Positions 1 through 64,000 of a DNA stretch of 64,000 bases are shown in pieces. Position numbers and translations under genes: made by a program. The notes under the pieces are model-generated. The model did not search any database. It was not told the origin of the DNA and was given only the letters and a program-made list of their open reading frames with translations. The DNA is from a virus (Duplodnaviria; Caudoviricetes), in IMG/VR virus record IMGVR_UViG_3300014204_000169, positions 1-64,000 of that record; one strand, 5' to 3'. Each line of letters opens with the position of its first letter. Positions within the stretch are counted from its first letter, which is position 1.

Positions 1-1
1 A

Positions 2-181
2 ATTTATAGAACTAATGAGGACACAGTTATAGTTATCTCTTTAGGACCAACTGCAACATTACTTGCTGAACGGCTATCTAAATTTAGACAAACTTTGGAT
101 CTTGGGCATCTTGGGATGTTTTATGCTCATGTGCATCCTAAAACTCCTGGGTACATAAAGGAAAATCATGAAATTCATTGA
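2..181 (+). CDS. C-terminal fragment of GT-D fold (DUF1792-like) glycosyltransferase, runs off window start
   Basis: Frame 2 reads IYRTNEDTVIVISLGPTATLLAERLSKFRQTLDLGHLGMFYAH...TGA(179-181). LGPTAT..LA...D(L/I)GH is the conserved GT-D C-terminal signature. Not in ORF track. Confidence 0.7.
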   Translation: MYRTNEDTVIVISLGPTATLLAERLSKFRQTLDLGHLGMFYAHVHPKTPGYIKENHEIH

Positions 182-770
182 AGGGTACTATTGGCCTGAT
201 GATGTAGCGGAGAAATGGAAATGCTCCTTAACAAGAGTAAAAAGTCTTGGTGTAGCTGTTGGTTTTTGTAAAAGAAATAAAAGACTTAATACTGTGGTTC
301 AAGCTGGTGGTAGTATTGGTGTTTGGCCTAATTTACTTAGTAAGTATTTTAAAACAGTTTATACATTTGAACCGGAACCAATCTCATTTGAATGCTTGGA
401 TAAAAATGTGCATGGGATGAATGTTATTAAATCTAATTCGGCTTTAGGTGAAATTAATAAAGTAATATCCATGAACAGGATAAGTCTTACTGCACATAAA
501 GTAAGTTCTCTACCTGGCAATATACCAATGATTACAATTGACAGTTTACGTTTATTAAATTGTGATGCTATCTTATTAGATGTAGAAGGGTATGAATGGA
601 ATGTCCTTCAAGGTGCAGTTATAACTATTAATAAATATAAACCCTTAATTTTAGTAGAGGCTTTAAAAGAAAAACTTAATCCTGTGCATTTATATTTAAC
701 TAAATTAGAATATGAAAGAACTATGCACATAGAATTGGATGATATTTATGAATACCGAAAAAAGAATTAG
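168..770 (+). CDS. FkbM-family SAM methyltransferase
   Basis: VVQAGGSIGVW SAM motif, YTFEP, IDSL..L..CDAILLDVEGYEWNVLQGA..TI..KP.I.VE pattern. Confidence 0.85.
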   Translation: MKFIEGYYWPDDVAEKWKCSLTRVKSLGVAVGFCKRNKRLNTVVQAGGSIGVWPNLLSKYFKTVYTFEPEPISFECLDKNVHGMNVIKSNSALGEINKVISMNRISLTAHKVSSLPGNIPMITIDSLRLLNCDAILLDVEGYEWNVLQGAVITINKYKPLILVEALKEKLNPVHLYLTKLEYERTMHIELDDIYEYRKKN

Positions 771-1314
771 TAAGAGCTACCTGAAAATGAATAAACAACT
801 CCATGCTGCTCCAAGAGGATTTGGGGCTAGTGGATATCGCTGGGTAGATAGAATTAATATACTTATTAAAGATTATGATATTAAAACATGGCTGGATTAT
901 GGTTGTGGAAGAGAAACACTTTATCATAGTTATACTCATTTAGTAAGTTATACTCCTGTTTTATATGAAGGGTTTGACCCAGCAATTAAAGAAAGATCAA
1001 CAGAACCTACTCCAGCAGAACTTGTTACTGCAACAGATGTATTAGAGCATATTGAACCTGAATATCTTGATGCTGTATTAAATCATTTAGTTCAATTAAC
1101 AAAACATGTTTTGTTTTTGAATATAGCGATGCATCCAGCAAATAAAATATTGCCAAATGGAAAGAATGCACATTTACTTCAGAAGCCGGCCGATTGGTGG
1201 CTAACAAAATTAAATGGCTATTTTCCTAATTGGCAAACTTTTGCTATACCAGCACCAAAAGGGAGGGAATTAAAAGATTTTATTATTTACTTTGTAAAAG
1301 GTGATTATGAATAA
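739..1314 (+). CDS. Class I SAM-dependent methyltransferase
   Basis: WLDYGCG motif I, D.VTATDVLEHIEPE.L..VL, NAHL...P..WW. Confidence 0.8.
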   Translation: MIFMNTEKRISKSYLKMNKQLHAAPRGFGASGYRWVDRINILIKDYDIKTWLDYGCGRETLYHSYTHLVSYTPVLYEGFDPAIKERSTEPTPAELVTATDVLEHIEPEYLDAVLNHLVQLTKHVLFLNIAMHPANKILPNGKNAHLLQKPADWWLTKLNGYFPNWQTFAIPAPKGRELKDFIIYFVKGDYE

Positions 1315-2038
1315 CCCATTAATTACTTTTGTTTACTCTTATTATGATAATCCAGAAATGTTTTACCAACAACTATGTGTATGGAAATCATATCCTGAAA
1401 AAGTATTAAATCAGATTGAGTTTATTATTACTGATGATTGCAGTAGTAAAAAACCCATGTGCAAATCTGAGTTTCCTGAACTTAATATTAGGCAATTTCG
1501 GATTACTAAAAAAGTTCCTTGGAATTGGCTTGCTTGTAGGAATATTGGAGCTAAATATGCTTCTGGAAAATGGCTTTTACTAACTGATATGGATCATGTT
1601 GTTCAAACTGAACATGCTGCACAATTAGTAAAAGCTCTTACTAAAAATAAGAAAATAAAAACAGATATTGTTTATTTATTTAGAAGAATTGATGCCCCAG
1701 ATAATACACCATATAAATACCATGATGATTCTTTTTTTATGAGTAAAGAACTATATTGGAAAATTGGAGGATATGATGAAGAACTTTCTGGGAACTATGG
1801 TACTTCTGGAGGATATAGACGAAGGGCTTTTTCTATAGCTAATGGCAACCACAGATTAAAAATACCTCTTACTAGATATGATAGATCTGTAATTGCTGAT
1901 GCTAGTACAACAGAGTTTGCAAGAAAATTAGCACACAATGAACATAAGCATACTGTGTCTGATATTTTAAAAAGGAAGAAGGAAGAAGGAAGAGAAAAAG
2001 AGATACGAGTTTTGTCTTTTCCATATGAGGAAATATAA
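1301..2038 (+). CDS. GT-A fold (GT2/GT7-like) glycosyltransferase
   Basis: IITDDCS, CRNIGAKYA, LLLTDMD (DxD), KIGGYDE..SGNYG. Confidence 0.8.
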   Translation: MIMNNPLITFVYSYYDNPEMFYQQLCVWKSYPEKVLNQIEFIITDDCSSKKPMCKSEFPELNIRQFRITKKVPWNWLACRNIGAKYASGKWLLLTDMDHVVQTEHAAQLVKALTKNKKIKTDIVYLFRRIDAPDNTPYKYHDDSFFMSKELYWKIGGYDEELSGNYGTSGGYRRRAFSIANGNHRLKIPLTRYDRSVIADASTTEFARKLAHNEHKHTVSDILKRKKEEGREKEIRVLSFPYEEI

Positions 2039-2040
2039 TC

Positions 2041-2619
2041 ATGGGTATTAAAGTAAAGTATTTGGCTTTCTTTTGTGAAGCGTTAGAAGCGGCAGAAATA
2101 TTTCCAAGATATTCTGATGATCAGCTAATAATGAGTTATGCAGAATATAAAATGGCTGAACTTGGGAATCAACATATGAAACATCACTCAGACCCAGGTT
2201 TAGTAAAGTATGATCCTAATATGTGTAAAACAGGAAAAGAGTATTTTACTAAATTAGGATTTGACCATACTTCATTTGATATTAATGGACAAGATGGAGC
2301 AATACCAATTGATTTGGGATTACCAATTCCAGGAGAATTTAAGAATAAATTTGATATTGTTACTAATTTTGGTACTACAGAGCATGTGATAAGACAGCAA
2401 CAAGTGTTTAAGAATATACATAAGATGCTAAAGGTTGGTGGAATTGTAATTCATATTGTCCCTCTTGCGTATGGGCCATTAAAAGATCATGGTGTTCATC
2501 AGTATGACTTTAGTTTTTTTACAGCACTTTGCAGATTATATACTTATGAAATTCTCCTTCCTGCTGAAGAACGTAAAACAGTTCCAGGTTGTATAACTTC
2601 TTGTTTGAGGAAATTATGA
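2041..2619 (+). CDS. Class I SAM-dependent methyltransferase
   Basis: ELGNQ, SFDING..GA..IDL, FDIVTNFGTTEHV...QVFKNIH.MLKVGG. Confidence 0.75.
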   Translation: MGIKVKYLAFFCEALEAAEIFPRYSDDQLIMSYAEYKMAELGNQHMKHHSDPGLVKYDPNMCKTGKEYFTKLGFDHTSFDINGQDGAIPIDLGLPIPGEFKNKFDIVTNFGTTEHVIRQQQVFKNIHKMLKVGGIVIHIVPLAYGPLKDHGVHQYDFSFFTALCRLYTYEILLPAEERKTVPGCITSCLRKL

Positions 2620-3236
2620 TTTATCATCGTCCAGTTGCAAACTATGAGGCTTATGTTTATAAACAAGGTACAAAAGCTAGAAATAGGCCTGATTATGTAA
2701 AAGCTAGTAATAGTAAAAGATTTAGGGGTTTTGTACAGCATTTTAATGTTGTTAAGTCATATTTACATATGGGAAAAATACTTTGTCTTGGTGCTAGAAC
2801 AGGTTGTGAAGTTAGAGCAGCAAGAGCATTAGGATTTGAAGACTCCATAGGTGTTGATTTATTTCCTATTGGTGATTTAGTAATTCAAGGGGATTGGCAT
2901 AATTTACCTTTTACAGATAATAGTTTTGAGAATGTGTTTTCTAATTCCCTGGATCATTGTTTGGATTTAGATAAATTAGTTTTAGAAGTAAAAAGAGTAT
3001 TAATTACTAATGGTATTTTTGTTTATGAATCTGATACTTGTTATGCTTTAGATTCAAGAACAGTTCCATTATCTATGGAAGAAATATTAAACCCTGTATC
3101 TAATAGAAATCCATTAAATGCTATGTGGTGGGATTCACTAAAAGACATTGCCGATGCTTTTGTTATTCAAGGATTTGAAATTATTCATAAATATACGTAT
3201 GGGAAATATAGTGGGTATATTTTGAGGAAATTGTAA
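2589..3236 (+). CDS. Methyltransferase type 11-like
   Basis: LCLGARTG.EV, GVDL, GDWHNLPF.DNSFE.VFSNSLDH, EVKRVL...G. Confidence 0.8.
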   Translation: MYNFLFEEIMIYHRPVANYEAYVYKQGTKARNRPDYVKASNSKRFRGFVQHFNVVKSYLHMGKILCLGARTGCEVRAARALGFEDSIGVDLFPIGDLVIQGDWHNLPFTDNSFENVFSNSLDHCLDLDKLVLEVKRVLITNGIFVYESDTCYALDSRTVPLSMEEILNPVSNRNPLNAMWWDSLKDIADAFVIQGFEIIHKYTYGKYSGYILRKL

Positions 3237-4633
3237 TGGAGCCAGTATCTATTGTTTGTTGGAAATGGAAACCTTTACCGAAAACACTTTCAACAAAAAC
3301 AAGGACACAGTTTACTTATGTAGATGTAAATATTTTATATCAAATGTTAGTAAAACATTTGCATATACCATTTCAATTAATCTGTGTGACTGATGATCCT
3401 AAAGGTATTCGAGAAGAAGTTAAAGTAATCCCCTTGTGGGATGAATTTAGAAATAAGGGTGGATGTTTTGTCAGACTTAAATCATTTAGTAAAAATATCG
3501 CTTCTTTATTTGGCCCAAGATTTGTTTCTATTGATTTAGATTGTGTTATTGTTGACGATGTCACATCCTTATTCTCTAGGGCAGAAGATTTTATTATTTG
3601 GGGTGATCATGGTGGTGCTACCCAGTATTGTGGAGCATTGTGGATGATGAATTCTGGATGCCGTTCTCAAGTATACAGTTCATTTAACCCAGATAATTAT
3701 CAAATCACTTTTGGCAAATATAAAGGTGGTACGGATCAATTACACATATCAAATGTATTAAATAATGAATTGGTGTGGACAAAAGCAGATGGTATTTATG
3801 CATATAGAAATATGACGAATCCAAAATTACCCGAGAATGCAAAAATAATATTTTTTAATGGCACTAATCACCCAAGAGATTTTGCAATGCAACAATATTA
3901 TCCTTGGTTGAAAACGCATTATACTTGTTTTAGAGAAGAGGCTCAATTAATGAATCCGGTAAATGTTGTTTGTTTTTATTGGCTTGGAACTAAAGATTCC
4001 GGTTGGGAAGACCTCTCTCTTGCTGAGAGATATATTAATAATTTATATTTTAGTGTAAAAAAGAATACAACAATACCTTTTAAGTTTACTTGTTTTGTAC
4101 AAGATGGTTTAGTAATACCCAATTTAGACCCAAATATTAATGTTCATTATTTTACTGCTCCTGTATGGAAAGGCCGACTACCAAAATTATTTGCTTTTTC
4201 TAAAGAAGCTCAACTTGAGGGGCGTGTTGTTATATTAGATTTAGATTTATTAATTACAGGAAATATGGATAATATATTTTCCTATACAGGAAGATTCATG
4301 ACTAGGTCTGAACCTAGGGAAAATAATATATCTGGGGGAGACATAGTGTTTTTTGAAGCTAACACATTCCCATTTTGGGAAAATTTTAAAAAAGATACAG
4401 TAAATATTATAAATCAAACTAAAGGTAATGAGAGATACTTCTATAGACAAGCATTCAGAACTAAAATGGATTTTTTACAAATGGTATACCCCAATACTTT
4501 TTTGTCGTATAAAAGCCATATTCGTCGTAATATAGCAATTACTGATAAGACAAGGCTTGTCAGTTGTCATGGACATCCTAAGCCGCATGAACTTGTTGAC
4601 ACTGTTCCTTGGATTAAGGAGTACTGGAGATGA
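3236..4633 (+). CDS. Tandem two-domain GT-A glycosyltransferase
   Basis: Two homologous halves: VSIVCWKW..YVNILY.M...F.LICVTD..IDLDCVI..F.G..HP and VNVVCFYW..YINNLY..F.FTCF..LDLDLLI..CHGHPKP. Each half has a DxD. Confidence 0.75.
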   Translation: MEPVSIVCWKWKPLPKTLSTKTRTQFTYVDVNILYQMLVKHLHIPFQLICVTDDPKGIREEVKVIPLWDEFRNKGGCFVRLKSFSKNIASLFGPRFVSIDLDCVIVDDVTSLFSRAEDFIIWGDHGGATQYCGALWMMNSGCRSQVYSSFNPDNYQITFGKYKGGTDQLHISNVLNNELVWTKADGIYAYRNMTNPKLPENAKIIFFNGTNHPRDFAMQQYYPWLKTHYTCFREEAQLMNPVNVVCFYWLGTKDSGWEDLSLAERYINNLYFSVKKNTTIPFKFTCFVQDGLVIPNLDPNINVHYFTAPVWKGRLPKLFAFSKEAQLEGRVVILDLDLLITGNMDNIFSYTGRFMTRSEPRENNISGGDIVFFEANTFPFWENFKKDTVNIINQTKGNERYFYRQAFRTKMDFLQMVYPNTFLSYKSHIRRNIAITDKTRLVSCHGHPKPHELVDTVPWIKEYWR

Positions 4634-5241
4634 ATCAACCTATATTTTGTGTTTCTGTGGGGCGTAGCGGGACAAGCATGATCCTCCAGTTATTTAATAA
4701 GTGTGGTGCTTTTATTGGTACAGTTGGTAAAAATAGTAAGTATTGTGAGAATTTGGCTATCTTTTATAAGATTATACTTCCTTATGAAAAGAATAATATT
4801 AGAAAAATCCATTGGAGAGAATCCGTATTTACTCAGTTAAGATCAGATGGGTATACAGGTGGCCCATGGGGAATTAAGGGTGCTCACTTAATTACATTAT
4901 GGCCTATATGGGCAAAAGCTTTTCCTGAAGCTAAATGGGTTATAGTAAGAAGACGTACTGGTGATGTTATTAATAGTTATATGAAGACAAATTATATGTC
5001 TATAAATCATGAAGCTTGTCTTGAATTGATTCATCAGTATGAAAACAGTTTTATTGAATTAATAAATTATGGAGTAGATTATAAAGTAGTATGGCCTGAA
5101 AGAATGGCATATCATGATTATGATTCAATTAAAGAAGTTGTTGCTTGGTTAGGGCTGCAATGGAGTGATATAGCCTTTAAATTTATTGATCCTAAATTTG
5201 ATAAAACTAGAATTAAAGAGAATATTAGGAGAATGATATGA
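4630..5241 (+). CDS. Sulfotransferase family protein
   Basis: 5'-PSB loop VSVGRSGTSM, WGIKG, 3'-PB-like IVRRRTGDVINSY. Confidence 0.7.
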   Translation: MNQPIFCVSVGRSGTSMILQLFNKCGAFIGTVGKNSKYCENLAIFYKIILPYEKNNIRKIHWRESVFTQLRSDGYTGGPWGIKGAHLITLWPIWAKAFPEAKWVIVRRRTGDVINSYMKTNYMSINHEACLELIHQYENSFIELINYGVDYKVVWPERMAYHDYDSIKEVVAWLGLQWSDIAFKFIDPKFDKTRIKENIRRMI

Positions 5242-5636
5242 GTAGAGTAACAGCAGATGAAGTAAAGCTAATAATTGAAACATCTTTAAGTGATACTGTA
5301 ATAGATACATTTATTACTGCTGCCAATGGGTTAATAACATCTATGCTTGGCACAAGTACTGTATTAACTAGTACACAGTTAGCATCAATTGAGTTATTTC
5401 TTTCTGCTCATTTTTTAGCTTGTACAATGGAGAGACAATTAAAGTCTGAGACTGCTGGACAAGGTAAAGATGAATATGGTGGAACGTATGGTATGGGTTT
5501 AGATTTTACTTCTTATGGTCAGCAAGTTAAGGTGCTTGACGTAAGTGGTATTTTAGCACAACGTATTGGAAAACAAGCAGCAAGTATATATGCAATCCCT
5601 GTTGAAGACTCTGATGAAGAGGCTGCTTATGAGTGA
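5238..5636 (+). CDS. Head-tail adaptor (DUF4054-like)
   Basis: 132 aa, IELFLSAHFLA and T.YGQQ motifs; first gene of the neck block. Confidence 0.65.
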   Translation: MSRVTADEVKLIIETSLSDTVIDTFITAANGLITSMLGTSTVLTSTQLASIELFLSAHFLACTMERQLKSETAGQGKDEYGGTYGMGLDFTSYGQQVKVLDVSGILAQRIGKQAASIYAIPVEDSDEEAAYE

Positions 5637-6009
5637 TAATTTTATAAGAAGGTTTCCTTATAAATGTGTATATTGGGGGAATCCTGTTAATAATGGATAT
5701 GGAGGATATACTTTTGATGAGCCTATAGAAATTAATTGTAGATGGGAAGCTACAGGAATAGTAAATTTTCAACATAATGGTGTTGAAGTACAAGCAAAGC
5801 ATGAGGTGTATGTAGATCGAGATGTTGATGAAGAAGGTTATTTGTGGTTTGGTTTATTAGAAGATGTTGATTCTGGATTAATAGCTACACCAATAGATAT
5901 TGAAGATGCTGAAATGATTGTGCGATTTGATAAAATTCCAAATTTACGTGGGACTAAATACACTCGTAAAGCATTTTTAGGAAAAGAAAATACAGGACAA
6001 GCAAGATAA
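5629..6009 (+). CDS. Head closure / head-tail connector protein
   Basis: Start moved to ATG 5629 (MSDNF), overlapping the upstream stop. D.YG..TF..P.EI.CRWE pattern; synteny. Confidence 0.55.
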   Translation: MSDNFIRRFPYKCVYWGNPVNNGYGGYTFDEPIEINCRWEATGIVNFQHNGVEVQAKHEVYVDRDVDEEGYLWFGLLEDVDSGLIATPIDIEDAEMIVRFDKIPNLRGTKYTRKAFLGKENTGQAR

Positions 6010-6533
6010 TGTCTAATTATAGATATAAGAAGTTATTAGGGTTTGATCAGATAATGAGAAACTTTGATAATGAAATATACAAATTAAAAGGTCGAACTTT
6101 AAAAGGATTAATAAAAGCACAATCAGTTATCCATGAAAGTATGGATTCTGTGTCCCCAATGATTCCTGTTGAACATGGTAATATGCGAAAGAGTTGGTTT
6201 TGTGTAACAAGTAATGGTGCTGTTATTACAAAAGCATCTCCTAGCTTTACTAATGAAAATAAAGATGAAGCTCAATTAACATATGATCATAATAAAGCAT
6301 TAGTACAAGCTTTAGCAGAAGCTATTGAACGTGGTAAAGTATATGGCCCTCATATTGTATTTGGTTTTTCTGCTCACTATGCCCGTATAGTGCATGAGAT
6401 GTATAGTAATCAAGGAACTAAAGTAAAATGGACAAGGCAAGGTTCTGGCCCACAATTTTTTGTTGCTTCCATTAACCGTAATAAACGTAAAGTATTGAGA
6501 ATAGTTGCACAAGATGCTAGTATAAAATCATGA
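6009..6533 (+). CDS. HK97 gp10-like neck/tail completion protein
   Basis: IPVEHGNMRKSW, GFSAHYARIVHE, G.GPQFF; synteny. Confidence 0.6.
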   Translation: MSNYRYKKLLGFDQIMRNFDNEIYKLKGRTLKGLIKAQSVIHESMDSVSPMIPVEHGNMRKSWFCVTSNGAVITKASPSFTNENKDEAQLTYDHNKALVQALAEAIERGKVYGPHIVFGFSAHYARIVHEMYSNQGTKVKWTRQGSGPQFFVASINRNKRKVLRIVAQDASIKS

Positions 6534-6931
6534 ATATAACAAGTGTAGATATAAAAGATATGTTAGAAAGTGAAAGTTCTCTAGGACTTAATTTTGGAGT
6601 AGATTTATTTATTGGCAGAGAGCCTTCTACACCAAATAATTGTGTTACTGTTTTTGATAGTGTTGGTGATATATCTGACTTAACATTAGATGGGGTCGTT
6701 GTTTTAGATTATCCAGGCATTAAAATTCAAGTACGCAATACATCATATTTAGCAGCAGGAAATTTATGTAAGCAGATAAAGGGTTTTTTGAATGGTAAAA
6801 ATAATGAAATATGGACTAATACAACTTATTTAGTTATTAAGTGTGTTGGTGGACCAGCTCTATTAGATTATGATTCAAACAATAGAGCTAGGTGGTTTGT
6901 TAATTTTTTTATTATGTGTAAGGAGATCTAA
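6530..6931 (+). CDS. Tail terminator protein
   Basis: LFIGREP..P, YPGIKIQVRN.SY, D.NNR..W..NF; immediately precedes tail tube. Confidence 0.6.
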   Translation: MNITSVDIKDMLESESSLGLNFGVDLFIGREPSTPNNCVTVFDSVGDISDLTLDGVVVLDYPGIKIQVRNTSYLAAGNLCKQIKGFLNGKNNEIWTNTTYLVIKCVGGPALLDYDSNNRARWFVNFFIMCKEI

Positions 6932-6933
6932 TT

Positions 6934-7368
6934 ATGGGATCACCCATTTCTGGTGTAGGTACACAATTTGAACGATACAACACCACGTTAAATGCGTGGG
7001 AAGAGATTGGACACATCAAAAGCATTACTGGACCTAATAAATCCAGAAGTACAATTGATACCACTTCTTTGAACACCACTGGTGGATATCGAACATTTAT
7101 CACTGGTTTACGTGATGCTGGCCAAGTAACTCTTAGTATGTTTTATACTAGGGATACTTATGATTTGTTTAATACTGATTTTGAATCTGATGTAGAGAAA
7201 GATTATCAGATTATTTTGCCTGATTCTGAAAATACAGCTATCCCTTTTAATGGACTTGTTATTGAGATGCCTTTAACGATTCCTGAAGAGGCTGTTACGT
7301 TTGATGTAACGATTAAAGTTTCTGGACAAGCGGATGCTGATTCTGGAAGTGCTCCGAGCCCTGTGTAA
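6934..7368 (+). CDS. Major tail tube protein (siphovirus)
   Basis: IG.IKSITGP..SR.TIDTTSL..GGYRTFI.GLRDAG.V..S; F.G.V..M; TIKVSG. Confidence 0.8.
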   Translation: MGSPISGVGTQFERYNTTLNAWEEIGHIKSITGPNKSRSTIDTTSLNTTGGYRTFITGLRDAGQVTLSMFYTRDTYDLFNTDFESDVEKDYQIILPDSENTAIPFNGLVIEMPLTIPEEAVTFDVTIKVSGQADADSGSAPSPV

Positions 7369-7396
7369 TTTATTAAAACCTAATCATGGTTAATTT

Positions 7397-7879
7397 ATGG
7401 AGAATAATCAAATGAGTTTACTAGATAGAGCAGCACTATTAGCAAAAGAGAATCTTAAAATTGAAAAAGTTGAATTTCCTGATGGTTCTTATGTTTGTGT
7501 TAGGATGATGACGGGAAGAGAACGGGATAGGTTTGAAAAGTCTTTGATGGAAGAAAAAGTAGATAAAGACGGCATTATCACATATAAGCAAACGATGGAA
7601 GATTTTCGAGCAAAACTCGCTGTAAATGTACTTTGTGATGATAATGGTGTTAATTTACTAAAGTTTGATGATTATCGAATGCTTAGCACTAATATGTCTG
7701 CTGCCCGTTTAATTAAAATTGTAGATGCTGCTCAAAAATTAAATGCTATTGATGAAAAAACAAAAGAGAATTTGGTAAAAAACTCCGAAGCCGCCCAGAT
7801 AGAAGAAGAATTTTCAGGATTTGGCGCGGCCTCAACGGTTGTGGCTACAGTCATCCCGATAGATGGCTCGAAAGTTTAA
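7397..7879 (+). CDS. Tail assembly chaperone (G)
   Basis: Between tail tube and TMP; V.VRMMTG.ERD.FE motif; in-frame slippery A-AAA-AAC at 7777-7783. Confidence 0.8.
   Translation: MENNQMSLLDRAALLAKENLKIEKVEFPDGSYVCVRMMTGRERDRFEKSLMEEKVDKDGIITYKQTMEDFRAKLAVNVLCDDNGVNLLKFDDYRMLSTNMSAARLIKIVDAAQKLNAIDEKTKENLVKNSEAAQIEEEFSGFGAASTVVATVIPIDGSKV
7777..7783 (+). promoter_or_regulatory. Programmed -1 frameshift site A AAA AAC (G/GT)
   Basis: XXXYYYZ heptamer in frame (GTA AAA AAC). The -1 frame stays open from 7783 to 8172. Confidence 0.8.
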
Positions 7880-8172
7880 CTGGCATTGAATTAGCTGAGA
7901 TTGAAGCTTATGACAAATTGGAACCGTTTGGAAACATTGAAACCACATACATGTTGGCCCAACTATCTTCAATTGTTATTAATTCATTTCGAGCTATGGC
8001 TGGGAGTAAAGATTCAAAAAGCCTTGACGTGGGGGATTTTATACCTAAATGGGGAGAAACTTATACAAAGAAAGAACGGGAGCAAACAGTAGAAGAACAG
8101 AAGGCAATTATGATGGCAATACTAAAGCCTTCTATAGATAAACCAAAGACTAAACGAAGGGTAGTGAAATAA
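7783..8172 (+). CDS. Tail assembly chaperone GT, C-terminal -1 frame segment
   Basis: -1 frame reads LRSRPDRRRIFRIW...HPDRWLESLTGIELAEIEAYDKLEPFG and continues into the track ORF 7918..8172. Confidence 0.8.
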   Translation, partial: LRSRPDRRRIFRIWRGLNGCGYSHPDRWLESLTGIELAEIEAYDKLEPFGNIETTYMLAQLSSIVINSFRAMAGSKDSKSLDVGDFIPKWGETYTKKEREQTVEEQKAIMMAILKPSIDKPKTKRRVVK

Positions 8173-11100
8173 TGGATATCGGCGATTTAATGGGTTCTTT
8201 GGGAATGAATACAAAGGGCTTAGATGATGCCCGAAAGCGTTTAGTTGACTTTGGTAATTCTGTTAATAAAGAAATGCAATCTGCGCAAAAAGCCACCGAC
8301 CTTTTTTCACAAGGGGTCGGTGGTTCTGTAGTAAAAATAACTAATGAACTTACTAAAATGCAAAGAGTTGCAAAACTCACAGTAGGAGAAACTGCAAAAT
8401 CTTTTGAGAGTTTAGGTATATTTGCTAAAGGTACGGGGAGTCAAGTTAGTAAAGTAACTTCAGAAATGAAACTTGCTGCAATTGAAACAGCAAAATTAAA
8501 AAGAGAATCAGAAGCCTTAGCATTGGCTCAACAAAAAGCAAACAACCCGCTTGGTAATTTGCGAAATAGTTTATTAAGAACACCAACGAATGTAAATCAA
8601 AATTATCAACCTGCTAATTATGCTCGTCCTGGAGGTATTTCATATAGTGGTTCTAGTAGGCAATTACCTTTTGTTCCACTTAATAATGGTTTGAAATCTT
8701 CAGTAGATGCTTGGCAACTTTATAAAAATGCTGCTCAACAAGCAACATATGTAACAGATCAATTTGGTAATGCCACACGTAAGGTAACTCAAAGTGGTAG
8801 GGGGATGAATGATTGGGTTATTGGTGTTGCTAAAGGCATGTTGCTATATAAAGGTTTGTCTGTTGTACTAAATGTTCTTACTGAAGCTATTAAAGCCCCT
8901 GGAGAAGCTTCAAGAGAATTTGAAAAGAATTTTGCTAATGTGAAAAGGCTTTTTGAAGGAACTCCAGAAGAATTTAATAAAATGGGCAAGGAATTTAGAC
9001 AACTTGCTAAAGAGATTCCATTGCCCCTAGAAGAGATTTTGAAGTTAGGTGCTGCTGCTGGGCAGTTAGGCATAGAAAAAGAGAACGTAGTGGCTTTTAC
9101 AAGAACTATGGGCATGTTGGGAAAGACAGCAGATAACTTAAATTCAGAAGAATCAGCTATGGCTTTAGCTAAGTTTGCTAATATTGCTGATCTAGCTAAA
9201 GCTGATTTCGATAAGTTAGCTTCTGCAATACTTTATGCTGGAACTAAATCAGCTACTACAGAAAAAGATGTAGTAAACCTTGGACAAAGAATTGTTGCTA
9301 CTGGTAAGCAAATGGGTATGTCAAATGCTCAAGTGGTTGCTTGGGCAGCAGCAATATCTTCTGTAGGTGTTAGAGTGTATGCTGGTGGTACAGCATTTAA
9401 TACAATTCTTGCAAGTATGGATAGAGCTGTTGCTACAAATAGTAATAAACTAAAACTTTATAATAGTATTGTTCCAAATTTTGCTAATTTATTTAGAACA
9501 AATGCCTCTAATGCCTTAAATTTATTTGTAGAAGCTCTTGGTAAGATGGATAAGTCTAGTGGAAAAACTACTTTGACTTTAGATAGATTAGGTTTAAAGA
9601 ATGCTGGTGTTACCAGAACTTTACTAAGTTTAGCTAACGGGCATAAAATTATTAATCCTTTGATAGAAGGGACTTCAAATGCATATGCAAAAGGCACATA
9701 TGCAATGGAACAATTTAAAATAAAAACAGATACAGCAGATGCCCGAATTCAATTATTTAAGAATACAATGCATGATTGGGCAATTACCGTAGGGGATTCA
9801 TTTTTAACGGTTACTAAAAAAACATTTGATTGGGCAGCAAAAACTGTAGCTTCTGTGAATGCTGTTACAGTAGCTTTAGGAACTCTAACATCTGTAGCCG
9901 TTATTGGTGGGCTTATTTCTCTTGGAGGAAAACTTACTAATTTATGGCTATCATTTTCTTATGGTTTGGGGACTATTGAAGCTCTTAAAGGCGGTGTAAT
10001 GGGTTTAGCAGCAGCATTTCCAATTTTAATAACTGCTGTAACAGCAACTATAGCTGTTTTTACTGGATGGAAAATCGGAGAGTGGATTGATAAATTTGAT
10101 TTATTAGGAACACATGCAGAATCAGCTTCTAAAAAAATTGCAAATACTTCTTGGGCACAAGCAAGATTATTAAAAGCTCAAGCAGAGAGTATGGGGATTG
10201 ATTTAACTTCAAAAGGATTAGGTTCAATTAGTCCTAATAATCTTTCTTACTACTCAAATGAGGTTCAAAAAATAATTGATCAATACAAAAAGGAGCATCC
10301 TGAGTTAGTAAAAGTAAATAAGGAACTGAAGAATCAAGTAAATTGGATGAATGAGATTGCTGCTGCTGAAGCTAGGGCTTCAGGGGAATCTGAGAAATTA
10401 ATACCTTATTTAACTAAATTAAATGAAGCAAAAACTAATTTAGAAGCTGCAATTAAATCAGCAAGAGAAGGTGTTGGGGATACTAATGAATTAAAAACAT
10501 TATCTCAAGCAGTAAATTTAGCACAGAAGAAATATGATTTGATGAAAGAGCAAGAAAAACTTAGTAAAAAAATATATAAGATGGAAAACTTATCTGCCCC
10601 TATTAGTTCTATTAGAACTATGCCTAAAGGAACTAAAGAAGGATTAGAACATCTTAGAACTCAAGGTTATCTTGGTCCAGTAGCAGAAGTACTTACTAAA
10701 AATGCTTTTGCTGCAATGGATGATTGGATTAAGCAAGTTAGAGAAGCAAGAGAGATGGAGTTAGAGTTAAAGAAGAATATTATTTCTGAACAAATGAAAC
10801 AATTAGATTTTGAAAAAGAAATGTATCAACAGGGTATGATTTTTACTGCTGAAGAACAAAAAGCAGCAGAAATTAAAAAAGTTAATTTTGATTCAATTAA
10901 TGAAAAGAAAAAATTAGAATTGCAATATCAATTAACTTCATTAGACTTGGAAAAAGAATTAGAGAATATAAGAGAACATTCTAAAACTGGTTCTGGATTC
11001 TTACCATTTTTACTTGCTCAAGCCCAAGCAAAAGCTAAATTAGCAAAAACTATTTTAGAACAAGAAACAAGTAATCTTGAGATTGCTAGAATAAAGAAAA

Positions 11101-13247
11101 CTATTGATATTGAACAAGAGTATCGTAAAGAAAAAATAATGGAACTGCGTGAAATCGCAGGAACACTATTTGATGATCTTCTTTCTGGTAATGAAAATAT
11201 TTGGTCTAATTTACTAAATTCCTTTAAGAGAGTTTTTTTAAAACCAGCAAAAGAAGCTTTTCAAAAATACTTTCAATCTCTTTTATTTAATTCAGATGGT
11301 TCAGCAAAAGGGGAAGATAGTACTAGTACCAGCGGGGGTCTTACTGGATTTATTAGTGGACTTGTTCCAATGGCAACAAAGGTAATGGGACCATTAGCGT
11401 TAGCAGGACAAGCTGCTTTTTCTAAAAATCCTTATCTAAAAACTGCTGGTATAGTAGGTATGGCGGGTGCAGGATTAGCAGCAGCTAGTACACTTATGGT
11501 TGGTGGGGGTACTACTTTATTCACTACTGTTTTAGCAGCAGCAGCGCCAATGATTGCGGCAGCGGCGGGGGCTGCTATGGCTGGTGTAGCAATTGCAAAT
11601 GCTGTTATTGGGGATGATAGTTATGAATCAGGATCAAAACAAATAAAAAAGGCTTTTGGTGTAAATTTTTCAGCAAAGCAATATCAAGCATTTGTTAATT
11701 CATTAGGTATGAATGAAGCTCAAGCTTGGGGAGTTAGAGCAGATCTTAATTGGTCTCCTAAAATGATTTCTGAAAATATTGCTCCATTAGCTAAAGATGC
11801 AGGAAAAATTGATCAGTTATTAAAAGCTGCTGAAACAGCATCCGCTGGACATAATGTAGTAAATATGCGTCCTGCAATTGAGATAGGAATACTTACTAAT
11901 AATTGGGATGCTCTTAATAAAGTATTCAAAGAAACTGCTGGTTTTGCAAATCTTATTGAAAGTAAGATTCCTGGCATCACTGAAAAGTTAATGGCTGGAG
12001 AAGAAGTATTAAAACCATATGAACAATTAATTGTAAACTTTAATAATTTAGGTACATCTATTAAAGAAACAATTACATCTTCATCAAAGATGTATGACAC
12101 ATTTTTAAGTACAGGAGATATTACAGAAAAACTTAGTAAACAAATTCAAGATGTTAATGGTAATCTTGCAGCTTTTGAGAAATTATCTAGTCTTACTAAA
12201 ATAAGTACTCAGTTTTCTGAACTTATTACTAATTTTATTAATACTGGAGAGGTCACAGAAGAACTTACAAAGATTATTACTGATTTTGGAGGTAGTGTTG
12301 AGTTATTAAGTCAGATGGATATTGCTAGTGGGATGTCTGAATCTGTTACTTTTATATCCAATCTTGTTTCTGAGTTAAAGAATCTTGCTCCTGAACTTGA
12401 CCCAATTAATCAGATTCTTTCTGGAAAAATTGGTACTGAAGCTTTAGCTGCATTAAATCAAGCTGGGCTTGATGTAGAACAAATTACTAAACTCACTAAT
12501 GCAATTAATGCTAAAAATGTTCTAGGTGATTTAGAAGCTTTCCCTAGAATGACTGAAGATATTAAGAATGCTTTATTAAATTATGGTGGGGATGCTGGAG
12601 CTACAGCAATAGCAAATTACGCTAATGGTATTAATACTATTACAACAGACTTATTAAAATCTGTTACAGAATCAATGAATGCTGCATTTTATGCAGAACT
12701 TAGTAATGTTACTTCCTATTTAACTGAAACACAAACAACAATGGAAGATACATTAAAAACATTAATGGAAAACATTAATGCTCAATTTACTACTGTTGGA
12801 GATGCTATTACAGCATCGATTGATATTGCTAAACAAGCTGTTGTTGATGCAATAAATCAAATAATATTGAGTATTGCAACTACTGAAGGGGGAGCAGCGG
12901 CAGCAACATCTTCTTTATGGAATGGGGCTATCGCTGTAGGATCAACTAATACAACTTCAGAAAGCACTACATGGCCAGGATATACAATGTCTCCTGAAGA
13001 ACAAGCTCAAAAACTTTGGCAGATTCAGAATAATATACCTACTCTTGCTGAAGGTGGTTCTGTTGCAAAAACTGGTTGGGCGGTGGTTCATGAAGGTGAA
13101 ACATATAGTGGTATTGGGAAATCTTTAGGAAAAGGTGATATACATATACACTTAGAAGGTGCTACAATAAATGGTGTAGATGATTTAGATAATAAGTTAA
13201 TGTTATCAGCAAAGAGATTACGAAATCGTGGATTTGCTTTTGCCTAG
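8172..13247 (+). CDS. Tape measure protein (TP901-family core)
   Basis: 1691 aa, Ala/Gly-rich helical; FEKNFANVKRLFEGTPEEF...A..AGQLGI core; C-terminal LAEGG.V...G.AVVHEGE. Confidence 0.9.
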   Translation: MDIGDLMGSLGMNTKGLDDARKRLVDFGNSVNKEMQSAQKATDLFSQGVGGSVVKITNELTKMQRVAKLTVGETAKSFESLGIFAKGTGSQVSKVTSEMKLAAIETAKLKRESEALALAQQKANNPLGNLRNSLLRTPTNVNQNYQPANYARPGGISYSGSSRQLPFVPLNNGLKSSVDAWQLYKNAAQQATYVTDQFGNATRKVTQSGRGMNDWVIGVAKGMLLYKGLSVVLNVLTEAIKAPGEASREFEKNFANVKRLFEGTPEEFNKMGKEFRQLAKEIPLPLEEILKLGAAAGQLGIEKENVVAFTRTMGMLGKTADNLNSEESAMALAKFANIADLAKADFDKLASAILYAGTKSATTEKDVVNLGQRIVATGKQMGMSNAQVVAWAAAISSVGVRVYAGGTAFNTILASMDRAVATNSNKLKLYNSIVPNFANLFRTNASNALNLFVEALGKMDKSSGKTTLTLDRLGLKNAGVTRTLLSLANGHKIINPLIEGTSNAYAKGTYAMEQFKIKTDTADARIQLFKNTMHDWAITVGDSFLTVTKKTFDWAAKTVASVNAVTVALGTLTSVAVIGGLISLGGKLTNLWLSFSYGLGTIEALKGGVMGLAAAFPILITAVTATIAVFTGWKIGEWIDKFDLLGTHAESASKKIANTSWAQARLLKAQAESMGIDLTSKGLGSISPNNLSYYSNEVQKIIDQYKKEHPELVKVNKELKNQVNWMNEIAAAEARASGESEKLIPYLTKLNEAKTNLEAAIKSAREGVGDTNELKTLSQAVNLAQKKYDLMKEQEKLSKKIYKMENLSAPISSIRTMPKGTKEGLEHLRTQGYLGPVAEVLTKNAFAAMDDWIKQVREAREMELELKKNIISEQMKQLDFEKEMYQQGMIFTAEEQKAAEIKKVNFDSINEKKKLELQYQLTSLDLEKELENIREHSKTGSGFLPFLLAQAQAKAKLAKTILEQETSNLEIARIKKTIDIEQEYRKEKIMELREIAGTLFDDLLSGNENIWSNLLNSFKRVFLKPAKEAFQKYFQSLLFNSDGSAKGEDSTSTSGGLTGFISGLVPMATKVMGPLALAGQAAFSKNPYLKTAGIVGMAGAGLAAASTLMVGGGTTLFTTVLAAAAPMIAAAAGAAMAGVAIANAVIGDDSYESGSKQIKKAFGVNFSAKQYQAFVNSLGMNEAQAWGVRADLNWSPKMISENIAPLAKDAGKIDQLLKAAETASAGHNVVNMRPAIEIGILTNNWDALNKVFKETAGFANLIESKIPGITEKLMAGEEVLKPYEQLIVNFNNLGTSIKETITSSSKMYDTFLSTGDITEKLSKQIQDVNGNLAAFEKLSSLTKISTQFSELITNFINTGEVTEELTKIITDFGGSVELLSQMDIASGMSESVTFISNLVSELKNLAPELDPINQILSGKIGTEALAALNQAGLDVEQITKLTNAINAKNVLGDLEAFPRMTEDIKNALLNYGGDAGATAIANYANGINTITTDLLKSVTESMNAAFYAELSNVTSYLTETQTTMEDTLKTLMENINAQFTTVGDAITASIDIAKQAVVDAINQIILSIATTEGGAAAATSSLWNGAIAVGSTNTTSESTTWPGYTMSPEEQAQKLWQIQNNIPTLAEGGSVAKTGWAVVHEGETYSGIGKSLGKGDIHIHLEGATINGVDDLDNKLMLSAKRLRNRGFAFA

Positions 13248-13256
13248 GATTTAATA

Positions 13257-16200
13257 ATGACTTGGACTCCAGATACAACACCAGCATCTAGGACATTCCC
13301 ACTATCTGCAAGTGATGAACAATTTCCACTTTTACAGGGTGAAGCTAGTGTTGTACCTACACCTACAGGAGCTGAAGCATTAAAATTTTATGTTGATTGG
13401 AATAACAATTTAATGTTTGACCACGCATATTCAGATATTTCTGATTATGTACAAAGTGTGTCTTGGTCAAGAGGTAGATCTGGACCATCTCCTCAATATG
13501 ATGTTGCTGGAACAATGCAACTTAACTTATTAAATAATACTGCTATTTTTTCATCTTTTAATACAGCAAGTCCTATTTATGGATTAATACTTCCAAATTT
13601 AAGAGTAAAAATTACTTCTCAAATTGGCAGCGGTTCAATAGAAATAGTAGGTTTATTTAAACTTGATTCTATTATTCCAGAAACAGGCTCTTGTAAAAAT
13701 GAAGGAACAGCAACACTTGCTGCATCTGGAGTTATTTCAAGATTTACTAAAGGTAAAGTAAATATAGCTTTACTTAATAATGCTCCTACAGGAAATCATG
13801 TTGAATTAATCCTAGATAACTATGGTGTCCATCCTTCCGAAAGAATCGTTGACACCGGATTATCTACTATTAGCAAATGGTGGTTTTCTAAAGATAGTTC
13901 ATACCTTGAAGAACTTCATGCAATTCAAGATGCTGAATGTGGTCGTTTTAGAGGAGATCGAAAAGGAAATCATGTTTTTGATGATCGAGCACATTCATAT
14001 AATCCACCAAATGATGTTGCTCAAGTAATATATGGTACTAGTGGGCTTGGTTTATGGGATGTTCAGCAATTTGATCCTATTGAAAATATTTATAATTATG
14101 CTACTGGAAAAGTAAAAGTATTTAATACATCAGAAGATATGATCCTTACTATAATTTCTGATGTTGTTGGTAATTCAGGTGGAACTCCTCCTATTGTTCC
14201 TGGCAATGGTACTTTAACAGTTAGATTTGAATGTCCTTGTCCAGGCAGTCCTTCAGAAGTTAAATCAGTAGATTCTTGGAGTATTGTAGATCTTGAAGGA
14301 AACACTAATGCTGCTGGTACTGGAACGGATATTACTACAGATTTATCTTATGTAAAAACTGAATATGGTCAAAAATTAGAAGTAGTAATAACAAATGTAA
14401 ATGCATTACCTGCACATCTTATTATGTTAAGAGCCCATGGTGTTGCAATTGTTGAAGGTGATGTTACAGAAATTATATCTCAAGATACAACTAGTATTAC
14501 CAAATATGGGAAAAGAGAATTTCCAAATATTAATGAGTGGGACACTAATCTTGAAGATGCTCAAGCTAGATTAGATTATTTAATTGCAATTAATAAAGAC
14601 CCAAAACCAAGAATACAGTTTACTGTTAAAGGTGTTAATGAACTCCATCTAGTAGAAATGCAAAAGCGTGAACTAGGAGATAGGATACATGTTAATGCAT
14701 CTCTTGCGGCTACTGGATTAGCCATTGATGCTGATTTTATTGTTGATCATATACAACACGCAAAAGACATAAATTCTTTACATACAATGCAAATTACATG
14801 TACTTTTGCTCCAACAATACAACTTGCAAAGAGTGGGACGGCTTACACGCCGAAAGTAATTCCAACGGCTACGAAAGATTTCGTCCTTCCCGGAGTGCCT
14901 ATTTCGTTGAGCGTTGAGGCTTCTACCTATAAATTTGTAGTACAGTGGGTAGATCCAGCAACGGGCAATCTGACCCTATTCGATAGTTGCGTGCAATTCG
15001 CCTCTGATGCCGCATTCACGACCGATGTAACTACTCGTTATGGATTAGGATATGTAAATAATTACACGTTCTCTTTTCCGCTTAAGACTCGCTATTTCCG
15101 GGTGGCGATGTACAACGAGTCTGGACTAGCCTCAAATGCCACTACAAAGGCCGCTATCGTTGCGGCTGGCGGAAGCGCTGATTATGGCTGGGGTCCATTT
15201 TGCGCCGTATCTGCGGCTGTCACAACTGCAGGACTGCTTACAACAGACGTTGCCCCAAACACACTTGTTCCTGCAAATATGAACATTTCCCTGCGCGGGT
15301 GGACGCTCACTTGCGTATTTTCTGCCCTCGACGCCGATACCGTTCAATGGACATCGGGAACTTTCACGGCAGCGGATGGTACGCCATATGCCATAAGCGC
15401 TGGAAATACCGGCAATATGGCAGCGGTAACGCATATCTACCTAGACATAAATATATCTACCACGGCATTGCAAGTGACCGCTAATGCAGCGTTATCATTG
15501 GGGATTGGTCGCGTACAGGTTGGGGTGGCTATCAATCAAACATCCCGCGCAACATTCCAAATATTTGGAGGTGTTGGCGGAATTAATCTGCTTGTTGACA
15601 ATTTGGTCTCCAATGCGGCCAGCGTGAACGAATTCATATCAAATACGGCCCAAATTGCCAATCTTATTGTGACCAATGCCAAAATAGCGGGACTATCTGT
15701 TGATAAGCTGACCGCAGGGGCGATCACTTCGAAAATCATAGAACTTGTTCTTGATCCAGGTAATGGTGACGCTGCAATCCGATTAGGAAAGACGGATTTT
15801 GGAGACGATACGCATTCAGGATTCATTCTTGGGGCCGACGATAGCGATAGCGATAAGCCAAAGTTTGAAATCGGTTCAAGCGCTACAAAGAAGCTTTCTT
15901 ATGACGGCACTGACCTTGCGCTTATCGGTGGAACTGTTACCGGCGGGACGCTCCAGACGGAAGCAACTGCATCCAGGGGTTTTAAAATAACATCGACTGG
16001 CTTCAAGGGATACGATGGGGCTGGCGCTGAAACGCTGTCTTATACAGCATTAACTGGAGCAATCGCGCTCACGGGCTCAATAACCGCAGGAGTAGGATCA
16101 ACTATTGCAGCGACGTATTTATCGGGCCAGATCATTGATAGTCAGATTGCACCGGGAGCCGTTCTTGGTAGCTCTGGAGATCCTGCGGCACCAGATTTTA

Positions 16201-16505
16201 CAGCAGGAACCCTTACTCTTGATAATAACTGGCACGATTTAGATCTTAGCGCAATCGTTCCTGCTGGGCGAAATTTTGTTCTTCTTCGCGTCTTTCTTTC
16301 CGCCGTATCGACGACGACTAAATCGGTGTTCTTTCGAAAAAATGGCAACTCTAATGCCGTAAATGTCAGCAGTATATCGGCCTATGCCGGACAAGTTGCC
16401 TATGCGGATGTGATCGTTCCAATGGACGCCAATCGCGTGATTGAATACGAGGGCGTGGCAAGTCCATATGCTCTTGAAATAACCATTGGTGGATGGTTCA
16501 CGTAG
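13257..16505 (+). CDS. Tail tip / baseplate hub-central fibre protein with GC-rich C-terminal half
   Basis: 1082 aa directly after TMP; N-terminal SDYVQSVSWSRGR..GT..L.L.N hub-like motif; Gly/Thr/Ala-rich fibre-like C-terminus. Confidence 0.65.
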   Translation: MTWTPDTTPASRTFPLSASDEQFPLLQGEASVVPTPTGAEALKFYVDWNNNLMFDHAYSDISDYVQSVSWSRGRSGPSPQYDVAGTMQLNLLNNTAIFSSFNTASPIYGLILPNLRVKITSQIGSGSIEIVGLFKLDSIIPETGSCKNEGTATLAASGVISRFTKGKVNIALLNNAPTGNHVELILDNYGVHPSERIVDTGLSTISKWWFSKDSSYLEELHAIQDAECGRFRGDRKGNHVFDDRAHSYNPPNDVAQVIYGTSGLGLWDVQQFDPIENIYNYATGKVKVFNTSEDMILTIISDVVGNSGGTPPIVPGNGTLTVRFECPCPGSPSEVKSVDSWSIVDLEGNTNAAGTGTDITTDLSYVKTEYGQKLEVVITNVNALPAHLIMLRAHGVAIVEGDVTEIISQDTTSITKYGKREFPNINEWDTNLEDAQARLDYLIAINKDPKPRIQFTVKGVNELHLVEMQKRELGDRIHVNASLAATGLAIDADFIVDHIQHAKDINSLHTMQITCTFAPTIQLAKSGTAYTPKVIPTATKDFVLPGVPISLSVEASTYKFVVQWVDPATGNLTLFDSCVQFASDAAFTTDVTTRYGLGYVNNYTFSFPLKTRYFRVAMYNESGLASNATTKAAIVAAGGSADYGWGPFCAVSAAVTTAGLLTTDVAPNTLVPANMNISLRGWTLTCVFSALDADTVQWTSGTFTAADGTPYAISAGNTGNMAAVTHIYLDINISTTALQVTANAALSLGIGRVQVGVAINQTSRATFQIFGGVGGINLLVDNLVSNAASVNEFISNTAQIANLIVTNAKIAGLSVDKLTAGAITSKIIELVLDPGNGDAAIRLGKTDFGDDTHSGFILGADDSDSDKPKFEIGSSATKKLSYDGTDLALIGGTVTGGTLQTEATASRGFKITSTGFKGYDGAGAETLSYTALTGAIALTGSITAGVGSTIAATYLSGQIIDSQIAPGAVLGSSGDPAAPDFTAGTLTLDNNWHDLDLSAIVPAGRNFVLLRVFLSAVSTTTKSVFFRKNGNSNAVNVSSISAYAGQVAYADVIVPMDANRVIEYEGVASPYALEITIGGWFT

Positions 16506-16512
16506 AGGAATT

Positions 16513-16809
16513 ATGAATCTTATAGCTAAAGCACAAGACGTGACCATTGGATATATCGAAATTGACAAGTGGACACTAGATCCTATTACGGAACGCCTCG
16601 TCATTTGGTTTCATCTAAATGACCATCCGATGCTTCATTATCAATTTGGTCAAGATATTACGGCATCTCTTTGGGTTCTACTCGATGTTGACGCCGGAGT
16701 CGATGAAGACAAAGCAAAAGCTTTGTTAATGGCAGAAAAACCTGCATTTAATTCGGTCGCGCGGGTTGCTTGGAATTTACCGTTTCTTATTGTTGAGCAG
16801 GAAAATTGA
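16513..16809 (+). CDS. Hypothetical protein, possible tail fibre accessory
   Basis: AGAGGA RBS before ATG 16513; follows the tail tip gene. Confidence 0.45.
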   Translation: MNLIAKAQDVTIGYIEIDKWTLDPITERLVIWFHLNDHPMLHYQFGQDITASLWVLLDVDAGVDEDKAKALLMAEKPAFNSVARVAWNLPFLIVEQEN

Positions 16810-16828
16810 CAGAAAATAGGAGAGCACT

Positions 16829-17083
16829 ATGGTTGAACGCAGAAATCACTGGTTGCAGACACTCTCAATAGTAATCCCGCTAATCATCACGATGATCGGG
16901 CTGGCGATAGCATCGGAACACAGAATCACTATCGTTGAATCCGGTCTGGATGAGATGAAGACTCAAACAGCCATACTTGCCAGCAATCAAAGAATGGTCA
17001 TGGAAACACTGGCAAAAACCACGGCAATCATGGACATGATGTGCAAGAGACACGAAATAGAGGACACGAAAGGAAAACAATGA
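16829..17083 (+). CDS. Holin-like small membrane protein (1 TM + coiled coil)
   Basis: AGGAGAG RBS; hydrophobic LSIVIPLIITMIGLAIA followed by heptad-like segment. Confidence 0.5.
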   Translation: MVERRNHWLQTLSIVIPLIITMIGLAIASEHRITIVESGLDEMKTQTAILASNQRMVMETLAKTTAIMDMMCKRHEIEDTKGKQ

Positions 17084-17256
17084 TGCTATCAAAAATATTA
17101 TTAATCTCCTCTCTTCTATTCGGCATGGGTGGATGGTTAGCAACATTGCCGACTTGGAGCGCTGCATTGACTCCGATATCCATGGGCGGGTTATTTATGA
17201 TTATTGGCTCCATAGTTGCTGCATGGCTTGGGCAATCTCCAATTAAAGGAAAGTAG
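17080..17256 (+). CDS. Holin-like two-TM membrane protein
   Basis: ATGA overlap with the upstream gene; two hydrophobic helices and a basic C-terminus (SPIKGK). Confidence 0.5.
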   Translation: MMLSKILLISSLLFGMGGWLATLPTWSAALTPISMGGLFMIIGSIVAAWLGQSPIKGK

Positions 17257-17261
17257 GATTT

Positions 17262-19178
17262 ATGGCTACTCGCTGGACAACGCTGACATATACCACTGCA
17301 AGCATTGCCGGGGGCGCAAGCCTTGTGGTTAATAGCACAATTGATGCCGTGAATATTGACATTGGCCTGATTGCCGTGCTGCCAAGCATAAATTCCGGCA
17401 CAACCACGTTCGGGATCTACAAAAAAGATACCTGTCTTGATTCGGACATGGTTTACCAGAACACAAAGGCAGGAAACCTCTATGACCCCATCCAGCGAGT
17501 AGGAGTAACCGAGCAAACAAGAAACGAGTTCCTTGTTGCTAAATATGACGACCTGGATGACTCACTGGAACTACATCAGAAGATCACAAACACGAGCGCG
17601 GATGCAAAGACCTATGACGTAACGATTGTCTATGTCAAGCATTCAGGAGCTGCTGAAACGAAATCTTTGACGGATTTCGGAGCAGACGCAACTGGAACGG
17701 TATCGGCTATTGCGGCATTGACGGCGGCAGAGGCAGCCGGGAAACCGCTGATTATTCCTTATGGGACATTTTTGATTGACGCTAACATTACGGTGTCAAT
17801 TTCCTTAATCTACGAAGGCGGTCAATTTACCTCCTCCAACGCCTCAACCCTAACCCTCACCGACCCTCAGAGTGGGAGTGATGGGCAGAGGTTTGCGGGG
17901 AATCTTGTAGTGGCTGGGCTCACAAAATCAAACCCAGTTTATTTTGGCGCAGTAGGTAATGGCACAACGGACGATAGCGATAAATTGATTTCCGCATTTT
18001 CTTCCGTGGCCACCAATCATGGCTTAGTGGAATTCGGGATAGGAATATTTCGGATTACCAAAACCATCCCCACAACTAGTATTGTTCTTCGGGGTATTAA
18101 CAGAGATAAGAGTCTGATCTTTTTGGATTATGATGGCATTGGACTAAGCGTAACAACAGATTCATTATCTCATTTCGAAATGCATGATATCGGCATCGTT
18201 GGCGAAACAGCATTTACGTGGTCGTTGACTACAGCAACAAGCCAGATAGCAGTGCTGATATCTAAGAGCCACAAATACATAATTGATAATTGCCAGTTTT
18301 ATCATCTCGATAATGCGATCAAAGTATATGGCGGTGCGTATTATGGGGTTATCGAAAAAAACCTCTTCCGGACAAATAAGACAAGCATGTACCTGTTAGC
18401 GGATACTCCCACAGCAGATGCCCCTAATGAAGCCAATATAATTTTCAATCAATTCGATATTTGGCCGGTATCCGTCGGAGGTCCAGGATCGACAATTGGG
18501 CTAAAGGTTGAAGGCGTAGCAGCCGCGGCATCCTCACATATCAAGGTTATTGGAAATGGTTTTGAAAATGTTGCTAATGGCATTAAGCTAATTAATGCAT
18601 GGGATGGGCAGTATTTAGATAACAGGTTTGAAGATGTAACAACATATATGGATGGCGACTCGGGAAGTGGGCGGAATTTCGTCCAGAGCAGCATGTATTT
18701 AGATCCATTAAAGTTTGTATTTGCAATTGGAGCCCCAAATACAAATACTTTAGTTATTCCTAACAGCAATGGAATCTATGACTGGAAAGGAACTGTCAAT
18801 GGGGAAACAATCCCTCCTGTCGTAACTGCGTGGACTCCGGTTGACGCGAGCGGCGCATCGCTTGTATTTACAGCTGCAGTGGGAACTTATTTAAAGACAG
18901 GCAAACAAGTGACTGCGTTTTTTTCGGTGGAGTACCCATCTACAGCTGATGCATCTCAAGCAAAAATAGGGGGATTGCCTTTTGCAGCAGTTGCCGGAGC
19001 GACCAATCCGTCTGGGGGGAATCTAGGCATTAACACCTCGGCCTCTCTTGTGTGTCCAATTGTCGTCGGGGGTGAGTCGTATTTTATAATGTCAGTAATA
19101 TCCACCAGCAGTGGCGCAACAAACGCAAATTTAAGTACTGCTTATTTGCGCGGATTTGTGACATACTTTACAAATTAA
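17262..19178 (+). CDS. Tailspike / pectate-lyase-like beta-helix depolymerase
   Basis: YFGAVGNGTTDDSDKL and DFGADATG cap motifs; I..N.F beta-helix repeats; C-terminal WTP...GTY.K.GKQV..F....IGGLPF. Confidence 0.75.
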   Translation: MATRWTTLTYTTASIAGGASLVVNSTIDAVNIDIGLIAVLPSINSGTTTFGIYKKDTCLDSDMVYQNTKAGNLYDPIQRVGVTEQTRNEFLVAKYDDLDDSLELHQKITNTSADAKTYDVTIVYVKHSGAAETKSLTDFGADATGTVSAIAALTAAEAAGKPLIIPYGTFLIDANITVSISLIYEGGQFTSSNASTLTLTDPQSGSDGQRFAGNLVVAGLTKSNPVYFGAVGNGTTDDSDKLISAFSSVATNHGLVEFGIGIFRITKTIPTTSIVLRGINRDKSLIFLDYDGIGLSVTTDSLSHFEMHDIGIVGETAFTWSLTTATSQIAVLISKSHKYIIDNCQFYHLDNAIKVYGGAYYGVIEKNLFRTNKTSMYLLADTPTADAPNEANIIFNQFDIWPVSVGGPGSTIGLKVEGVAAAASSHIKVIGNGFENVANGIKLINAWDGQYLDNRFEDVTTYMDGDSGSGRNFVQSSMYLDPLKFVFAIGAPNTNTLVIPNSNGIYDWKGTVNGETIPPVVTAWTPVDASGASLVFTAAVGTYLKTGKQVTAFFSVEYPSTADASQAKIGGLPFAAVAGATNPSGGNLGINTSASLVCPIVVGGESYFIMSVISTSSGATNANLSTAYLRGFVTYFTN

Positions 19179-19191
19179 AAGAGAGGATTTT

Positions 19192-19323
19192 ATGAAAAGA
19201 ATTTTGATGACTTCAGTTTTATGTTTGTTCTACTGCGGATGTTCACTTCAGGCCCAAGAACGTTTTGCTTTCAGCGGTGCCGGATACTATGACGGTGCGC
19301 AGGTTAAAGGTGTACTCAATTAA
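19192..19323 (+). CDS. 43-aa signal-peptide-bearing ORF, probably truncated
   Basis: GAGAGG RBS; MKRILMTSVLCLFYCGCSLQAQERF...; stops where GC content drops. Confidence 0.35.
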   Translation: MKRILMTSVLCLFYCGCSLQAQERFAFSGAGYYDGAQVKGVLN

Positions 19324-19362
19324 TTATTTTATAGTAAAATAAAGTATTCAAGGAGAATAATC

Positions 19363-19740
19363 ATGTTTTTTCTGTTTAGTTGGTTTTCAAAAATAGGTAA
19401 AACTTTTGTAAAGCTATTCAAATCAAAAGCTGCTCAAAATGTATTAAGTATTATTATTGAGCAAATTCTACCAGAAGCTAAACCCATTGTAGCTTCTATT
19501 CAAAATATTATTAATCACCCATCTCAAGCAACGATTGCAGATATTATTAATCTATATACTAATTTTAAACAAGAGATTGGTTATATAGAAGATAATGCTC
19601 AAGCAAAAGGAAATGCTGTATTAAATTTAGCGGTTATGTTACTAAAAGATAAACTTGGCCCTAAATATAATACACCATTGCTTGAAGCAGCTATTACTAC
19701 TGCTTTAGCTTCTTTACGTGCTGAGTTAGGTTTGAAGTAG
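19363..19740 (+). CDS. Hypothetical protein with amphipathic N-terminus (last late gene)
   Basis: AAGGAG RBS; ends just before the terminator. Confidence 0.55.
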   Translation: MFFLFSWFSKIGKTFVKLFKSKAAQNVLSIIIEQILPEAKPIVASIQNIINHPSQATIADIINLYTNFKQEIGYIEDNAQAKGNAVLNLAVMLLKDKLGPKYNTPLLEAAITTALASLRAELGLK

Positions 19741-19764
19741 CTTTTATTTACATTCTAAGCAAAT

Positions 19765-19804
19765 AAAAAGAGCACACGGAACTTTGTGTGCTCTTTTCTT
19801 TTTG
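19765..19804. terminator. Bidirectional rho-independent terminator
   Basis: AAAAAGAGCACAC-ggaacttt-GTGTGCTCTTTTCTTTT, with T tracts on both strands, between convergent operons. Confidence 0.85.
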
Positions 19805-19856
19805 AAAGCTCTTAATCGTTTACAGCAGAGTTATTCAGGCAGTTATTTGATGCCGA

Positions 19857-20252
19857 CTAACACTTTTTGTCACCATGTCGATGTGGCCTAGTAGTATTGT
19901 ATTCTAATTTTAAATAAAGTGCATCTATTAGCACTTGTTCAAGTTTATGTTTCCCGATAAAATCACTAATGCGAATTAATTCATCAGCAAGCTCAACACA
20001 GAAACCTTCTGGCTTATCTGGATGTGCTGAGTTTATATTGTAATAGATTTTATCTAGTGGATGTCCTCCACGATATTCTTCCAAAGCTTCAGAAAGTTCT
20101 GAATGCATTAAAGCAATTTTTTCTGGGATATTATGTTTTTTACCATCCCACCAACCATGAGATTTTGCTGTTTTATAAGATTGTTTTACTAACTCTAAAA
20201 TTGACAAATCATTTCTATCAGAACTTCTTAATTTTAATAATTCTTTCTTCAT
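19857..20252 (-). CDS. MazG-like nucleotide pyrophosphohydrolase
   Basis: KIALMHSELSEALEEYR...ELADELIRISD...K..YN..RP.RHG. Confidence 0.75.
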   Translation of the reverse strand: MKKELLKLRSSDRNDLSILELVKQSYKTAKSHGWWDGKKHNIPEKIALMHSELSEALEEYRGGHPLDKIYYNINSAHPDKPEGFCVELADELIRISDFIGKHKLEQVLIDALYLKLEYNTTRPHRHGDKKC

Positions 20253-20464
20253 TTTATCCCCATAATAGGTGTGTAATTTAATTTATTTAACTCTTCAGAT
20301 ATTTTTTGAGCACTTCCTGCACAAGATATGAGCCCATCAGATAAACTGACAAGTGTCTTGGAGTCATCAATTGGATTGTACCCAATCATCCAAATTTCAG
20401 AGCAATTTTCTTTTTTAACTCTGAGTCCTCCTTTTACATCAAATAATTCCCATATAATTTTCAT
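20249..20464 (-). CDS. Hypothetical protein
   Basis: Start reassigned to ATG 20464 after AAAGGA RBS (MKIIWELF). Confidence 0.5.
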   Translation of the reverse strand: MKIIWELFDVKGGLRVKKENCSEIWMIGYNPIDDSKTLVSLSDGLISCAGSAQKISEELNKLNYTPIMGIK

Positions 20465-20480
20465 CTCTATTCCTTTTATA

Positions 20481-20658
20481 TTGCAAGCTAACAGCCCTAC
20501 AACACCATAAAGGTAAGATCTAAATAATCTGTTGCTTGGCTCTTCTGCATATAGATGCAGATTACAATTCACTGAGTTGAATAGAGACAAGTTTCAAGGC
20601 TCCTTGTCAACAGTGAAACATTTAGATATTCAAAGAACTGATGGCTGTTAGCTTGCAA
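20481..20658. ncRNA. Candidate structured ncRNA of unknown class
   Basis: Perfect 16-bp terminal inverted repeat (20481-96 / 20643-58) enclosing nested 8-, 7-, 7- and 6-bp stems. Confidence 0.55.
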
Positions 20659-20668
20659 ACTCATAAAA

Positions 20669-21469
20669 TCATTTTACATATTTACTAAACTGTTCTGTTG
20701 ACCAAGTTCTGTATTTTAATTCAGTATCTTCTATTCTTTTTAGTAATCCTTGAAATTTATTAAGATCTTTCCCATAAATATGATAGCTGTCTGCTTGGTG
20801 ACAATATCTCCCTACTCTAACAGGTTCATTTCTCATTCTACCTATTTCATTTGCAATAAACATTTGTAAATGAACAAAAGCATACATATTCATAAATGCT
20901 GCTTGATAGGCATCGTTAGAACGCATCAAAACATTCATATCAAGTTCCCACTTAGGAGAACCTTCTTTATTAACTTGAGTCATTCTGCACCATATTCTTT
21001 GTAAGCATGGTGGATCAGAAGAATATAAATCATATTCAGGAACCCAAGTAATTGCTTGTGCTCTTCTTGAGTATGGAACTCTAGCAAGAATTTTACACAT
21101 TTCATGGATTTGATCTTTTGGAACAAATCTAGCTGGGTTATATCTGAATAGTCTTGAATGATAAGTATAGTAAAGTCTTCCAGTATTCTTAGATTCCAGA
21201 AAAGAAACTATCTCATTATCCTTACTGCCATGAAGAACTTCATTAACATAGTTTACTAAATTTTGAGGTAGCCCAGGAAAGCAGCGATGTACTCTTGGCT
21301 CATCAAGAGGATTAGTAACCTCAATCATCATAGTGCAATCCTTGCTTGGGGGATCTTCAGGTTTGTCATATTCAGTTTTAATATCACAACCGTGCTTGTG
21401 TAATATAATTAATGAATTCTCCCAAGCTTCTGGAATAGTTTTTCCTCTTACTGATAATACTGGGATCAT
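20669..21469 (-). CDS. thyA: Thymidylate synthase (archaeal-like ThyA fold)
   Basis: PPCLQ catalytic Cys, MRSND...N, HQADSYHIY; start at MIPVL after AAAGGTGG. Confidence 0.8.
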   Translation of the reverse strand: MIPVLSVRGKTIPEAWENSLIILHKHGCDIKTEYDKPEDPPSKDCTMMIEVTNPLDEPRVHRCFPGLPQNLVNYVNEVLHGSKDNEIVSFLESKNTGRLYYTYHSRLFRYNPARFVPKDQIHEMCKILARVPYSRRAQAITWVPEYDLYSSDPPCLQRIWCRMTQVNKEGSPKWELDMNVLMRSNDAYQAAFMNMYAFVHLQMFIANEIGRMRNEPVRVGRYCHQADSYHIYGKDLNKFQGLLKRIEDTELKYRTWSTEQFSKYVK

Positions 21470-21729
21470 AAAGAATCCACCTTTCCTAACATTCTTAAAA
21501 TACAAAGATTTACTTCATCTTGTAAAACTCTAGCGCTTTCAATATTTTTAAATGTTATTACTAAATCTTGTTCTTTTGGAATAAAAGTACCACTATTTTC
21601 TTCTTTTGGTACAGCAGCACCAATGGGGTAAGATTTTTCACTGTGTTCAAAAATAATACTTTCATCATTATTTTCAATTTCTTTTCCTACAGTTATTAAA
21701 TATTTTCCATCCCCTAAAATTACGTGCAT
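21466..21729 (-). CDS. Hypothetical protein
   Basis: Co-oriented, 4-nt overlap with thyA. Confidence 0.5.
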   Translation of the reverse strand: MHVILGDGKYLITVGKEIENNDESIIFEHSEKSYPIGAAVPKEENSGTFIPKEQDLVITFKNIESARVLQDEVNLCILRMLGKVDSL

Positions 21730-21858
21730 TTCTTCACCTTTAATGATTTAATCTTCTTTAGTAAAAACATCACTTTTTGCTTTAGTAATTTATTCTGCTT
21801 TTTCAAAAACTCAATTTTCTTTTCCAACATTGTTATTTTAAAATGTTGATTTTGAAAT

Positions 21859-22089
21859 TCATTCATTATATTTTACCGGATAGTAACAATCAGGCCAAGA
21901 AATAGATTCATTTGGTATGATATCATTTAAAATTGCTGACCCAATAAAATAAGTATGATCTACACAAGCTTTGATTGCTTTTCTTTTTGTTGTAAAAACC
22001 CCTTGAAATTCCCAAGCAACTACTTTTGATTTTTTATCAAAACCTTTATTTTGCCCAACAATCCATAATTTAATTTTCTTTGACATCAC
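21859..22089 (-). CDS. Hypothetical protein
   Basis: WEFQGVF...AIKAC; co-oriented. Confidence 0.5.
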   Translation of the reverse strand: MMSKKIKLWIVGQNKGFDKKSKVVAWEFQGVFTTKRKAIKACVDHTYFIGSAILNDIIPNESISWPDCYYPVKYNE

Positions 22090-22681
22090 TAATTCCTTTT
22101 TTAATTGTTACATTAAATACTTTATCTGCACATTCAGCTAATTCTGTACTGTGCGTAACCACAATAACTTGCAATGAAAGTTTTTTACTAATTTCAGATA
22201 ACATAGCACTAGCTAAATTCATTCTTACAGGATCTAACCCAGGAAAAGGTTCATCTAATAATAAAACATTATTAGTTCTTGGATTTTGTAATACCCATGA
22301 AACAACTCTTAATGCAAATGCAGCTATATGCACTGTTCCTCCACCAGAAGAATCCATTGGCTCATCTATCTCTTGCCCCTTACGGGAAAATAACAAATCA
22401 CACTCACTCTTATTCCTACGCTGAATAAACCTTGCCATGAATTCATAAGGGTCATCATATACAGAAGATAAAGCCATGCTTACTAAATCAGATATTTTGA
22501 ATTCAAGGGACTGTTGTGTGCGTAGACCTACAAGCTTTACGCACTCTAAGGCTTTTTCTAAATTATGTGATTTACTAACTAGTTTAGCATTTTCCAGAGT
22601 GACGGATTCAAGGAGATTATTAAGAGTCAGTTTTTGGCCTTTCCGTTGCTCTAACCTGTTTCGTAATTCTTGAATAGTCAT
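22070..22681 (-). CDS. sbcC: SbcC/Rad50 (gp46-like) ATPase, C-terminal half
   Basis: Signature SGGG, Walker B LLLDEP, D-loop GLD, H-loop VVTHS; no Walker A. Confidence 0.8.
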   Translation of the reverse strand: MTIQELRNRLEQRKGQKLTLNNLLESVTLENAKLVSKSHNLEKALECVKLVGLRTQQSLEFKISDLVSMALSSVYDDPYEFMARFIQRRNKSECDLLFSRKGQEIDEPMDSSGGGTVHIAAFALRVVSWVLQNPRTNNVLLLDEPFPGLDPVRMNLASAMLSEISKKLSLQVIVVTHSTELAECADKVFNVTIKKGISDVKEN

Positions 22682-22870
22682 TTATGGCTCAAATACATAA
22701 AGTTTATAATCATCAGATTTTACAATAAAATAATCTTCTGCTTGATCACCTCCATATTTTGTATTTAAAGCATCACAAATAGTATTAGCATAATAAAGAG
22801 GAACATTTTCTACAACTGTTCGTTCTGATATATGCTCTCTTGCAAAATTATCTGTGCAAATTATTTTCAT
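22682..22870 (-). CDS. Hypothetical protein
   Basis: Co-oriented small ORF. Confidence 0.45.
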   Translation of the reverse strand: MKIICTDNFAREHISERTVVENVPLYYANTICDALNTKYGGDQAEDYFIVKSDDYKLYVFEP

Positions 22871-23027
22871 TAGCTTTCCCTTTTTTAATAATGAAGTATC
22901 CTAATCCAATAAATGCTATTACCCCACCACGGATAACCCAACCATTATAAATAATACCAATACCTAATATTATATTTACAAAAGCACAGTAAGGTGTTAT
23001 GCGTTCAATTAACGTAATCCATTTCAT
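22848..23027 (-). CDS. Small two-TM membrane protein (59 aa)
   Basis: Hand translation MKWITLIERITPYCAFVNIILGIGIIYNGWVIRGGVIAFIGLGYFIIKKG...; TAATG overlap with the upstream stop. Confidence 0.45.
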   Translation of the reverse strand: MKWITLIERITPYCAFVNIILGIGIIYNGWVIRGGVIAFIGLGYFIIKKGKANENNLHR

Positions 23028-23266
23028 TAGTCTTCCCCTAATTCAGATTCAATCTTTTCTGAAAGTTTAGTAATTTTTTTAGTAATATCTTCCAATTCAG
23101 TTTCAAGAGATTCAATCTTTTCTTGTGCCTCAGACACATCCTTACACTTGAAATCCATTTTTAGTGTATTTAGTAAAGCCGTCTTCTGGCCTTGCAACTG
23201 CTGCTCCTGATTCTTAGCAGAATCAATTTTGTCCTTCAGATCAAATAATTGTTTTTCGGTTAGCAT
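23027..23266 (-). CDS. Small coiled-coil protein in the SbcCD locus
   Basis: 79 aa with near-continuous heptad pattern. Confidence 0.5.
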   Translation of the reverse strand: MLTEKQLFDLKDKIDSAKNQEQQLQGQKTALLNTLKMDFKCKDVSEAQEKIESLETELEDITKKITKLSEKIESELGED

Positions 23267-23558
23267 ATTTATACTTCCTTAATTCATAATCAGTAAAATC
23301 TCTTGTACTCCAATCAGGGCAATGCTTTTGCCAATTTTTAAATTCTATATCTCCTGAATGATAAAATACATCGGGTCTTTTTTCACAAGCTAAATGAGTT
23401 TTATCAGTAACAATAAAAGTTAAATATTTACAACTATCACATCTAGCAGCAATATTACTAAATTTGCATGTGTTATTTTCATGATTAGTTGCTGCTGATT
23501 TGCTTTGTAAAATTTTATTACAAAATTTACAAGCATAAGCTTCAACTTTATTTGGCAT
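23241..23558 (-). CDS. Cys/His zinc-finger protein (paralog of 24694..24990)
   Basis: ACKFC-x12-HENNTC..RCDSC. Confidence 0.55.
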   Translation of the reverse strand: MPNKVEAYACKFCNKILQSKSAATNHENNTCKFSNIAARCDSCKYLTFIVTDKTHLACEKRPDVFYHSGDIEFKNWQKHCPDWSTRDFTDYELRKYKYANRKTII

Positions 23559-23823
23559 TACCTACTATTCTCCATTCAAAGAACGCGCTAATATGAGCAT
23601 CATCCACCATACTTTCAGGATGCACATCCTCATACCCTTCGGGCCTTTTTACTGCAATTAATATTTCATCTGATTTTGGTTCAAATTGTTTTAACCGTTT
23701 AATTTCTTTCTGTTCCCAATCTGTCCAAATAGAATCACAGTCCTCACAATGAAATCCTGTGTGTTTTCTTTTTGGTGTTTTTTCACTTGTTACATTTTTA
23801 CTTTTGCAAAAAATGCACTTCAT
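23548..23823 (-). CDS. Zinc-ribbon protein
   Basis: CIFC...CEDC. Confidence 0.45.
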   Translation of the reverse strand: MKCIFCKSKNVTSEKTPKRKHTGFHCEDCDSIWTDWEQKEIKRLKQFEPKSDEILIAVKRPEGYEDVHPESMVDDAHISAFFEWRIVGNAK

Positions 23824-24704
23824 AATCTCTCCAATGCCTTATATATATAGTTTACTACAGATTTCTTTAAAGGATTTTGTGACAAAAATTGCTTTAGATT
23901 ATCTTGAAAATTTACATCCGTAATAGATTCATCCGTAAGTTTTTCAATGAATGCTTGAATACGGGAATCCCTTGCTTCATCTTTTTCTATGTGTTCACGA
24001 GTTATTACTAAATTTCCTGGTTCTATTGGAAGAAACACTTGTTCAATTTTATTTGTAGAAGCTTCCCAAAGGAACACACACGGCTTATGATCTATCTGAT
24101 CTGATTTCTGTCTTGTCATAGAACCAGGATTTATTAAATATCTTCCCTGATACTCTTCAACAAAAGTCTGATGGTTGTCAGACGTAATAATCAACGGAAA
24201 TTGAGGGTATTTTTTTAGTAATACTCTTGCTGATGATTCCTTACACCCAGGAAAAGGTAGTTTTTTTGAATATGTTAATATATGCCAAACTAAAATAGAT
24301 TTATGAATTTCAGGAATATAAAACCCTTTATCTGGAGTTTGACCCCAACTACAATCAGGTAAAACTTCTAACTTACCGGCTTCTTTTAATGTATTAATTC
24401 CAGATTTATAAGCTAAATCTAAGTTGTGGTTTGGTAAATCATGGTTTCCATACACGGTGTAAAATTGGTTGGGTAAATGTTTTATTGTTTCTGTAAGTAA
24501 GTAAGGACTAGGCTTCCAGTTTTCAAAAAGATCCCCACCACATAAAACAAGACAGTCATATTGTTTTTGTAGTTGCCAAATGAAATCTAATTTTCTCCAT
24601 TGAGCATCTAAGAATGAATCTGTTCTACAGATTGGTTGATCCTCACGTAAGTGAATATCCCCGCAAATAATAATTGTAGGTTTGAAAGATTGTTTATTTT
24701 TCAT
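23820..24704 (-). CDS. sbcD: SbcD/Mre11 (gp47-like) metallophosphoesterase nuclease
   Basis: GDIH, GGDLF, GNHD, SDNH, NPGS motifs. Confidence 0.85.
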   Translation of the reverse strand: MKNKQSFKPTIIICGDIHLREDQPICRTDSFLDAQWRKLDFIWQLQKQYDCLVLCGGDLFENWKPSPYLLTETIKHLPNQFYTVYGNHDLPNHNLDLAYKSGINTLKEAGKLEVLPDCSWGQTPDKGFYIPEIHKSILVWHILTYSKKLPFPGCKESSARVLLKKYPQFPLIITSDNHQTFVEEYQGRYLINPGSMTRQKSDQIDHKPCVFLWEASTNKIEQVFLPIEPGNLVITREHIEKDEARDSRIQAFIEKLTDESITDVNFQDNLKQFLSQNPLKKSVVNYIYKALERL

Positions 24705-24990
24705 AAAAATTTACATTTATCTCCCAAGAAGAACAATGTTTTCTCCAAATTTTATTATGTATTGGTGTAAGAGAATCCATATTGAGATAAAGACTATTCG
24801 TATTTATTAATTGTATTCCTTTATCACAAGATATTTCTTCTCTAAAAAGTATTAAGTTTTTACAACCTTTACAACGTCTTGCGATTGGACTTTTGTTACA
24901 ATGATTATTTTCATGATTTTTAGCATCAGACAATCTACTAAAAATTCTTTTACAATAATCACAGGCATGAGCTTCAATTTTGTGTGTCAT
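24694..24990 (-). CDS. Cys/His zinc-finger protein (paralog of 23241..23558)
   Basis: ACDYC-x12-HENNHC..RCKGC; start at MTHK. Confidence 0.55.
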
Positions 24991-26024
24991 TTCTTCTTCC
25001 CGCACAAATAACAATAATTTGGAAAACCTTTATCAAACTCTTTTTGTAACATTATAATCTTATTTTTACTTTTAGTAATCAACTCTTCTGTCATTTTTAT
25101 TGCGCTGACATGTTCTTCTAATCTATCTTTTTTATTTTTTAGTAATTTTAAATCTTTATACCAAACTAATGCTTGATCTACAGTATCTTCCAGTTTAGTA
25201 AGCTTTTGAAGCTCTTTCTGATTCACAGTAATAGATTTTAGCTGTTTTACTGTCTTTATAAGGCTATTTTTCTGCTCTGTAATCGTTTCTAAGGCTTTAT
25301 AAAGTCCCAAACAAGTATTTACACCATCTTTATGCTTTAACTTGTTCTGGACCTTCTCAATGAGTGAATCCAGCACAGAAGATCTTGTTATTAGATTAGT
25401 AATAACTTTTACTTTAGTTTCTATCTCTTGTTTTCTTTGATCTAACTTTTCCAGTTCACTTACTTGATACTCAAGTGATTCAAGATTACTATACTTTTTA
25501 AGATCCTTAGTATAATTAGTAATTTGATTATTAGTAACCTCAATTTCCTGATTTGTTTTTCTGATCCATGATTGGATATTTTTAGTAGCATAATCAATAT
25601 CATCAATATGTGCTATTTCATTAAAATGCCTTGCTACTTCTCCAGGGGAATCAGAAAACAGAAATACTTTATCATGTTGCCTTTGAATATTAATCTCAGA
25701 CATATTAAGGGCTTTACTAACTTCATCAGGAACATCCGACCGGACAGCTTCTAGTAATTTGCCATTAAGGAAATACCCATTCTGCTTTCCACGTATACGA
25801 GTGATCTTTTGATCATTAGTAAATATAGTAGCTTTAGTTGTACCACCCCACCATGAACGAAAAGATTCTCCAGAAGGACGATTAAACAAAACCCATCTGA
25901 TTGCTCTTAGTAAACTAGATTTTCCCGCATCGGAATTTCCAATAATGCAGTTCACCGATGGGGAGAATTCCAGTTCAGAATGCTTATGTGATTGAAAGTT
26001 TTTTACTATTAATTTATTTATCAT
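24987..26024 (-). CDS. sbcC: SbcC/Rad50 (gp46-like) ATPase, N-terminal half
   Basis: KNFQSH, Walker [10 protein letters not shown]-loop, coiled coil ending in the CYLC zinc hook. Confidence 0.85.
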
Positions 26025-26154
26025 TTTTAGTAATTTTCTTTACTAAACTAATAACATTAGATGCAAGACCATTATGTTCTTTTTTACAATGAAGTTCCCA
26101 AGATTTTTTATCTTGTTTGAAATCTTTCAAACAAAAAGGACATTTAAATCCCAT
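26014..26154 (-). CDS. Small C2H2-type zinc-finger protein (46 aa)
   Basis: Hand translation [27 protein letters not shown]... Confidence 0.45.
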
Positions 26155-26157
26155 AAT

Positions 26158-26358
26158 TTATAACCCTGCAAGCAAATCATTAGTAATATATTCAAGAAAA
26201 GCTGCACTAAGTTCTTTTATTAATCTTTCTTTATTTGCAGTATAATAATCTGGATAAACGCCACCAAACTTATCTACATTTAATCTTATTAGTTTATTAA
26301 TTTTTTTTGAGTCAACAGTTATAACAACTTCTTTTTTATCTTTATTAACTTCTGCCAT
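26158..26358 (-). CDS. Hypothetical protein
   Basis: GAGGAG RBS; co-oriented. Confidence 0.5.
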   Translation of the reverse strand: MAEVNKDKKEVVITVDSKKINKLIRLNVDKFGGVYPDYYTANKERLIKELSAAFLEYITNDLLAGL

Positions 26359-26488
26359 ATTTTCTCCTCAATATAAATGTACTAATTGTTCTAACCCATC
26401 TAACCGTTTACTAAAAGTTTCAAATGTTATTTTTTCTTCTTCATATTCATTTTGTAATTTTACTAAACTTTTATGTGCTTCTTCTAAT

Positions 26489-26953
26489 CTAGCCATTCGG
26501 GGGTTTTGTTCGCAACATCTTCTTAGGCTTTTTTCCATCTCCATGTACTTGCGTGTTTTGTGTATTGGTATTTTTTAACTTTCTTCGATCTTGAATATGT
26601 TGACCCACCATTTCAAAAAAATTATTAGCATCCATAACCACAACAGGTACTTGATGTGATGAACGTACAACAAGAAGCCAATTAGTATTTGGTTGTTCAT
26701 TAGTAATTGCTTGTTTAATCCAAGCAGGGATAGACCACGTTTCTTGACGCTTACATTCAATTGAAAAAGGCGCAAGCTTTCTTGCTTTACCTCTTAAAAT
26801 TACGTCTACGCCTGAACTGCCCATTGGACGTGAACTTATTAAACTTTCATCATCTGGTCCCCAAGGAATACCTGTAATTTCACTGATTTTTTGGCAGCAA
26901 AATTGCTGTAGAAGACGGCCTTTTTGTTTTCTCGCTGCTACTGAAATAGTCAT
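26489..26953 (-). CDS. Holliday junction resolvase-like PD-(D/E)XK nuclease
   Basis: KG..LQ, G.DV, SIECKRQE, W..QA. Confidence 0.7.
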   Translation of the reverse strand: MTISVAARKQKGRLLQQFCCQKISEITGIPWGPDDESLISSRPMGSSGVDVILRGKARKLAPFSIECKRQETWSIPAWIKQAITNEQPNTNWLLVVRSSHQVPVVVMDANNFFEMVGQHIQDRRKLKNTNTQNTQVHGDGKKPKKMLRTKPPNG

Positions 26954-27146
26954 TTCTCACCATTTGTAATAAGTTTATTAATTCTGGTAAATCCGCTTTA
27001 TTCATTACTAAACTACCATGTGATCTTAATGCATTTTGTTCAATGATACAGAACTTATTATTCTTTTGAATAGACAATCCTTTTTCTGTATGAGATGCAT
27101 AGTAAGTAAAATTACCGTAATCATCTTCTTTAACAATTTTAATCAT
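26880..27146 (-). CDS. Hypothetical protein
   Basis: Co-oriented; ATGA overlap with recA stop. Confidence 0.4.
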   Translation of the reverse strand: MIKIVKEDDYGNFTYYASHTEKGLSIQKNNKFCIIEQNALRSHGSLVMNKADLPELINLLQMVRNDYFSSSEKTKRPSSTAILLPKNQ

Positions 27147-28234
27147 CGTATCTTCTTCTTTCTACTCTTATGAAAGGAAGACTCAATAGCTTCCCATGTA
27201 TCTATAACTTCTTCTTTTAGTTCATTTTCTAAATTAGAATCCTCAATCATAGTACATGCTTTGTCTAAATCATTACTAAGTTTTTCTCCACCAATAGTAT
27301 AAAATTTATCAGTAGAATTACTTTTAATAAATTGAAGATTTTGTCTCAAATTGTCAATGCCATATGAAAATACTATTGGTATTACAGCAGTTCTATGTGG
27401 AACATCAATACTGCTTTTTGCAACAGTAATAGTTGTTTCCACACCAATAACTCTTGATATCTTTTTCCCACCATTTATGGTTTTTTCTTTTTTAATCTTA
27501 GTTGGGTTAGAACATTGTAAACGCAAAGAAGCGTAAAAAGGTATGCCCATACCACCAGACGATTTATATTTAGCTTCATATAATCCCCCACCAACATTTT
27601 CCCTAATCTGATTTGAACATACTAATAGTAAATTTCGTTCTTTAATAATTCGACAAGTTTTCCTAAGTTCTTCTGAAAACTCTTTGGCTCTACGCATCCC
27701 ATATTTATCTTCACCATCCATTTCCATATTAGTGGAAAGTGCAGCTAAAGAATCTGTTAAAATTCCTGTAATTGTACTTGTATCTTCTGGAGCTATTTTA
27801 CGAATATGTTGAAATACTTCTGTTACGGTATTGGGTGTAAAGTATTGATCTTCTTTTATATGAAAATCAAATACTTTTGCAAACTGTTTTCCCAATCGCG
27901 CCTCTGGGTCAAAAAAGTAAGTTTCACCACCTTGACGCTCAATGGCTCCAGCTAATTCACAAAGAAGGATTGTTTTTCCTGCTCCGCTAGGTCCAAAGAT
28001 TTCTACTAATATTCCTCCAGGTATACCACCACCTCTAACAGCAGTTCCACTTATGGCAAGATCCAACAAAGTTGATCCTGTAGAAATTACTTTACCAAAA
28101 TCAAATTCTTTTTCTTCTTCCACTAAGTCTGTGTTTTGGTGTGTGTGTGTTCTCTTCTTTAGTTTCTTCTCTCGTTGTTCTACTAATGTTGGGGTTTCCT
28201 CTTCTGACTCTGAGTGATGTTTTGTTCGTAACAT
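27143..28234 (-). CDS. recA: RecA/UvsX recombinase
   Basis: ISTGS..LD.A, GPSGAGKT, DSLAAL, NQIRE, GG..IPFYASLRL; start at ATG 28234 after AAGGA. Confidence 0.9.
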   Translation of the reverse strand: MLRTKHHSESEEETPTLVEQREKKLKKRTHTHQNTDLVEEEKEFDFGKVISTGSTLLDLAISGTAVRGGGIPGGILVEIFGPSGAGKTILLCELAGAIERQGGETYFFDPEARLGKQFAKVFDFHIKEDQYFTPNTVTEVFQHIRKIAPEDTSTITGILTDSLAALSTNMEMDGEDKYGMRRAKEFSEELRKTCRIIKERNLLLVCSNQIRENVGGGLYEAKYKSSGGMGIPFYASLRLQCSNPTKIKKEKTINGGKKISRVIGVETTITVAKSSIDVPHRTAVIPIVFSYGIDNLRQNLQFIKSNSTDKFYTIGGEKLSNDLDKACTMIEDSNLENELKEEVIDTWEAIESSFHKSRKKKIR

Positions 28235-28577
28235 ATTTTTCCTTATGGAGGGATTCGATATCCGCACATACTTGTTCAATGTATCCGGTTAGTATATTTT
28301 TCTTCTTTAGGCTTATTCGTACTTCATCAAGAAATGCGTGTAGTATATCTACAGAATTATTTTCCTTAAAAATCTTATCTCCAAATTTAATAAATTCTTC
28401 TGCAATCTTTCTTATAGCAGTCATTTCAGAATGTGACTTTACATAATCCGTAACCATTTTTCTTAACACACCAGATTTATCTGTACCAAGAGAAATGGTT
28501 ATTAAACTAAAGGCTTCTGCAATTTCTGTAGGAAGATATGCGCCTACTAGTTTTTCCTGTATAGCTATTAGTGACAT
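28101..28577 (-). CDS. Putative ribbon-helix-helix DNA-binding protein
   Basis: N-terminal beta-alpha-alpha pattern VGAYLP.EIAEAF...GTDKS.VLRKMV..YV; 3' end overlaps recA. Confidence 0.4.
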   Translation of the reverse strand: MSLIAIQEKLVGAYLPTEIAEAFSLITISLGTDKSGVLRKMVTDYVKSHSEMTAIRKIAEEFIKFGDKIFKENNSVDILHAFLDEVRISLKKKNILTGYIEQVCADIESLHKEKYVTNKTSLRVRRGNPNISRTTREETKEENTHTPKHRLSGRRKRI

Positions 28578-28771
28578 AATTTTGCTCTTTCTAATTGTTT
28601 ATATGGATTATTATTTTTATCCCCAGAAGGTTTAACCCATTTAGTGTTTGGACATACACCATCATCTTTTAAAAATTTCATTTCTCTAAATGCCCCACAA
28701 ACATAACACCATTCAATAAAACCATTATAAATTAACCAACTGTTTCTTTCATGTCTGCATCTTGTTTTCAT
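28568..28771 (-). CDS. Hypothetical protein
   Basis: WCY.CGAFR..W.KP. Confidence 0.45.
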   Translation of the reverse strand: MKTRCRHERNSWLIYNGFIEWCYVCGAFREMKFLKDDGVCPNTKWVKPSGDKNNNPYKQLERAKLCH

Positions 28772-28898
28772 ATTGAACCTTTTAGTAATATGTAGTATAG
28801 GGCTTGAGTACCTACTCTTAGTCTTGGTGCTAAGTCTACGGTTAAATCAACAGATCTTAATCCCCGTTATGTGTCCTTCCACATCGACTACATTTTAT

Positions 28899-29048
28899 TT
28901 ATCTCCTATAGCCTTCCCCGTTACAGGGAATACAAACAAAGCCTTTACTGCTTTTCCCTGTACCGGAGCAAGCTACACATCTTTTATTAAGAGAGTTATG
29001 AATTTTATTTAACGTCTTAGCTTCTTCTTTACGAGTGAATTTTTTTTT
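28899..29048 (-). CDS. Start-less DnaJ-type zinc-finger frame (-1 extension of SSB)
   Basis: Reads KFTRKEEAKTLNKIHNSLNKRCVACSGTGKSSKGFVCIPCNGEGYRR*. No ATG/GTG/TTG after the upstream TGA; begins at the A9 run. Confidence 0.55.
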   Translation of the reverse strand, partial: KKKFTRKEEAKTLNKIHNSLNKRCVACSGTGKSSKGFVCIPCNGEGYRR

Positions 29049-30142
29049 ACTACAACTGGTTCTTCATCATCTTCATCCTCATCTTCAGGCTCTTCATCCT
29101 CATCTTCATCTTCGTCTTCATCATTGTCAGTAAAGTCAGCATCATCTTCATCTTCGTCTTCATCATCGTCAGTAATAGGTTTCTTTTTGGACTTAGGTTT
29201 TGCTACACGCTCATCCTCCTCATCTTCATCTTCAGGCTCTTCATCCTCATCTTCTACTTCAACTGCTTTTTTACTGGTTTTCTTTGGTTTAGTGTTTAAT
29301 TCAAAATCTTCATCCTCATCTTCAACTTCTGCTACTACAGATTTCTTACTAGATTTCTTTACTGGAACATCTTCTTCATCGTCGTCATTTATCTCTTTGA
29401 ACTTCTTATCAAGCTCTTCATAAGAGAGTACAACAAGCAAATCATCAAGCTTTGGAACAGTCTTCAAAATGTCATCAGTAAAAGCTTTCTTTCTTGGAAC
29501 AAAATCTATCCTACTTGCTTCAGGAAAATTCTTACCAGCAAATTCACCTTTAGCAAAACGAACCTTCAATGTAAAACCTTCTTCAGAAGGATCAAAGAAA
29601 AGTAGATTCTCAGGATTCTCTTCAAGCTCATCCAGTAACATCTTTTGAAGTCCATATTGAGTAATATCTAAAATACTTAACTTTGATTCAAGATCCATAT
29701 TTACTTTAGGATCAGAACTCTTACGGGGAATAATCACATAAAGGTTCATTTCCTGATATTTCAGAGCCTTTATTTCATCAGATTTATAATCAGCCCCTTC
29801 TTTTAGTAATTTTGCCTTGTATTCACAAATAGGGCATTTCTTACCATAAGTTGAAGGGCAAATTACATATTCATTAGCAGCACCAACCCCACGATGCCTA
29901 CGATATGGTTTCCGATACCACATAGTCCCAGGAGTAGCAATTTCATTCTCTTCATCCCGGCACATATGACGCTTATCCGTCACTGTATAAGGAAGGACAT
30001 CAAATAAAACTGTTTCCCCACCTTTAAGCTGTATTACTGGAATATCTGAAGGTACTCTAAGATACTTAGACCCCCCTTTAGTTTTTTCTCGTTTGTTATC
30101 TGCACTTACTTTTGATTTGTACTTATCAGAAAATTTACTCAT
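29009..30142 (-). CDS. gp32-like single-stranded DNA-binding protein with long acidic tail
   Basis: Y..PY..H..., CP.T.GK.CPICE zinc site; ~120-aa D/E-rich C-terminus. Confidence 0.7.
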   Translation of the reverse strand: MSKFSDKYKSKVSADNKREKTKGGSKYLRVPSDIPVIQLKGGETVLFDVLPYTVTDKRHMCRDEENEIATPGTMWYRKPYRRHRGVGAANEYVICPSTYGKKCPICEYKAKLLKEGADYKSDEIKALKYQEMNLYVIIPRKSSDPKVNMDLESKLSILDITQYGLQKMLLDELEENPENLLFFDPSEEGFTLKVRFAKGEFAGKNFPEASRIDFVPRKKAFTDDILKTVPKLDDLLVVLSYEELDKKFKEINDDDEEDVPVKKSSKKSVVAEVEDEDEDFELNTKPKKTSKKAVEVEDEDEEPEDEDEEDERVAKPKSKKKPITDDDEDEDEDDADFTDNDEDEDEDEDEEPEDEDEDDEEPVVVKKNSLVKKKLRR

Positions 30143-30173
30143 GTAATACTTTCTCCTTTAATTGTTAAACTGA

Positions 30174-30446
30174 TTACTTAAATTGTTGAAAAACATGACC
30201 TACAAAATTACCAGATTCTAATTGATATGTACCAATATAATGTAGATTAGTGCCACTATCAATTTCAAACCCAGTACCTTTTATAATAATATTAAGTGTC
30301 TCTTTTTCTATTTCATTTAAATCAACAAGAATCCAAATATTTGGTTGATTATATTGAACTTGAACACAAAGTATTCTTGAATTAACAGGAACTTCAATTT
30401 CCTGCAACCCTGTTGTTTGAAGAGTGTATTTATAAATTGAATACAT
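30174..30446 (-). CDS. Conserved phage hypothetical protein
   Basis: IYKY.L...EIEVP..RIL.VQ.Q...W.LVD...GTG....YIGTYQ..GHVF. Confidence 0.55.
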   Translation of the reverse strand: MYSIYKYTLQTTGLQEIEVPVNSRILCVQVQYNQPNIWILVDLNEIEKETLNIIIKGTGFEIDSGTNLHYIGTYQLESGNFVGHVFQQFK

Positions 30447-30456
30447 AGTTTCCTTT

Positions 30457-30666
30457 CTAAACTACTTTCACAACTGTTACTTCAGTTCCCCAAGGTAATA
30501 ATCCTGCTGTTGTTTTTATTAAAATACTTTTTTGTGGTTGAATAGCACAAATATGATGAATACTTTTATCATTTTTAACAGTAAAAGATTCTCTAATAAT
30601 AACAGCTTCAATCTTTTTAATATACGGAAAATCTTTTAATGTTGGTTTCTTTTTAGGTTTAGTCAT
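30457..30666 (-). CDS. Hypothetical protein
   Basis: Co-oriented, abutting neighbours. Confidence 0.45.
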   Translation of the reverse strand: MTKPKKKPTLKDFPYIKKIEAVIIRESFTVKNDKSIHHICAIQPQKSILIKTTAGLLPWGTEVTVVKVV

Positions 30667-30892
30667 TTACATCAACCTCTGGGATAAACATAAAATGAAT
30701 ATTGTTTTGTGCAGCTACATTAATAATAAATTCATATACAGTAAGATTTAATAACTCTTCTGGTTCAAAAAATCCTCCAGCAGAATTTATAACGTGATCT
30801 AATTCCATAAAAGTCTTTGCGCGCTTAAATTGAATTCTTTGTTCTGCCTTATTCTGTTCACTTTGAATCTTGCTTGGTTTAGTATTTTCCAT
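30659..30892 (-). CDS. Hypothetical protein
   Basis: Co-oriented, abutting neighbours. Confidence 0.5.
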   Translation of the reverse strand: MENTKPSKIQSEQNKAEQRIQFKRAKTFMELDHVINSAGGFFEPEELLNLTVYEFIINVAAQNNIHFMFIPEVDVND

Positions 30893-30901
30893 ATTTATTT
30901 C

Positions 30902-31231
30902 CTAAGCTTTATAAGTTAAATCTTCTACAGTACAAATACTTTCAGCCCCATCATATTCTTCAATTCTAAAAATTGTACCTATAGGAAGCCATGCTATTAC
31001 TAAATCAGAAGTTCCCCCTGTATAAGCATCAACACCTAAATTTTCCTTAACCCACACATCATTAATTTCACTTTGTCTATTTGCTAAAATTAGCTCAATT
31101 ACTTTTGGTTCAAATGGGTTTATTTTTTTATTCCATGTAGTCCAACCAGCACCAAAAGAAGGAGAATATGCAACAGCAACTTTTCCTTTTTTAATTACTC
31201 TATCTTTAGTAATCTCAATCTTTGCTTTCAT
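30902..31231 (-). CDS. Conserved phage hypothetical protein
   Basis: KVAVAYSP.FGAGWTTW...FRIEEYDGAESI. Confidence 0.55.
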   Translation of the reverse strand: MKAKIEITKDRVIKKGKVAVAYSPSFGAGWTTWNKKINPFEPKVIELILANRQSEINDVWVKENLGVDAYTGGTSDLVIAWLPIGTIFRIEEYDGAESICTVEDLTYKA

Positions 31232-31235
31232 TGTT

Positions 31236-31739
31236 TTATTTCCTTACTAATTTCTTCTTCATTTTAGATGCAGTTTCAATATCACTCTTTTGCTGCCTTT
31301 GCTTATTCTCCCACTCCTTGCCTAAATCCCTTGGAACAGATGGGCCAGCGAAATAATTTGCACTATAGAGTTTTACTAAATTCTCTAATGCAGCTTTTCT
31401 ACCAAAGCTCATTTCCATATAAATTGAATGTGCTACTTCAGCATCATAGGTAGCTTGTATAAAAGCATCTTTAGCAGCAATATGATCTTTATGAGTGCGA
31501 TAGAAAGCTTCTATATCTATAGCTGTTGGCTTCTCCTTCCTAATATATTTCATTGGATTATCATTAGCCATTTTTACTAATTTAGATCTAATGATCTTAA
31601 TATCTTCTTCTGCTTCAGCAGCAAGCCTTTTCATCTTAGCAGCATACTTGCCATATTTGATACCTATACTGCTCTGTTCTAACCAGCAGGTATCCAGGGA
31701 TAACGGATCAATCTGTTTGTCTTTTTCGTAATCTAACAT
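31236..31739 (-). CDS. UvsY-like recombination mediator
   Basis: MLDYEKD.QID..SLD..WLEQ...helical...K.ALENLVKL....YFAGP; near recA and ssb. Confidence 0.5.
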   Translation of the reverse strand: MLDYEKDKQIDPLSLDTCWLEQSSIGIKYGKYAAKMKRLAAEAEEDIKIIRSKLVKMANDNPMKYIRKEKPTAIDIEAFYRTHKDHIAAKDAFIQATYDAEVAHSIYMEMSFGRKAALENLVKLYSANYFAGPSVPRDLGKEWENKQRQQKSDIETASKMKKKLVRK

Positions 31740-31743
31740 ATTT

Positions 31744-31923
31744 TTACACACCTTTTGATATGTATTGCTCAAACTCTTTTGCTCTTTCAATAATTGCATT
31801 TGTTGTAGCTAGACTTAAAATACCAGATTTGCACGTATTTTCAAAAACAGTACTTTGAATACTGCAAACAGCTAAATCTAATGCTTGTCTCCTAATCATC
31901 TTTTTTGTAGGTTCATCTTCCAT
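31744..31923 (-). CDS. Hypothetical protein (59 aa)
   Basis: Hand translation MEDEPTKKMIRRQALDLAV...IIERAKEFEQYI. Confidence 0.4.
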   Translation of the reverse strand: MEDEPTKKMIRRQALDLAVCSIQSTVFENTCKSGILSLATTNAIIERAKEFEQYISKGV

Positions 31924-31950
31924 TTTGTTCTCCGTTTGAGGCTGTATTTT

Positions 31951-32193
31951 TTATTTCTCTGGTTTCTTAGGTTTAGATGATGTTTCTCGTTCATATTTAT
32001 CTAATTCTGATTTTTGTTCAGGTGTTAATTTCCCTGTTAAAATAAAATTTGCTAATACAGAATAACCATCATCTTGCGTTTTCTTTTTGTTTTTCATATT
32101 TATATTATACACTAAATCAAGGAAAGTTTTAAAGGTTTTTAAAGTAACCTCAAGATTTATTTTTAGGACTTCACTATTTTGTAGCAATTCCAA
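31951..32193 (-). CDS. Hypothetical protein
   Basis: Co-oriented. Confidence 0.4.
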   Translation of the reverse strand: MELLQNSEVLKINLEVTLKTFKTFLDLVYNINMKNKKKTQDDGYSVLANFILTGKLTPEQKSELDKYERETSSKPKKPEK

Positions 32194-33095
32194 GTAATCA
32201 TAGGCATACCACTATCATAGGTATTAGACATAAACTCATCCAGGATACACGCAGCACGATTATTTTCACCATTGAGCAGAACAGCACTAAAATATCCCAA
32301 AATGACTCTGCGAATGCTCTCAGGTTCTTCTTCCTTCAAACCTTTTAGTATCCCCGCAACCGTTTTCCAGTTGGACTTTGATAACAATGCTCTACACAAG
32401 TCAATAATTTGATTCGTACTCTCAGCAGATCTTTTAGCAATAGCAAGCCTATCTTGTCCATCAGCAGCAAGAACCTGATCCAAAATCTGTAAAGCATTTC
32501 TTGGGTGGCCTTGACTATCTTGGATAATTTGATCATAAATTTCCTGTTCTAACTTTTGTCCTTCTTTTTTTACTATAGATTTTAGTAAACTTAACATCTC
32601 AGAATCAGATAATACTGTCATAGTGTATTGGGTACAACGATTTCTGACAGTTAGTAAAAGCTTTTGAGGATCAGTTGTAGCAAGTATATAGTAAACATGG
32701 CTTGGTGTATCTTCTAAAGCTTTTAGTAAGGCACTCATTGCATCAGATGATAATTTGTGGCATTCATCAATAAAGAATATTCGGCAACCCCCTTTTGTGG
32801 GTTTAAATTGACTCTTGCTACGAATATCCCGGATTTGATCAATCCCACGAAAACTAGCAGAATCAAGTTCTGTAAAATCAGTATCTACACAACCCAAGGC
32901 TGATGCAATAATTCTTGCTAGTGTTGTCTTTCCTGTACCACTTGGGCCAGTTAGTAAAAAAGATCGAGGCCTCTTATCTTCTGGTTTTTTAAGCATTATC
33001 TGCAAGTTAGTAATTGCAGATTTATTACCAATTACTTCTTCAAATGTTTTTGGCCTATACCTTTTATACAAAGGGCCAACATCTTCACTTTTCAT
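32163..33095 (-). CDS. dnaX: DNA polymerase III gamma/tau-like clamp loader AAA+ ATPase
   Basis: LYKRYRPKTF.EVIG, GPSGTGKTT, IDECH.LS..A..ALLK.LE, G.PRNAL..LDQ. Confidence 0.85.
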   Translation of the reverse strand: MKSEDVGPLYKRYRPKTFEEVIGNKSAITNLQIMLKKPEDKRPRSFLLTGPSGTGKTTLARIIASALGCVDTDFTELDSASFRGIDQIRDIRSKSQFKPTKGGCRIFFIDECHKLSSDAMSALLKALEDTPSHVYYILATTDPQKLLLTVRNRCTQYTMTVLSDSEMLSLLKSIVKKEGQKLEQEIYDQIIQDSQGHPRNALQILDQVLAADGQDRLAIAKRSAESTNQIIDLCRALLSKSNWKTVAGILKGLKEEEPESIRRVILGYFSAVLLNGENNRAACILDEFMSNTYDSGMPMITWNCYKIVKS

Positions 33096-33271
33096 TAATC
33101 CCCCAATTTATAAAAATATCTTGCCCCAATAAAAATTGCAATTATACTAGTCCCAATAATTTCTATTGCATACCAAGAATGAAAATCAAAAATAATAATT
33201 GATATTAGTGAAAATATACCCAATATTATAAATGAAAGCGCTAGTGCAGAAGTTAGCATATTAGGTTTCAT
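33095..33271 (-). CDS. Small two-TM membrane protein (58 aa)
   Basis: Hand translation; TAATG overlap with dnaX start. Confidence 0.45.
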   Translation of the reverse strand: MKPNMLTSALALSFIILGIFSLISIIIFDFHSWYAIEIIGTSIIAIFIGARYFYKLGD

Positions 33272-33555
33272 TCACACCTCCTAAATACTAATAAAAGCAA
33301 ATCACATTGAACTTGGTTTAACTTCCCATATTTTTTATATGATGCTGATGTATTTTTTGCCCAGTCTAAATCTACTGGAGTAATTTTACTAGAGTTACTA
33401 ATAATATGTTTAAGCATGAGTTTTACTTGTTCATGTTCTTCTTCAGTCATTTTAACTCTCTTCTTTATATACTTTTGTTTACATGGGTAAACCCCTACTT
33501 CATTTAGTATAAGTTCTTCTTCAATAGGTTTCTTTTTTCTAATAAACTGTTTCAT
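33268..33555 (-). CDS. Hypothetical protein
   Basis: Co-oriented. Confidence 0.4.
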   Translation of the reverse strand: MKQFIRKKKPIEEELILNEVGVYPCKQKYIKKRVKMTEEEHEQVKLMLKHIISNSSKITPVDLDWAKNTSASYKKYGKLNQVQCDLLLLVFRRCE

Positions 33556-33652
33556 TAATATTTTCTTTTCTTAATAATTGAACAAAGGCAATCTAAAACA
33601 ATTCCGATGCAAATAATACATAGTAAAATTTTAGATAAACTCATAAAAATCC

Positions 33653-35044
33653 TTATGCAGCTATTTTCTTCTTCATTGACCAAGGCTCATCAATTCCAGC
33701 TATTTCAAAATCCACACTAAAAGGTATGGTAATCCAATCCCAATGTTTTGGTAAATCAATAGTAACAACTTTTTTAATACTACTAATAATATAACTTAAC
33801 TCAGAAGGGGCAATATCCCAAACCATGCTGTCATGCACTTGCCCTAAAAGACGCGACTCTAACTTCTCTTTTCTTTGTAGTTTGTCCAACTTAATAAAAC
33901 TATATAAAAGGGTATGGAAAGATGGCCCCTGTATAGGGTAATTACAAACTTGCTTTTTATCCATCAATCCAGAACAACGAAATCCAGTAACAGTATCAAA
34001 GTACCCTTTTTTTTGATACTCTGCCCAAAATGAATCTTTCCATTTATTATATACCCTGAATCGTCTTTGCCAAAAGTCTTTTTCAACTGATTGTAAATGA
34101 TTTACAAAATCTTCAAAACACTTAATCCCATTTTTTATTAAATGATCTGAAATATAAGAACTACCTAATTTAATACCTTGTCCCGGTTTCCATTTCCCTT
34201 CAGAAAGCTTACACCAGTCTAAAGCTAAGTATCCTGCACAAGATCTATACCAATCACCATAAAACTGAGCAAATACAAATCCATTTTTAGCTGCTTGTCT
34301 AAGTAGTTCAAATCCTTCTAATTTTCCATCAAAGGTTTTTAGTAAAAATATTTGCATTGCCATATCACGATGCATATCTGTAGTAGGATCAGTAACATAC
34401 TTTTCCATAACAGGATCATGATGGACACACACCGAAGTTTTCACTTCTGCTCCCTTCCAATCGGCTTCCAGCAGTTGATGTCCTGGCCTTGGAATAATCC
34501 CACTACGTACAACCTGCATTGATTCTTCATCCCGTTTTGGAATATTTTGAAAATTTGGATTTGAGCTGCTTGAACGAAAACTTACTACATTATGAAGATT
34601 AAAAAAAGGGTGTACAATACCATCTACAGCTTCCCTAATATAAGCATCAAGATAAGTATCTCGAAGTTTCTTTAATTTTCTCATTTGTAGTAATCCAGAC
34701 ATTTCTGGAATCCTAAGTTGCATTAAAGCATCTTCATCTGTTGAACCATAACCTTTTTCTGTGAAAGATTTTGGAGTTATCTTTTTTACTTTATAAAGAA
34801 ATGATGCAAGTTGAGCATTGGAATTAATATTAACTTTACCATGAAATGCGTGACTCCATTGCTTATAAAAATTACTTTGCTTAAATTCTTTTTCTAAATT
34901 AGTAATTCTTTCAGTTAGAATTTCTTTCTGTTCAATACAGTATTTTTGGTCCGTAAGCATCCCATAGTTTTCTGCTCTAAAAAATGCTAAAGAACCTTGC
35001 TGAAGAAGTTGTAAAGCATCAAGTCGTGAAGATTGCATTTTCAT
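33653..35044 (-). CDS. polA: Family A DNA polymerase, polymerase (C-terminal) half
   Basis: SFRSSSSNPNFQNIP, motif A EADWKGAEV, motif B RQAAK...F...YG, NYPIQG, motif C QVHDS. Confidence 0.9.
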   Translation of the reverse strand: MKMQSSRLDALQLLQQGSLAFFRAENYGMLTDQKYCIEQKEILTERITNLEKEFKQSNFYKQWSHAFHGKVNINSNAQLASFLYKVKKITPKSFTEKGYGSTDEDALMQLRIPEMSGLLQMRKLKKLRDTYLDAYIREAVDGIVHPFFNLHNVVSFRSSSSNPNFQNIPKRDEESMQVVRSGIIPRPGHQLLEADWKGAEVKTSVCVHHDPVMEKYVTDPTTDMHRDMAMQIFLLKTFDGKLEGFELLRQAAKNGFVFAQFYGDWYRSCAGYLALDWCKLSEGKWKPGQGIKLGSSYISDHLIKNGIKCFEDFVNHLQSVEKDFWQRRFRVYNKWKDSFWAEYQKKGYFDTVTGFRCSGLMDKKQVCNYPIQGPSFHTLLYSFIKLDKLQRKEKLESRLLGQVHDSMVWDIAPSELSYIISSIKKVVTIDLPKHWDWITIPFSVDFEIAGIDEPWSMKKKIAA

Positions 35045-35274
35045 ATCCAAGTTTTAGTAAAACAATCCCATGTACAATTACATCTATCACATAACATTTT
35101 ATTATGTGGTGCTTGTATAGCATTGTACACAGACTCAACTACAACATATTTACAGGAAGGGCATTTATAAACAGGTAAAGGTGGGTGTCCATATTCCGTT
35201 CCATCACAAAAAGAACAACCTTTTCCTGTAATAGATTTTTCAAAACCTTCAGATTTACATATATCACATTGCAT
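35041..35274 (-). CDS. Cys-rich zinc-finger protein
   Basis: Four CxxC pairs. Confidence 0.5.
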   Translation of the reverse strand: MQCDICKSEGFEKSITGKGCSFCDGTEYGHPPLPVYKCPSCKYVVVESVYNAIQAPHNKMLCDRCNCTWDCFTKTWI

Positions 35275-35276
35275 AT

Positions 35277-35663
35277 TTACACCAAATATAACTCTTTCTT
35301 TCCAAGTTTAGTAAATTTATTAATAGTATCTTCAGTTCCACCAGTACGATCTTTTGCTACACAAGCTATAAGTATATCAGAAGTATTTGCAATATCAGTA
35401 TTCCGAATAAAACCAGCAAGATTTTTATGCCTATCCCAATCGGCTGGAAAGATTAGTAAAGGTAAACAATAGAGCTTTGCCAATAACTCCGCAAACCTAT
35501 CTGCACCTTTAGGACACCCACCAGAACAAATAATTAGTTCATGTTGATCTTTCATGAACTTCTTGAGTGTTTGATGTACTAATAAATAAGCTTCCTTAGA
35601 ATCTCTTCGTCTTGTTCCCACAATTCCAATTACTGTTTTTCCATTTATCATAATGATTCCCAA
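35277..35663 (-). CDS. SLOG-superfamily (YspA/DUF2493-like) protein
   Basis: GIVGTR, SGGCPKGADRFAE, AGFIRN..IA, GGT.DTI. Confidence 0.65.
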   Translation of the reverse strand: MGIIMINGKTVIGIVGTRRRDSKEAYLLVHQTLKKFMKDQHELIICSGGCPKGADRFAELLAKLYCLPLLIFPADWDRHKNLAGFIRNTDIANTSDILIACVAKDRTGGTEDTINKFTKLGKKELYLV

Positions 35664-35971
35664 TCTGTATTTACTTTATGCATTATTTCTTTTTCTGACA
35701 TCCCTTCAATAGCATAAACAATAAAATGATTAGTTCCCCCATATTTACTCTTTTGCCATATTTGTTTACGAATATATAGTTCTGAAATTATTATATTTGA
35801 TGGTTCTTCATATTCATCAGGAATAGTGAATTTAGGTATTGACTTTATATCTAATTGTATAAAATATAATTCCTGATCTAAACAAATAGTTTCTTTATCA
35901 TGTGCCCCACCAATTAAGGCATACATAATTAATCCTTTCATGAATACTGCCATCCTTCCTTTTCCGCACAT
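35648..35971 (-). CDS. Hypothetical protein
   Basis: LIGG.HD; lies within the polA split. Confidence 0.4.
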   Translation of the reverse strand: MCGKGRMAVFMKGLIMYALIGGAHDKETICLDQELYFIQLDIKSIPKFTIPDEYEEPSNIIISELYIRKQIWQKSKYGGTNHFIVYAIEGMSEKEIMHKVNTDWESL

Positions 35972-36183
35972 TCATCACATATAGCAAACTTTTTTGTTGT
36001 ATTAGATTTATTAAAAGTAATAACTTTAGTATGCCCACAATCAAGGTCATAAGACATAGTTACTACTTTTACTGTATGCATATTACCCATTATTTGTTTA
36101 GTGACTAACTCTTCTACTCTATTTACTTTTAGTATATTTCGATAGAAATCTTTTCTGGTTTTTCGCATAAACACCTTTAACAA
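35938..36183 (-). CDS. Hypothetical protein
   Basis: LDCGH...CDEC. Confidence 0.4.
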   Translation of the reverse strand: MLKVFMRKTRKDFYRNILKVNRVEELVTKQIMGNMHTVKVVTMSYDLDCGHTKVITFNKSNTTKKFAICDECAEKEGWQYS

Positions 36184-36485
36184 ACTGTATTACAACTGAG
36201 TATAGATGGATTATTAAAAAAAGTAGTACAATTATATTTAAAATGAAATTTTTCCATTTCTTTTTTTCTTAATTCTCTTTGTAGTTTTTCCCACACAACA
36301 GGATGCATTATTAAAGAATCGTTGCCTATTTGAAGTATATAATCTTTTGGTACGTTCTTATAATTTTTTTGATTTTTACTAAACTTCTTTTGTATTCGTT
36401 TCTTTTTACTTCTTGGAAAAATTACTTGAACTCGATCAAACATATTTTGATCTAAGATTACATGTAATCCATTAAAAGTAAGCAT
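36177..36485 (-). CDS. Hypothetical protein
   Basis: FPRSKKKRIQKKF...MHP. Confidence 0.5.
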   Translation of the reverse strand: MLTFNGLHVILDQNMFDRVQVIFPRSKKKRIQKKFSKNQKNYKNVPKDYILQIGNDSLIMHPVVWEKLQRELRKKEMEKFHFKYNCTTFFNNPSILSCNTVC

Positions 36486-36611
36486 TAAATATCACCTCTA
36501 GTAATTTATTTAATAAATTATATGCGCTTCTACAAATTGTATATGCCAGTAAGAAATCTATAAAATTCCAATCTCCAACTTTTTTACCATATACATTATT
36601 TTTGATACTCA

Positions 36612-36995
36612 TTAAATAGTTCCTCTTCGTTCTTCTTGAAAATGACAATCAGCACAAGTGAAAATATATCTTGGTTCTGGAGATAATGTAGTAAGAACTA
36701 TTTTTTGAATATTAATACTTTTACACTTAGGACATTTTTCTTGTAGTAAAGATTTTGCATACTCAATTTCTTCTTGAGTTAATGAATTTATTTTATTTGC
36801 AAATTGTTGATCTATTTGTTTATCGGCTTCTTCTAATTTCTTTCGTTCTTTATACTCTAAAATTGTTTCTGCTATGTTATATGCGAGAGTAACCTGAGAT
36901 TTCAAATCATTTTTAGGAAATCCCGTAACAATATAATCTTTTAAGTAAAACGAAGCAATAATATCCACAACACCAAACTGATTTTCATCTTTCAT
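36612..36995 (-). CDS. Zinc-ribbon protein
   Basis: C-terminal CPKC...FTCADC. Confidence 0.5.
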   Translation of the reverse strand: MKDENQFGVVDIIASFYLKDYIVTGFPKNDLKSQVTLAYNIAETILEYKERKKLEEADKQIDQQFANKINSLTQEEIEYAKSLLQEKCPKCKSINIQKIVLTTLSPEPRYIFTCADCHFQEERRGTI

Positions 36996-38181
36996 ATCCC
37001 AACTCTTTCATCTGTAGAAGGGCTAAACGCCTTTCCAAAATTGAATCAACACCACAGTAAATTAATAAATCTCTTTTACCTTTTTCTGTTTTAATAAGTG
37101 TTTCTATTTGATTAACAGCATTCCCATTTTTATTATCTTTAGCTTTAAGAAATGGGGCAATATGGCTGTTGTAGTCCGTTATCCCAAATTTTACAAAACT
37201 ACTAAATTTTAATCCTGTAATACCTCTACGATTATCCAGAACATGAGTAGCCAACATGGTATCCCATATCCATTTCCTAACCGTTGTCTTTAGTATATTT
37301 TTTGCCCAATTAGTTTCATACTTCAGATTAGCTGCTATTTTTTCTATATCAGATTTAAGAAAATCTTTTACATTTTGTAATTGCTGCCCTTTAGTGGGCA
37401 TCATAAATGAATATGCTTTGTCATTTGCTGCACTAACACTCATACATATTATTTTATGAATTTTAGTATTATTGGGTTTTAAGCCCGTTGCCTCTACGTC
37501 CCAGGCTACCGGACCTTTCAAGTCTTTCAAGAACGAAGTATCCTCAACAATCTCTACTTGTGTTGCTTCATCTACAAATACAGGAAACTTTTTATCTAAA
37601 TGTTTTATTGCTTTAGCTAAATCTTGTTTTACTATAGTTTTTACTTCAACATCACTTTCATTTACAAAATCCAGATTATAGGTAGCCATCACCCAACATT
37701 TAGTATCCCTATCCGGTATTACAAATCCTCTTAGTTGATCTAGTGAAGGTGTTTTTTCATCATGCCATCTATGATCTATCAAACTTGAAACAGCACAAGA
37801 TCCGAATAGTAAAATAAGCTTTGGTTTTAGTTCATTAATAACTTGAAATACTTTGGTTCTACAACAAGCAATTTGTTTGCTTGTAGGGTCTTTTTTCTCT
37901 TCTGTACGGCACGCTACGGCGTTAATACAAGCACAATCAACCTCTAAGTCAATATCTAGGTTCTGGAGCAACCTACGCAGTAAATGACCTTTATCACCAG
38001 TAAAAGATTTCTTCTTATGATCATCTAATTCATCTGGAAAATCCCCTATGCAAAGTATCTTCTTTTGAAACTCTCCTGAAGGCTCAAGTTTAGGATTAGT
38101 GGAATTATGATAAAGTCCACAAGTAACACAAGAAAGGCGTTTACTAACTTTTTGGGGTTTTACTTCAAAGAAACCTTGCAT
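36985..38181 (-). CDS. UDG-like + 3'-5' exonuclease protein (N-terminal half of split family A polymerase)
   Basis: Family-4 UDG-like C..C.L, NAV.CR, C..KV; Exo I DVEATG, Exo II NLKYE, DTMLA, Exo III YCGVD. Confidence 0.8.
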   Translation of the reverse strand: MQGFFEVKPQKVSKRLSCVTCGLYHNSTNPKLEPSGEFQKKILCIGDFPDELDDHKKKSFTGDKGHLLRRLLQNLDIDLEVDCACINAVACRTEEKKDPTSKQIACCRTKVFQVINELKPKLILLFGSCAVSSLIDHRWHDEKTPSLDQLRGFVIPDRDTKCWVMATYNLDFVNESDVEVKTIVKQDLAKAIKHLDKKFPVFVDEATQVEIVEDTSFLKDLKGPVAWDVEATGLKPNNTKIHKIICMSVSAANDKAYSFMMPTKGQQLQNVKDFLKSDIEKIAANLKYETNWAKNILKTTVRKWIWDTMLATHVLDNRRGITGLKFSSFVKFGITDYNSHIAPFLKAKDNKNGNAVNQIETLIKTEKGKRDLLIYCGVDSILERRLALLQMKELGYER

Positions 38182-38399
38182 TATTTTATCTCAAGATTTA
38201 GTAACATAGTAAATTGAATTGTAGAATGTAATGTTAAGTCTTTATTAATAGAATATTCATAAGAGGTAATTTTACTTTGTTTAAATTTAATAAACCCATC
38301 CTCATATTTTCTTCCAAGTATAAGATATGTTGCTGTATTAAAATGATGAATATAAATTGGAATCCATTTAGATTTTTTCATGAATAATTTTTTGAACAT
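38181..38399 (-). CDS. Hypothetical protein
   Basis: Start lies within 25-bp repeat copy 1. Confidence 0.45.
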   Translation of the reverse strand: MFKKLFMKKSKWIPIYIHHFNTATYLILGRKYEDGFIKFKQSKITSYEYSINKDLTLHSTIQFTMLLNLEIK

Positions 38400-38401
38400 A
38401 T

Positions 38402-38593
38402 TTATGTCCTTCTCTTATATATCTCTTCGAGAACAATCATTTGATTGGATGAAAGTATTCCTTTTTTCTTGAATTGTTCTTCAAAAGAAATTAGTAAATT
38501 AATCTCACTAGCAGAAAGATTTGTTCCTTGTTCTGTTAGGCATTTTAATTGCCAATCGATAATAGTTTTAGCATCAGCAGTTTTGTATTGCAT
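38402..38593 (-). CDS. Hypothetical protein
   Basis: Inside the repeat-flanked cassette. Confidence 0.5.
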   Translation of the reverse strand: MQYKTADAKTIIDWQLKCLTEQGTNLSASEINLLISFEEQFKKKGILSSNQMIVLEEIYKRRT

Positions 38594-38766
38594 TAAATTA
38601 AACCTATAAATTTAATATTTATAATAATCCCATTAACTATTGCTATATCAATAAGATCTTTCCAAGCATTTATATGTGACTTAGCTTTAACAACAAAAGA
38701 TCTTTTATCCCCATCATGATTTTCTGCATTTGAAATAAAAGTAACTTCAAAATGAAACCTAAACAT
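38593..38766 (-). CDS. Hypothetical protein (57 aa)
   Basis: Hand translation MFRFHFEVTFIS...; start in repeat copy 2; TAATG overlap downstream. Confidence 0.45.
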   Translation of the reverse strand: MFRFHFEVTFISNAENHDGDKRSFVVKAKSHINAWKDLIDIAIVNGIIINIKFIGLI

Positions 38767-38788
38767 ATTTATGTCCTTCTCTTATAAT

Positions 38789-39154
38789 TCAATCCCACCA
38801 AGCTAAACTTCTTTTAGCTAAAATATGATGTAAATATTTAATATCTTAATTCTTCATATATACAGAATAATGATATGTAGTTTTAGTATTCCATTTAGTA
38901 AAATAATTACGTTTCCATGGGCCTATTTTTGGAGTATCATCATAATTATCAAGTAACACTCGATCACATAAATAAATACACTGTTTAATATATTTTAATT
39001 CATTTGTATTTGTTTCGATTTCAGAAAATCTTTTATATATATTTTGTAATTTAAATTTAATAATTATATAAAAATAAAAACAATCCCAGTCAAAATCATT
39101 CCAAATAACAGGGAACCATCGAATTAAATTTTTAATTTGTTTAATAAATCTCAT
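38789..39154 (-). pseudogene. Hypothetical gene with internal in-frame TAA (38846-38848)
   Basis: Reads ...YMKN*DIKYLHHILAKRSLAWWD*; the frame continues to a typical WWD terminus. Confidence 0.5.
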
Positions 39155-39156
39155 AA

Positions 39157-40158
39157 TTATTTCTCCGAATAAAGAGCAACTACATGCTCCCAATTTTCAC
39201 CAGTGAACTTCAAAGCACAATTAGTAATTTCACACTCTTTTGTTTGAGCAAGAATTAATTTCATTAGATTTGGGTTTATTGCAAAACTAATAGGATTGCC
39301 GGAATAAGCAATCTTTGCAGATTCCTCTAGCCACCCTATTTCTGATTCTGATCTTATTTGTAATTTCTTCTCTTCTATTTTAATTACTATTTTTTGTTCA
39401 TCAGCATCTTTTCCACATAATATAGAAGCTCTATCAATTAGATTAGGCATCCTATCAGGAAAGGTTATTTTAATTCCTGATTGTGATAGAAATCCATCAA
39501 CATTTGGAAATGTGTCTTCAAAGGTTCGACAAGAATATATAGTGCCAACATCAGATTTAAAAAAGATCCAGTTTTGAGACTCAGCAATAAACTTAATGTT
39601 TTGTTTACTAATAATTTTAGCAGAAGACATTGGAAGAAGAAATGATTTAACTGGTAAATTACTAATTGTGTATCTAGTGATCCTTAATGTATCTGATGCA
39701 ATGACTGCCCCATCGTCTTTTACGTAGACACAAGAAAGAACTGGTCTAGTCATATCTCTTACACAGCATGGGATAGCAAATGAAAGAGCTTCACAAAAGT
39801 TAATTGGTGCTTCTTTCCATTTACTATGTTTACTAATTTGATCTAATGGCATTAATATTTCATTAGTAAAAGTAAGTCCAGATTTTAGTTTACCTGAACT
39901 TAATAAAAGTTGATTTTCTGTAGCTGATATTTCAAATTCATCTTTTTTTATTTTACTAATAAGTTTATAAAAAGCATTGGCCTCAATAGCTCCCACAATA
40001 TTAAATTCAGGTATAGGGTGCTTGATAGCTAGTTCATCATTAAAAGTCACTAAATATTTTCCAGTAAAAGCAAACATATTAGTTCCAGCAATACTATCAT
40101 TTCTTGCTAAAGCAGGTTTTACTAAATCTAATGCAGATAAAAGTTCAGTCCTCTTCAT
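39157..40158 (-). CDS. dnaN: DNA polymerase sliding clamp (beta/DnaN-like)
   Basis: 333 aa; three-domain clamp pattern, RPVLSCVY, ASD.LR, FPNV..F, INP..M..IL. Confidence 0.75.
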   Translation of the reverse strand: MKRTELLSALDLVKPALARNDSIAGTNMFAFTGKYLVTFNDELAIKHPIPEFNIVGAIEANAFYKLISKIKKDEFEISATENQLLLSSGKLKSGLTFTNEILMPLDQISKHSKWKEAPINFCEALSFAIPCCVRDMTRPVLSCVYVKDDGAVIASDTLRITRYTISNLPVKSFLLPMSSAKIISKQNIKFIAESQNWIFFKSDVGTIYSCRTFEDTFPNVDGFLSQSGIKITFPDRMPNLIDRASILCGKDADEQKIVIKIEEKKLQIRSESEIGWLEESAKIAYSGNPISFAINPNLMKLILAQTKECEITNCALKFTGENWEHVVALYSEK

Positions 40159-40478
40159 AAATCCCTATCTTCATATGAATAAAGTTTTCCTTTATAAATA
40201 AACAAAGTCTCAAATGCATGTCCTGTACCAAAATCAGTATAGTAATTTCCTTGATCCCTCCAAGCTACTTCTGTATGCAAATCATAATGGGTTTTTATTA
40301 AATCTTCTTCATGCCATCTATTTAGTAATAATAAAATAGTTGCATAAACAGCATATTTTTTATCTACAATATAATAATGATTTTCTTCTTCAAACTGAGC
40401 AATTTGATGTGTCCAAATATGATTAAACCAAGATTTATTATCTTCCCCACGAATAAACATCTCTATTAATTTAAGCAT
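40155..40478 (-). CDS. Hypothetical protein
   Basis: Co-oriented. Confidence 0.45.
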   Translation of the reverse strand: MLKLIEMFIRGEDNKSWFNHIWTHQIAQFEEENHYYIVDKKYAVYATILLLLNRWHEEDLIKTHYDLHTEVAWRDQGNYYTDFGTGHAFETLFIYKGKLYSYEDRDL

Positions 40479-40509
40479 TTTTATACCTAAGTAAAGGAAG
40501 GATACTTTA

Positions 40510-40533
40510 GGGGCTAGAAGTCTAGCCCCTTTT
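40510..40533. terminator. GC hairpin 3' of the acidic-protein gene; T-tract only on + strand
   Basis: GGGGCTAG-aagt-CTAGCCCC-TTTT. Confidence 0.5.
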
Positions 40534-40544
40534 ACTAAACTAAA

Positions 40545-41357
40545 TTACGCAACTTTAGGAGTACGCAACAGCTTCATAGCTTTGAGTGTACGGAGAACAC
40601 CCATAACCGTTGCACGTTGAACTAGAACAGTTCCAAGAGCAACTTGATAGCCTTCTTGTTCCATCTTCTTCACAAGAGCAGCAGCAGTAATCTCTTGATT
40701 CTCACAAATCAATTCACGAATTCGTACTGTACTTTTAGGCTTACCTGTTTTTTCTACTTTCTTCTCAACAGGCTTTGCCTTCTCTACAACCTTTTCAACC
40801 TTTGCAGGTTTTACTTCTTTTTCTACTTTAGCATTACGTGTATTTTTGTTCATTTCTTTTATGACAACTTTTTCTTCCTTAACAGGCTTTACTACTTTTG
40901 AAGCTTTCTTTGATTTAGCTGGCATTTCATCTTCCTCTTCTTCCTCTTCGGTTTCTACAACCTTTTTAGAAGCCTTTCCTTTCTTAACTGGCTCATCTTC
41001 CTCTTCTTCTTCCTCATCTTCAAAAGGAAGTTCATCTTGTTCCGGTTCGTCTTCTTCCTCTTCCTCTTCTTCGTCCTCTTCTTCTACTTCATCCTCTTCT
41101 TCCTCTTCCTCTTCATTATCATCAGGATCTTTCTTGTATGCAGCTTCAACATCAAACCCTAATGTAGTAAGTGTAGCTACTACAGGTTTACTAATTTTAC
41201 CTTTATCATCCTTACAAATCAATTCAGCAGCTTCAAGAATCTCTGCTTTTAGTGGAGCATCTTTTGCATCCACATTAATTTCTCCTTCTCCTTGAAAAAG
41301 GAGAGTATTCAATTCCTTTGCTGCCTTTACCATATCTTTACGTTCAAGTTTAGCCAT
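40545..41357 (-). CDS. Acidic/basic low-complexity protein with possible C-terminal winged helix
   Basis: ~45-aa E/D tract, K/V/E-rich tract, RIRELI..N.EIT..ALV..M...G. Confidence 0.65.
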   Translation of the reverse strand: MAKLERKDMVKAAKELNTLLFQGEGEINVDAKDAPLKAEILEAAELICKDDKGKISKPVVATLTTLGFDVEAAYKKDPDDNEEEEEEEDEVEEEDEEEEEEEDEPEQDELPFEDEEEEEEDEPVKKGKASKKVVETEEEEEEDEMPAKSKKASKVVKPVKEEKVVIKEMNKNTRNAKVEKEVKPAKVEKVVEKAKPVEKKVEKTGKPKSTVRIRELICENQEITAAALVKKMEQEGYQVALGTVLVQRATVMGVLRTLKAMKLLRTPKVA

Positions 41358-41399
41358 AAAATCATTTTCCTCTTTAATTTAGTAAGTCTAAAGTTTTTC

Positions 41400-41443
41400 A
41401 GTCTCAGGGGTTGTTCATCGGCCCGAACAATTTCCCTGAGACT
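41400..41443 (-). promoter_or_regulatory. 5'-leader stem-loop
   Basis: AGTCTCAGGG/CCCTGAGACT (10 bp) plus TTGTTC/GAACAA (6 bp). Confidence 0.6.
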
Positions 41444-41484
41444 TTATGCATTGGTGTTTTTGCACTCATGATCAAACACATAAT

Positions 41485-41514
41485 ACTATATCAGAATGGT
41501 TTAATAATTTTCAA
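41485..41514 (-). promoter_or_regulatory. Sigma70-like promoter
   Basis: TTGAAA-18-TATAGT on minus strand. Confidence 0.5.
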
Positions 41515-41531
41515 GGTAATTTAGTATATTT

Positions 41532-42023
41532 TTACTTGAAAAATTCTTCTAAACTTAATTTTCTTTTATATTGCCTTGTCTTGATTCCTGCTTTTATAAA
41601 TAAAAGCTTTGCAGCATCAAATATAGACCCACCTCTATCTTCTTCAAAAATAACTTCTATGATTCCTGTTTGAATAATTGTCTTAGCACATTCATTGCAA
41701 GGATGAAGAGTGCAATAAATTTTACAACCAGTTACAGACATACTTGCATTATAAATTGCGTTCTCTTCGGCATGGACCACGTAAAAATATTTTGTATTCA
41801 TTAAATCTACAGCATCTCTATCCCAAGGAAATTCCCAAGCTTCAATACCTCTAGGCCAACCATTGTATCCTGTCCCAATTACTACATTTTTATCATTTAC
41901 TACAACACCACCATTTTGTGTAGATGGATCTTTAGATCTTTTACTAACTAAAACTGCCATCCACATAAAAGATTCATCCCATGAAGGTGTGTTTTGTCTA
42001 AAACCATCATAAATAATATTCAT
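41532..42023 (-). CDS. dCMP deaminase (ComEB-like)
   Basis: RSKDPSTQ.G, GYNG, VHAEENAI, PC.EC. Confidence 0.9.
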   Translation of the reverse strand: MNIIYDGFRQNTPSWDESFMWMAVLVSKRSKDPSTQNGGVVVNDKNVVIGTGYNGWPRGIEAWEFPWDRDAVDLMNTKYFYVVHAEENAIYNASMSVTGCKIYCTLHPCNECAKTIIQTGIIEVIFEEDRGGSIFDAAKLLFIKAGIKTRQYKRKLSLEEFFK

Positions 42024-42025
42024 AA

Positions 42026-42346
42026 TTAATCCTCTGGTTCCCATATTGGGCCTGCCCAATATAATTCATCAACAGAACAATTACCTGTTATTTCATCAGA
42101 ATGTTTATCTAGCTTCATAATATAGGGCATACCAATATCACTATCCCCATGACGAATCCAACACCAACCAAGTGTTTTAGGAATTCCTTGTTGCCATTTT
42201 AATTTATTAATTAATTTTGGTCTATATTTTTCAACACCATATTTTCTACCTTCAGGGTACTTACAAGCTTCCTGAGTGCAAGCACATCTTTCTTCCATTT
42301 TACATTCACCACAAAATAATGGTTCTGGTTTAAATTCATTATCCAT
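42026..42346 (-). CDS. Hypothetical protein
   Basis: Cys cluster; P.T.GW.W...WAGPI.EP. Confidence 0.5.
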   Translation of the reverse strand: MDNEFKPEPLFCGECKMEERCACTQEACKYPEGRKYGVEKYRPKLINKLKWQQGIPKTLGWCWIRHGDSDIGMPYIMKLDKHSDEITGNCSVDELYWAGPIWEPED

Positions 42347-42355
42347 AATTATCCT

Positions 42356-43894
42356 TTACTTCAAAAAGCTGCCTAAAATTGGTGTTCCTTGTTGTATACT
42401 TTGTAATATTGTTACAGGACGATTTTTATCCCCTTCCCCTTCTCTAACAGCTACTAAATTTAATCTCATAAGACCTGTAGCCTTCTCTTTATCATTTTGA
42501 TTCATCCCGATAAAAGCCGAAACATGAGCCATTTTAGTTTTTGACTCAGAAAAATTACTCATATCAAGTAACTCTTTCCCATAACTATCAGCATCAGCTT
42601 GGGAAGCAGTTAATACAATGATATGTCTATCTTGACTAAGCTTTCTTAATCGTTGCCATTTCTTGTTTTCCTGGTGCCTAAAATCCATTCGTAGGCAATC
42701 TGCATCAGGAGCCATGATATCACTGTAATCTATTACGCAAAGGTCACAAACAAACATTTCACTACGTTCCCAATTATCTAAAACAGTACAAATCTCTTTA
42801 GTTGTTAATGTTTCATTTGAATATGTTGCTAACTTAAATTTTTTACTAAACTTTTTCTTAAACTTTTTTACTAATCTATAAGCTTCAGATTTAGTAAGAG
42901 GATCTACAGCAGCTTTTATTTTATACCAATTTGTCGGACTTCTCTTTTTACAATATTCATTTCTACAAGTTTTATAGTTTGGATTGTCTTTAATAATTTC
43001 CAAAATCTTTGTCTTATCTAAATCTTCAAATTGCCCACCAATATATAAACCAACAGTTCCTTCTCTATCAAGTTCATTGCAAGAGTCAGTTTGATTATTA
43101 ATACAATCAATAACCGGAATTAATAATTCCCCACAATATTTTTCATCATAAGATTTTCTAGCTATCCTGGTACAGATTCTTTTTACTTGTGAATTTTCCC
43201 CCATATCTCCAGCTTGGAAATATGCAACATTAAGATTCTCCATTAATCCTCTCAAGGCAATTTCAAGAAGAATCCAGCTTTTACCGATTTTCTCTCTACC
43301 AAGTAAAGATATAAATGATTCCCTTACAAAATGACTATCTAACATTTGTCCTAAAGCTTTACCAAACTTTATTAATGGTTTTGCTTGATCAGAAAAAGCA
43401 TTATAGATTGCATCTTTAGTAAATGGATCAATACATTTGCTATCAAGTTCTTTTATTTTATTATATCCGATTGCAAGTTTCTCAGCTTCAGATACATTTT
43501 CAGAATCAAGTTCCCCTTCAATAGCTTTAACGTGATTAGTAAGATTCCTTATACTAAAATACTTTAATGTTTCATCCAATAAATAATCCACATTAAAAGA
43601 ATCACGATCATAATCACTTGAGAGATCGGATAGTATTTCTTCGATATCTGCTGCTTGATCATCCGAAATAGCTCCTTTCTTAATATGCGCCAAATACACA
43701 GATTGAATATTTTTATTAATTGCAGTGTTATACTGTTGAAAATAATCTAAACACCATCTTGCTATGGTTTTGGCAGTTGAAGATTGTAAAAGGTCATTAT
43801 TCCATATCGAGGCAATCCTCCTTAAAAAATCTTGACTGACCGCTAACCCTATGCAAATTCTGCGTTCTATAAACCCGAAATCATCTTTAGACAT
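42356..43894 (-). CDS. dnaB: DnaB-like replicative helicase (SF4) with Cys-rich insertion
   Basis: Walker A GREKIGKS, Walker B VIDYSD, TASQA, REG; N-terminal helical domain. Confidence 0.75.
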   Translation of the reverse strand: MSKDDFGFIERRICIGLAVSQDFLRRIASIWNNDLLQSSTAKTIARWCLDYFQQYNTAINKNIQSVYLAHIKKGAISDDQAADIEEILSDLSSDYDRDSFNVDYLLDETLKYFSIRNLTNHVKAIEGELDSENVSEAEKLAIGYNKIKELDSKCIDPFTKDAIYNAFSDQAKPLIKFGKALGQMLDSHFVRESFISLLGREKIGKSWILLEIALRGLMENLNVAYFQAGDMGENSQVKRICTRIARKSYDEKYCGELLIPVIDCINNQTDSCNELDREGTVGLYIGGQFEDLDKTKILEIIKDNPNYKTCRNEYCKKRSPTNWYKIKAAVDPLTKSEAYRLVKKFKKKFSKKFKLATYSNETLTTKEICTVLDNWERSEMFVCDLCVIDYSDIMAPDADCLRMDFRHQENKKWQRLRKLSQDRHIIVLTASQADADSYGKELLDMSNFSESKTKMAHVSAFIGMNQNDKEKATGLMRLNLVAVREGEGDKNRPVTILQSIQQGTPILGSFLK

Positions 43895-44144
43895 TAGGAA
43901 TACCATATTCAAAATTAATATCAGATTCAAGTTGTTTCACTTTTTCTATTAGTAAACAATTTTCCTTAAATTCATCTGCAAAAGCTTTTCTCATTTTCCT
44001 TAATCCAATATTAGTTTGCTCAAGTTGTTCTTTTAATAATTTAATTTCATTTTCTAATTTCTCAATATCATCCCCAATACAATCATGGCAGGAATTGCAC
44101 TCTTCACAAAAATTATTACTCCCACAATAGTTACATTTACTCAT
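43887..44144 (-). CDS. Zinc-finger + coiled-coil hypothetical protein
   Basis: CNYC..CEEC..CHDC followed by heptads. Confidence 0.45.
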   Translation of the reverse strand: MSKCNYCGSNNFCEECNSCHDCIGDDIEKLENEIKLLKEQLEQTNIGLRKMRKAFADEFKENCLLIEKVKQLESDINFEYGIPNV

Positions 44145-44571
44145 TTTCCTCCTTTACACAGACACAATATTTTTTTATATTAGTCAATTCCCAAATCCAG
44201 CGATATAAAACAGTTCGAGATAAATTCATTTCTTTACAAACTAAATAAACTGTTTTCCCTGTCTGAACCTCTTTTATAGCAGCTTCTTTTGATTTATTAA
44301 TTTCAATTTGACGTTCTGTTGGTTTGAATTGCCGAATACCACCACAAATTTTACATATGCGTGTATTATATCTTGTTTTATCCTTTTTTACTATAATTTT
44401 CGGTTCTTTTAATATTTGCTTATTAAGAACTTCTTCAGAAATATTATCATATTTACTAAGTCTGTTTATTGCTTCCATTAGATCCGATCTGACATCTTTA
44501 TTTATAGTAAAAATTAATGCTTGTTCAAAAGTTGCTTTTGTTTCTTGGGCCTCTTGCCTATATGAACTCAT
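44137..44571 (-). CDS. HTH-domain protein
   Basis: C-terminal GKTVYLVCKEMNLSRTVLYRW helix-turn-helix; CKIC. Confidence 0.55.
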   Translation of the reverse strand: MSSYRQEAQETKATFEQALIFTINKDVRSDLMEAINRLSKYDNISEEVLNKQILKEPKIIVKKDKTRYNTRICKICGGIRQFKPTERQIEINKSKEAAIKEVQTGKTVYLVCKEMNLSRTVLYRWIWELTNIKKYCVCVKEENE

Positions 44572-44584
44572 TTATTTCCTTTTA

Positions 44585-44863
44585 TTAAAATGGTGTATCC
44601 TCTTTTGTTGGTTGAAGTATTTTATTACAATGACTGCATAGTAATCTTAATTCTCCAGCTAGAAATTCTTTCTCATATCTTTTAATTCGTAAATGACTTG
44701 CTGTTAATCTTGGGGTTTTAGGCCAATGTCTTCCATATGGATGATGGGACTCTAATTTTTCTGTAGCCCCACAATTACTACATTTATTTCCCATATCTTC
44801 TTTTAGTTTAGTAAATCTACGTTCACACATTCTGCGAACTCTAACATTCCAAGGAAGACACAT
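44585..44863 (-). CDS. HNH-like endonuclease
   Basis: CSNCG...LESHH...LRLLC..CN. Confidence 0.55.
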   Translation of the reverse strand: MCLPWNVRVRRMCERRFTKLKEDMGNKCSNCGATEKLESHHPYGRHWPKTPRLTASHLRIKRYEKEFLAGELRLLCSHCNKILQPTKEDTPF

Positions 44864-44878
44864 GTTTAGTAATCCCTT

Positions 44879-46093
44879 TTAGTAATTATTTTGTTTTCCA
44901 GTTTGAAAATCATATACATGGTTCTTTTTAGTAAACTTAACAAAAAGATCGAATGTTTTACTATTTGGCTCAAAACTTCCAGGACCAATATCTGTGAAAT
45001 GAGCTTCATTAATAATCCAAGTAACATACAATTTTAGTAAGCTGAAAGGAGAATGGATTTGAGCAGGGGTTCTCAAATCTTTTCCTGGCAGTTTAAATCG
45101 ACTAGGAACGATTTTCTTTTGTTTTTCGACAAAATACTCGAATAGGTCAATTACTTTTGATTGTAGGGCATCTGAGAGGTCATGGTAGGCATATCTGAGA
45201 GGCCGCAAAACGTCTTTTTGGAAGTTTTCAGTAAGATCCCCACCATAACACTTACTAAATACAGAATTAATACGGGCGGAAATATCAGGTTTGGAATCAG
45301 GAGAATTGGATTTCTTCTTAATAAAAATATTTTCAGGGAAAACTCCAGGCCAATTACAGGTAATTGAATTGTCAATTGCTTGTAAACAGGAATCAACAGG
45401 AAATTTTTGCAATTTGGTTGCTAATCTTTTTATAGCATCATTAGTAAATGGGATTAGTTTACTATTTTTAGTACAGGATGTTCTTCTAAATTCATAAAAA
45501 TCTTCTATTGCTTTACAAAACTCAGAATCATTTTTATATTCAGAAGAAAACATGTCTTTGAATTCCTGAAAACTAAAAATTTTCTCTAATACATTATTTT
45601 GTTCTTTATTGTTTTTAGTCTTTATATTGTTTTTATTATTATGAGCTTGAAATTCTGAAGCTCCAGAGCTTGAAATTTTCGAGTTCTTGAGCTTGAAATT
45701 CTGAAGCTTTGGAAGAAGGTCAGTTTCTTCTGCTAATTGATCTGTATTTAGTATGTAATACTCTTTATACGGGAGTCCAACTTTCTTAATTTTTAGTAAA
45801 CCTGATTCAATTAATGTTTTCTTATATTTACGTATTGCATGATCTGATAAACCGACACACTCAGCTAATTGTTTTTCATGTGAAAAAAAGAAACCCCCAA
45901 ATTTCAATTTATTTATAGAATCATAATACCCTAATTTACTTACTAAAACAGAGATATATGCAGCAAGATTAAAACCATAAACTTGTATTAAGTTTTTATT
46001 TATCTGAAAAAAAGCATCTTTATTATATGCTGCAAGGATAACTTTTCTTGAGAATGATTCTTGTTCTGGTTTTTCAAGTTTAGTACGTTTCAT
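44879..46093 (-). CDS. Phage replication initiator (lambda O-like, N-terminal wHTH)
   Basis: QLAECVGLS...IRK.KK.LIESGLL; N/K-rich linker carrying iterons; W..F...R...K....A...L..C..AID.SI...W.G.F. Confidence 0.65.
   Translation of the reverse strand: MKRTKLEKPEQESFSRKVILAAYNKDAFFQINKNLIQVYGFNLAAYISVLVSKLGYYDSINKLKFGGFFFSHEKQLAECVGLSDHAIRKYKKTLIESGLLKIKKVGLPYKEYYILNTDQLAEETDLLPKLQNFKLKNSKISSSGASEFQAHNNKNNIKTKNNKEQNNVLEKIFSFQEFKDMFSSEYKNDSEFCKAIEDFYEFRRTSCTKNSKLIPFTNDAIKRLATKLQKFPVDSCLQAIDNSITCNWPGVFPENIFIKKKSNSPDSKPDISARINSVFSKCYGGDLTENFQKDVLRPLRYAYHDLSDALQSKVIDLFEYFVEKQKKIVPSRFKLPGKDLRTPAQIHSPFSLLKLYVTWIINEAHFTDIGPGSFEPNSKTFDLFVKFTKKNHVYDFQTGKQNNY
45643..45708. repeat. Three 20-bp iterons (putative origin of replication)
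   Basis: GAGCTTGAAATTCTGAAGCT at 45643 and 45689, GAGCTTGAAATTTTCGAGTT at 45666; 23-bp period; AT-rich tract at 45595-45642. Confidence 0.7.
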
Positions 46094-46096
46094 ATA

Positions 46097-46477
46097 TTAC
46101 TCCTGAGAATAAGATAAATATTCTTGAAGGGTTTTCCAGTTAAATTTATATTCATATAAATCAGGAGATGTTGTATTTTTTGAACAAGTAAATATTCCAG
46201 ATTCCTGGCAGTGTTTTCGTAATTTGTTTATTTCATTTTTAGTAATTCTAAAATTTTGTATAAATACATAATCATCAAAGATAATACTTCCTGTTTTATC
46301 TTGACTAATCACTTGTTCATAATACTCACGCATTAAAATATTGAAACATTCCCAATGGGAGCTTTCTAATGGAAATCCTAATTTATAGAAATTTCTTTCC
46401 ATATATTCAGGTTCATCATTTTTAAGAATGTCTTTTAGAATGTCTTGTAATTCTTTTTGTAAGAACTCATTAATCAT
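46097..46477 (-). CDS. Winged-helix protein
   Basis: ITKNEINKLRK.CQESGIF, resembling the initiator N-terminus. Confidence 0.5.
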   Translation of the reverse strand: MINEFLQKELQDILKDILKNDEPEYMERNFYKLGFPLESSHWECFNILMREYYEQVISQDKTGSIIFDDYVFIQNFRITKNEINKLRKHCQESGIFTCSKNTTSPDLYEYKFNWKTLQEYLSYSQE

Positions 46478-46486
46478 CTCTCTAAT

Positions 46487-46531
46487 CCTCCCGTAAAGGT
46501 TTAGGGCTGGAAGTTACGGGCAACCAGCCCT
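46487..46531 (-). promoter_or_regulatory. H-type pseudoknot overlapping the Shine-Dalgarno
   Basis: Minus strand: AGGGCTGG ttg CCCGTAA ctt CCAGCCCT aaacct TTACGGG AGG...ATG. Confidence 0.6.
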
Positions 46532-46587
46532 CTTAATTTCCTTGCTAAGGAATATTTGAGATACCCTTAGCTATTAGCGTGGTTTGA

Positions 46588-46616
46588 ATTATACACAACT
46601 ATTCAATTTTTGTTAA
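46588..46616 (-). promoter_or_regulatory. Sigma70-like promoter
   Basis: TTAACA-17-TATAAT. Confidence 0.6.
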
Positions 46617-46877
46617 TCTATTTCTCAATATTCCGTTAGCATCTTCAAGTTTCATAATTTTTGTATTTAAATCATGAATTATTTTTATATGTTTTTCTTC
46701 ATTAGATTTTGTTGATTTTGGAATAAAGAAATTTTGTAAATCAGAATCATAAATACACCGACAACCATCTTTAAATATACCATACTCAGAAGATTTTTCT
46801 TGTTGTTTACCACAATAAACTGCCCCATCTCTTACTCTAATTTCTTGATGTTGACAAAAATTACAAATAGCATTAAT
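46599..46877 (-). CDS. Cys-containing ORF with ATT (non-canonical or mutated) start
   Basis: GAAAGG-TTTACTAAA-ATT, the same junction as AAAGG-TTTACTAAA-ATG at 47866; frame open ~92 codons. Confidence 0.35.
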   Translation of the reverse strand: MNAICNFCQHQEIRVRDGAVYCGKQQEKSSEYGIFKDGCRCIYDSDLQNFFIPKSTKSNEEKHIKIIHDLNTKIMKLEDANGILRNRLTKIE

Positions 46878-46891
46878 TTTAGTAAACCTTT

Positions 46892-47068
46892 CTAAAGATA
46901 TTTTTCAAACCAACATTTATTTCTGTCTAAGCTGGTATCATCATAATGCAGTAAATGATATATTTTGTGATATATGGATTCATAATGCCTTTGTGGGTCA
47001 GTTGTTTCAGGAACTTCTTCTATTATTTTTTTGATAATCTTTATTTTTATTTCATTTGTCCATTCCAT
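46892..47068 (-). CDS. Hypothetical protein (58 aa)
   Basis: GAAAGGA RBS; MEWTNEIKIKII... Confidence 0.4.
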   Translation of the reverse strand: MEWTNEIKIKIIKKIIEEVPETTDPQRHYESIYHKIYHLLHYDDTSLDRNKCWFEKYL

Positions 47069-47069
47069 T

Positions 47070-47327
47070 TTAATGATCCTTTCTTTTTCTAATTAAATCT
47101 AAAGTCTCATTAATTGACTCTATTTGTTGTTCTAAATTAGTAATCACCATTTCTTTAATCACTTTGACAGGATCTTTAAGGGAAACATCATATGTACTAC
47201 AAATACATTTATCCATATAGTAAATTCTGAATTTAGCGTGGTATCCCTCTCCTGGAGATTCATATTTATAAATAAAATCTTGTGTTTTTTTATTTAATTC
47301 TTTAGTTGCTTTTTCAAAGTTATTCAT
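47070..47327 (-). CDS. Hypothetical protein
   Basis: AAGGAG RBS. Confidence 0.5.
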   Translation of the reverse strand: MNNFEKATKELNKKTQDFIYKYESPGEGYHAKFRIYYMDKCICSTYDVSLKDPVKVIKEMVITNLEQQIESINETLDLIRKRKDH

Positions 47328-47560
47328 TTTAGTTTCTCCTTTTTATATTTTATGTAAGAGTGCTTTGGATTATATTTTTTATAAAAATTATATTCTTTTT
47401 CCGTGCAGGGCATACATAATACTAATTCTGCTGATTGAAAATTATTAGATTGTCTTTTCAAGAAACATTCAAATGATTCATTAATTGCAACTGTGTAACT
47501 TATTGTGCTGCACATATATGGAATAATGTTTATAGCTACTCTATAGAATTGTTTTTTCAT
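47324..47560 (-). CDS. Hypothetical protein
   Basis: GAAAGG RBS; overlapping junctions. Confidence 0.45.
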   Translation of the reverse strand: MKKQFYRVAINIIPYMCSTISYTVAINESFECFLKRQSNNFQSAELVLCMPCTEKEYNFYKKYNPKHSYIKYKKEKLK

Positions 47561-47575
47561 TTTAGTGAGCCTTTC

Positions 47576-47866
47576 TTACTCAATATCTTTTAATAAATCT
47601 AATTTTTCTTGAATTTCTTTTTCTGCTTCCTCAGCAGCATCAATTTTATATTTTACTTGGTATTGATTTTTTGGATTTAATTTTAGTAATACTTCATGAG
47701 TTCTTTTTGTTAATATATCTTTTGTTTCCAGTATATATTCAAATATGTGTTGAAGATCAGCCTGTATGGATTCATCTGTACCGCTAATAGATATATAAGG
47801 AGTTAGTCCTGTTTTATAATTTATTTCTACTACAGCAAATTCAAGATCTTCTCTTAATATAAACAT
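47576..47866 (-). CDS. Hypothetical protein
   Basis: AAAGG RBS. Confidence 0.5.
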   Translation of the reverse strand: MFILREDLEFAVVEINYKTGLTPYISISGTDESIQADLQHIFEYILETKDILTKRTHEVLLKLNPKNQYQVKYKIDAAEEAEKEIQEKLDLLKDIE

Positions 47867-47867
47867 T

Positions 47868-48782
47868 TTAGTAAACCTTTCTCATATATTCTTTCACAAT
47901 AATATTTGCCTCATTCTGATCAAGTGCACCGGGATCACCAACTATAGGAATAATTTCAGATTCAATTCCACGGAACAACATTTCGCTGCGTAACTTTTGT
48001 GCCTTCGCTTGAGCTTGGGACTCATCATCAAATGCTATGAACACTCTTTTGAAGAATTTTTTCAAGCACCGTACTTGCTCTGGCCGGTATTCTATGCCAA
48101 AAGTACAGACAGAATTTTTAGGGCCAAACCGCCACACGTCTGTTATACCCTCTGTTACAATAATACTATCCCCCCAGCATTCTTGCTTACCATACAAAAT
48201 GTGTTTGTGATGGTAAATTTCTCTGCTGCGTGGTGCTGTAATATATCTCAATTCGGATTTCCCTGTCCAGTCCCGACATTGGAATGATACTGCTTTTCCT
48301 TCCCAAAATATAGGGGCGAGAATACGATGCTTGTAAGAAATCCCGTCAAGTAAGCTACACACCCCACAAGCAAGCAAACCCCAAGTATGTTGTAAGTATT
48401 CTGCATTGAATCCTCTCCCTTCTAAATATTGTTTATGTTGTTTCTGCATCGGCCCTATATCACTTGGATACTTAAATTTCTTAGTACCAATTTTTACTAC
48501 AATTTCTTTTCTTTTAGTATGGGATTGTCCACCATACTGTCTGATTACCGAATAAGCTTCATGTAAATTTATTCTTAGTAATTTTACAATAAGATCAGGT
48601 AAAGAATGCTTGCCACATTTCCAACAAAAACACGTTGTTCCATCGGGGGGAATTCCTAAATGCCATGAATTATCGTTTGGGCAAAATGGGCAGTTTATAC
48701 CTTGCCAGCCAGCGGAAATATTCTTTCCATGATTACTAAAATTTATGTTGTTATCAATAAAGAACTTTTCAAAATTGAACAT
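47868..48782 (-). CDS. dnaG: DNA primase (DnaG-type, CHC2 + TOPRIM)
   Basis: CPFC..DN.WH...C.CWKC; VTEG.TD; AFDDE. Confidence 0.85.
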   Translation of the reverse strand: MFNFEKFFIDNNINFSNHGKNISAGWQGINCPFCPNDNSWHLGIPPDGTTCFCWKCGKHSLPDLIVKLLRINLHEAYSVIRQYGGQSHTKRKEIVVKIGTKKFKYPSDIGPMQKQHKQYLEGRGFNAEYLQHTWGLLACGVCSLLDGISYKHRILAPIFWEGKAVSFQCRDWTGKSELRYITAPRSREIYHHKHILYGKQECWGDSIIVTEGITDVWRFGPKNSVCTFGIEYRPEQVRCLKKFFKRVFIAFDDESQAQAKAQKLRSEMLFRGIESEIIPIVGDPGALDQNEANIIVKEYMRKVY

Positions 48783-48783
48783 T

Positions 48784-49149
48784 TTATTTTTTAAACTTAA
48801 ATATTAGTGTAGATATAAATCTATCAGCAGCAGCCTCACATATACCTGCGATATTAGGGAACCTATATCTTCTATAATCAAATTCATTAAGAAAATCAGC
48901 ACCCATATAGGATGCAAATGTTTCTCTTACTACGTCACTTTCAGTAAATATTTTTACTAAGTTCTGCATAGTCTTTTGGTAATCTTTATTAATTTCTTTT
49001 TCTGTTCTTTTTATTTTAGTAATTTTAGTTTTCCTTGTGTTGTAGTTATTACAATTACATTTTGGACAATATTTAACTTTATTAAAAGAAGGCCATTGAG
49101 ATAATTGAATTTCATCATAACCACACCATGTACATGTATATTTTTTCAT
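48784..49149 (-). CDS. Zinc-ribbon hypothetical protein
   Basis: CTWC...CPKC. Confidence 0.45.
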   Translation of the reverse strand: MKKYTCTWCGYDEIQLSQWPSFNKVKYCPKCNCNNYNTRKTKITKIKRTEKEINKDYQKTMQNLVKIFTESDVVRETFASYMGADFLNEFDYRRYRFPNIAGICEAAADRFISTLIFKFKK

Positions 49150-49517
49150 TTTATATTCTCCTGTAATTTTTTAACCATATCCGTCAATTTATATATTAAT
49201 CTATGTGGTTTATCTGCCCATTCATAACTCAATGGGCCTTCCCCATAAACAGCTTTACTAAAATCTTCTAAAGTATATTCTTCTTTAGATTCTAAAATAC
49301 TCTGCATAAAGGTTTTAATTTCTAAAATTTCATTTTCTTTATCTTCTTGCCCTAATTGAAATATTTCATTAATAAAATTTAATTCCAGTAAAGCATCATC
49401 ATAAGAAATGAAGTTGTGCGGGCCTTCTTTTATTAAATTTTCATCTACTATGTAGTAATAAACTTCTTGTGTTTCTATGTCTTTTTCTTCTTTAATGCAA
49501 AAGTTGGTTTGTTTCAT
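49146..49517 (-). CDS. Hypothetical protein
   Basis: Co-oriented, overlapping junctions. Confidence 0.5.
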   Translation of the reverse strand: MKQTNFCIKEEKDIETQEVYYYIVDENLIKEGPHNFISYDDALLELNFINEIFQLGQEDKENEILEIKTFMQSILESKEEYTLEDFSKAVYGEGPLSYEWADKPHRLIYKLTDMVKKLQENIK

Positions 49518-49972
49518 TTCAAAACCTTTCTAATTTCTTCATAACTTTTACGGATTTTTGGCCAAGACCAATTTTTTTCTCTAAGCGTTTTAGTAATTTC
49601 TGACATATTAATTGTGCTATACACATCAGGATTGTTTAGTATTTTACTACATAACAATTTTGCGTCACTCCCTAGTTTATTAAGTTTGTCCAAAAATAAA
49701 ATTGATTGATCTGGAGTATTAAAACTAACTTCACTAAAATCTGTATTAAGTACAGTTCTCTGCTTCATGGAATACTGTACTAAATGATTATATGTTACAG
49801 CATTGAGGAATGTGCTAATTGCACCTCTTGAAGCGTCAAATTGATCAATTTTTCGGACAGCTTGAAGTACTGATTCCCCATAAAGATCATCTACATCTAC
49901 ATTGCATCTTTTACTAAAGTTCCATGCAATTTGATGTAAAATTTTAAGATGTTCATTCTGCAAAGTTTCCAT
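49514..49972 (-). CDS. Truncated ECF/sigma70-region-2-like protein
   Basis: IA..F......DDLYGES.L....ID.FD.SRG...TFL....NHL. Confidence 0.6.
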   Translation of the reverse strand: METLQNEHLKILHQIAWNFSKRCNVDVDDLYGESVLQAVRKIDQFDASRGAISTFLNAVTYNHLVQYSMKQRTVLNTDFSEVSFNTPDQSILFLDKLNKLGSDAKLLCSKILNNPDVYSTINMSEITKTLREKNWSWPKIRKSYEEIRKVLK

Positions 49973-49984
49973 GGTTATTCCCCC

Positions 49985-50257
49985 TTATAACTTTCCTACA
50001 TTAAGTTTTTTAATTACTATAAATTCTTTTAACATATCTTTCATTTCATAACTTTCTTCATCCCCAGTAAATAACCAAAGATTATCACAAAATTTTACAA
50101 TTACTTTTTCATTGCATTCTATTCCCCGCACTAAATAAAAACCGTCTTCATATTTAGGAGTTAATTTTTCAGCACAGTAAGGGCAGTAAGAATAATTGAT
50201 ATCTAAAGACTTTGCCTTAGTTGTTCCTTTACAATAATGTGGCTTAAATTCAGTCAT
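49985..50257 (-). CDS. Hypothetical protein
   Basis: YCPYCAEKL; GFYLVR. Confidence 0.5.
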   Translation of the reverse strand: MTEFKPHYCKGTTKAKSLDINYSYCPYCAEKLTPKYEDGFYLVRGIECNEKVIVKFCDNLWLFTGDEESYEMKDMLKEFIVIKKLNVGKL

Positions 50258-50269
50258 ACTTATTCTCCT

Positions 50270-50743
50270 TTATAATGTTTTTCTTCTTCTTAGTTTTATT
50301 CTTTTAATTGATACTTCATGGTGTTTTCGTTTTTTAGTAATTTTCTCAATTGGCGTACTTCCTTCTGAAGTTTTTATAACAATTGTCCCAGATGAAATAT
50401 CTGTAGTTTGAGGAATATTCTTATACGAATATTCTTTTGGGTCGTCTAAATCTAATGATTGATCCATTACTACATGAGCACGGCAATCATTTACATAAAT
50501 CACTTTTCCTGTCATTTTACTAAATGGCAATAAAAAGGTATTCCCAGGTTTTAATGATAATATTTTTACTAATTTTTGTTTTCTTACAAATTTCTTTTTT
50601 TTCGGCATTGTTGAAAATTTTCTTACAAATTTTTTTCTTTCTGGTATTTCTTCTTTTACTAATTTTCTTATAAATACTTTTTTTATTCTAGTGTGTTCTC
50701 GAAATTTTAGTAATTGTTTCTTGCTAAGTTGAATTTCTTGCAT
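50270..50743 (-). CDS. Basic hypothetical protein
   Basis: Repeated KKKFVRK elements; K/R-rich. Confidence 0.5.
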   Translation of the reverse strand: MQEIQLSKKQLLKFREHTRIKKVFIRKLVKEEIPERKKFVRKFSTMPKKKKFVRKQKLVKILSLKPGNTFLLPFSKMTGKVIYVNDCRAHVVMDQSLDLDDPKEYSYKNIPQTTDISSGTIVIKTSEGSTPIEKITKKRKHHEVSIKRIKLRRRKTL

Positions 50744-50752
50744 GATTGAACC

Positions 50753-52111
50753 TTATAAAGAGTATAGTTTTTCCCGCTCTCTAAATGCTCTTACTAATTT
50801 TGGGACGTTCCAATCTACAAAGTCATATACGGTAGCTTTTGTTTTTCCAGATTTTGATCTAACAACTCGACCAACGGTTTGTTGCACCCGAATTGATTTT
50901 CCTAAAGGTGTACATTGAAACAGGTCCGTCCAACCAGGGCAATCAATTCCCTCACCCAACAAGCTTGTAGTTGCAATAGTTAATTTACATCCTGAGCGTA
51001 CTTTAGCAAAGCCTTTTTCTCTTTTTATTTTATCCATCGTGCCAGTAAGCAATACCGGATTATGAGCCTTTAGAAGCTCACAGAGAATTTCTGCATGTTT
51101 CACTCTATCAGTAAGAATTAAGCCCTCAGAATTGGCTACAAGAGCTTTATTAACCGTTTTACATATGAGTTTGTTTCTATTCTTATCCTCAGTTAGCTTA
51201 GTGATCAGTTGTCCCCAATCAGCAGGACCAGTGCTTTGATAATTGAAATCTGTGTCAACTGTGATGATTGTAGGTTTAATGGTTCTCCCTGCATTTCTTA
51301 CTTCTTCATTAGTAACCGTATGTCTGATAGGTCCGATGAGATTCCAGATCATAAATTCCATACCATCTTTACGCCATGGCGTAGCTGAGAATCCATATTT
51401 ATATCTTGCTTGAAGATTATTTACCACTTTCCACCAAGTAGTACAAGATCCGTGATGGACTTCATCACAGAGAACTAAGCCCCACTTCTTACTAAAAGCA
51501 GAATCCTTAATATCAAGATTAGTAAGAGTTTGAATCATTGCTACTGTAATTATCTGTTCATCCCATTTTCCATCCCCAATTATACCAACATAAATATTTA
51601 GTAATTCACTATATCTTTTCTGAGTCTGGTATAGCAGTTCTTTTGTATGCACTAGGATTAATGTAGGGGTCATAAGATAAGGAGCAGCAGCTATTGCAAT
51701 ATTTGTCTTTCCTGATCCTGTTGGGCTTACTAAACAACCTGTTTTATATTTGGTAAGTTGTTTAAATGCATTTTCCTGAAATTTATCTAAATAACAACCT
51801 AAATACCATTGTTCCTCTTTTGCTTCTGGATAAACCGTCTTATCTTTCCATTCTATTTTAATATTAAATAATTTAGCTGTTTTATTTACTAAATTTATAT
51901 CCCCTCTTGGTACACAGAAATTCTCACCATCTAATTCCCAAGTGAATACTTTCTTAGGAATTCCAAAAGTACGTTTCTTCAATCTAAGTTGCATAGTAAA
52001 TTTTGGATTTATGTGAGTGTTTAGTACTTTTAGTTCATTAATAAATTTACTAAGCTTTGGCGTGTTCGGGATATAAATTTTATCTTTGACGATGCACTTT
52101 ATATTTTGCAT
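50753..52111 (-). CDS. Superfamily II (UvsW/XPB-like) helicase
   Basis: SPTGSGKT, DEVHH, SATP, LLGEGID, QTVGRVVR. Confidence 0.9.
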   Translation of the reverse strand: MQNIKCIVKDKIYIPNTPKLSKFINELKVLNTHINPKFTMQLRLKKRTFGIPKKVFTWELDGENFCVPRGDINLVNKTAKLFNIKIEWKDKTVYPEAKEEQWYLGCYLDKFQENAFKQLTKYKTGCLVSPTGSGKTNIAIAAAPYLMTPTLILVHTKELLYQTQKRYSELLNIYVGIIGDGKWDEQIITVAMIQTLTNLDIKDSAFSKKWGLVLCDEVHHGSCTTWWKVVNNLQARYKYGFSATPWRKDGMEFMIWNLIGPIRHTVTNEEVRNAGRTIKPTIITVDTDFNYQSTGPADWGQLITKLTEDKNRNKLICKTVNKALVANSEGLILTDRVKHAEILCELLKAHNPVLLTGTMDKIKREKGFAKVRSGCKLTIATTSLLGEGIDCPGWTDLFQCTPLGKSIRVQQTVGRVVRSKSGKTKATVYDFVDWNVPKLVRAFREREKLYSL

Positions 52112-52299
52112 TTTGGTTTTATCCCTGCTTCTAACATCATTAGATCATTTTGTAGTTTATTAAATTCACTCATAATTCTAATATATTTATTAAAAAATTG
52201 CTCTGTAATTAAAATAAAATCTTTATATTTAGTAGTCTCTATTTCTCTTACAGGGTACCATTCTGTTTTAGTAATTTCTATTCTTTTCATATCATGCAC
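52099..52299 (-). CDS. Hypothetical protein
   Basis: EWYPV; co-oriented. Confidence 0.4.
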   Translation of the reverse strand: MHDMKRIEITKTEWYPVREIETTKYKDFILITEQFFNKYIRIMSEFNKLQNDLMMLEAGIKPKCKI

Positions 52300-52410
52300 T
52301 CTGTTCTGTTGAAAAATCGGAAACTCTAATATACTTAGTTAGTGGGCTGTATTGTTTTTTCCATATATTTTTTATATTACAATAAAGGTCATAAATTAAG
52401 TAAGTATACA

Positions 52411-52581
52411 TTATCTTTTTCCTTTCGATTTTCTTCTTGCATTATTCTTAGTAAGGTTATCCTTTTTAATTCTTTTCAATTGAGCATCTAATGGAAGATT
52501 GCAGCTTTCAATAAGTTTACTAATGTTTTTAGAATTTGGTATATAAATTTTATCTTTGATTAGACAAGTTACAGTGTTCAT
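52411..52581 (-). CDS. 56-aa ORF resembling the helicase N-terminus
   Basis: CLIKDKIYIPNSKNISKLIE versus helicase CIVKDKIYIPNTPKLSKFINE. Confidence 0.45.
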   Translation of the reverse strand: MNTVTCLIKDKIYIPNSKNISKLIESCNLPLDAQLKRIKKDNLTKNNARRKSKGKR

Positions 52582-52790
52582 CTTGGATTGTTCCTTTGAT
52601 AGTTTCTCATATCTTCATCTATACCACTTTCAAAAGTATCTAAATCTATAGCAATATTTTTTATTGCTATTGCATGTTCATCCACAATGATAGAAAGCTC
52701 AGAATAAAGTTTTAAAATATTTTGAGCTGTTTTATTTTGTTCTCTTAATTCTTGATCAACCCCAAGCCATTTTCTTAGTAGTTTTTTCAT
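52578..52790 (-). CDS. Hypothetical protein
   Basis: AAAGGA RBS. Confidence 0.5.
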   Translation of the reverse strand: MKKLLRKWLGVDQELREQNKTAQNILKLYSELSIIVDEHAIAIKNIAIDLDTFESGIDEDMRNYQRNNPR

Positions 52791-52842
52791 TTACATTTTC
52801 CTTTCCGTTATTAAACCCTCAATCTCTGAGAGCTTAAATAAT

Positions 52843-52945
52843 GGGCCAGAATCTTAAACTACATTCGCCTTTAGTAGTGTTCTGGCCCTTGTTATTTTGG
52901 TAGCTGGCTTTAGTAAATCCAGCGCATATTGTTTACCTCCCTAGT
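52843..52945 (-). promoter_or_regulatory. Leader with uORF MRWIY* (52910-52927) and downstream hairpin (52843-52888)
   Basis: GGGAGG RBS + ATG CGC TGG ATT TAC TAA; GGGCCAGAA/TTCTGGCCC 9-bp stem. Confidence 0.5.
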
Positions 52946-52971
52946 TTTTATGTTAGGTTTATTCTCGCTAC

Positions 52972-53001
52972 ATTATATATTAAATCTTAAAGTATTTTCA
53001 A
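52972..53001 (-). promoter_or_regulatory. Sigma70-like promoter
   Basis: TTGAAA-18-TATAAT. Confidence 0.55.
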
Positions 53002-53011
53002 AGAATATTTA

Positions 53012-53347
53012 CTAAATTATGAAAGTTTCATTCCCTTTCCATGCATTTTGACGTTTTTTAATAGCAATCATAATTTCATGCAACCGATCACCACATTTTT
53101 TTACTACTTCTAATCTTTTTTGAAAAGCTGATTCTTCAATATAATCATTTTCTATTATTGAAGGGATAGGTTCAGAAAACACAATATGATTATTTTGTCC
53201 AATTGGGATACCTAATCTTATATTATTTCCATCAGTATATTCTTTAGGTAACTTATTTTGAGAATATACACCTGTAATTTTTATAATTCTTCTCATTTCA
53301 CCTTGTTGCATGTCATAAACTTTTTCTGTTTCAATTTTTATACTCAT
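53012..53347 (-). CDS. Hypothetical early protein
   Basis: AGGAG RBS. Confidence 0.5.
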   Translation of the reverse strand: MSIKIETEKVYDMQQGEMRRIIKITGVYSQNKLPKEYTDGNNIRLGIPIGQNNHIVFSEPIPSIIENDYIEESAFQKRLEVVKKCGDRLHEIMIAIKKRQNAWKGNETFII

Positions 53348-53544
53348 TTGATTATTCTCCTAATGATTTACTAAACTTTTTGTGTTCATTAATAGTTGTT
53401 TGGGTACTATGCAAAAATGATTCTGATAGGTTAGGTTTCTTGCTAAGTTCTTCAAGTTTTTCTATTCTTGATTTCTTAATTTGATATTGTTTCTTAATAC
53501 TATAGCTAGTCCATTTGCTTGAATTCCCCATTATTACCCCTTTC

Positions 53545-53775
53545 TTAATTATGGTTTATTGTTGCTTTTGCTTTGTTGTAGGCTTGCCTTACTAAATCAA
53601 AAACACCTAAAGGCAGTCTAATTTCATCTTTAGTGATAGTCCCTTCACAAAGAATACTTTCTAATGCTAAAAACATTTCATTTGCAGCAAGGCATTTTAA
53701 ATTAGTACATTGCTTATCTGCGTGATAGGCTTGAACTGCAAAATTTAGCTTTTGTTTTGTTTCTTTATCTAGCAT
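53545..53775 (-). CDS. Hypothetical early protein
   Basis: Start reassigned to MLDKE after GGAG. Confidence 0.45.
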   Translation of the reverse strand: MLDKETKQKLNFAVQAYHADKQCTNLKCLAANEMFLALESILCEGTITKDEIRLPLGVFDLVRQAYNKAKATINHN

Positions 53776-53776
53776 C

Positions 53777-54076
53777 TTAATTCTCCATTTCATAAAGATC
53801 ATATTTATTACAAATTTCTTCTGTATGCTCTTGAAGAAATATTTTAGCTTCATTAATTGTTTCAAAACCTTTATTAAAAAATATCCACTTAAATGGTGCT
53901 GGATATTCTTTAGTAACTTCTTTTTTAATCATAAAACTAAAGTACCAACTAGTACTTAAAGATCTTTGTGTAATTGAGCCTACACATTTCTTTTTTAGTT
54001 TAATATCACATTGATCTGGATAAAAAGATCTGCATCTCCCAGTTTCTTTATTAATTTTAAAAGTAAATTTTCTCAT
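53777..54076 (-). CDS. Hypothetical early protein
   Basis: Co-oriented. Confidence 0.5.
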   Translation of the reverse strand: MRKFTFKINKETGRCRSFYPDQCDIKLKKKCVGSITQRSLSTSWYFSFMIKKEVTKEYPAPFKWIFFNKGFETINEAKIFLQEHTEEICNKYDLYEMEN

Positions 54077-54306
54077 TTCTCAAATTTCCATGTAATTATT
54101 AATTTGCCTTGGTTTATTTGTAAATGCTCTTGTAATTCTGTTGCAATTGTTTTCCCAATATCTTGATGTCGTTTACAAGTTTTTATTATATTCTTAGGAC
54201 AAATAATATAGTATTCATCCCCATCGAATTCAATGTAAAATTTATTGTCTCTTGGAGCTGACATATTCTTTTTCCTTTTGTTTTGATACTGCACCAAAAA
54301 CTTCAA
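54073..54306 (-). CDS. Hypothetical early protein
   Basis: Co-oriented. Confidence 0.35.
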   Translation of the reverse strand: MKFLVQYQNKRKKNMSAPRDNKFYIEFDGDEYYIICPKNIIKTCKRHQDIGKTIATELQEHLQINQGKLIITWKFEK

Positions 54307-54442
54307 AATGCATTGTTCCAGAAAAGTCCTTTTGAATTAAACCTAAATTCATTAATGTGTGAGCATCTTTTAGGTTTGATTCATTTAATTCTACAGAACC
54401 AATTCTGCCATTATTTTTCCAAAAGACAATATAAGGTGTCAT
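54242..54442 (-). CDS. Hypothetical early protein
   Basis: Co-oriented. Confidence 0.4.
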   Translation of the reverse strand: MTPYIVFWKNNGRIGSVELNESNLKDAHTLMNLGLIQKDFSGTMHFEVFGAVSKQKEKEYVSSKRQ

Positions 54443-54445
54443 GAT

Positions 54446-54718
54446 CTAGTTTTTCTCATCTGGAACATTTAGTATTGTGGCAAATGCTTTCTCCATAGCT
54501 TCTTGGGATTCTTTTAATTTTATATCTAAATCTTTTACATAATTTTTATGTAAGTTTTCAGTAGCTATTTGTAAATTCTCAGAACAAGTATTTAAAACAT
54601 TGCTAATTTTATCTAAACCAATACTATCTAATTTTAGTGACCATGATTCTAAAACATTGGCTATGTTGTTTATTAAATGTAATTCATCTTGTAATGTTTT
54701 ACAGAAGTTTTCTGGCAT
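54446..54718 (-). CDS. Helical hypothetical early protein
   Basis: AAGGGG RBS. Confidence 0.5.
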   Translation of the reverse strand: MPENFCKTLQDELHLINNIANVLESWSLKLDSIGLDKISNVLNTCSENLQIATENLHKNYVKDLDIKLKESQEAMEKAFATILNVPDEKN

Positions 54719-54742
54719 TTTATTAACCCCTTATTTGTATTC

Positions 54743-55066
54743 TTAACTAATAAAAATTGCTTCTCCTTTTTCTAGTAAATCCTCTAGGAATGACCTTACT
54801 TGATAATCCATAAAAGCCCATGCATATATAACTTCATTATTTTCATTCCTAATGCCTAAAATTGGAGCATCAGTTAAAGCCATGATTTCTTCAGAAGAAA
54901 CCCAATCTAATTCAGAATTAGCTATCAATTGCTCAAGCGCTTCACATTCAGCATTAGTGGTAAAATAATTACCTTCAAATGAAAGTTCTGCAATCTTCAC
55001 TTTGTCGGCTTCATCGGCAATTAGTTTTAGCACTCCATTTTTATTCAAATCATAGGTATATTTCAT
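54743..55066 (-). CDS. Hypothetical early protein
   Basis: AAGGAG RBS; LTDAPILG...WAFMDYQV. Confidence 0.55.
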   Translation of the reverse strand: MKYTYDLNKNGVLKLIADEADKVKIAELSFEGNYFTTNAECEALEQLIANSELDWVSSEEIMALTDAPILGIRNENNEVIYAWAFMDYQVRSFLEDLLEKGEAIFIS

Positions 55067-55103
55067 TTTTTATTCTCCTTTTTGTATTCTTAGATAAAAT
55101 AAC

Positions 55104-55382
55104 TTACATTTTTCCGGTTATTCTTGCATACCATTCATAAAATTCTCTGACGGTTCTGTTTTTAATAATATTGTGCAATTCTATTTCAGGAATATATGAC
55201 ATACTTTGGTTATTATATTCCCATCGAACAGCAACTACTTTCAAAGATAGTCGAAAATCACCCCTACAATAATGATTTGTTTGTGATTGGATTTCTTCAC
55301 CTACACAGGGCACTCTTGATAATTCTTTGGGCCAAACTTCATTTAGTAAGTCAAGATTAGTATGGCAATGTATTCTTTCCAT
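55104..55382 (-). CDS. Hypothetical early protein
   Basis: AGGAG-TTAGTAAAA-ATG start. Confidence 0.5.
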   Translation of the reverse strand: MERIHCHTNLDLLNEVWPKELSRVPCVGEEIQSQTNHYCRGDFRLSLKVVAVRWEYNNQSMSYIPEIELHNIIKNRTVREFYEWYARITGKM

Positions 55383-55387
55383 TTTTA

Positions 55388-55783
55388 CTAACTCCTTATT
55401 TTGCATTTTTCAGCGATTAGTTTATTCATTAGTGTGTATGCTGATAAAACTGGAATTGCTAAAAATTTTTCAATTGTATCTGGCATCAAGTCTTCATTCT
55501 CTGTGAAATTTGCGGATCTTTGATATTTTTTATTCTGATATGGGCAAATTTTAGTTTTTTTCCAATTAATAAAATCCATAGGATTTTCATGGTTTTCTGC
55601 ATCATATCTCATTAATTCTAAGCATAGTGAATCTGATGTAGTTTGCCAATTAGCTAATAATACCATTGTTGGACTAGGCAAATTGGCCCCATGCAAATCG
55701 GCCCCATGCAAATTGGCCCCACACAAATTTTTGGCATTAATTTCTTTTAGTAATGTGCCATTAATATTTTTAATTTGAATCAT
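55388..55783 (-). CDS. Pentapeptide-repeat protein
   Basis: KNLCG ANLHG ADLHG ANL; 15-bp DNA repeats at 55681-55730. Confidence 0.65.
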   Translation of the reverse strand: MIQIKNINGTLLKEINAKNLCGANLHGADLHGANLPSPTMVLLANWQTTSDSLCLELMRYDAENHENPMDFINWKKTKICPYQNKKYQRSANFTENEDLMPDTIEKFLAIPVLSAYTLMNKLIAEKCKIRS

Positions 55784-55797
55784 TTTAATTACCCTCC

Positions 55798-56886
55798 TTA
55801 TTTGATCACAGTTAATTTTCCCGGGGCAATCACAATAACCTTTTTGATTTTTTCAAATTTTACCCGCAGATAGGGTAAACCCAAATTGTAAGTATAGCCA
55901 ACAATCACTCCAAACTTGCCATATTTAGATACACAATTGCCCATATATTCCACTTTAGCTCTTAATGGGAACTTTTCAGCTTGTGGGAAGGCATTTAATT
56001 CTTCTGTAAGGGCTTTAGAGGCTTTTTTAGTCACAGATTCGACCTGTAAGGTCAATTCTTTGCTATTGGCCTTTAAGAGTGAGTTATAGAGCAATGTTTT
56101 TTCCTGCATTGCTTTCAGATTCTTGATTCTTATTTCTAGAACTCCGGTTCTCTTCTTTTCATTCTTACTAAGATGCTTTTGAAGATCTTTTGCAGCTATC
56201 TGTATTTCTGATTCTATTTCATTCTTAATGATAGAACTCATTGTATTCTTATCTTTAGGGGAATCAGGAACACCCAAAGCATAGAATGAGCCCCCATTTA
56301 ATACAATGAATTTTCTTAGATTATCTTCTAGCTCTTTTGAGTTAGTAAAATAAATTCCTCCAGTATCTCGCATTGTGATTGCGTGATTCTTGTGAAGATA
56401 ATCCAGGATTATTAATCGTAAATCGGAATCCGTGTAGATAGTTGAATATTTTTCAATCATATCTATAATTTCTTGTTTCCTATAACTGTCTTTGACTTCA
56501 ATTGTATTCTTAGATTTATTAAAAATAATAGTATTGTTTTTTAGTAAATCTAAGTCAACATTTTTCCTATCAATATCTTTTCTATGAAGTGTGAAAGCCA
56601 CAATATTGGAATCATCGGAAGGGATTCTTGTAATAATTCCAGTGGATTCTAACGATTCAATCCCTCTTTTGATTGCCTTGCCAGTGCTAGGACTGTTAGG
56701 CATAAAATTCATACCTAATGTATTTGTAATTCTTGATTCTAATTCTTCTGGCGTTATCTCAACGTCTCGAATTGTCCACCAAAGCATTGAGCCAATCGTA
56801 GGATAGAATTGCTTATTTTTAGTAAGTGAATTAATCCTAGATTTTTGTGCTACTTGTGTATTGGTTTTTTCGTATGTTTTAGACAT
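55798..56886 (-). CDS. Large conserved early hypothetical protein (DUF6744-like)
   Basis: G.MLWW.I..., I..R..GG.YF, helical C-terminus. Confidence 0.55.
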   Translation of the reverse strand: MSKTYEKTNTQVAQKSRINSLTKNKQFYPTIGSMLWWTIRDVEITPEELESRITNTLGMNFMPNSPSTGKAIKRGIESLESTGIITRIPSDDSNIVAFTLHRKDIDRKNVDLDLLKNNTIIFNKSKNTIEVKDSYRKQEIIDMIEKYSTIYTDSDLRLIILDYLHKNHAITMRDTGGIYFTNSKELEDNLRKFIVLNGGSFYALGVPDSPKDKNTMSSIIKNEIESEIQIAAKDLQKHLSKNEKKRTGVLEIRIKNLKAMQEKTLLYNSLLKANSKELTLQVESVTKKASKALTEELNAFPQAEKFPLRAKVEYMGNCVSKYGKFGVIVGYTYNLGLPYLRVKFEKIKKVIVIAPGKLTVIK

Positions 56887-57152
56887 AATCTCCTTAGTCT
56901 TTCTGTAGTATTTTTAAATATAAAGGCAGTGCTCCAAAAAGAAACCAGCCTTCATATATTTTTAGCACTTTTCCATATTTTGTTTTTGTCCAAAATCTAT
57001 AAACAATCATAGTCACCCCTTTCAAGTTAGTAAAAACATTCAATGTATCGGGCATTAGTAACTTTTGCCCGATTGATTCAATATTCTTAATAAGCTGCCA
57101 GATATAAATTCTTTCCTCTAAATCATCTATTACTAAGTCAGTTGGGGTCATT

Positions 57153-57341
57153 TTAGTATATTCCTTTTTCCCATTGCATGGTTTCACAAGGATCTAAAGT
57201 AGATTTTAGGATATTCCCACAATCATCAAGCAATACCCATTTTATCCAATTCATTTTTTGATGTTTCAATGGATATTGCAAAGGTTTTAAATTTTTAAAA
57301 GTTGTATCTTTATTTGGTTTTTGCAATTCTAGTATTTTCAT
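57153..57341 (-). CDS. Hypothetical early protein
   Basis: Co-oriented. Confidence 0.35.
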   Translation of the reverse strand: MKILELQKPNKDTTFKNLKPLQYPLKHQKMNWIKWVLLDDCGNILKSTLDPCETMQWEKGIY

Positions 57342-58210
57342 AACATCATTCCGATTCTATTTATCTCGTCAAATTCAATTACATGGCATCCTGCATGAAT
57401 AGTGCCATTAGTTTCTATTCTATCCACGCTGTATTGACCTATATGGAATGTTTTTCCGTTTTTGATCCATTCTATGCTGGATTCCATAACTTTGAGCACA
57501 AGAGCATATAGAAGCTTTGCATGGGTAACAGGCACATTAATGCCTTTTGACGTTTCAATATTATCATTTTTTATTCTTAGAAAGGTTTTTTCACAGTAAG
57601 GCAAACTGTTAATTTCACCTTGTTTCCATAAGTCAATTTTTTCCTTTAGTTCCTCTTGTCTTTTTGCCTCTTGAATTTTCTCTTGTTCTTTTTGCAGTTT
57701 TAGATTCTCTTCTATTGCTAATCGAAGGGTTTTAATTTTATTTTCGTCTATCCTGTAGTCTATCCCAAAGTAATCACAAAATTGATTACATTCTTCCATT
57801 TTACTAATCATGGATCTTTCAATCCTGGTTTTATTTTTCCTTGCTCTCTTTGCCTTATTACTAAGTTCTACAATCTGTTTCTCATATTCTGTTATTTGGC
57901 ATTTAATCCAAACTTCGGATAAGTTCCCGGCGTTTTGACTTACTAAATCATGAACAGAAAAAACAAGCATGTCAGAAGGGATTGACCGGCTAACATAACT
58001 TTGATGCTTTGATGTAGAAGAAGAATAACTTTTGTCATTCCATAAAACAGCTTTGCCTTTGTCATTATTAATTATTCTGGCAATTGGAAAATGGTAACCA
58101 TAAGAATAAATGGTTTTATTCTCAAAGAACATATTAGAACCTTTGCCAGATTCTTGTTGCTCATGTATCCAAATATGTGGTAATTCCGAATTACTAAATT
58201 TAGTTTTCAT
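57338..58210 (-). CDS. Conserved early hypothetical protein
   Basis: H.W..., IYSYG.HFPIAR, YS.STSKHQ, GCH.I. Confidence 0.6.
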   Translation of the reverse strand: MKTKFSNSELPHIWIHEQQESGKGSNMFFENKTIYSYGYHFPIARIINNDKGKAVLWNDKSYSSSTSKHQSYVSRSIPSDMLVFSVHDLVSQNAGNLSEVWIKCQITEYEKQIVELSNKAKRARKNKTRIERSMISKMEECNQFCDYFGIDYRIDENKIKTLRLAIEENLKLQKEQEKIQEAKRQEELKEKIDLWKQGEINSLPYCEKTFLRIKNDNIETSKGINVPVTHAKLLYALVLKVMESSIEWIKNGKTFHIGQYSVDRIETNGTIHAGCHVIEFDEINRIGMML

Positions 58211-58262
58211 TTTGATTATTCTCCCATTGATTTTCTGTTAGTTTACTAAATTATCCTAAGTA

Positions 58263-58439
58263 TTACAAGCAATAATCAATAAGCTCATTCTGTCTAAATG
58301 CTACATTTTGTTCTGAGTGAGCTATTCTTGCATGAATTATTGCCCTGCCATTGTCATCATATCTGATTTTAGTAATCTCCACGAAATTTTCATACATTGG
58401 AGAATACGCCGTTTTATATAGTTCTAGTTTGTTTACCAT
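58263..58439 (-). CDS. Hypothetical early protein
   Basis: GGGA-TTACTAAT-ATG start. Confidence 0.45.
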   Translation of the reverse strand: MVNKLELYKTAYSPMYENFVEITKIRYDDNGRAIIHARIAHSEQNVAFRQNELIDYCL

Positions 58440-58453
58440 ATTAGTAATCCCTT

Positions 58454-58675
58454 TCAAATTATCCGTTGCTTGTATTGGTCAAAATGATACCAGATACTAA
58501 AATCATCATTAGAAAGTATTAATATTCTATTTTTCATTCTCCGATGCTTTTTCAAAGGATTGACAGGATAATTTTCTGCTATCCATTTTTCCGCTTGTTT
58601 TTTACTAATTCTATTCTTGTAAAAATTATTTACTAATGTTTCCATGGTTTTGATGCTTTCGATTCTTGATGCCAT
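58454..58675 (-). CDS. Hypothetical early protein
   Basis: AAGGA RBS. Confidence 0.45.
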   Translation of the reverse strand: MASRIESIKTMETLVNNFYKNRISKKQAEKWIAENYPVNPLKKHRRMKNRILILSNDDFSIWYHFDQYKQRII

Positions 58676-58702
58676 AGTATTCTTATCCTTTCTGATTAGT
58701 AA

Positions 58703-59077
58703 TTAATCTTCATATCCGAATCTATCACATACAGTCATGCTTAATGCTTCGGCATGATTATCCCGATAATCCAACTGTATAAGGCTATAATCATCGAAGT
58801 ATTCTTGATCGGTATCACCTTGCCTTAAAGTTAAAAATCCCATGAGGGTCTTTATACACTCATTAGAATCTATTGCATGAGATGGACTACAAAAAAAGTC
58901 ATTACCATTAAATACTTCAATGGTTTTTTTATTCTCATGCATACTTAGGCTATAGCCTATTCTTTCCTTACCGTGGGAATAATCATAGCCTAATGCATAA
59001 GTTATTAAAGTAAATGTTGGGCCCATATTTTTACGATAGGGACGAAAATAACATTTTTTGAGATATTTTTGTTGCAT
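58703..59077 (-). CDS. Hypothetical early protein
   Basis: F.P...D.EYF..Y...Q. Confidence 0.55.
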   Translation of the reverse strand: MQQKYLKKCYFRPYRKNMGPTFTLITYALGYDYSHGKERIGYSLSMHENKKTIEVFNGNDFFCSPSHAIDSNECIKTLMGFLTLRQGDTDQEYFDDYSLIQLDYRDNHAEALSMTVCDRFGYED

Positions 59078-59080
59078 TGA

Positions 59081-59392
59081 TTAGCTTTTCAATGCCGGAT
59101 TTTTATATTCTACTATTCCGAATTCGCTACCATTAATTATTAATTTTGACCCATATACATTTCTCCAATTTCTAACAAAGTTTTTTAAAACAGTATAACT
59201 TGCAAAGTTTGTCTCAAAAGAACACCCATTAGTAAACAGAATGCAAAGTTTGCCTTCATAATTGCTAATAGCATCCATTGCTAGAATTTTGATGATATTC
59301 TTACTAACATAGCGCCGAATTCCAGCAAGGTTTTTACTACGTTGAATTATAAAACCTTGGGAATTCCTAATTACATTCATTTCATCCTGCAT
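59081..59392 (-). CDS. Hypothetical early protein
   Basis: AAAGGA RBS. Confidence 0.5.
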   Translation of the reverse strand: MQDEMNVIRNSQGFIIQRSKNLAGIRRYVSKNIIKILAMDAISNYEGKLCILFTNGCSFETNFASYTVLKNFVRNWRNVYGSKLIINGSEFGIVEYKNPALKS

Positions 59393-59485
59393 GATATTCT
59401 ATCCTTTCAAGTTTAGTAATTAATCCAAAACTTTATAGCATTAGTAATCTAAAATATTTTTAGGCTAACACTATAAAGTTAAAAA

Positions 59486-59689
59486 TTAATCCTCTTGTGT
59501 CAAGGTTCCGAGATATTCTTTATATATTTCTCCATTCTTTAGTAATGTTACAGGTTCGCCACTTGCTCTGCTACAATTCCCTTTGGATAGCCTAATTCCC
59601 TGATTATATTCTTTTATTGCTTGAAATCCATTAGTACCAGAATAGATGGTACCGATATTACCTATAATTGTTTCCCATTGATTTTTCAT
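59486..59689 (-). CDS. Hypothetical early protein
   Basis: AGGAG-TTACTAAT-ATG; GNIGT.Y.G...GE.V...GEI. Confidence 0.55.
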   Translation of the reverse strand: MKNQWETIIGNIGTIYSGTNGFQAIKEYNQGIRLSKGNCSRASGEPVTLLKNGEIYKEYLGTLTQED

Positions 59690-59715
59690 ATTAGTAACTC
59701 CTATTAGTAAATGGT

Positions 59716-59952
59716 TTAATAACAATAATTTTCATAATACAATCGTCCCAGCGCTTCTGTTAATGTAGTGCCATAACTGGTAGTCACTTGAACTTTTGCA
59801 AAAGTTCTAATATGTAATGAACAGCAATATTGTTTGCTTGCGGAATAATATTCTATGTGTACTGCACCCATAGTTAATAATGCATCTAAAAATTCCATAA
59901 TTTTATTCTCCAGTGAATGATATTGTGTAGCATTCTGGTAAAGGTAGCTCAA
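59716..59952 (-). CDS. Hypothetical early protein
   Basis: Co-oriented. Confidence 0.35.
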   Translation of the reverse strand: MSYLYQNATQYHSLENKIMEFLDALLTMGAVHIEYYSASKQYCCSLHIRTFAKVQVTTSYGTTLTEALGRLYYENYCY

Positions 59953-60076
59953 TTAATCCCCATGATGTTAATACAGCCGAATCACTAGCATGTTGAAAAT
60001 GCCTACTAATTACTTTTTTGTTTACATCGAGAAATAGTGTAAAGCCATTGAGCGTTTTTATAAAGTAATGTGCCAT
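59903..60076 (-). CDS. Hypothetical early protein
   Basis: AAGGGA RBS. Confidence 0.4.
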   Translation of the reverse strand: MAHYFIKTLNGFTLFLDVNKKVISRHFQHASDSAVLTSWGLIELPLPECYTISFTGE

Positions 60077-60166
60077 TTTATTCATCCCTTTCAATTTAGT
60101 TTAATAAAAACTGTTAATCTATCGGCCTAAATTACTAATAGGCCGATAAACAAACAATTTACTAAA

Positions 60167-60364
60167 CTAAGTTAATTCCTCCCATGCTAGCGCAAAATCA
60201 GTTTGAAAAACTATATAGTGTAATTTTTCTACATATGTACCATTCAAAGCGTTTTTATATTCTTGAATTATTTTGTTATTCTTGTATAAAAAGGCTTTTC
60301 TTACTAACTTTATCTGCTTTTCTTCTGATAATTCTTTGAAAGTCTCAAATTTATTAATGTTCAT
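60167..60364 (-). CDS. Hypothetical early protein
   Basis: TAATG overlap with upstream gene. Confidence 0.45.
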   Translation of the reverse strand: MNINKFETFKELSEEKQIKLVRKAFLYKNNKIIQEYKNALNGTYVEKLHYIVFQTDFALAWEELT

Positions 60365-60795
60365 TATTTCACCTCTTTATTCTTGATTGTTCGAGCGAAT
60401 ATCTCAGAGATATTAACTAGTTTGTCGTTATATTCGATCATAAATGAACTGGTAAATGCCGAATGGTACTTTCCACCAATACTGACAAAGCCCTCCAATT
60501 CATATCCAGATTGCCCTACATGGTTCAAAGTACGCAATCCATAAACCCGCAATTTAGTATAATATGGTTCATAGTGGGAATTATCTATGCTGTTTTCATC
60601 CTGTTGGGTAGCACAGGCTTGAAATTTACTAATAATTCCCCATGGCCCCCTTGTTTCAATTTTTCCAGGTATGTCATCTTGTGCCGGATTAGTAAAATTC
60701 AGTCCAATAGTTTTCCAGATAGGACTATCAATATTATCTGGTATCCAGGTGGAGCTAGGCCATACTCTATGACATGTAGTAAAATTTTCTTTCAT
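60364..60795 (-). CDS. Hypothetical early protein
   Basis: GAAAGAG RBS; LEG.VSIGGK. Confidence 0.5.
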   Translation of the reverse strand: MKENFTTCHRVWPSSTWIPDNIDSPIWKTIGLNFTNPAQDDIPGKIETRGPWGIISKFQACATQQDENSIDNSHYEPYYTKLRVYGLRTLNHVGQSGYELEGFVSIGGKYHSAFTSSFMIEYNDKLVNISEIFARTIKNKEVK

Positions 60796-60841
60796 TGTGG
60801 CTCTCTTTCATATTACTAAATGTTAAATTTGCCTTTAATTT

Positions 60842-60881
60842 TATAACACATGTTATAGCAGGTGTTATAACACATGTTATA
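60842..60881. promoter_or_regulatory. Tandem operator-like dyads TATAACA-CA-TGTTATA x2
   Basis: Identical 16-bp dyads at 60842-57 and 60866-81. Confidence 0.6.
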
Positions 60882-61483
60882 TAAACCAAAATTTACTAAT
60901 AATTTCATAACAATTACATTAATAGGCTCATAAACAAACAAGAACAATCAACACTAAAGCTTATAAGACTATTAATAGGATAGTCAGAGTATTTAATAGG
61001 TAGAGTAGAGGTATTAAAGAGTATAACTACTCTACCTGTATATGTAATGTATGGTTTATGTGTGTTTTGCTCCTTATATTGTGTGTTATTTTATTAATTT
61101 TACGCTTTGAGCCATGCTCATTACGTTGTTTTTATTAATAATACGTTGTTTTGCGTTATCCGACCAACGCTATTCTTAGTAAACTATTCTTACTAAAAAT
61201 AGATTACTAAATAAAAAGGTTAAAAATTACTAAACTATTTGTAAACCGTGGTAAAAACAGTTCTATCCGGTTTATCCTGATAAATGTTAGTAAAAAATAC
61301 TTCAATTCAAATCATACGATTGGCAAATTGTTCCCCAATACCATAACGCAATAGGCTCTTAATTGATTTATACTCGCTTCTGAGCATTCGATTATTTATG
61401 CCTACTTCATCATATGTGCCATCGGCGTTTTGTCTTGTGATAATTGCCTTCATTGTTTTCCCCTCCCAAAATTACTAAACTAA

Positions 61484-61714
61484 TTAGGCATAATATTCTG
61501 ATATCCTGCAATTGGTAGCATCTACCCAACGTATGCTAGTTCTCTCATGGGATAACCATGGTGGAATCTCAACAAGTGCAAACAATATGCCTTTTTGAGT
61601 CTTTACCTGGTAAACTTTTAGTTTTTCTTCTTGCATTGTTCCTGATATCGGTCGGAACAAAAAAAGGTTTCCAGATTGTTTTAGTAATTTATTAATAGCT
61701 TTCGCTGTTTTCAT
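61484..61714 (-). CDS. Hypothetical early protein
   Basis: GGAGG RBS. Confidence 0.45.
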   Translation of the reverse strand: MKTAKAINKLLKQSGNLFLFRPISGTMQEEKLKVYQVKTQKGILFALVEIPPWLSHERTSIRWVDATNCRISEYYA

Positions 61715-62117
61715 TTCTTGACCTCCAAAATTACTAAACTATATGCAGTATTCCCAATTCCAGCATTTTGGAAAAGGATCGTAGGGACATGAAAAACAAG
61801 GCACAATTAAAGCCAGAAGAGCAATAGACTTTATCTTCTGATACTGTAAGGCCATAAATGGTGCAATCGTTCTTATATCTAGCCGCAAACATGGTTTATC
61901 TCCTTTGATTTAGTTTATTAAAAAAGCACTCTATAGAATGCACAAGCTTTATAGCGTATGCACTCTAACAATGCTTTTCAGTTCATATAACCTCGCTTTT
62001 TAGTTTACTAAACAATCAAGTCTATACAGGTTAAAGTCGCATAATATCACCTCCAATTAGTTTAATAAATTAATTCAACATATATGCGCTCAAATTACTA
62101 AGCGCATAAATGCGGAA

Positions 62118-62294
62118 TTAATTATTAATATAATAATCGTACGCTATTGACGCTGTCTTAACTGATATATTGCATTTTTTTGCAGCAATGGCAATTTCTG
62201 ATTTTTTAGGATGAAATGGTTTATGGTTTATAGGCATTTCTTGTGCAACGGAACGCCCTTGATACCATTTTTTTCTTTCTTCTATTGTAGGCAT
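62118..62294 (-). CDS. First early gene, 58 aa, possible HTH
   Basis: GAGAGGA RBS downstream of the strong promoter; EIAIAAKKCNISVKTA. Confidence 0.45.
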   Translation of the reverse strand: MPTIEERKKWYQGRSVAQEMPINHKPFHPKKSEIAIAAKKCNISVKTASIAYDYYINN

Positions 62295-62343
62295 TGTCTT
62301 ATCCTCTCTTTATCTATCGTCATTAACTCTCAATCACATTATT

Positions 62344-62372
62344 ATAATAATTGATTTATATAATTGTGTCAA
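62344..62372 (-). promoter_or_regulatory. Strong sigma70-type early promoter
   Basis: TTGACA-17-TATTAT. Confidence 0.7.
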
Positions 62373-62760
62373 TACTTATTTCATTAAATAATGCATTTTT
62401 ATTTGATTAATTTATTAAATTAATTTGGTCCTAATCGCTTGACTTCTTTCCTGTCCTATGAGTCATTATTTCATTAAATGAAACATTGTCACGTTCACAA
62501 GACATATCATTTAATACAATATTGCATATCATCCCATTTACTAAACTAATATGCAAACGTGCTTTCAGCACGCATACGCACATATCCCATTTACTAAACT
62601 ACCACAGAACATGACACTAAACATACCTGCATACATACAGTAGGCATAGGTAGTTCATAGCCTATTAGTTTACTAAATCAAATTTACTAAAATAATACAC
62701 AACAAGACATTCATTATACTGCATTCATAGTGTGGAACCCTATTCTGTTATGTTGCAATC

Positions 62761-62820
62761 TCACCCCACCCCCCGGCCTATTGGCGGATGGGGTTGTGTG
62801 GAGGGGTGCCATGACGTCCG
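62761..62820. other. GC-rich island, candidate packaging (cos/pac) or terminus region
   Basis: CACCCCACCCCCCGGCC...GGGGTTGTGTGGAGGGGTG in AT-rich non-coding DNA at the polarity switch. Confidence 0.3.
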
Positions 62821-63105
62821 AAATATTACTAATTAAAATTTACTAAAAATACTAATATCGTTTACTAAACTAAATTGAATAATCGTGCAGGACACACAGA
62901 ATATAAAAGCGCTGATTATAAACAACGTGATTTCACTACACAGTACAAAACACTAATAACGTGTGGAACGCGATAGTATTAATATATATTCAAAAAATAT
63001 TACTAAAAATTTTATTAAGAAAACACAAAAATAGGTTACTAAAACAACAATAACCCTTTACTATCTCTACTAGTGTATTTACTGTTGTTAATTTTTAGTA
63101 TTTTA

Positions 63106-63294
63106 TTAATAATCAGTTCTACTGGCTTCTGGGTAATAATGTTTTGGTATAATTCTGATTGTAGTATATTTTTTACCTTCTTTTACTAATTTATCAATAA
63201 ACTCTTTACTAAATGTCACATAAGTAAAATGATTTGGTTTTTTGTTATAACAATCAGTTGAATTATCTTTTCTCATAAATCCTCCAATAATCAT
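63106..63294 (-). CDS. Hypothetical protein
   Basis: GGAGG RBS near the second Met. Confidence 0.35.
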   Translation of the reverse strand: MIIGGFMRKDNSTDCYNKKPNHFTYVTFSKEFIDKLVKEGKKYTTIRIIPKHYYPEASRTDY

Positions 63295-63404
63295 TATATC
63301 ATAACTCTTCTGTAATGGGTTCTATCAGTAATACCATACAATGAGCCAATAATAAGTTTATATAGGCTTAGAATTGATTATACAAGGGATAAAGTGCTAA
63401 TAAG

Positions 63405-63434
63405 TTGACAATTATCCTGAACAATGAGTAATAT
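63405..63434 (+). promoter_or_regulatory. Rightward sigma70-like promoter
   Basis: TTGACA-18-TAATAT upstream of GAGG RBS + ATG 63476. Confidence 0.45.
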
Positions 63435-63475
63435 TGAGCTGGAATATGAATTAATTACTATTTAAGAGGTTAATT

Positions 63476-63697
63476 ATGGATGTAGGTAGAATAAATTTTA
63501 GTAATAACTCAAATTATTTATGTTGTAGAGGTTTAGTAAATTGTATGGAGAAATCTAAACCTGAGACTATTACAGTGGAATGTAATTCTGAAAACAGTAG
63601 ACAGATAAAAGAGATATTTAGTAATCTGCAAGTACCTGTAATTACTAAAAGGAGAAATAATCATGGAAGACACAATTACTATACAACAAGTTATTGA
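63476..63697 (+). CDS. Hypothetical protein
   Basis: AAGAGG RBS. Confidence 0.4.
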   Translation: MDVGRINFSNNSNYLCCRGLVNCMEKSKPETITVECNSENSRQIKEIFSNLQVPVITKRRNNHGRHNYYTTSY

Positions 63698-63962
63698 TTT
63701 AATGAATGAGGCACTTAATTTGGATAGAGAAGCTATTACTAATTTAGTGCGCACAAGAGTTGTCTGTAATAAAGCTCTTACAGAGCACCCTACTATTCAG
63801 GTTGGGGGAGAAGATCCTAATATTGGTGAAGTTGGACTATTGGGAATAATAAATGGTTTATTTAGTAAAACTAAAGGTGGTTGGGGTAAAATATGCACTA
63901 TCTCTGAAAATGGCTTTATTGAAAGGTTCTCATTGACTGAAAAAGAAACAAAAGGAAAATAA
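63663..63962 (+). CDS. Conserved phage hypothetical protein
   Basis: LNEAL.LDR.AI..L...RV.CN..L..HPTIQV....VGLLGIINGLF. Confidence 0.6.
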   Translation: MEDTITIQQVIDLMNEALNLDREAITNLVRTRVVCNKALTEHPTIQVGGEDPNIGEVGLLGIINGLFSKTKGGWGKICTISENGFIERFSLTEKETKGK

Positions 63963-64000
63963 TCATGGAAATTACTATAAAGCTATCAACTGGAAAAGAA

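Follow-up and report, generated by a model that had tools for sequence, protein, structure and literature searches.

Genome-wide over-representation of the palindrome TTASTAA in a phage: distribution, context and candidate explanations

Gene blocks and abundance of the heptamer

The window considered here is the whole 64-kb stretch of DNA that was analysed, part of a complete phage genome of 73,995 bp. It carries 213 copies of a 7-base palindrome, TTA(C/G)TAA (TTASTAA), and the whole genome carries 234, a mean frequency of ~1 per 316 bp. The blocks and features are the following.

1..14830, plus-strand genes: native late region with a glycosyl/methyl-transferase cluster and tail genes; 33 dispersed copies
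14830..19320, unstranded: GC-rich (46%) tail-tip/tailspike module; 0 copies
19800..60800, minus strand: gene block for nucleotide metabolism, replication, recombination and small early genes; 150 dispersed copies
49514-49972: phage sigma factor
60800..63300, unstranded: control region, mostly non-coding; 23 copies, 9.2 per kb, observed/expected 16.9
61176/61190/61204/61227, 62670/62684 and 62826/62840/62862: local arrays in the control region
61176..61233, unstranded: densest array, made up of four sites whose starts are 14, 14 and 23 bp apart
63300..64000, plus strand: start of a late block that runs on to 73,995, beyond the window; 6 copies

In the late region the observed/expected ratio is 7.4 (1-5241) and 5.0 (5242-14830). 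The sites of its tail genes are missing at the orthologous positions of a related contig, L126, and the comparison reveals that they arose via synonymous and non-synonymous changes; the enrichment costs changes of both codons and amino acids. The GC-rich module contains no copy vs 0.4 expected, or ~4 at the enrichment of the genome, and shares 69-78% nucleotide identity with the GC-rich tail module of L126. It is foreign, recently acquired DNA which has not yet gained the motif.

The ratio in the minus-strand block is 4.9-12.9 by sub-region, with a spacing near Poisson (coefficient of variation 1.09). For the members of the control-region arrays, tandem duplication was ruled out. Between 60 and 64 kb the orientation of the sites on the plus strand is polarised (26 C vs 8 G), and in 60800-63300 the minus strand has an extended, oriented form, TAGTTTAGTAA, found genome-wide in 11 minus-strand copies vs 1 on the plus strand. 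Two strong sigma-70-like promoters, 62372-62344 (-) and 63405-63434 (+), do not overlap the arrays. The late block taken to its end (63300-73995) has 27 copies vs 4.0 expected.

TTASTAA is by far the top over-represented 7-mer of the genome. The expectation for the genome is 26.7 under a Markov-1 model (ratio 8.75) and 72.5 under Markov-3. Coding DNA contains ~190-191 copies, vs 57.1±5.6 under synonymous-codon shuffles (z about 24); against the 191 observed, codon-order shuffles give 28.9±5.3, and third-position shuffles keeping dinucleotides give 116±6 (z about 12). The 41 intergenic copies compare with 4.0-11.4 for Markov orders 1-3. A preliminary description of this DNA had counted by hand 15 copies in 1-4200, 21 in 61141-63220 and none in 14830-19320, and these tallies are exact. 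It had also placed the highest density in non-coding DNA, in agreement with 5.1 copies per kb in intergenic and 2.9 in coding DNA, and had held codon usage to be insufficient. The excess is indeed not explained by codon usage, as it persists under synonymous-codon and other shuffles and under intergenic Markov models, and it is stronger than was stated there. The two orientations which it reported are both seen, but they are one double-stranded site read on either strand and not separate things. A check suggested at that time was unrelated AT-rich phage DNA, where the excess is missing: 61 IMG/VR loci of AT-rich viral DNA (663 kb) give an observed/expected ratio of 1.15. Likewise, no enrichment was detected in T4 (26 vs 14 expected), in a control locus, L001 (9 observed vs 8.7 expected), or in three other Vibrio phages, and a literature search found no description of the motif in phages.

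Context, spacing and occurrence elsewhere

In coding DNA the motif is restricted to the two frames that avoid a stop, and both are used equally. The sense-strand centre is C in 101 coding copies and G in 89, about equal, and the same balance is present in intergenic DNA. This equal use of both usable frames and of both orientations indicates that the signal acts on double-stranded DNA. Two thirds of the permitted places are occupied, since the motif is present in 188 of 282 compatible amino-acid contexts vs 44 expected; by frame, the figures are 78 of 132 (frame 0) and 110 of 150 (frame 1), compared with 13.6 and 30.2 expected from codon usage. The core measures exactly 7 bp, and the flanks T(-1)/A(+7) are only weakly preferred. 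Single-mismatch neighbours occur at 0.45-2.2x, with the exception of TTACTAC (4.2x), compared with 8.75x for the motif itself; TAACTAA (0.45x), TTACTTA (0.52x) and TGACTAA (0.54x) are depleted, and TTAWTAA is enriched 2.2x. Other palindromes are strongly avoided (GCATGC 0 vs 10.3, CTTAAG 1 vs 29 and GTTAAC 1 vs 18 expected), so the excess is not a general tolerance of palindromes.

The sites obey a minimum distance and a preferred one of ~13-14 bp between neighbours. Counts are small: start-to-start pairs number 0 at 7-11 bp vs 4.7 expected, 10 at 12-15 bp vs 3.8 (P 0.006), 0 at 16-21 bp vs 5.6 and 16 at 22-30 bp vs 8.5. Only one pair lies at 15 bp. A tandem heptanucleotide repeat with a period of 7 or a multiple was rejected, as no two sites are closer than 12 bp, the smallest distance, and spacers differ between neighbours.

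A comparable genome is that of the cultured Vibrio phage SSP002 (76 kb, 45% GC), to which genome G006 matched. It contains 300 copies vs 12 for a reversed control, and its 12.9-kb locus L373 holds 65 vs 2.85±1.7. The preference for TTTASTAAA flanks and the pairs at 13-15 bp are shared with the present phage, and many close relatives of SSP002 are also saturated. A four-site array (L373 2149-2234) is located directly upstream of a ParB-like gene (L373 2248-3294). Searches of SSP002 with the terminase, the tailspike, the thymidylate-synthase-like gene and four small candidate proteins of the present phage gave no match, and the helicase gave a marginal one only; among the minority of genes compared, none common to both motif-rich phages was found. 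SSP002 is an unrelated phage, in which the enrichment arose independently. Because an unrelated phage has an equal pattern, TTASTAA looks like a selected DNA recognition site.

The motif also serves a bacterial protein family as an operator-like element. At least nine loci of Firmicutes and Bacteroidetes carry 3-7 copies at exactly 15-bp spacing, in mixed orientation and with variable spacers, 8-100 bp upstream of genes for AAA+ ATPase_2 proteins with or without DUF234, while ATPase_2 paralogs within the same genomes have other repeats upstream. The array-bearing proteins match the PADLOC candidate PDC-S27 (E 6e-62). Genomes with such ATPases contain TTASTAA at 0.45-1.46x, neither depleted nor enriched, and a candidate host-like contig has 1 copy vs 2.4 expected. 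The arrays provide an initial clue to the function of ATPase_2/DUF234, a very large uncharacterised prokaryotic family whose genes carry paralog-specific upstream repeat arrays, TTASTAA being used by one clade. As operators of this PDC-S27-like kind the phage sites were rejected, since their pairs lie at 13-14 bp and no ATPase_2/DUF234 homolog was found in the present phage.

Four phage proteins had been put forward as binders. The one at 28101-28577, thought to be RHH-like, has no RHH match and only a weak Smr-like one (E 0.0037), and its AlphaFold model is unreliable (pLDDT 52). Neither the acidic wHTH candidate at 40545-41357 nor the protein at 62118-62294 matches any family, and the HTH candidate at 44137-44571 gives a short HTH_Tnp_1 match only. 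For P0129, P0130 and P0126, the three candidates other than 62118-62294, no homolog was found in SSP002. Nearly every phage protein was scanned with Pfam and PHROGs, and no HU, RHH, Cro/CI-type HTH, ParB or DNA methyltransferase was detected; a basic-region signature of bZIP type is absent from the phage proteome.

Candidate explanations

The best explanation, to which a probability of roughly 55% can be given, is that a two-fold-symmetric (dimeric) DNA-binding protein recognises TTASTAA as a short and strictly defined site. The motif would be selected to occur wherever the genome can hold a copy, with denser arrays in the early control region. Each binding event may bring a small benefit, summed over many sites; the result could be that phage DNA is marked, coated, organised or shielded, or that a host protein is sequestered. 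The putative binder is more plausibly a host protein or a small unrecognised phage protein than one of the four candidates. The preliminary description had supposed a dispersed dyad-symmetric site selected at the DNA level, and this is borne out by the use of frames and orientations, the saturation, the non-random spacing, SSP002 and the bacterial arrays. If the dimer-site reading is true, a protein of the infected cell, of host or phage, would have a higher affinity for a TTTACTAAA duplex than for a TTTAATAAA or scrambled one. Since SSP002 is cultured, tractable and saturated with the motif, the question is open to direct experiment. Such a protein-DNA interaction would be important enough to have altered the choice of codons, and proteins as well, genome-wide.

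As a special case, considered rather unlikely, phages might accumulate one palindrome in hundreds of copies so as to trap or neutralise a host AAA+ ATPase-nuclease of the ATPase_2/DUF234 kind (PDC-S27), or a comparable protein, the sites acting as decoys, a sponge or a means of evasion. The host protein would bind the arrays at its own promoter, and the phage copies, multiplied by replication, could titrate the ATPase or hold it in a resting DNA-bound state. The position of the bacterial arrays directly upstream of these genes at nine or more loci and the match of the encoded proteins to PDC-S27 are in line with such a role, as are the assignment of DUF234 to the PD-(D/E)XK nuclease fold (PMC3424549) and the convergence of two unrelated phages with no common gene found so far. 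However, the hosts of both phages appear Vibrio-like and a TTASTAA-specific ATPase_2 gene was not found in any Vibrio, bacterial arrays and phage pairs differ in spacing (15 vs 13-14 bp), ATPase-bearing genomes are neither depleted nor enriched, three other Vibrio phages lack the enrichment, PDC-S27 is a candidate defence system only, and binding of the arrays by the ATPase itself is presumed. If true, a counter-defence written in the sequence and acting in cis would have evolved independently in two or more unrelated phage lineages. Benefit to the phage is not needed if TTASTAA spreads by biased gene conversion or very-short-patch-like repair, which is held unlikely. A site-specific nicking or mismatch enzyme would act on heteroduplexes, frequent in a recombination-replicating phage, and mismatches resolved toward TTASTAA would let the motif spread. 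The near saturation of compatible positions (188/282), the depletion of several one-mismatch neighbours and the siteless, recently acquired GC-rich module fit this scheme, and the phage encodes RecA-like, SbcCD-like and RusA-like recombination functions, a small HNH-like protein (44585-44863) and the weakly Smr-like protein. The latter, however, lacks the usual catalytic motifs by inspection, neither it nor the HNH-like protein has a homolog in SSP002, TTAWTAA, which deamination would be expected to produce or consume, is in excess instead of depleted, and the spacing rules and non-coding arrays are not predicted. With respect to the sequence pattern, selection and biased conversion make identical predictions which one genome does not separate.

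A further reading, which appears quite improbable, makes TTASTAA the place where the DNA is modified in a sequence-specific way, either on the central C:G or on the six T around it; copies would be selected because modification protects the DNA or identifies it as that of the phage. Odd palindromes centred on S are commonly recognised by restriction-modification enzymes. Among the phage proteins are a divergent thymidylate-synthase-family enzyme, a dCMP deaminase, a MazG-like pyrophosphatase and a DNA polymerase with a UDG-like domain, a nucleotide-metabolism gene set which resembles that of phages with hydroxymethyl-pyrimidine DNA. Conversely, Pfam scans of the phage proteins found neither a DNA methyltransferase nor any other enzyme for site-specific modification, the late operon's methyltransferases at 168-3236 belong to the small-molecule type, and the thymidylate-synthase-like gene has no match in SSP002. 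The strong avoidance of many 6-bp palindromes argues for DNA exposed to ordinary restriction, and being a target does not alone explain multiplied sites. A restriction-modification or orphan methyltransferase site is likewise not supported, no cognate DNA methyltransferase or nuclease being found in the phage besides the small-molecule-type enzymes. A by-product of translation-level selection, through hidden stops catching frameshifted ribosomes, codon-pair bias or peptide preference, is very improbable and already largely refuted. Off frame, TTAGTAA offers two in-frame stops (TAG TAA), TAGTAA overall is enriched 4.6x, and several intergenic copies lie just upstream of Shine-Dalgarno sequences. 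Nevertheless, words with equal stops are not enriched (TTAGTGA 1.0x, TTAGTAG 1.2x, CTAGTAA 0.7x), TTAATAA with TTATTAA reaches only 2.2x, all four codon contexts across the two frames are enriched, enrichment is higher in intergenic than in coding DNA, and orientations relative to transcription are equal. What is new in TTASTAA would depend on the binder: the way in which phage DNA is organised or marked, a counter-defence encoded in cis, or a form of sequence drive.

Comparison with known systems

Noc-binding sites (NBS) and dispersed parS of the ParB family are, like TTASTAA, short palindromes scattered over a whole replicon, where dimers bind to organise or mark DNA. They measure 14-16 bp and number tens per chromosome, whereas TTASTAA reaches 234-300 per 75 kb. 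The palindromes of the present phage are dispersed across the replicon and clustered near the regulatory region, but a ParB_N protein is wanting, as PF02195 and the SSP002 ParB-like protein find nothing in the genome (E up to 1). HIP1 (GCGATCGC) of cyanobacteria is a short perfect palindrome occurring about once per few hundred bases, within genes and in several frames, for which both selection and biased repair have been proposed. It is, however, an 8-bp, GC-rich motif of cellular genomes, while TTASTAA is a 7-bp, AT-rich motif of phage genomes only, and the candidate host-like contig and the other bacteria tested are without enrichment.

Chi, DNA uptake sequences and KOPS are kept in genome-wide excess by selection for many small effects, and one protein machine recognises them. 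They are asymmetric, strand-oriented and of host chromosomes, copied by some phages; TTASTAA, unlike them, is symmetric, shows an orientation in the control region only and has no excess in sampled bacterial DNA. A Chi-like recombination hotspot was rejected on the same symmetry, the lack of orientation genome-wide and the host-like contig. A phage promoter element, either sigma-70-type or T4-type late (TATAAATA), was likewise rejected, given 234 copies, ~190 of them in genes and in both orientations; TATAAATA itself is found upstream of the portal and capsid genes. An identical sequence, TTACTAA/TTAGTAA, is the Yap1/Pap1 response element of fungal bZIP factors, in which a homodimer reads two overlapping TTA half-sites around the central C:G pair. 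That element belongs to eukaryotic promoters, and the phage proteome has no bZIP-type basic region.

The abundant phage proteins TF1 of SPO1 and p6 of phi29 cover the phage genome, and TF1 acts on hydroxymethyluracil DNA, the present phage having a comparable nucleotide-metabolism gene set. They recognise DNA flexibility and not a strict 7-bp word, and an HU-family protein was not found in the present phage. The ATPase_2/DUF234 (COG1672) arrays have the identical heptamer in both orientations with variable spacers, but are local, with 3-7 sites at exactly 15 bp for a single gene, whereas the phage sites are genome-wide. Avoidance of short palindromes is well known in phage genomes, and it is strong in the present one; TTASTAA near saturation is the opposite signal.

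Enrichment and anatomy of the heptamer

A 74,118-bp contig, of which the window covers the first 64 kb, has termini that share a 124-bp overlap, so that the phage genome is complete at 73,995 bp; its IMG/VR completeness class is 100% and its GC content 32.7%. The window contains 213 copies of TTASTAA; the genome contains 234, where 26.7 are expected under a Markov-1 and 72.5 under a Markov-3 model. The hand tallies of the preliminary description were exact on recount. No other 7-mer is as strongly over-represented as TTASTAA, and the longer words built on it lead the 8- and 9-mer lists too. Coding DNA contains 191 sites, as compared to 57±6 in synonymous-codon shuffles, 29±5 in codon-order shuffles, and 116±6 in third-position shuffles keeping dinucleotides; intergenic DNA contains 41 vs 4-11 expected. 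The enrichment reaches 5-17 fold in each native part of the genome. Among the controls, 61 AT-rich viral loci (663 kb) gave an observed/expected ratio of 1.15 with a maximum of 2.7, and T4 gave 26 sites vs 14 expected. The contigs with the best helicase and terminase matches (L001, L004) are not enriched, L001 having 9 sites vs 8.7 expected.

TTACTAA and TTAGTAA are a single double-stranded site. Its information is confined to exactly seven positions, with a T on the 5′ side and an A on the 3′ side weakly favoured, and single-mismatch variants occur at 0.45-2.2 times expectation (TTACTAC at 4.2 times). Genic sites use two stop-free frames, TTA-STA-A and xTT-AST-AAx, with both central bases in each, and the centre of the sense strand is C or G at similar rates (101 vs 89 in coding DNA, 20 vs 21 in intergenic DNA). 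This symmetry argues that selection acts on duplex DNA and not on RNA or peptide, and an origin of the excess at the level of translation is largely refuted. Where the amino-acid context is able to encode the site, it does so in 78 of 132 frame-0 cases and 110 of 150 frame-1 cases, codon usage predicting 13.6 and 30.2, respectively.

Other palindromes are sharply avoided genome-wide, including GCATGC (0 vs 10.3 expected), GGATCC (0 vs 8.1), CTTAAG (1 vs 29), GTTAAC (1 vs 18), TCTAGA (2 vs 22.5), AACGTT (1 vs 10.6), and TTAATTAA (2 vs 12.4). The avoidance of many 6-bp palindromes is consistent with heavy type II restriction pressure.

Gene content, spacing, and the search for a binder

The phage has no close relatives in the collections, the top matches being a helicase (47% identity) and a terminase (52%); neither tRNA genes nor Rfam families were found in its DNA. 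Its main features are as follows.

Main features of the 73,995-bp phage genome
From ~63.4 kb, across the origin, to 19.7 kb, plus strand: late genes (terminase, portal, capsid, glycosyl/methyl/sulfo-transferase cluster, tape measure, tail proteins)
43-kb block, minus strand: remaining genes (replication, recombination, nucleotide metabolism, sigma-70 region-2 factor)
Minus block, replication: split family-A DNA polymerase (UDG-like and exonuclease domains), clamp, clamp loader, DnaB-like helicase, primase, O-like initiator
Minus block, recombination: RecA-like, SbcCD-like, RusA-like
Minus block, nucleotide metabolism: divergent thymidylate-synthase-family enzyme, dCMP deaminase, MazG-like pyrophosphatase
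19857-20252: MazG-like pyrophosphatase
20669-21505: thymidylate-synthase-family enzyme, without sequence match in the PDB
26014-26154: C2H2 zinc-finger protein, 46 aa, classical pattern (zf-Di19, E 7.7e-5)
36985-38181: UDG-like domain, fused to the polymerase exonuclease
41532-42059: dCMP deaminase
44585-44863: small HNH-nuclease-like protein, 92 aa, CxxC...HH...CxxC pattern, adjoining the replication initiator gene
49514-49972: sigma-70 region-2 protein, 152 aa (E 1.8e-8)
Genome 67079 and 70541 (contig L003, 3079 and 6541): copies of TATAAATA

The T4-type late promoter word TATAAATA precedes the late genes, standing directly in front of those for the portal and the major capsid protein, and T4 late genes are likewise preceded by it. 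Its position fits a phage-encoded sigma factor and, together with the sigma factor, clamp, and clamp-loader genes, suggests T4-like late transcription. A promoter role for TTASTAA itself was considered and rejected, as the two strong sigma-70-like promoters lie outside the arrays and the late genes use TATAAATA.

Pairs of sites are absent at distances of 7-11 bp (4.7 expected, P 0.008) and 16-21 bp (5.6 expected, P 0.006), and are in excess at 12-15 bp (10 vs 3.8 expected, P 0.006) and 22-30 bp (16 vs 8.5 expected, P 0.012). The spacers between paired sites are unrelated, so that the pairs are not tandem duplications; no longer-range periodicity of TTASTAA was found in the genome. The mostly non-coding region at 60.8-63.3 kb contains 23 sites in small arrays of polarised orientation, and an extended form, TAGTTTAGTAA, recurs there on the minus strand, with some copies immediately preceding the ribosome-binding sites of small early genes.

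Other elements were observed in and around this region. A GC-rich island (62750-62820) with TTASTAA arrays on both sides could form an 11-bp G/C hairpin, its folding energy being no better than that of shuffled sequence (z 0.32). The long non-coding stretch that precedes gene 60364-60795 contains, at 60841-60881, the 17-bp word TTATAACACATGTTATA in two perfect copies 24 bp apart, both of them internally palindromic; the pair could be an operator or origin element. Elsewhere in the genome, the zf-Di19-like gene (26014-26154) carries two TTASTAA copies in its own 3′ end.

The four binders proposed from the sequence at the outset (28101-28577, 40545-41357, 44137-44571, and 62118-62294) gained no support, and three of them (P0126, P0129, P0130) have no match in Vibrio phage SSP002, the second motif-rich phage described below. 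The AlphaFold model of 28101-28577 is unusable because of its pLDDT of 52, and a search of the protein atlas with the basic protein 50270-50743 yielded nothing usable. A bZIP-like binder was discarded, since the phage proteins show no basic-region signature and the coiled-coil protein 43887-44144 lacks a basic region.

The heptamer in SSP002 and in bacterial arrays

IMG/VR was scanned for local triple arrays of TTASTAA, which mostly returned tandem repeats. One locus (L373, 45% GC) contains 65 dispersed sites in 12.9 kb vs 2.85±1.7 in shuffles, and its complete record (G006; 76,350 bp, 100% complete) contains 300 vs 12 for the reversed control word. The polymerase segment of this record is 100% identical to that of SSP002 (JQ692107.1), with matching coordinates and in a record of equal length; some 39 isolates are at least 90% identical. 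In this phage the 9-mer TTTASTAAA occurs 12 times vs 0.34 expected, and site pairs are again 13-15 bp apart. Searching its record with the terminase, tailspike, thymidylate-synthase-like protein, P0126, P0127, P0129, and P0130 of our phage, a minority of the genes, gave no match, and the helicase gave a marginal match only. A four-site array lies just upstream of a ParB-like gene of SSP002; no ParB was found when the 73,995-bp genome was searched. Close to the ParB-like gene, a 239-aa early protein (L373 995-1714) has a lysine/proline/alanine-rich tail like that of histone H1 or AlgP, and both are candidate DNA-coating proteins of SSP002. Five other viral records, each with one local triple array, show no enrichment, and a scan of viral contigs with the extended motif gave chance hits and tandem repeats only.

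A bacterial scan for triple arrays, with one genome per species, returned mainly 7-nt and 12-15-nt tandem repeats. Nine loci (L129, L145, L153, L164, L213, L221, L227, L229, L243) have 3-7 TTASTAA copies spaced exactly 15 bp, with mixed orientation and variable spacers, 8-100 bp upstream of genes for AAA+ ATPase_2 proteins; in one of them the array follows the -10 box and precedes the ribosome-binding site. These proteins fall into two subfamilies, one with a DUF234 domain, and match the PADLOC candidate PDC-S27. DUF234 and DUF4143 have been listed as PD-(D/E)XK nuclease folds (PMC3424549). ATPase_2 paralogs within the same genomes have other upstream repeats, which fits self-recognition with diverging specificity and suggests that a large ATPase_2/DUF234 family regulates itself through paralog-specific repeats. 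Arrays of alternating orientation with 12-13 bp spacing were also observed in Neisseria (L178, 6652-6683), Psychrobacter (L181, 3076-3119), and a viral contig (L283, 1759-1792), 23-55 bp upstream of a common protein of 138-154 aa that starts MDIPTHLNHKPIVK and belongs to no known family.

Weighing the explanations

TTASTAA is best regarded as the recognition site of a symmetric DNA-binding protein, a putative binder, under additive selection, with a probability of roughly 0.55. Its independent rise in two unrelated phages argues against an accident of lineage. The host of our phage is only hinted to be Vibrio-like: top helicase and polymerase matches lie among Vibrio phages, and a tailspike homolog (50% identical) lies on a 45%-GC bacterial contig (L124, L125), adjoining a polysaccharide gene cluster and type II secretion genes. 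Other Vibrio phages argue against a host-wide effect of composition, Brizo (39 TTASTAA vs 37 control words) and D386 (32 vs 21) being without enrichment and KVP40 (29 vs 99) being, if anything, depleted.

The tail-tip/tailspike module (14830-19320, 46% GC) has no site and is 69-78% identical in nucleotides to the tail module of L126 (1-11800), a JGI phage contig with 45-50% GC throughout its tail region; the AT-rich part of L126 has a weak excess only (10 vs 3.9). In tail genes shared with L126 (50-70% amino-acid identity), all seven phage sites are missing from L126, and they came via both synonymous and amino-acid changes. Conversion biased toward TTASTAA is an unlikely source of the excess. 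It is also improbable that the heptamer is a modification target. The MazG, thymidylate-synthase, deaminase, and UDG gene set resembles that of pyrimidine-replacing phages (e.g., with hydroxymethyluracil). Within the reading of a protein-bound site, the strongest new lead is that a host protein of ATPase_2/DUF234 type is titrated or evaded, which is speculative and rather doubtful. The phage has no homolog of this family, and TTASTAA is neither depleted nor enriched in the genomes encoding the array-associated ATPases.

Literature and full-text searches combining the motif with phage terms returned nothing relevant, and we found no prior description of TTASTAA in phages. The nearest analogues of such a dispersed word are Noc/ParB sites, cyanobacterial HIP1, and Chi-type words, each of which differs from it in at least one defining respect.

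Follow-up and report, generated by a model that had tools for sequence, protein, structure and literature searches.

The 178-nt non-coding element at 20481-20658, whose ends form a perfect 16-bp inverted repeat, is an orphan intergenic module closed by a stem, of a type already seen in bacteria and phages, and the analogies with retrons and with 6S RNA that were first drawn for it fail their defining tests. Our favoured reading, to which we would give a probability of roughly 0.4, is that it may act in cis as a domain of the leftward mRNA that carries a thymidylate-synthase-like gene, the small gene orf71 and a MazG-type gene, and that it would serve there as an mRNA clamp or processing stem. 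What we see directly is geometry, of course, and it is from this geometry that we infer a role in processing or coupling.

Where in the phage does the element lie?

The phage comes from a landfill metagenome assembly and is represented by a complete virus record of 74,118 bp with direct terminal repeats; the window, by which we mean the whole stretch of DNA analysed here, is its first 64 kb. Rightward structural genes extend to ~19.7 kb, and a leftward block of replication and nucleotide-metabolism genes runs from ~63 kb down to 19,857, where a terminator-like hairpin closes the operon and provides the nearest terminator downstream of the element. Identical short contigs of the phage, at low coverage, are also present in a groundwater metagenome run from a different study (compared over 19000-22500 of the window), which tells us that its range is wider than the landfill sample. 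The features that matter for what follows are these:

19766-19797, both strands: bidirectional terminator-like hairpin, a 12-bp perfect inverted repeat that splits the rightward and leftward blocks
19857-20252, minus strand: MazG-type nucleotide pyrophosphatase, last gene of the leftward operon (PHROG 3301, E = 4e-33)
20249-20464, minus strand: orf71, an orphan ORF of 71 aa, with its AAGGA ribosome-binding site at 20475-20471
20474-20480, minus strand: 3' side of a predicted extension of the closing helix, UAUAAAA, weak A/U, adjoining and partly overlapping AAGGA (MFE of the 301-nt and 204-nt contexts)
20481-20496, no strand assigned: left arm, TTGCAAGCTAACAGCC, the 3' arm of the closing helix P1 on the transcribed minus strand, with a pairing probability of 0.98 on both strands
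20497-20642, minus strand: 146-nt interior with competing short helices (P2 and alternative inner layouts)
20643-20658, no strand assigned: right arm, GGCTGTTAGCTTGCAA, the 5' arm of P1 on the minus strand, beginning 10 nt past the upstream stop codon
20662-20668, minus strand: 5' side of the predicted extension, UUUUAUG, directly past the thymidylate-synthase-like stop codon (MFE)
20669-21469, minus strand: thymidylate-synthase-like gene, 266 aa, intact (Pfam PF00303; PHROGs thymidylate synthase, PHROG 160)
20682-20691, minus strand: AGTTTAGTAA, a copy of an over-represented motif, in the last codons of the thymidylate-synthase-like gene and 23 nt upstream of the element

Read along the minus strand, the order is therefore the thymidylate-synthase-like gene, a 204-nt spacer, orf71 and the MazG-type pyrophosphatase. 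The first of these ends in a TGA at 20671-20669, and the C-terminus of its protein, whose best relatives reach 55% identity at most, coincides with the end of its closest homologue's. The ATG of orf71 lies at 20464-20462 with AAGGA six bases upstream, so that, as the earlier note had pointed out, the element stops just short of the next ribosome-binding site, 5 nt from that AAGGA. A public gene call lengthens orf71 to 107 aa, from a GTG at 20572 that lies within the element. We reject the element as coding sequence: this GTG has no ribosome-binding site and the extension, in its codon usage, is only at the 4th percentile among the real coding windows of the phage, and the element is probably non-coding. 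There is also a 31-codon ORF (20569-20664, minus strand) that has its ATG four bases past the thymidylate-synthase-like stop, lacks a ribosome-binding site and crosses the closing helices on their 5' side; were it translated through termination-reinitiation, the ribosomes would unfold the element.

The over-represented motif deserves a word of its own. In the window we count 213 copies of the heptamer TTAGTAA where 23.5 +/- 4.3 are expected; they lie on both strands and also inside genes. A longer form, (T)AGTTTAGTAA, precedes many of the minus-strand ribosome-binding sites of the early region by 4-25 nt (for example at 61472-61481, 61731-61740 and 53368-53377, all on the minus strand). The motif is absent from 13751-19638, the stretch that holds the GC-richer tail module (14830-19323).

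How real are the repeat and its fold?

The outer repeat is exactly as first described, 20481-96 being complementary to 20643-58 at 16 of 16 positions, 100%, and the arms lying 146 nt apart. The 74,118-bp genome has no other perfect inverted repeat of at least 16 bp (with a spacer of up to 400), nor do these arms recur elsewhere in it. Thirty shuffled genomes contained none of at least 16 bp (on average they had 4.5 of at least 12 bp and 0.2 of at least 14 bp), and extrapolation of these counts gives about 0.02-0.03 repeats of 16 bp per genome; the outer repeat exceeds chance. Its placement is more telling still. A few hundred arm positions would fit the spacer geometry, each with a probability of ~1e-9 as we estimate it from base composition, and a random match with its arms within 5-10 nt of both ends of the spacer comes by the same estimate to roughly 1e-6 or less. 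A random origin for a repeat placed at the very ends is thus very improbable, and for this reason we treat the element as a discrete unit.

What the arms say about their own history is less simple. The stem is Watson-Crick at all 16 of its positions, without a single G-U pair, and in this it looks more like a young inverted duplication of DNA than like an evolved RNA helix. Moreover, the outer six bases of the arms read TTGCAA, which is itself palindromic, so that the ends allow two readings: a repeat of 16 bp, or one of 10 bp flanked by a 6-bp direct duplication. No direct repeat was found outside the 16-bp arms, but TTGCAA may itself be a 6-bp duplication, which makes the original statement that there is no target-site duplication not strictly decidable.

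As for the fold, the element ranks first among 1,479 windows of 190 nt covering the whole genome when folding energy is corrected for GC and both strands are considered. The 191-nt region, treated as RNA and set against dinucleotide shuffles, reaches -60.6 kcal/mol on the minus strand (z = -4.3) and -57.5 on the plus strand (z = -5.1), and the element folded as DNA gives z = -6.4 against shuffles. Terminal G-U pairs make the minus-strand RNA 3-5 kcal/mol the more stable of the two; the plus strand is nevertheless as unusual against its shuffles as the minus strand, so the folding energies do not settle which strand matters. In longer contexts (301 nt and 204 nt) the MFE structure adds 6-7 A/U pairs, 20474-80 with 20662-68, beyond a 3-nt bulge at 20659-61, which brings the stem to ~23 bp; one of these pairs, a G-U on the minus strand, becomes a mismatch on the plus strand, and the extension is missing from the centroid structure of the 301-nt context. 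The AAGGA and the ATG of orf71 remain unpaired in the fold. Since the predicted structure begins right after the TGA and ends against the AAGGA, the 204-nt spacer and the fold appear to be coextensive.

The other intergenic gaps of the phage hold local hairpins only, and the idea that we are looking at a recurring device of this phage was rejected on that account. Some of these hairpins are worth recording in their own right. The 225-nt intergenic stretch at 61893-62117 folds on the minus strand to -64.6 kcal/mol (z -4.7), against -44.2 on the plus strand, into two long local hairpins, the second of which is followed by a U-run; judging from these predicted folds, they are likely to be real RNA structures or early-region terminators. 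Strong local GC-rich hairpins are likewise predicted on the minus strand in the gaps at 41358-41531 and 52791-53011 (z -4.1 and -3.2; for example GUCUCAGGG...CCCUGAGAC), and these look like terminators between transcription units.

Inside the closing helix, every pairing listed in the earlier note can be found: ATCTAAAT at 20518-25 with 20620-27 (P2, which can be extended to 11 nt at 91%), AATCTG at 20525-31 with 20558-64, TCTGCAT at 20544-50 with 20555-61, TTCACTG at 20568-74 with 20611-17, and GACAAG at 20586-91 with 20603-08. These inverted repeats share overlapping CUG/CAG cores and give rise to two mutually exclusive topologies, one of which combines P2 with P3 (20532-37/20608-13) and the hairpin 20544-61, and the other, which contains arm 2 as first proposed, P2 with 20568-74/20611-17 and 20586-91/20603-08. 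The MFE interior has CUGUUG/CAACAG plus the UCUGCAU hairpin, and the two-arm layout of the original proposal, when enforced, is only ~3 kcal/mol worse on either strand. Perfect inverted repeats of at least 7 nt number 5 in the interior against 0.83 in dinucleotide shuffles (P = 0.002), and at 6 nt or more there are eight against 3.0 (P = 0.008). Folded alone, by comparison, the interior gives z = -1.57 on the minus strand and -1.02 on the plus strand (12 and 25 of 200 shuffles, respectively, fold as well), and when the element is aligned globally with its reverse complement the score is 91.5, no better than the 83 +/- 14 obtained with the interior shuffled. The interior, in short, is rich in alternative pairings and thermodynamically unexceptional. 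A conformational switch, as first suggested, is conceivable, since two near-isoenergetic folds do compete; as there are no homologues, the competing folds cannot be arbitrated between. The interior also contains an 18-bp palindrome, TCTGCAT-ATAG-ATGCAGA, which recurs nowhere in the phage genome, and a recurring operator palindrome was rejected on the strength of that single occurrence.

Is it an RNA or a gene that we already know?

The short answer is no. Rfam has no match at the gathering score anywhere in the window, and at E <= 10 the region 20300-20850 yields just five chance-level matches, none of them to a 6S or intron family; ARAGORN sees neither a tRNA nor a tmRNA.

The retron comparison was an understandable one, because in an msr-msd the a1/a2 inverted repeats close some ~150-250 nt of structured RNA, much as the 16-bp repeat here closes 146 nt, although flanking repeats of the a1/a2 kind are common to many elements that are not retrons. 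In a retron the reverse transcriptase gene adjoins the ncRNA, normally just downstream. The earlier note had found no reverse transcriptase in the window, and we can extend this to the complete 74,118-bp phage, from which PF00078 is absent at E <= 1 (with positive controls). The element's neighbours are the thymidylate-synthase-like gene, orf71 and the MazG-type gene, it differs further from a retron in having no long msd hairpin, and the analogy is left without its defining partner.

The likeness to 6S RNA fares no better. Both are ~180 nt long with paired 5' and 3' ends, and the layout of 6S RNA is a closing stem, a large central bubble and a terminal stem. That molecule is a rod with a central bubble, whereas the predicted MFE and centroid folds of the element are multibranched; nor, unlike 6S RNA, is the element provided with its own promoter or terminator, for neither a sigma-70-like promoter nor an intrinsic terminator was detected in it or beside it.

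A group I intron of the T4 td type was rejected too: the gene is complete, no intron family matches, and the element comes only after the stop codon. The arms do not match the candidate iterons at 45.64-45.70 kb, and kinship with these was rejected on that ground. As a separate observation, two other IMG/VR phages have a split thymidylate-synthase-like gene (L079:1501-3513 and L082:868-2868), with matches to residues ~1-190 and ~155-257 that share a strand and are separated by 1.1-1.2 kb; this arrangement suggests an intron or some other insertion in the gene, as is known for T4 td.

Does the element have relatives?

We have looked for relatives of the element and of its neighbours in a good many places. 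The GenBank phages contain no blastn match to the element, peptide patterns drawn from the upstream protein found nothing in IMG/VR, and orf71 has neither a relative among 5.8 billion proteins nor an informative Atlas neighbour. Four viral loci with a related MazG-type gene show neither synteny nor the element, 25 viral loci with a thymidylate-synthase-like gene have no element, orf71 or MazG-type gene, and when a covariance model was built from the single sequence, its one match in the phage genome was the element, while five related phage records and these 29 loci gave none.

The ends were followed separately. The 16-mer has nine matches in IMG/VR, all unpaired and inside unrelated genes, which by our estimate is no more than chance. 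A scan for both ends together (10 + 10 bases, separated by 130-160) returned no viral matches, 15 from genomes and 23 from metagenomes, the genome and metagenome matches being GC-rich and unrelated inside; by our computation, chance alone should give about 17 such matches in the 596-Gb genome collection, against the 15 observed. In the source landfill run, only the phage's own contig covers the element at a likeness of at least 80% among the pieces listed, which were the longest ones, and neither that run nor the groundwater run, whose contigs leave the element uncovered, shows a joint, an inversion or a second copy. A look for RNA runs that contain the phage gave none. No second copy was found, then, in the phage, in IMG/VR, in the GTDB representative genomes or in the JGI metagenomes, and the absence of one from the phage, the listed pieces of the source run and the public collections argues against a mobile repeat.

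The scan did bring to light something else. Eight JGI metagenome contigs from a few related samples (L035, L041, L044, L046, L049, L053, L055 and L056) have in common an element of 166-180 nt, bounded by GCTAACAGCC...GGCTGTTAGC, with a GC content of ~62% inside contigs of 42-54% GC; it is unrelated to the phage element beyond the 10-mers used for the search.

What might it do, and what else could it be?

It is the position of the element in the operon that guides our thinking. Since it lacks both a promoter and a terminator, transcription should carry it along with its neighbours down to the terminator at 19766-97. In that transcript the 16-bp helix (~23 bp with the A/U extension and its 3-nt bulge) would tie the bases just after the stop codon to those just before the next ribosome-binding site, the 146-nt interior would be looped out, and the stop codon would come to lie beside the start signal of orf71. 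A long perfect double-stranded stem of this sort would be an RNase III-type substrate, and as such it would most likely set the processing, the stability or the translational coupling of orf71 and the MazG-type gene; the continuous helix of about two turns, lying inside a transcript, that one looks for in such a stem is present in the predicted fold, whether it is counted as 16 bp or as ~23 with the bulge. Ribosomes that terminate 10 nt upstream would melt the outermost pairs of the stem, which makes some translational coupling plausible, and the competing inner helices may be modulators of the stem or may be incidental.

There are precedents for most parts of this picture. The RNase III sites of T7 (R0.3, R1.1 and others) lie between the cistrons of polycistronic phage mRNAs, and the processing stems of rRNA operons arise where sequences on either side of a large looped-out domain pair over a long distance; the geometry of the element, with its helix of about two turns between cistrons, is like both. 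In T7 the sites, several to a genome, are local ~60-nt hairpins interrupted by an internal loop, whereas ours is a single site enclosing 146 nt. Another useful comparison is with the Correia elements, which are confined to Neisseria and are present there in hundreds of copies, with 26-bp repeats, a TA duplication and a conserved core; the phage element differs from them in being a singleton with other ends and no detectable family. The resemblance lies elsewhere, for Correia elements (CREE/NEMIS) are described as non-coding intergenic units of ~100-160 bp with inverted-repeat ends that form a long hairpin, as ours is predicted to do (PMC2649163). By that account, when they are co-transcribed, RNase III binds them and cleaves or protects, and the expression of the adjacent gene is altered (PMC2649163).

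In favour of a cis-acting mRNA stem, we count that the repeat is real and unique in the genome and that the spacer is its best-folding window; that the predicted fold fills the spacer exactly while leaving the ribosome-binding site and the ATG unpaired; and that RNA of the minus strand is predicted to fold better by the 3-5 kcal/mol mentioned above. Against it we count that there is no homologue, and hence that neither covariation nor conservation is seen; that a G-U-free stem looks like a young DNA duplication; that a processing stem has no need of a 146-nt interior; and that the plus strand is equally unusual and the device single in the phage.

The alternative that survives best, and one we regard as possible if doubtful, is a MITE-like or foldback insertion of DNA, non-autonomous, with terminal repeats of 10-16 bp, which would have settled in the one spot between the two genes that tolerates it, the RNA fold being a by-product. 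The working definition of a MITE asks for repeats of at least 10-15 bp, a duplication of 2-10 bp and a length of 50-800 bp (PMC11602168), and the perfect terminal repeats, the 178 bp, the lack of coding capacity, the intergenic site and the stable fold of our element are all like those of bacterial and viral MITEs (PMC11602168). The palindromic TTGCAA permits the reading as a 6-bp duplication with a 10-bp repeat, the core helices are all Watson-Crick and fold equally on both strands, and excision of the element on paper leaves an ordinary junction, with stop codon, ~25 nt and ribosome-binding site, preceded by a motif that is common before genes. What weighs against an insertion includes its solitude: there is a single copy in the phage, the pieces listed from the source run show no other at 80% likeness or more, the 16-mer matches in IMG/VR are unpaired, and the paired-end matches are GC-rich, unrelated and, in the genomes, about as many as chance would give. 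The interior, at 35% GC, is close to the 32.5% of the phage and the flanks; no transposase or recombinase was detected in the phage; and MITEs, although they are present in viral genomes, are found in only 0.01% of viral sequences (PMC11602168). A MITE should have several copies or a parent insertion sequence, and the collections searched contain neither for this element; an unambiguous target-site duplication is missing as well. The earlier judgement that this is not an obvious MITE was argued from an absent duplication, a point that the palindrome makes ambiguous. We should add that insertion and mRNA stem are compatible in origin and effect, and not mutually exclusive.

The proposal with which this element was introduced, that of a novel phage ncRNA acting in trans, we consider improbable. 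Cleavage of the closing helix would on this account free a branched RNA of ~150-180 nt to act as a decoy or regulator, and it is true that a helix closing the 5' and 3' ends is typical of stable RNAs, that the interior has its surplus of short inverted repeats and two alternative folds within 3 kcal/mol, and that a non-coding gap stands out in an otherwise compact operon. Yet Rfam offers no match at E <= 10, the interior alone folds like its shuffles, the element is without its own promoter or terminator, related phage records and loci hold no homologue, and a reverse transcriptase, the partner protein looked for, was not detected in the phage, the neighbours being nucleotide-metabolism genes. 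What endures of the proposal is a discrete, non-coding, self-complementary element; nothing found here speaks for action in trans, the element having neither its own promoter or terminator, nor a homologue, nor an exceptional interior. The more elaborate version, in which a double-strand-specific nuclease would excise a phage RNA of ~180 nt that would then serve either as a decoy in trans or as a two-state CUG/CAG switch gating orf71 and the MazG-type gene, is in our view a long shot.

We also attach little credence to the idea that the element is a neutral product, in which a single event, such as template switching while a pre-existing spacer was being replicated, would have created a repeat that has no function. 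The perfect, G-U-free repeat does look young, it is a singleton without conservation, and over very many windows some 16-bp repeats are to be expected, at ~0.02-0.03 per genome of this size; but both arms lie in one 204-nt spacer, 5-10 nt from its ends, at the odds of ~1e-6 or less given above, and neither the unusual length of the spacer nor the excess of inverted repeats in its interior would be explained. Finally, invertible promoters have inverted repeats flanking a segment directly upstream of a gene. A double-stranded DNA site, be it a switch of this invertible kind or a pair of binding sites for a regulator or a replication protein, would suit the 16-bp repeats around ~150 bp upstream of a gene and the 18-bp palindrome, but it is the least likely of all and very unlikely in absolute terms, since the phage has no tyrosine or serine recombinase (PF00589, PF00239), since neither strand of the element bears a promoter-like site, and since strand-switch joints are missing from the contigs of two runs (a weak point, as contigs drop rare variants). 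Neither the arms nor the palindrome recur in the genome, and the arms are unlike the candidate iterons mentioned above.

Why does it matter?

At present the main value of this work is that of a checked negative for the retron and 6S readings, obtained on a single, unconserved instance. Should the element turn out to be a MITE-like insertion, it might point to the host of the phage. If it is instead the processing or coupling device that we favour, it would be another long-range RNA helix with which a phage tunes its nucleotide-metabolism genes, and it would furnish a compact test case for what a looped-out insert does between a stop codon and the next ribosome-binding site.
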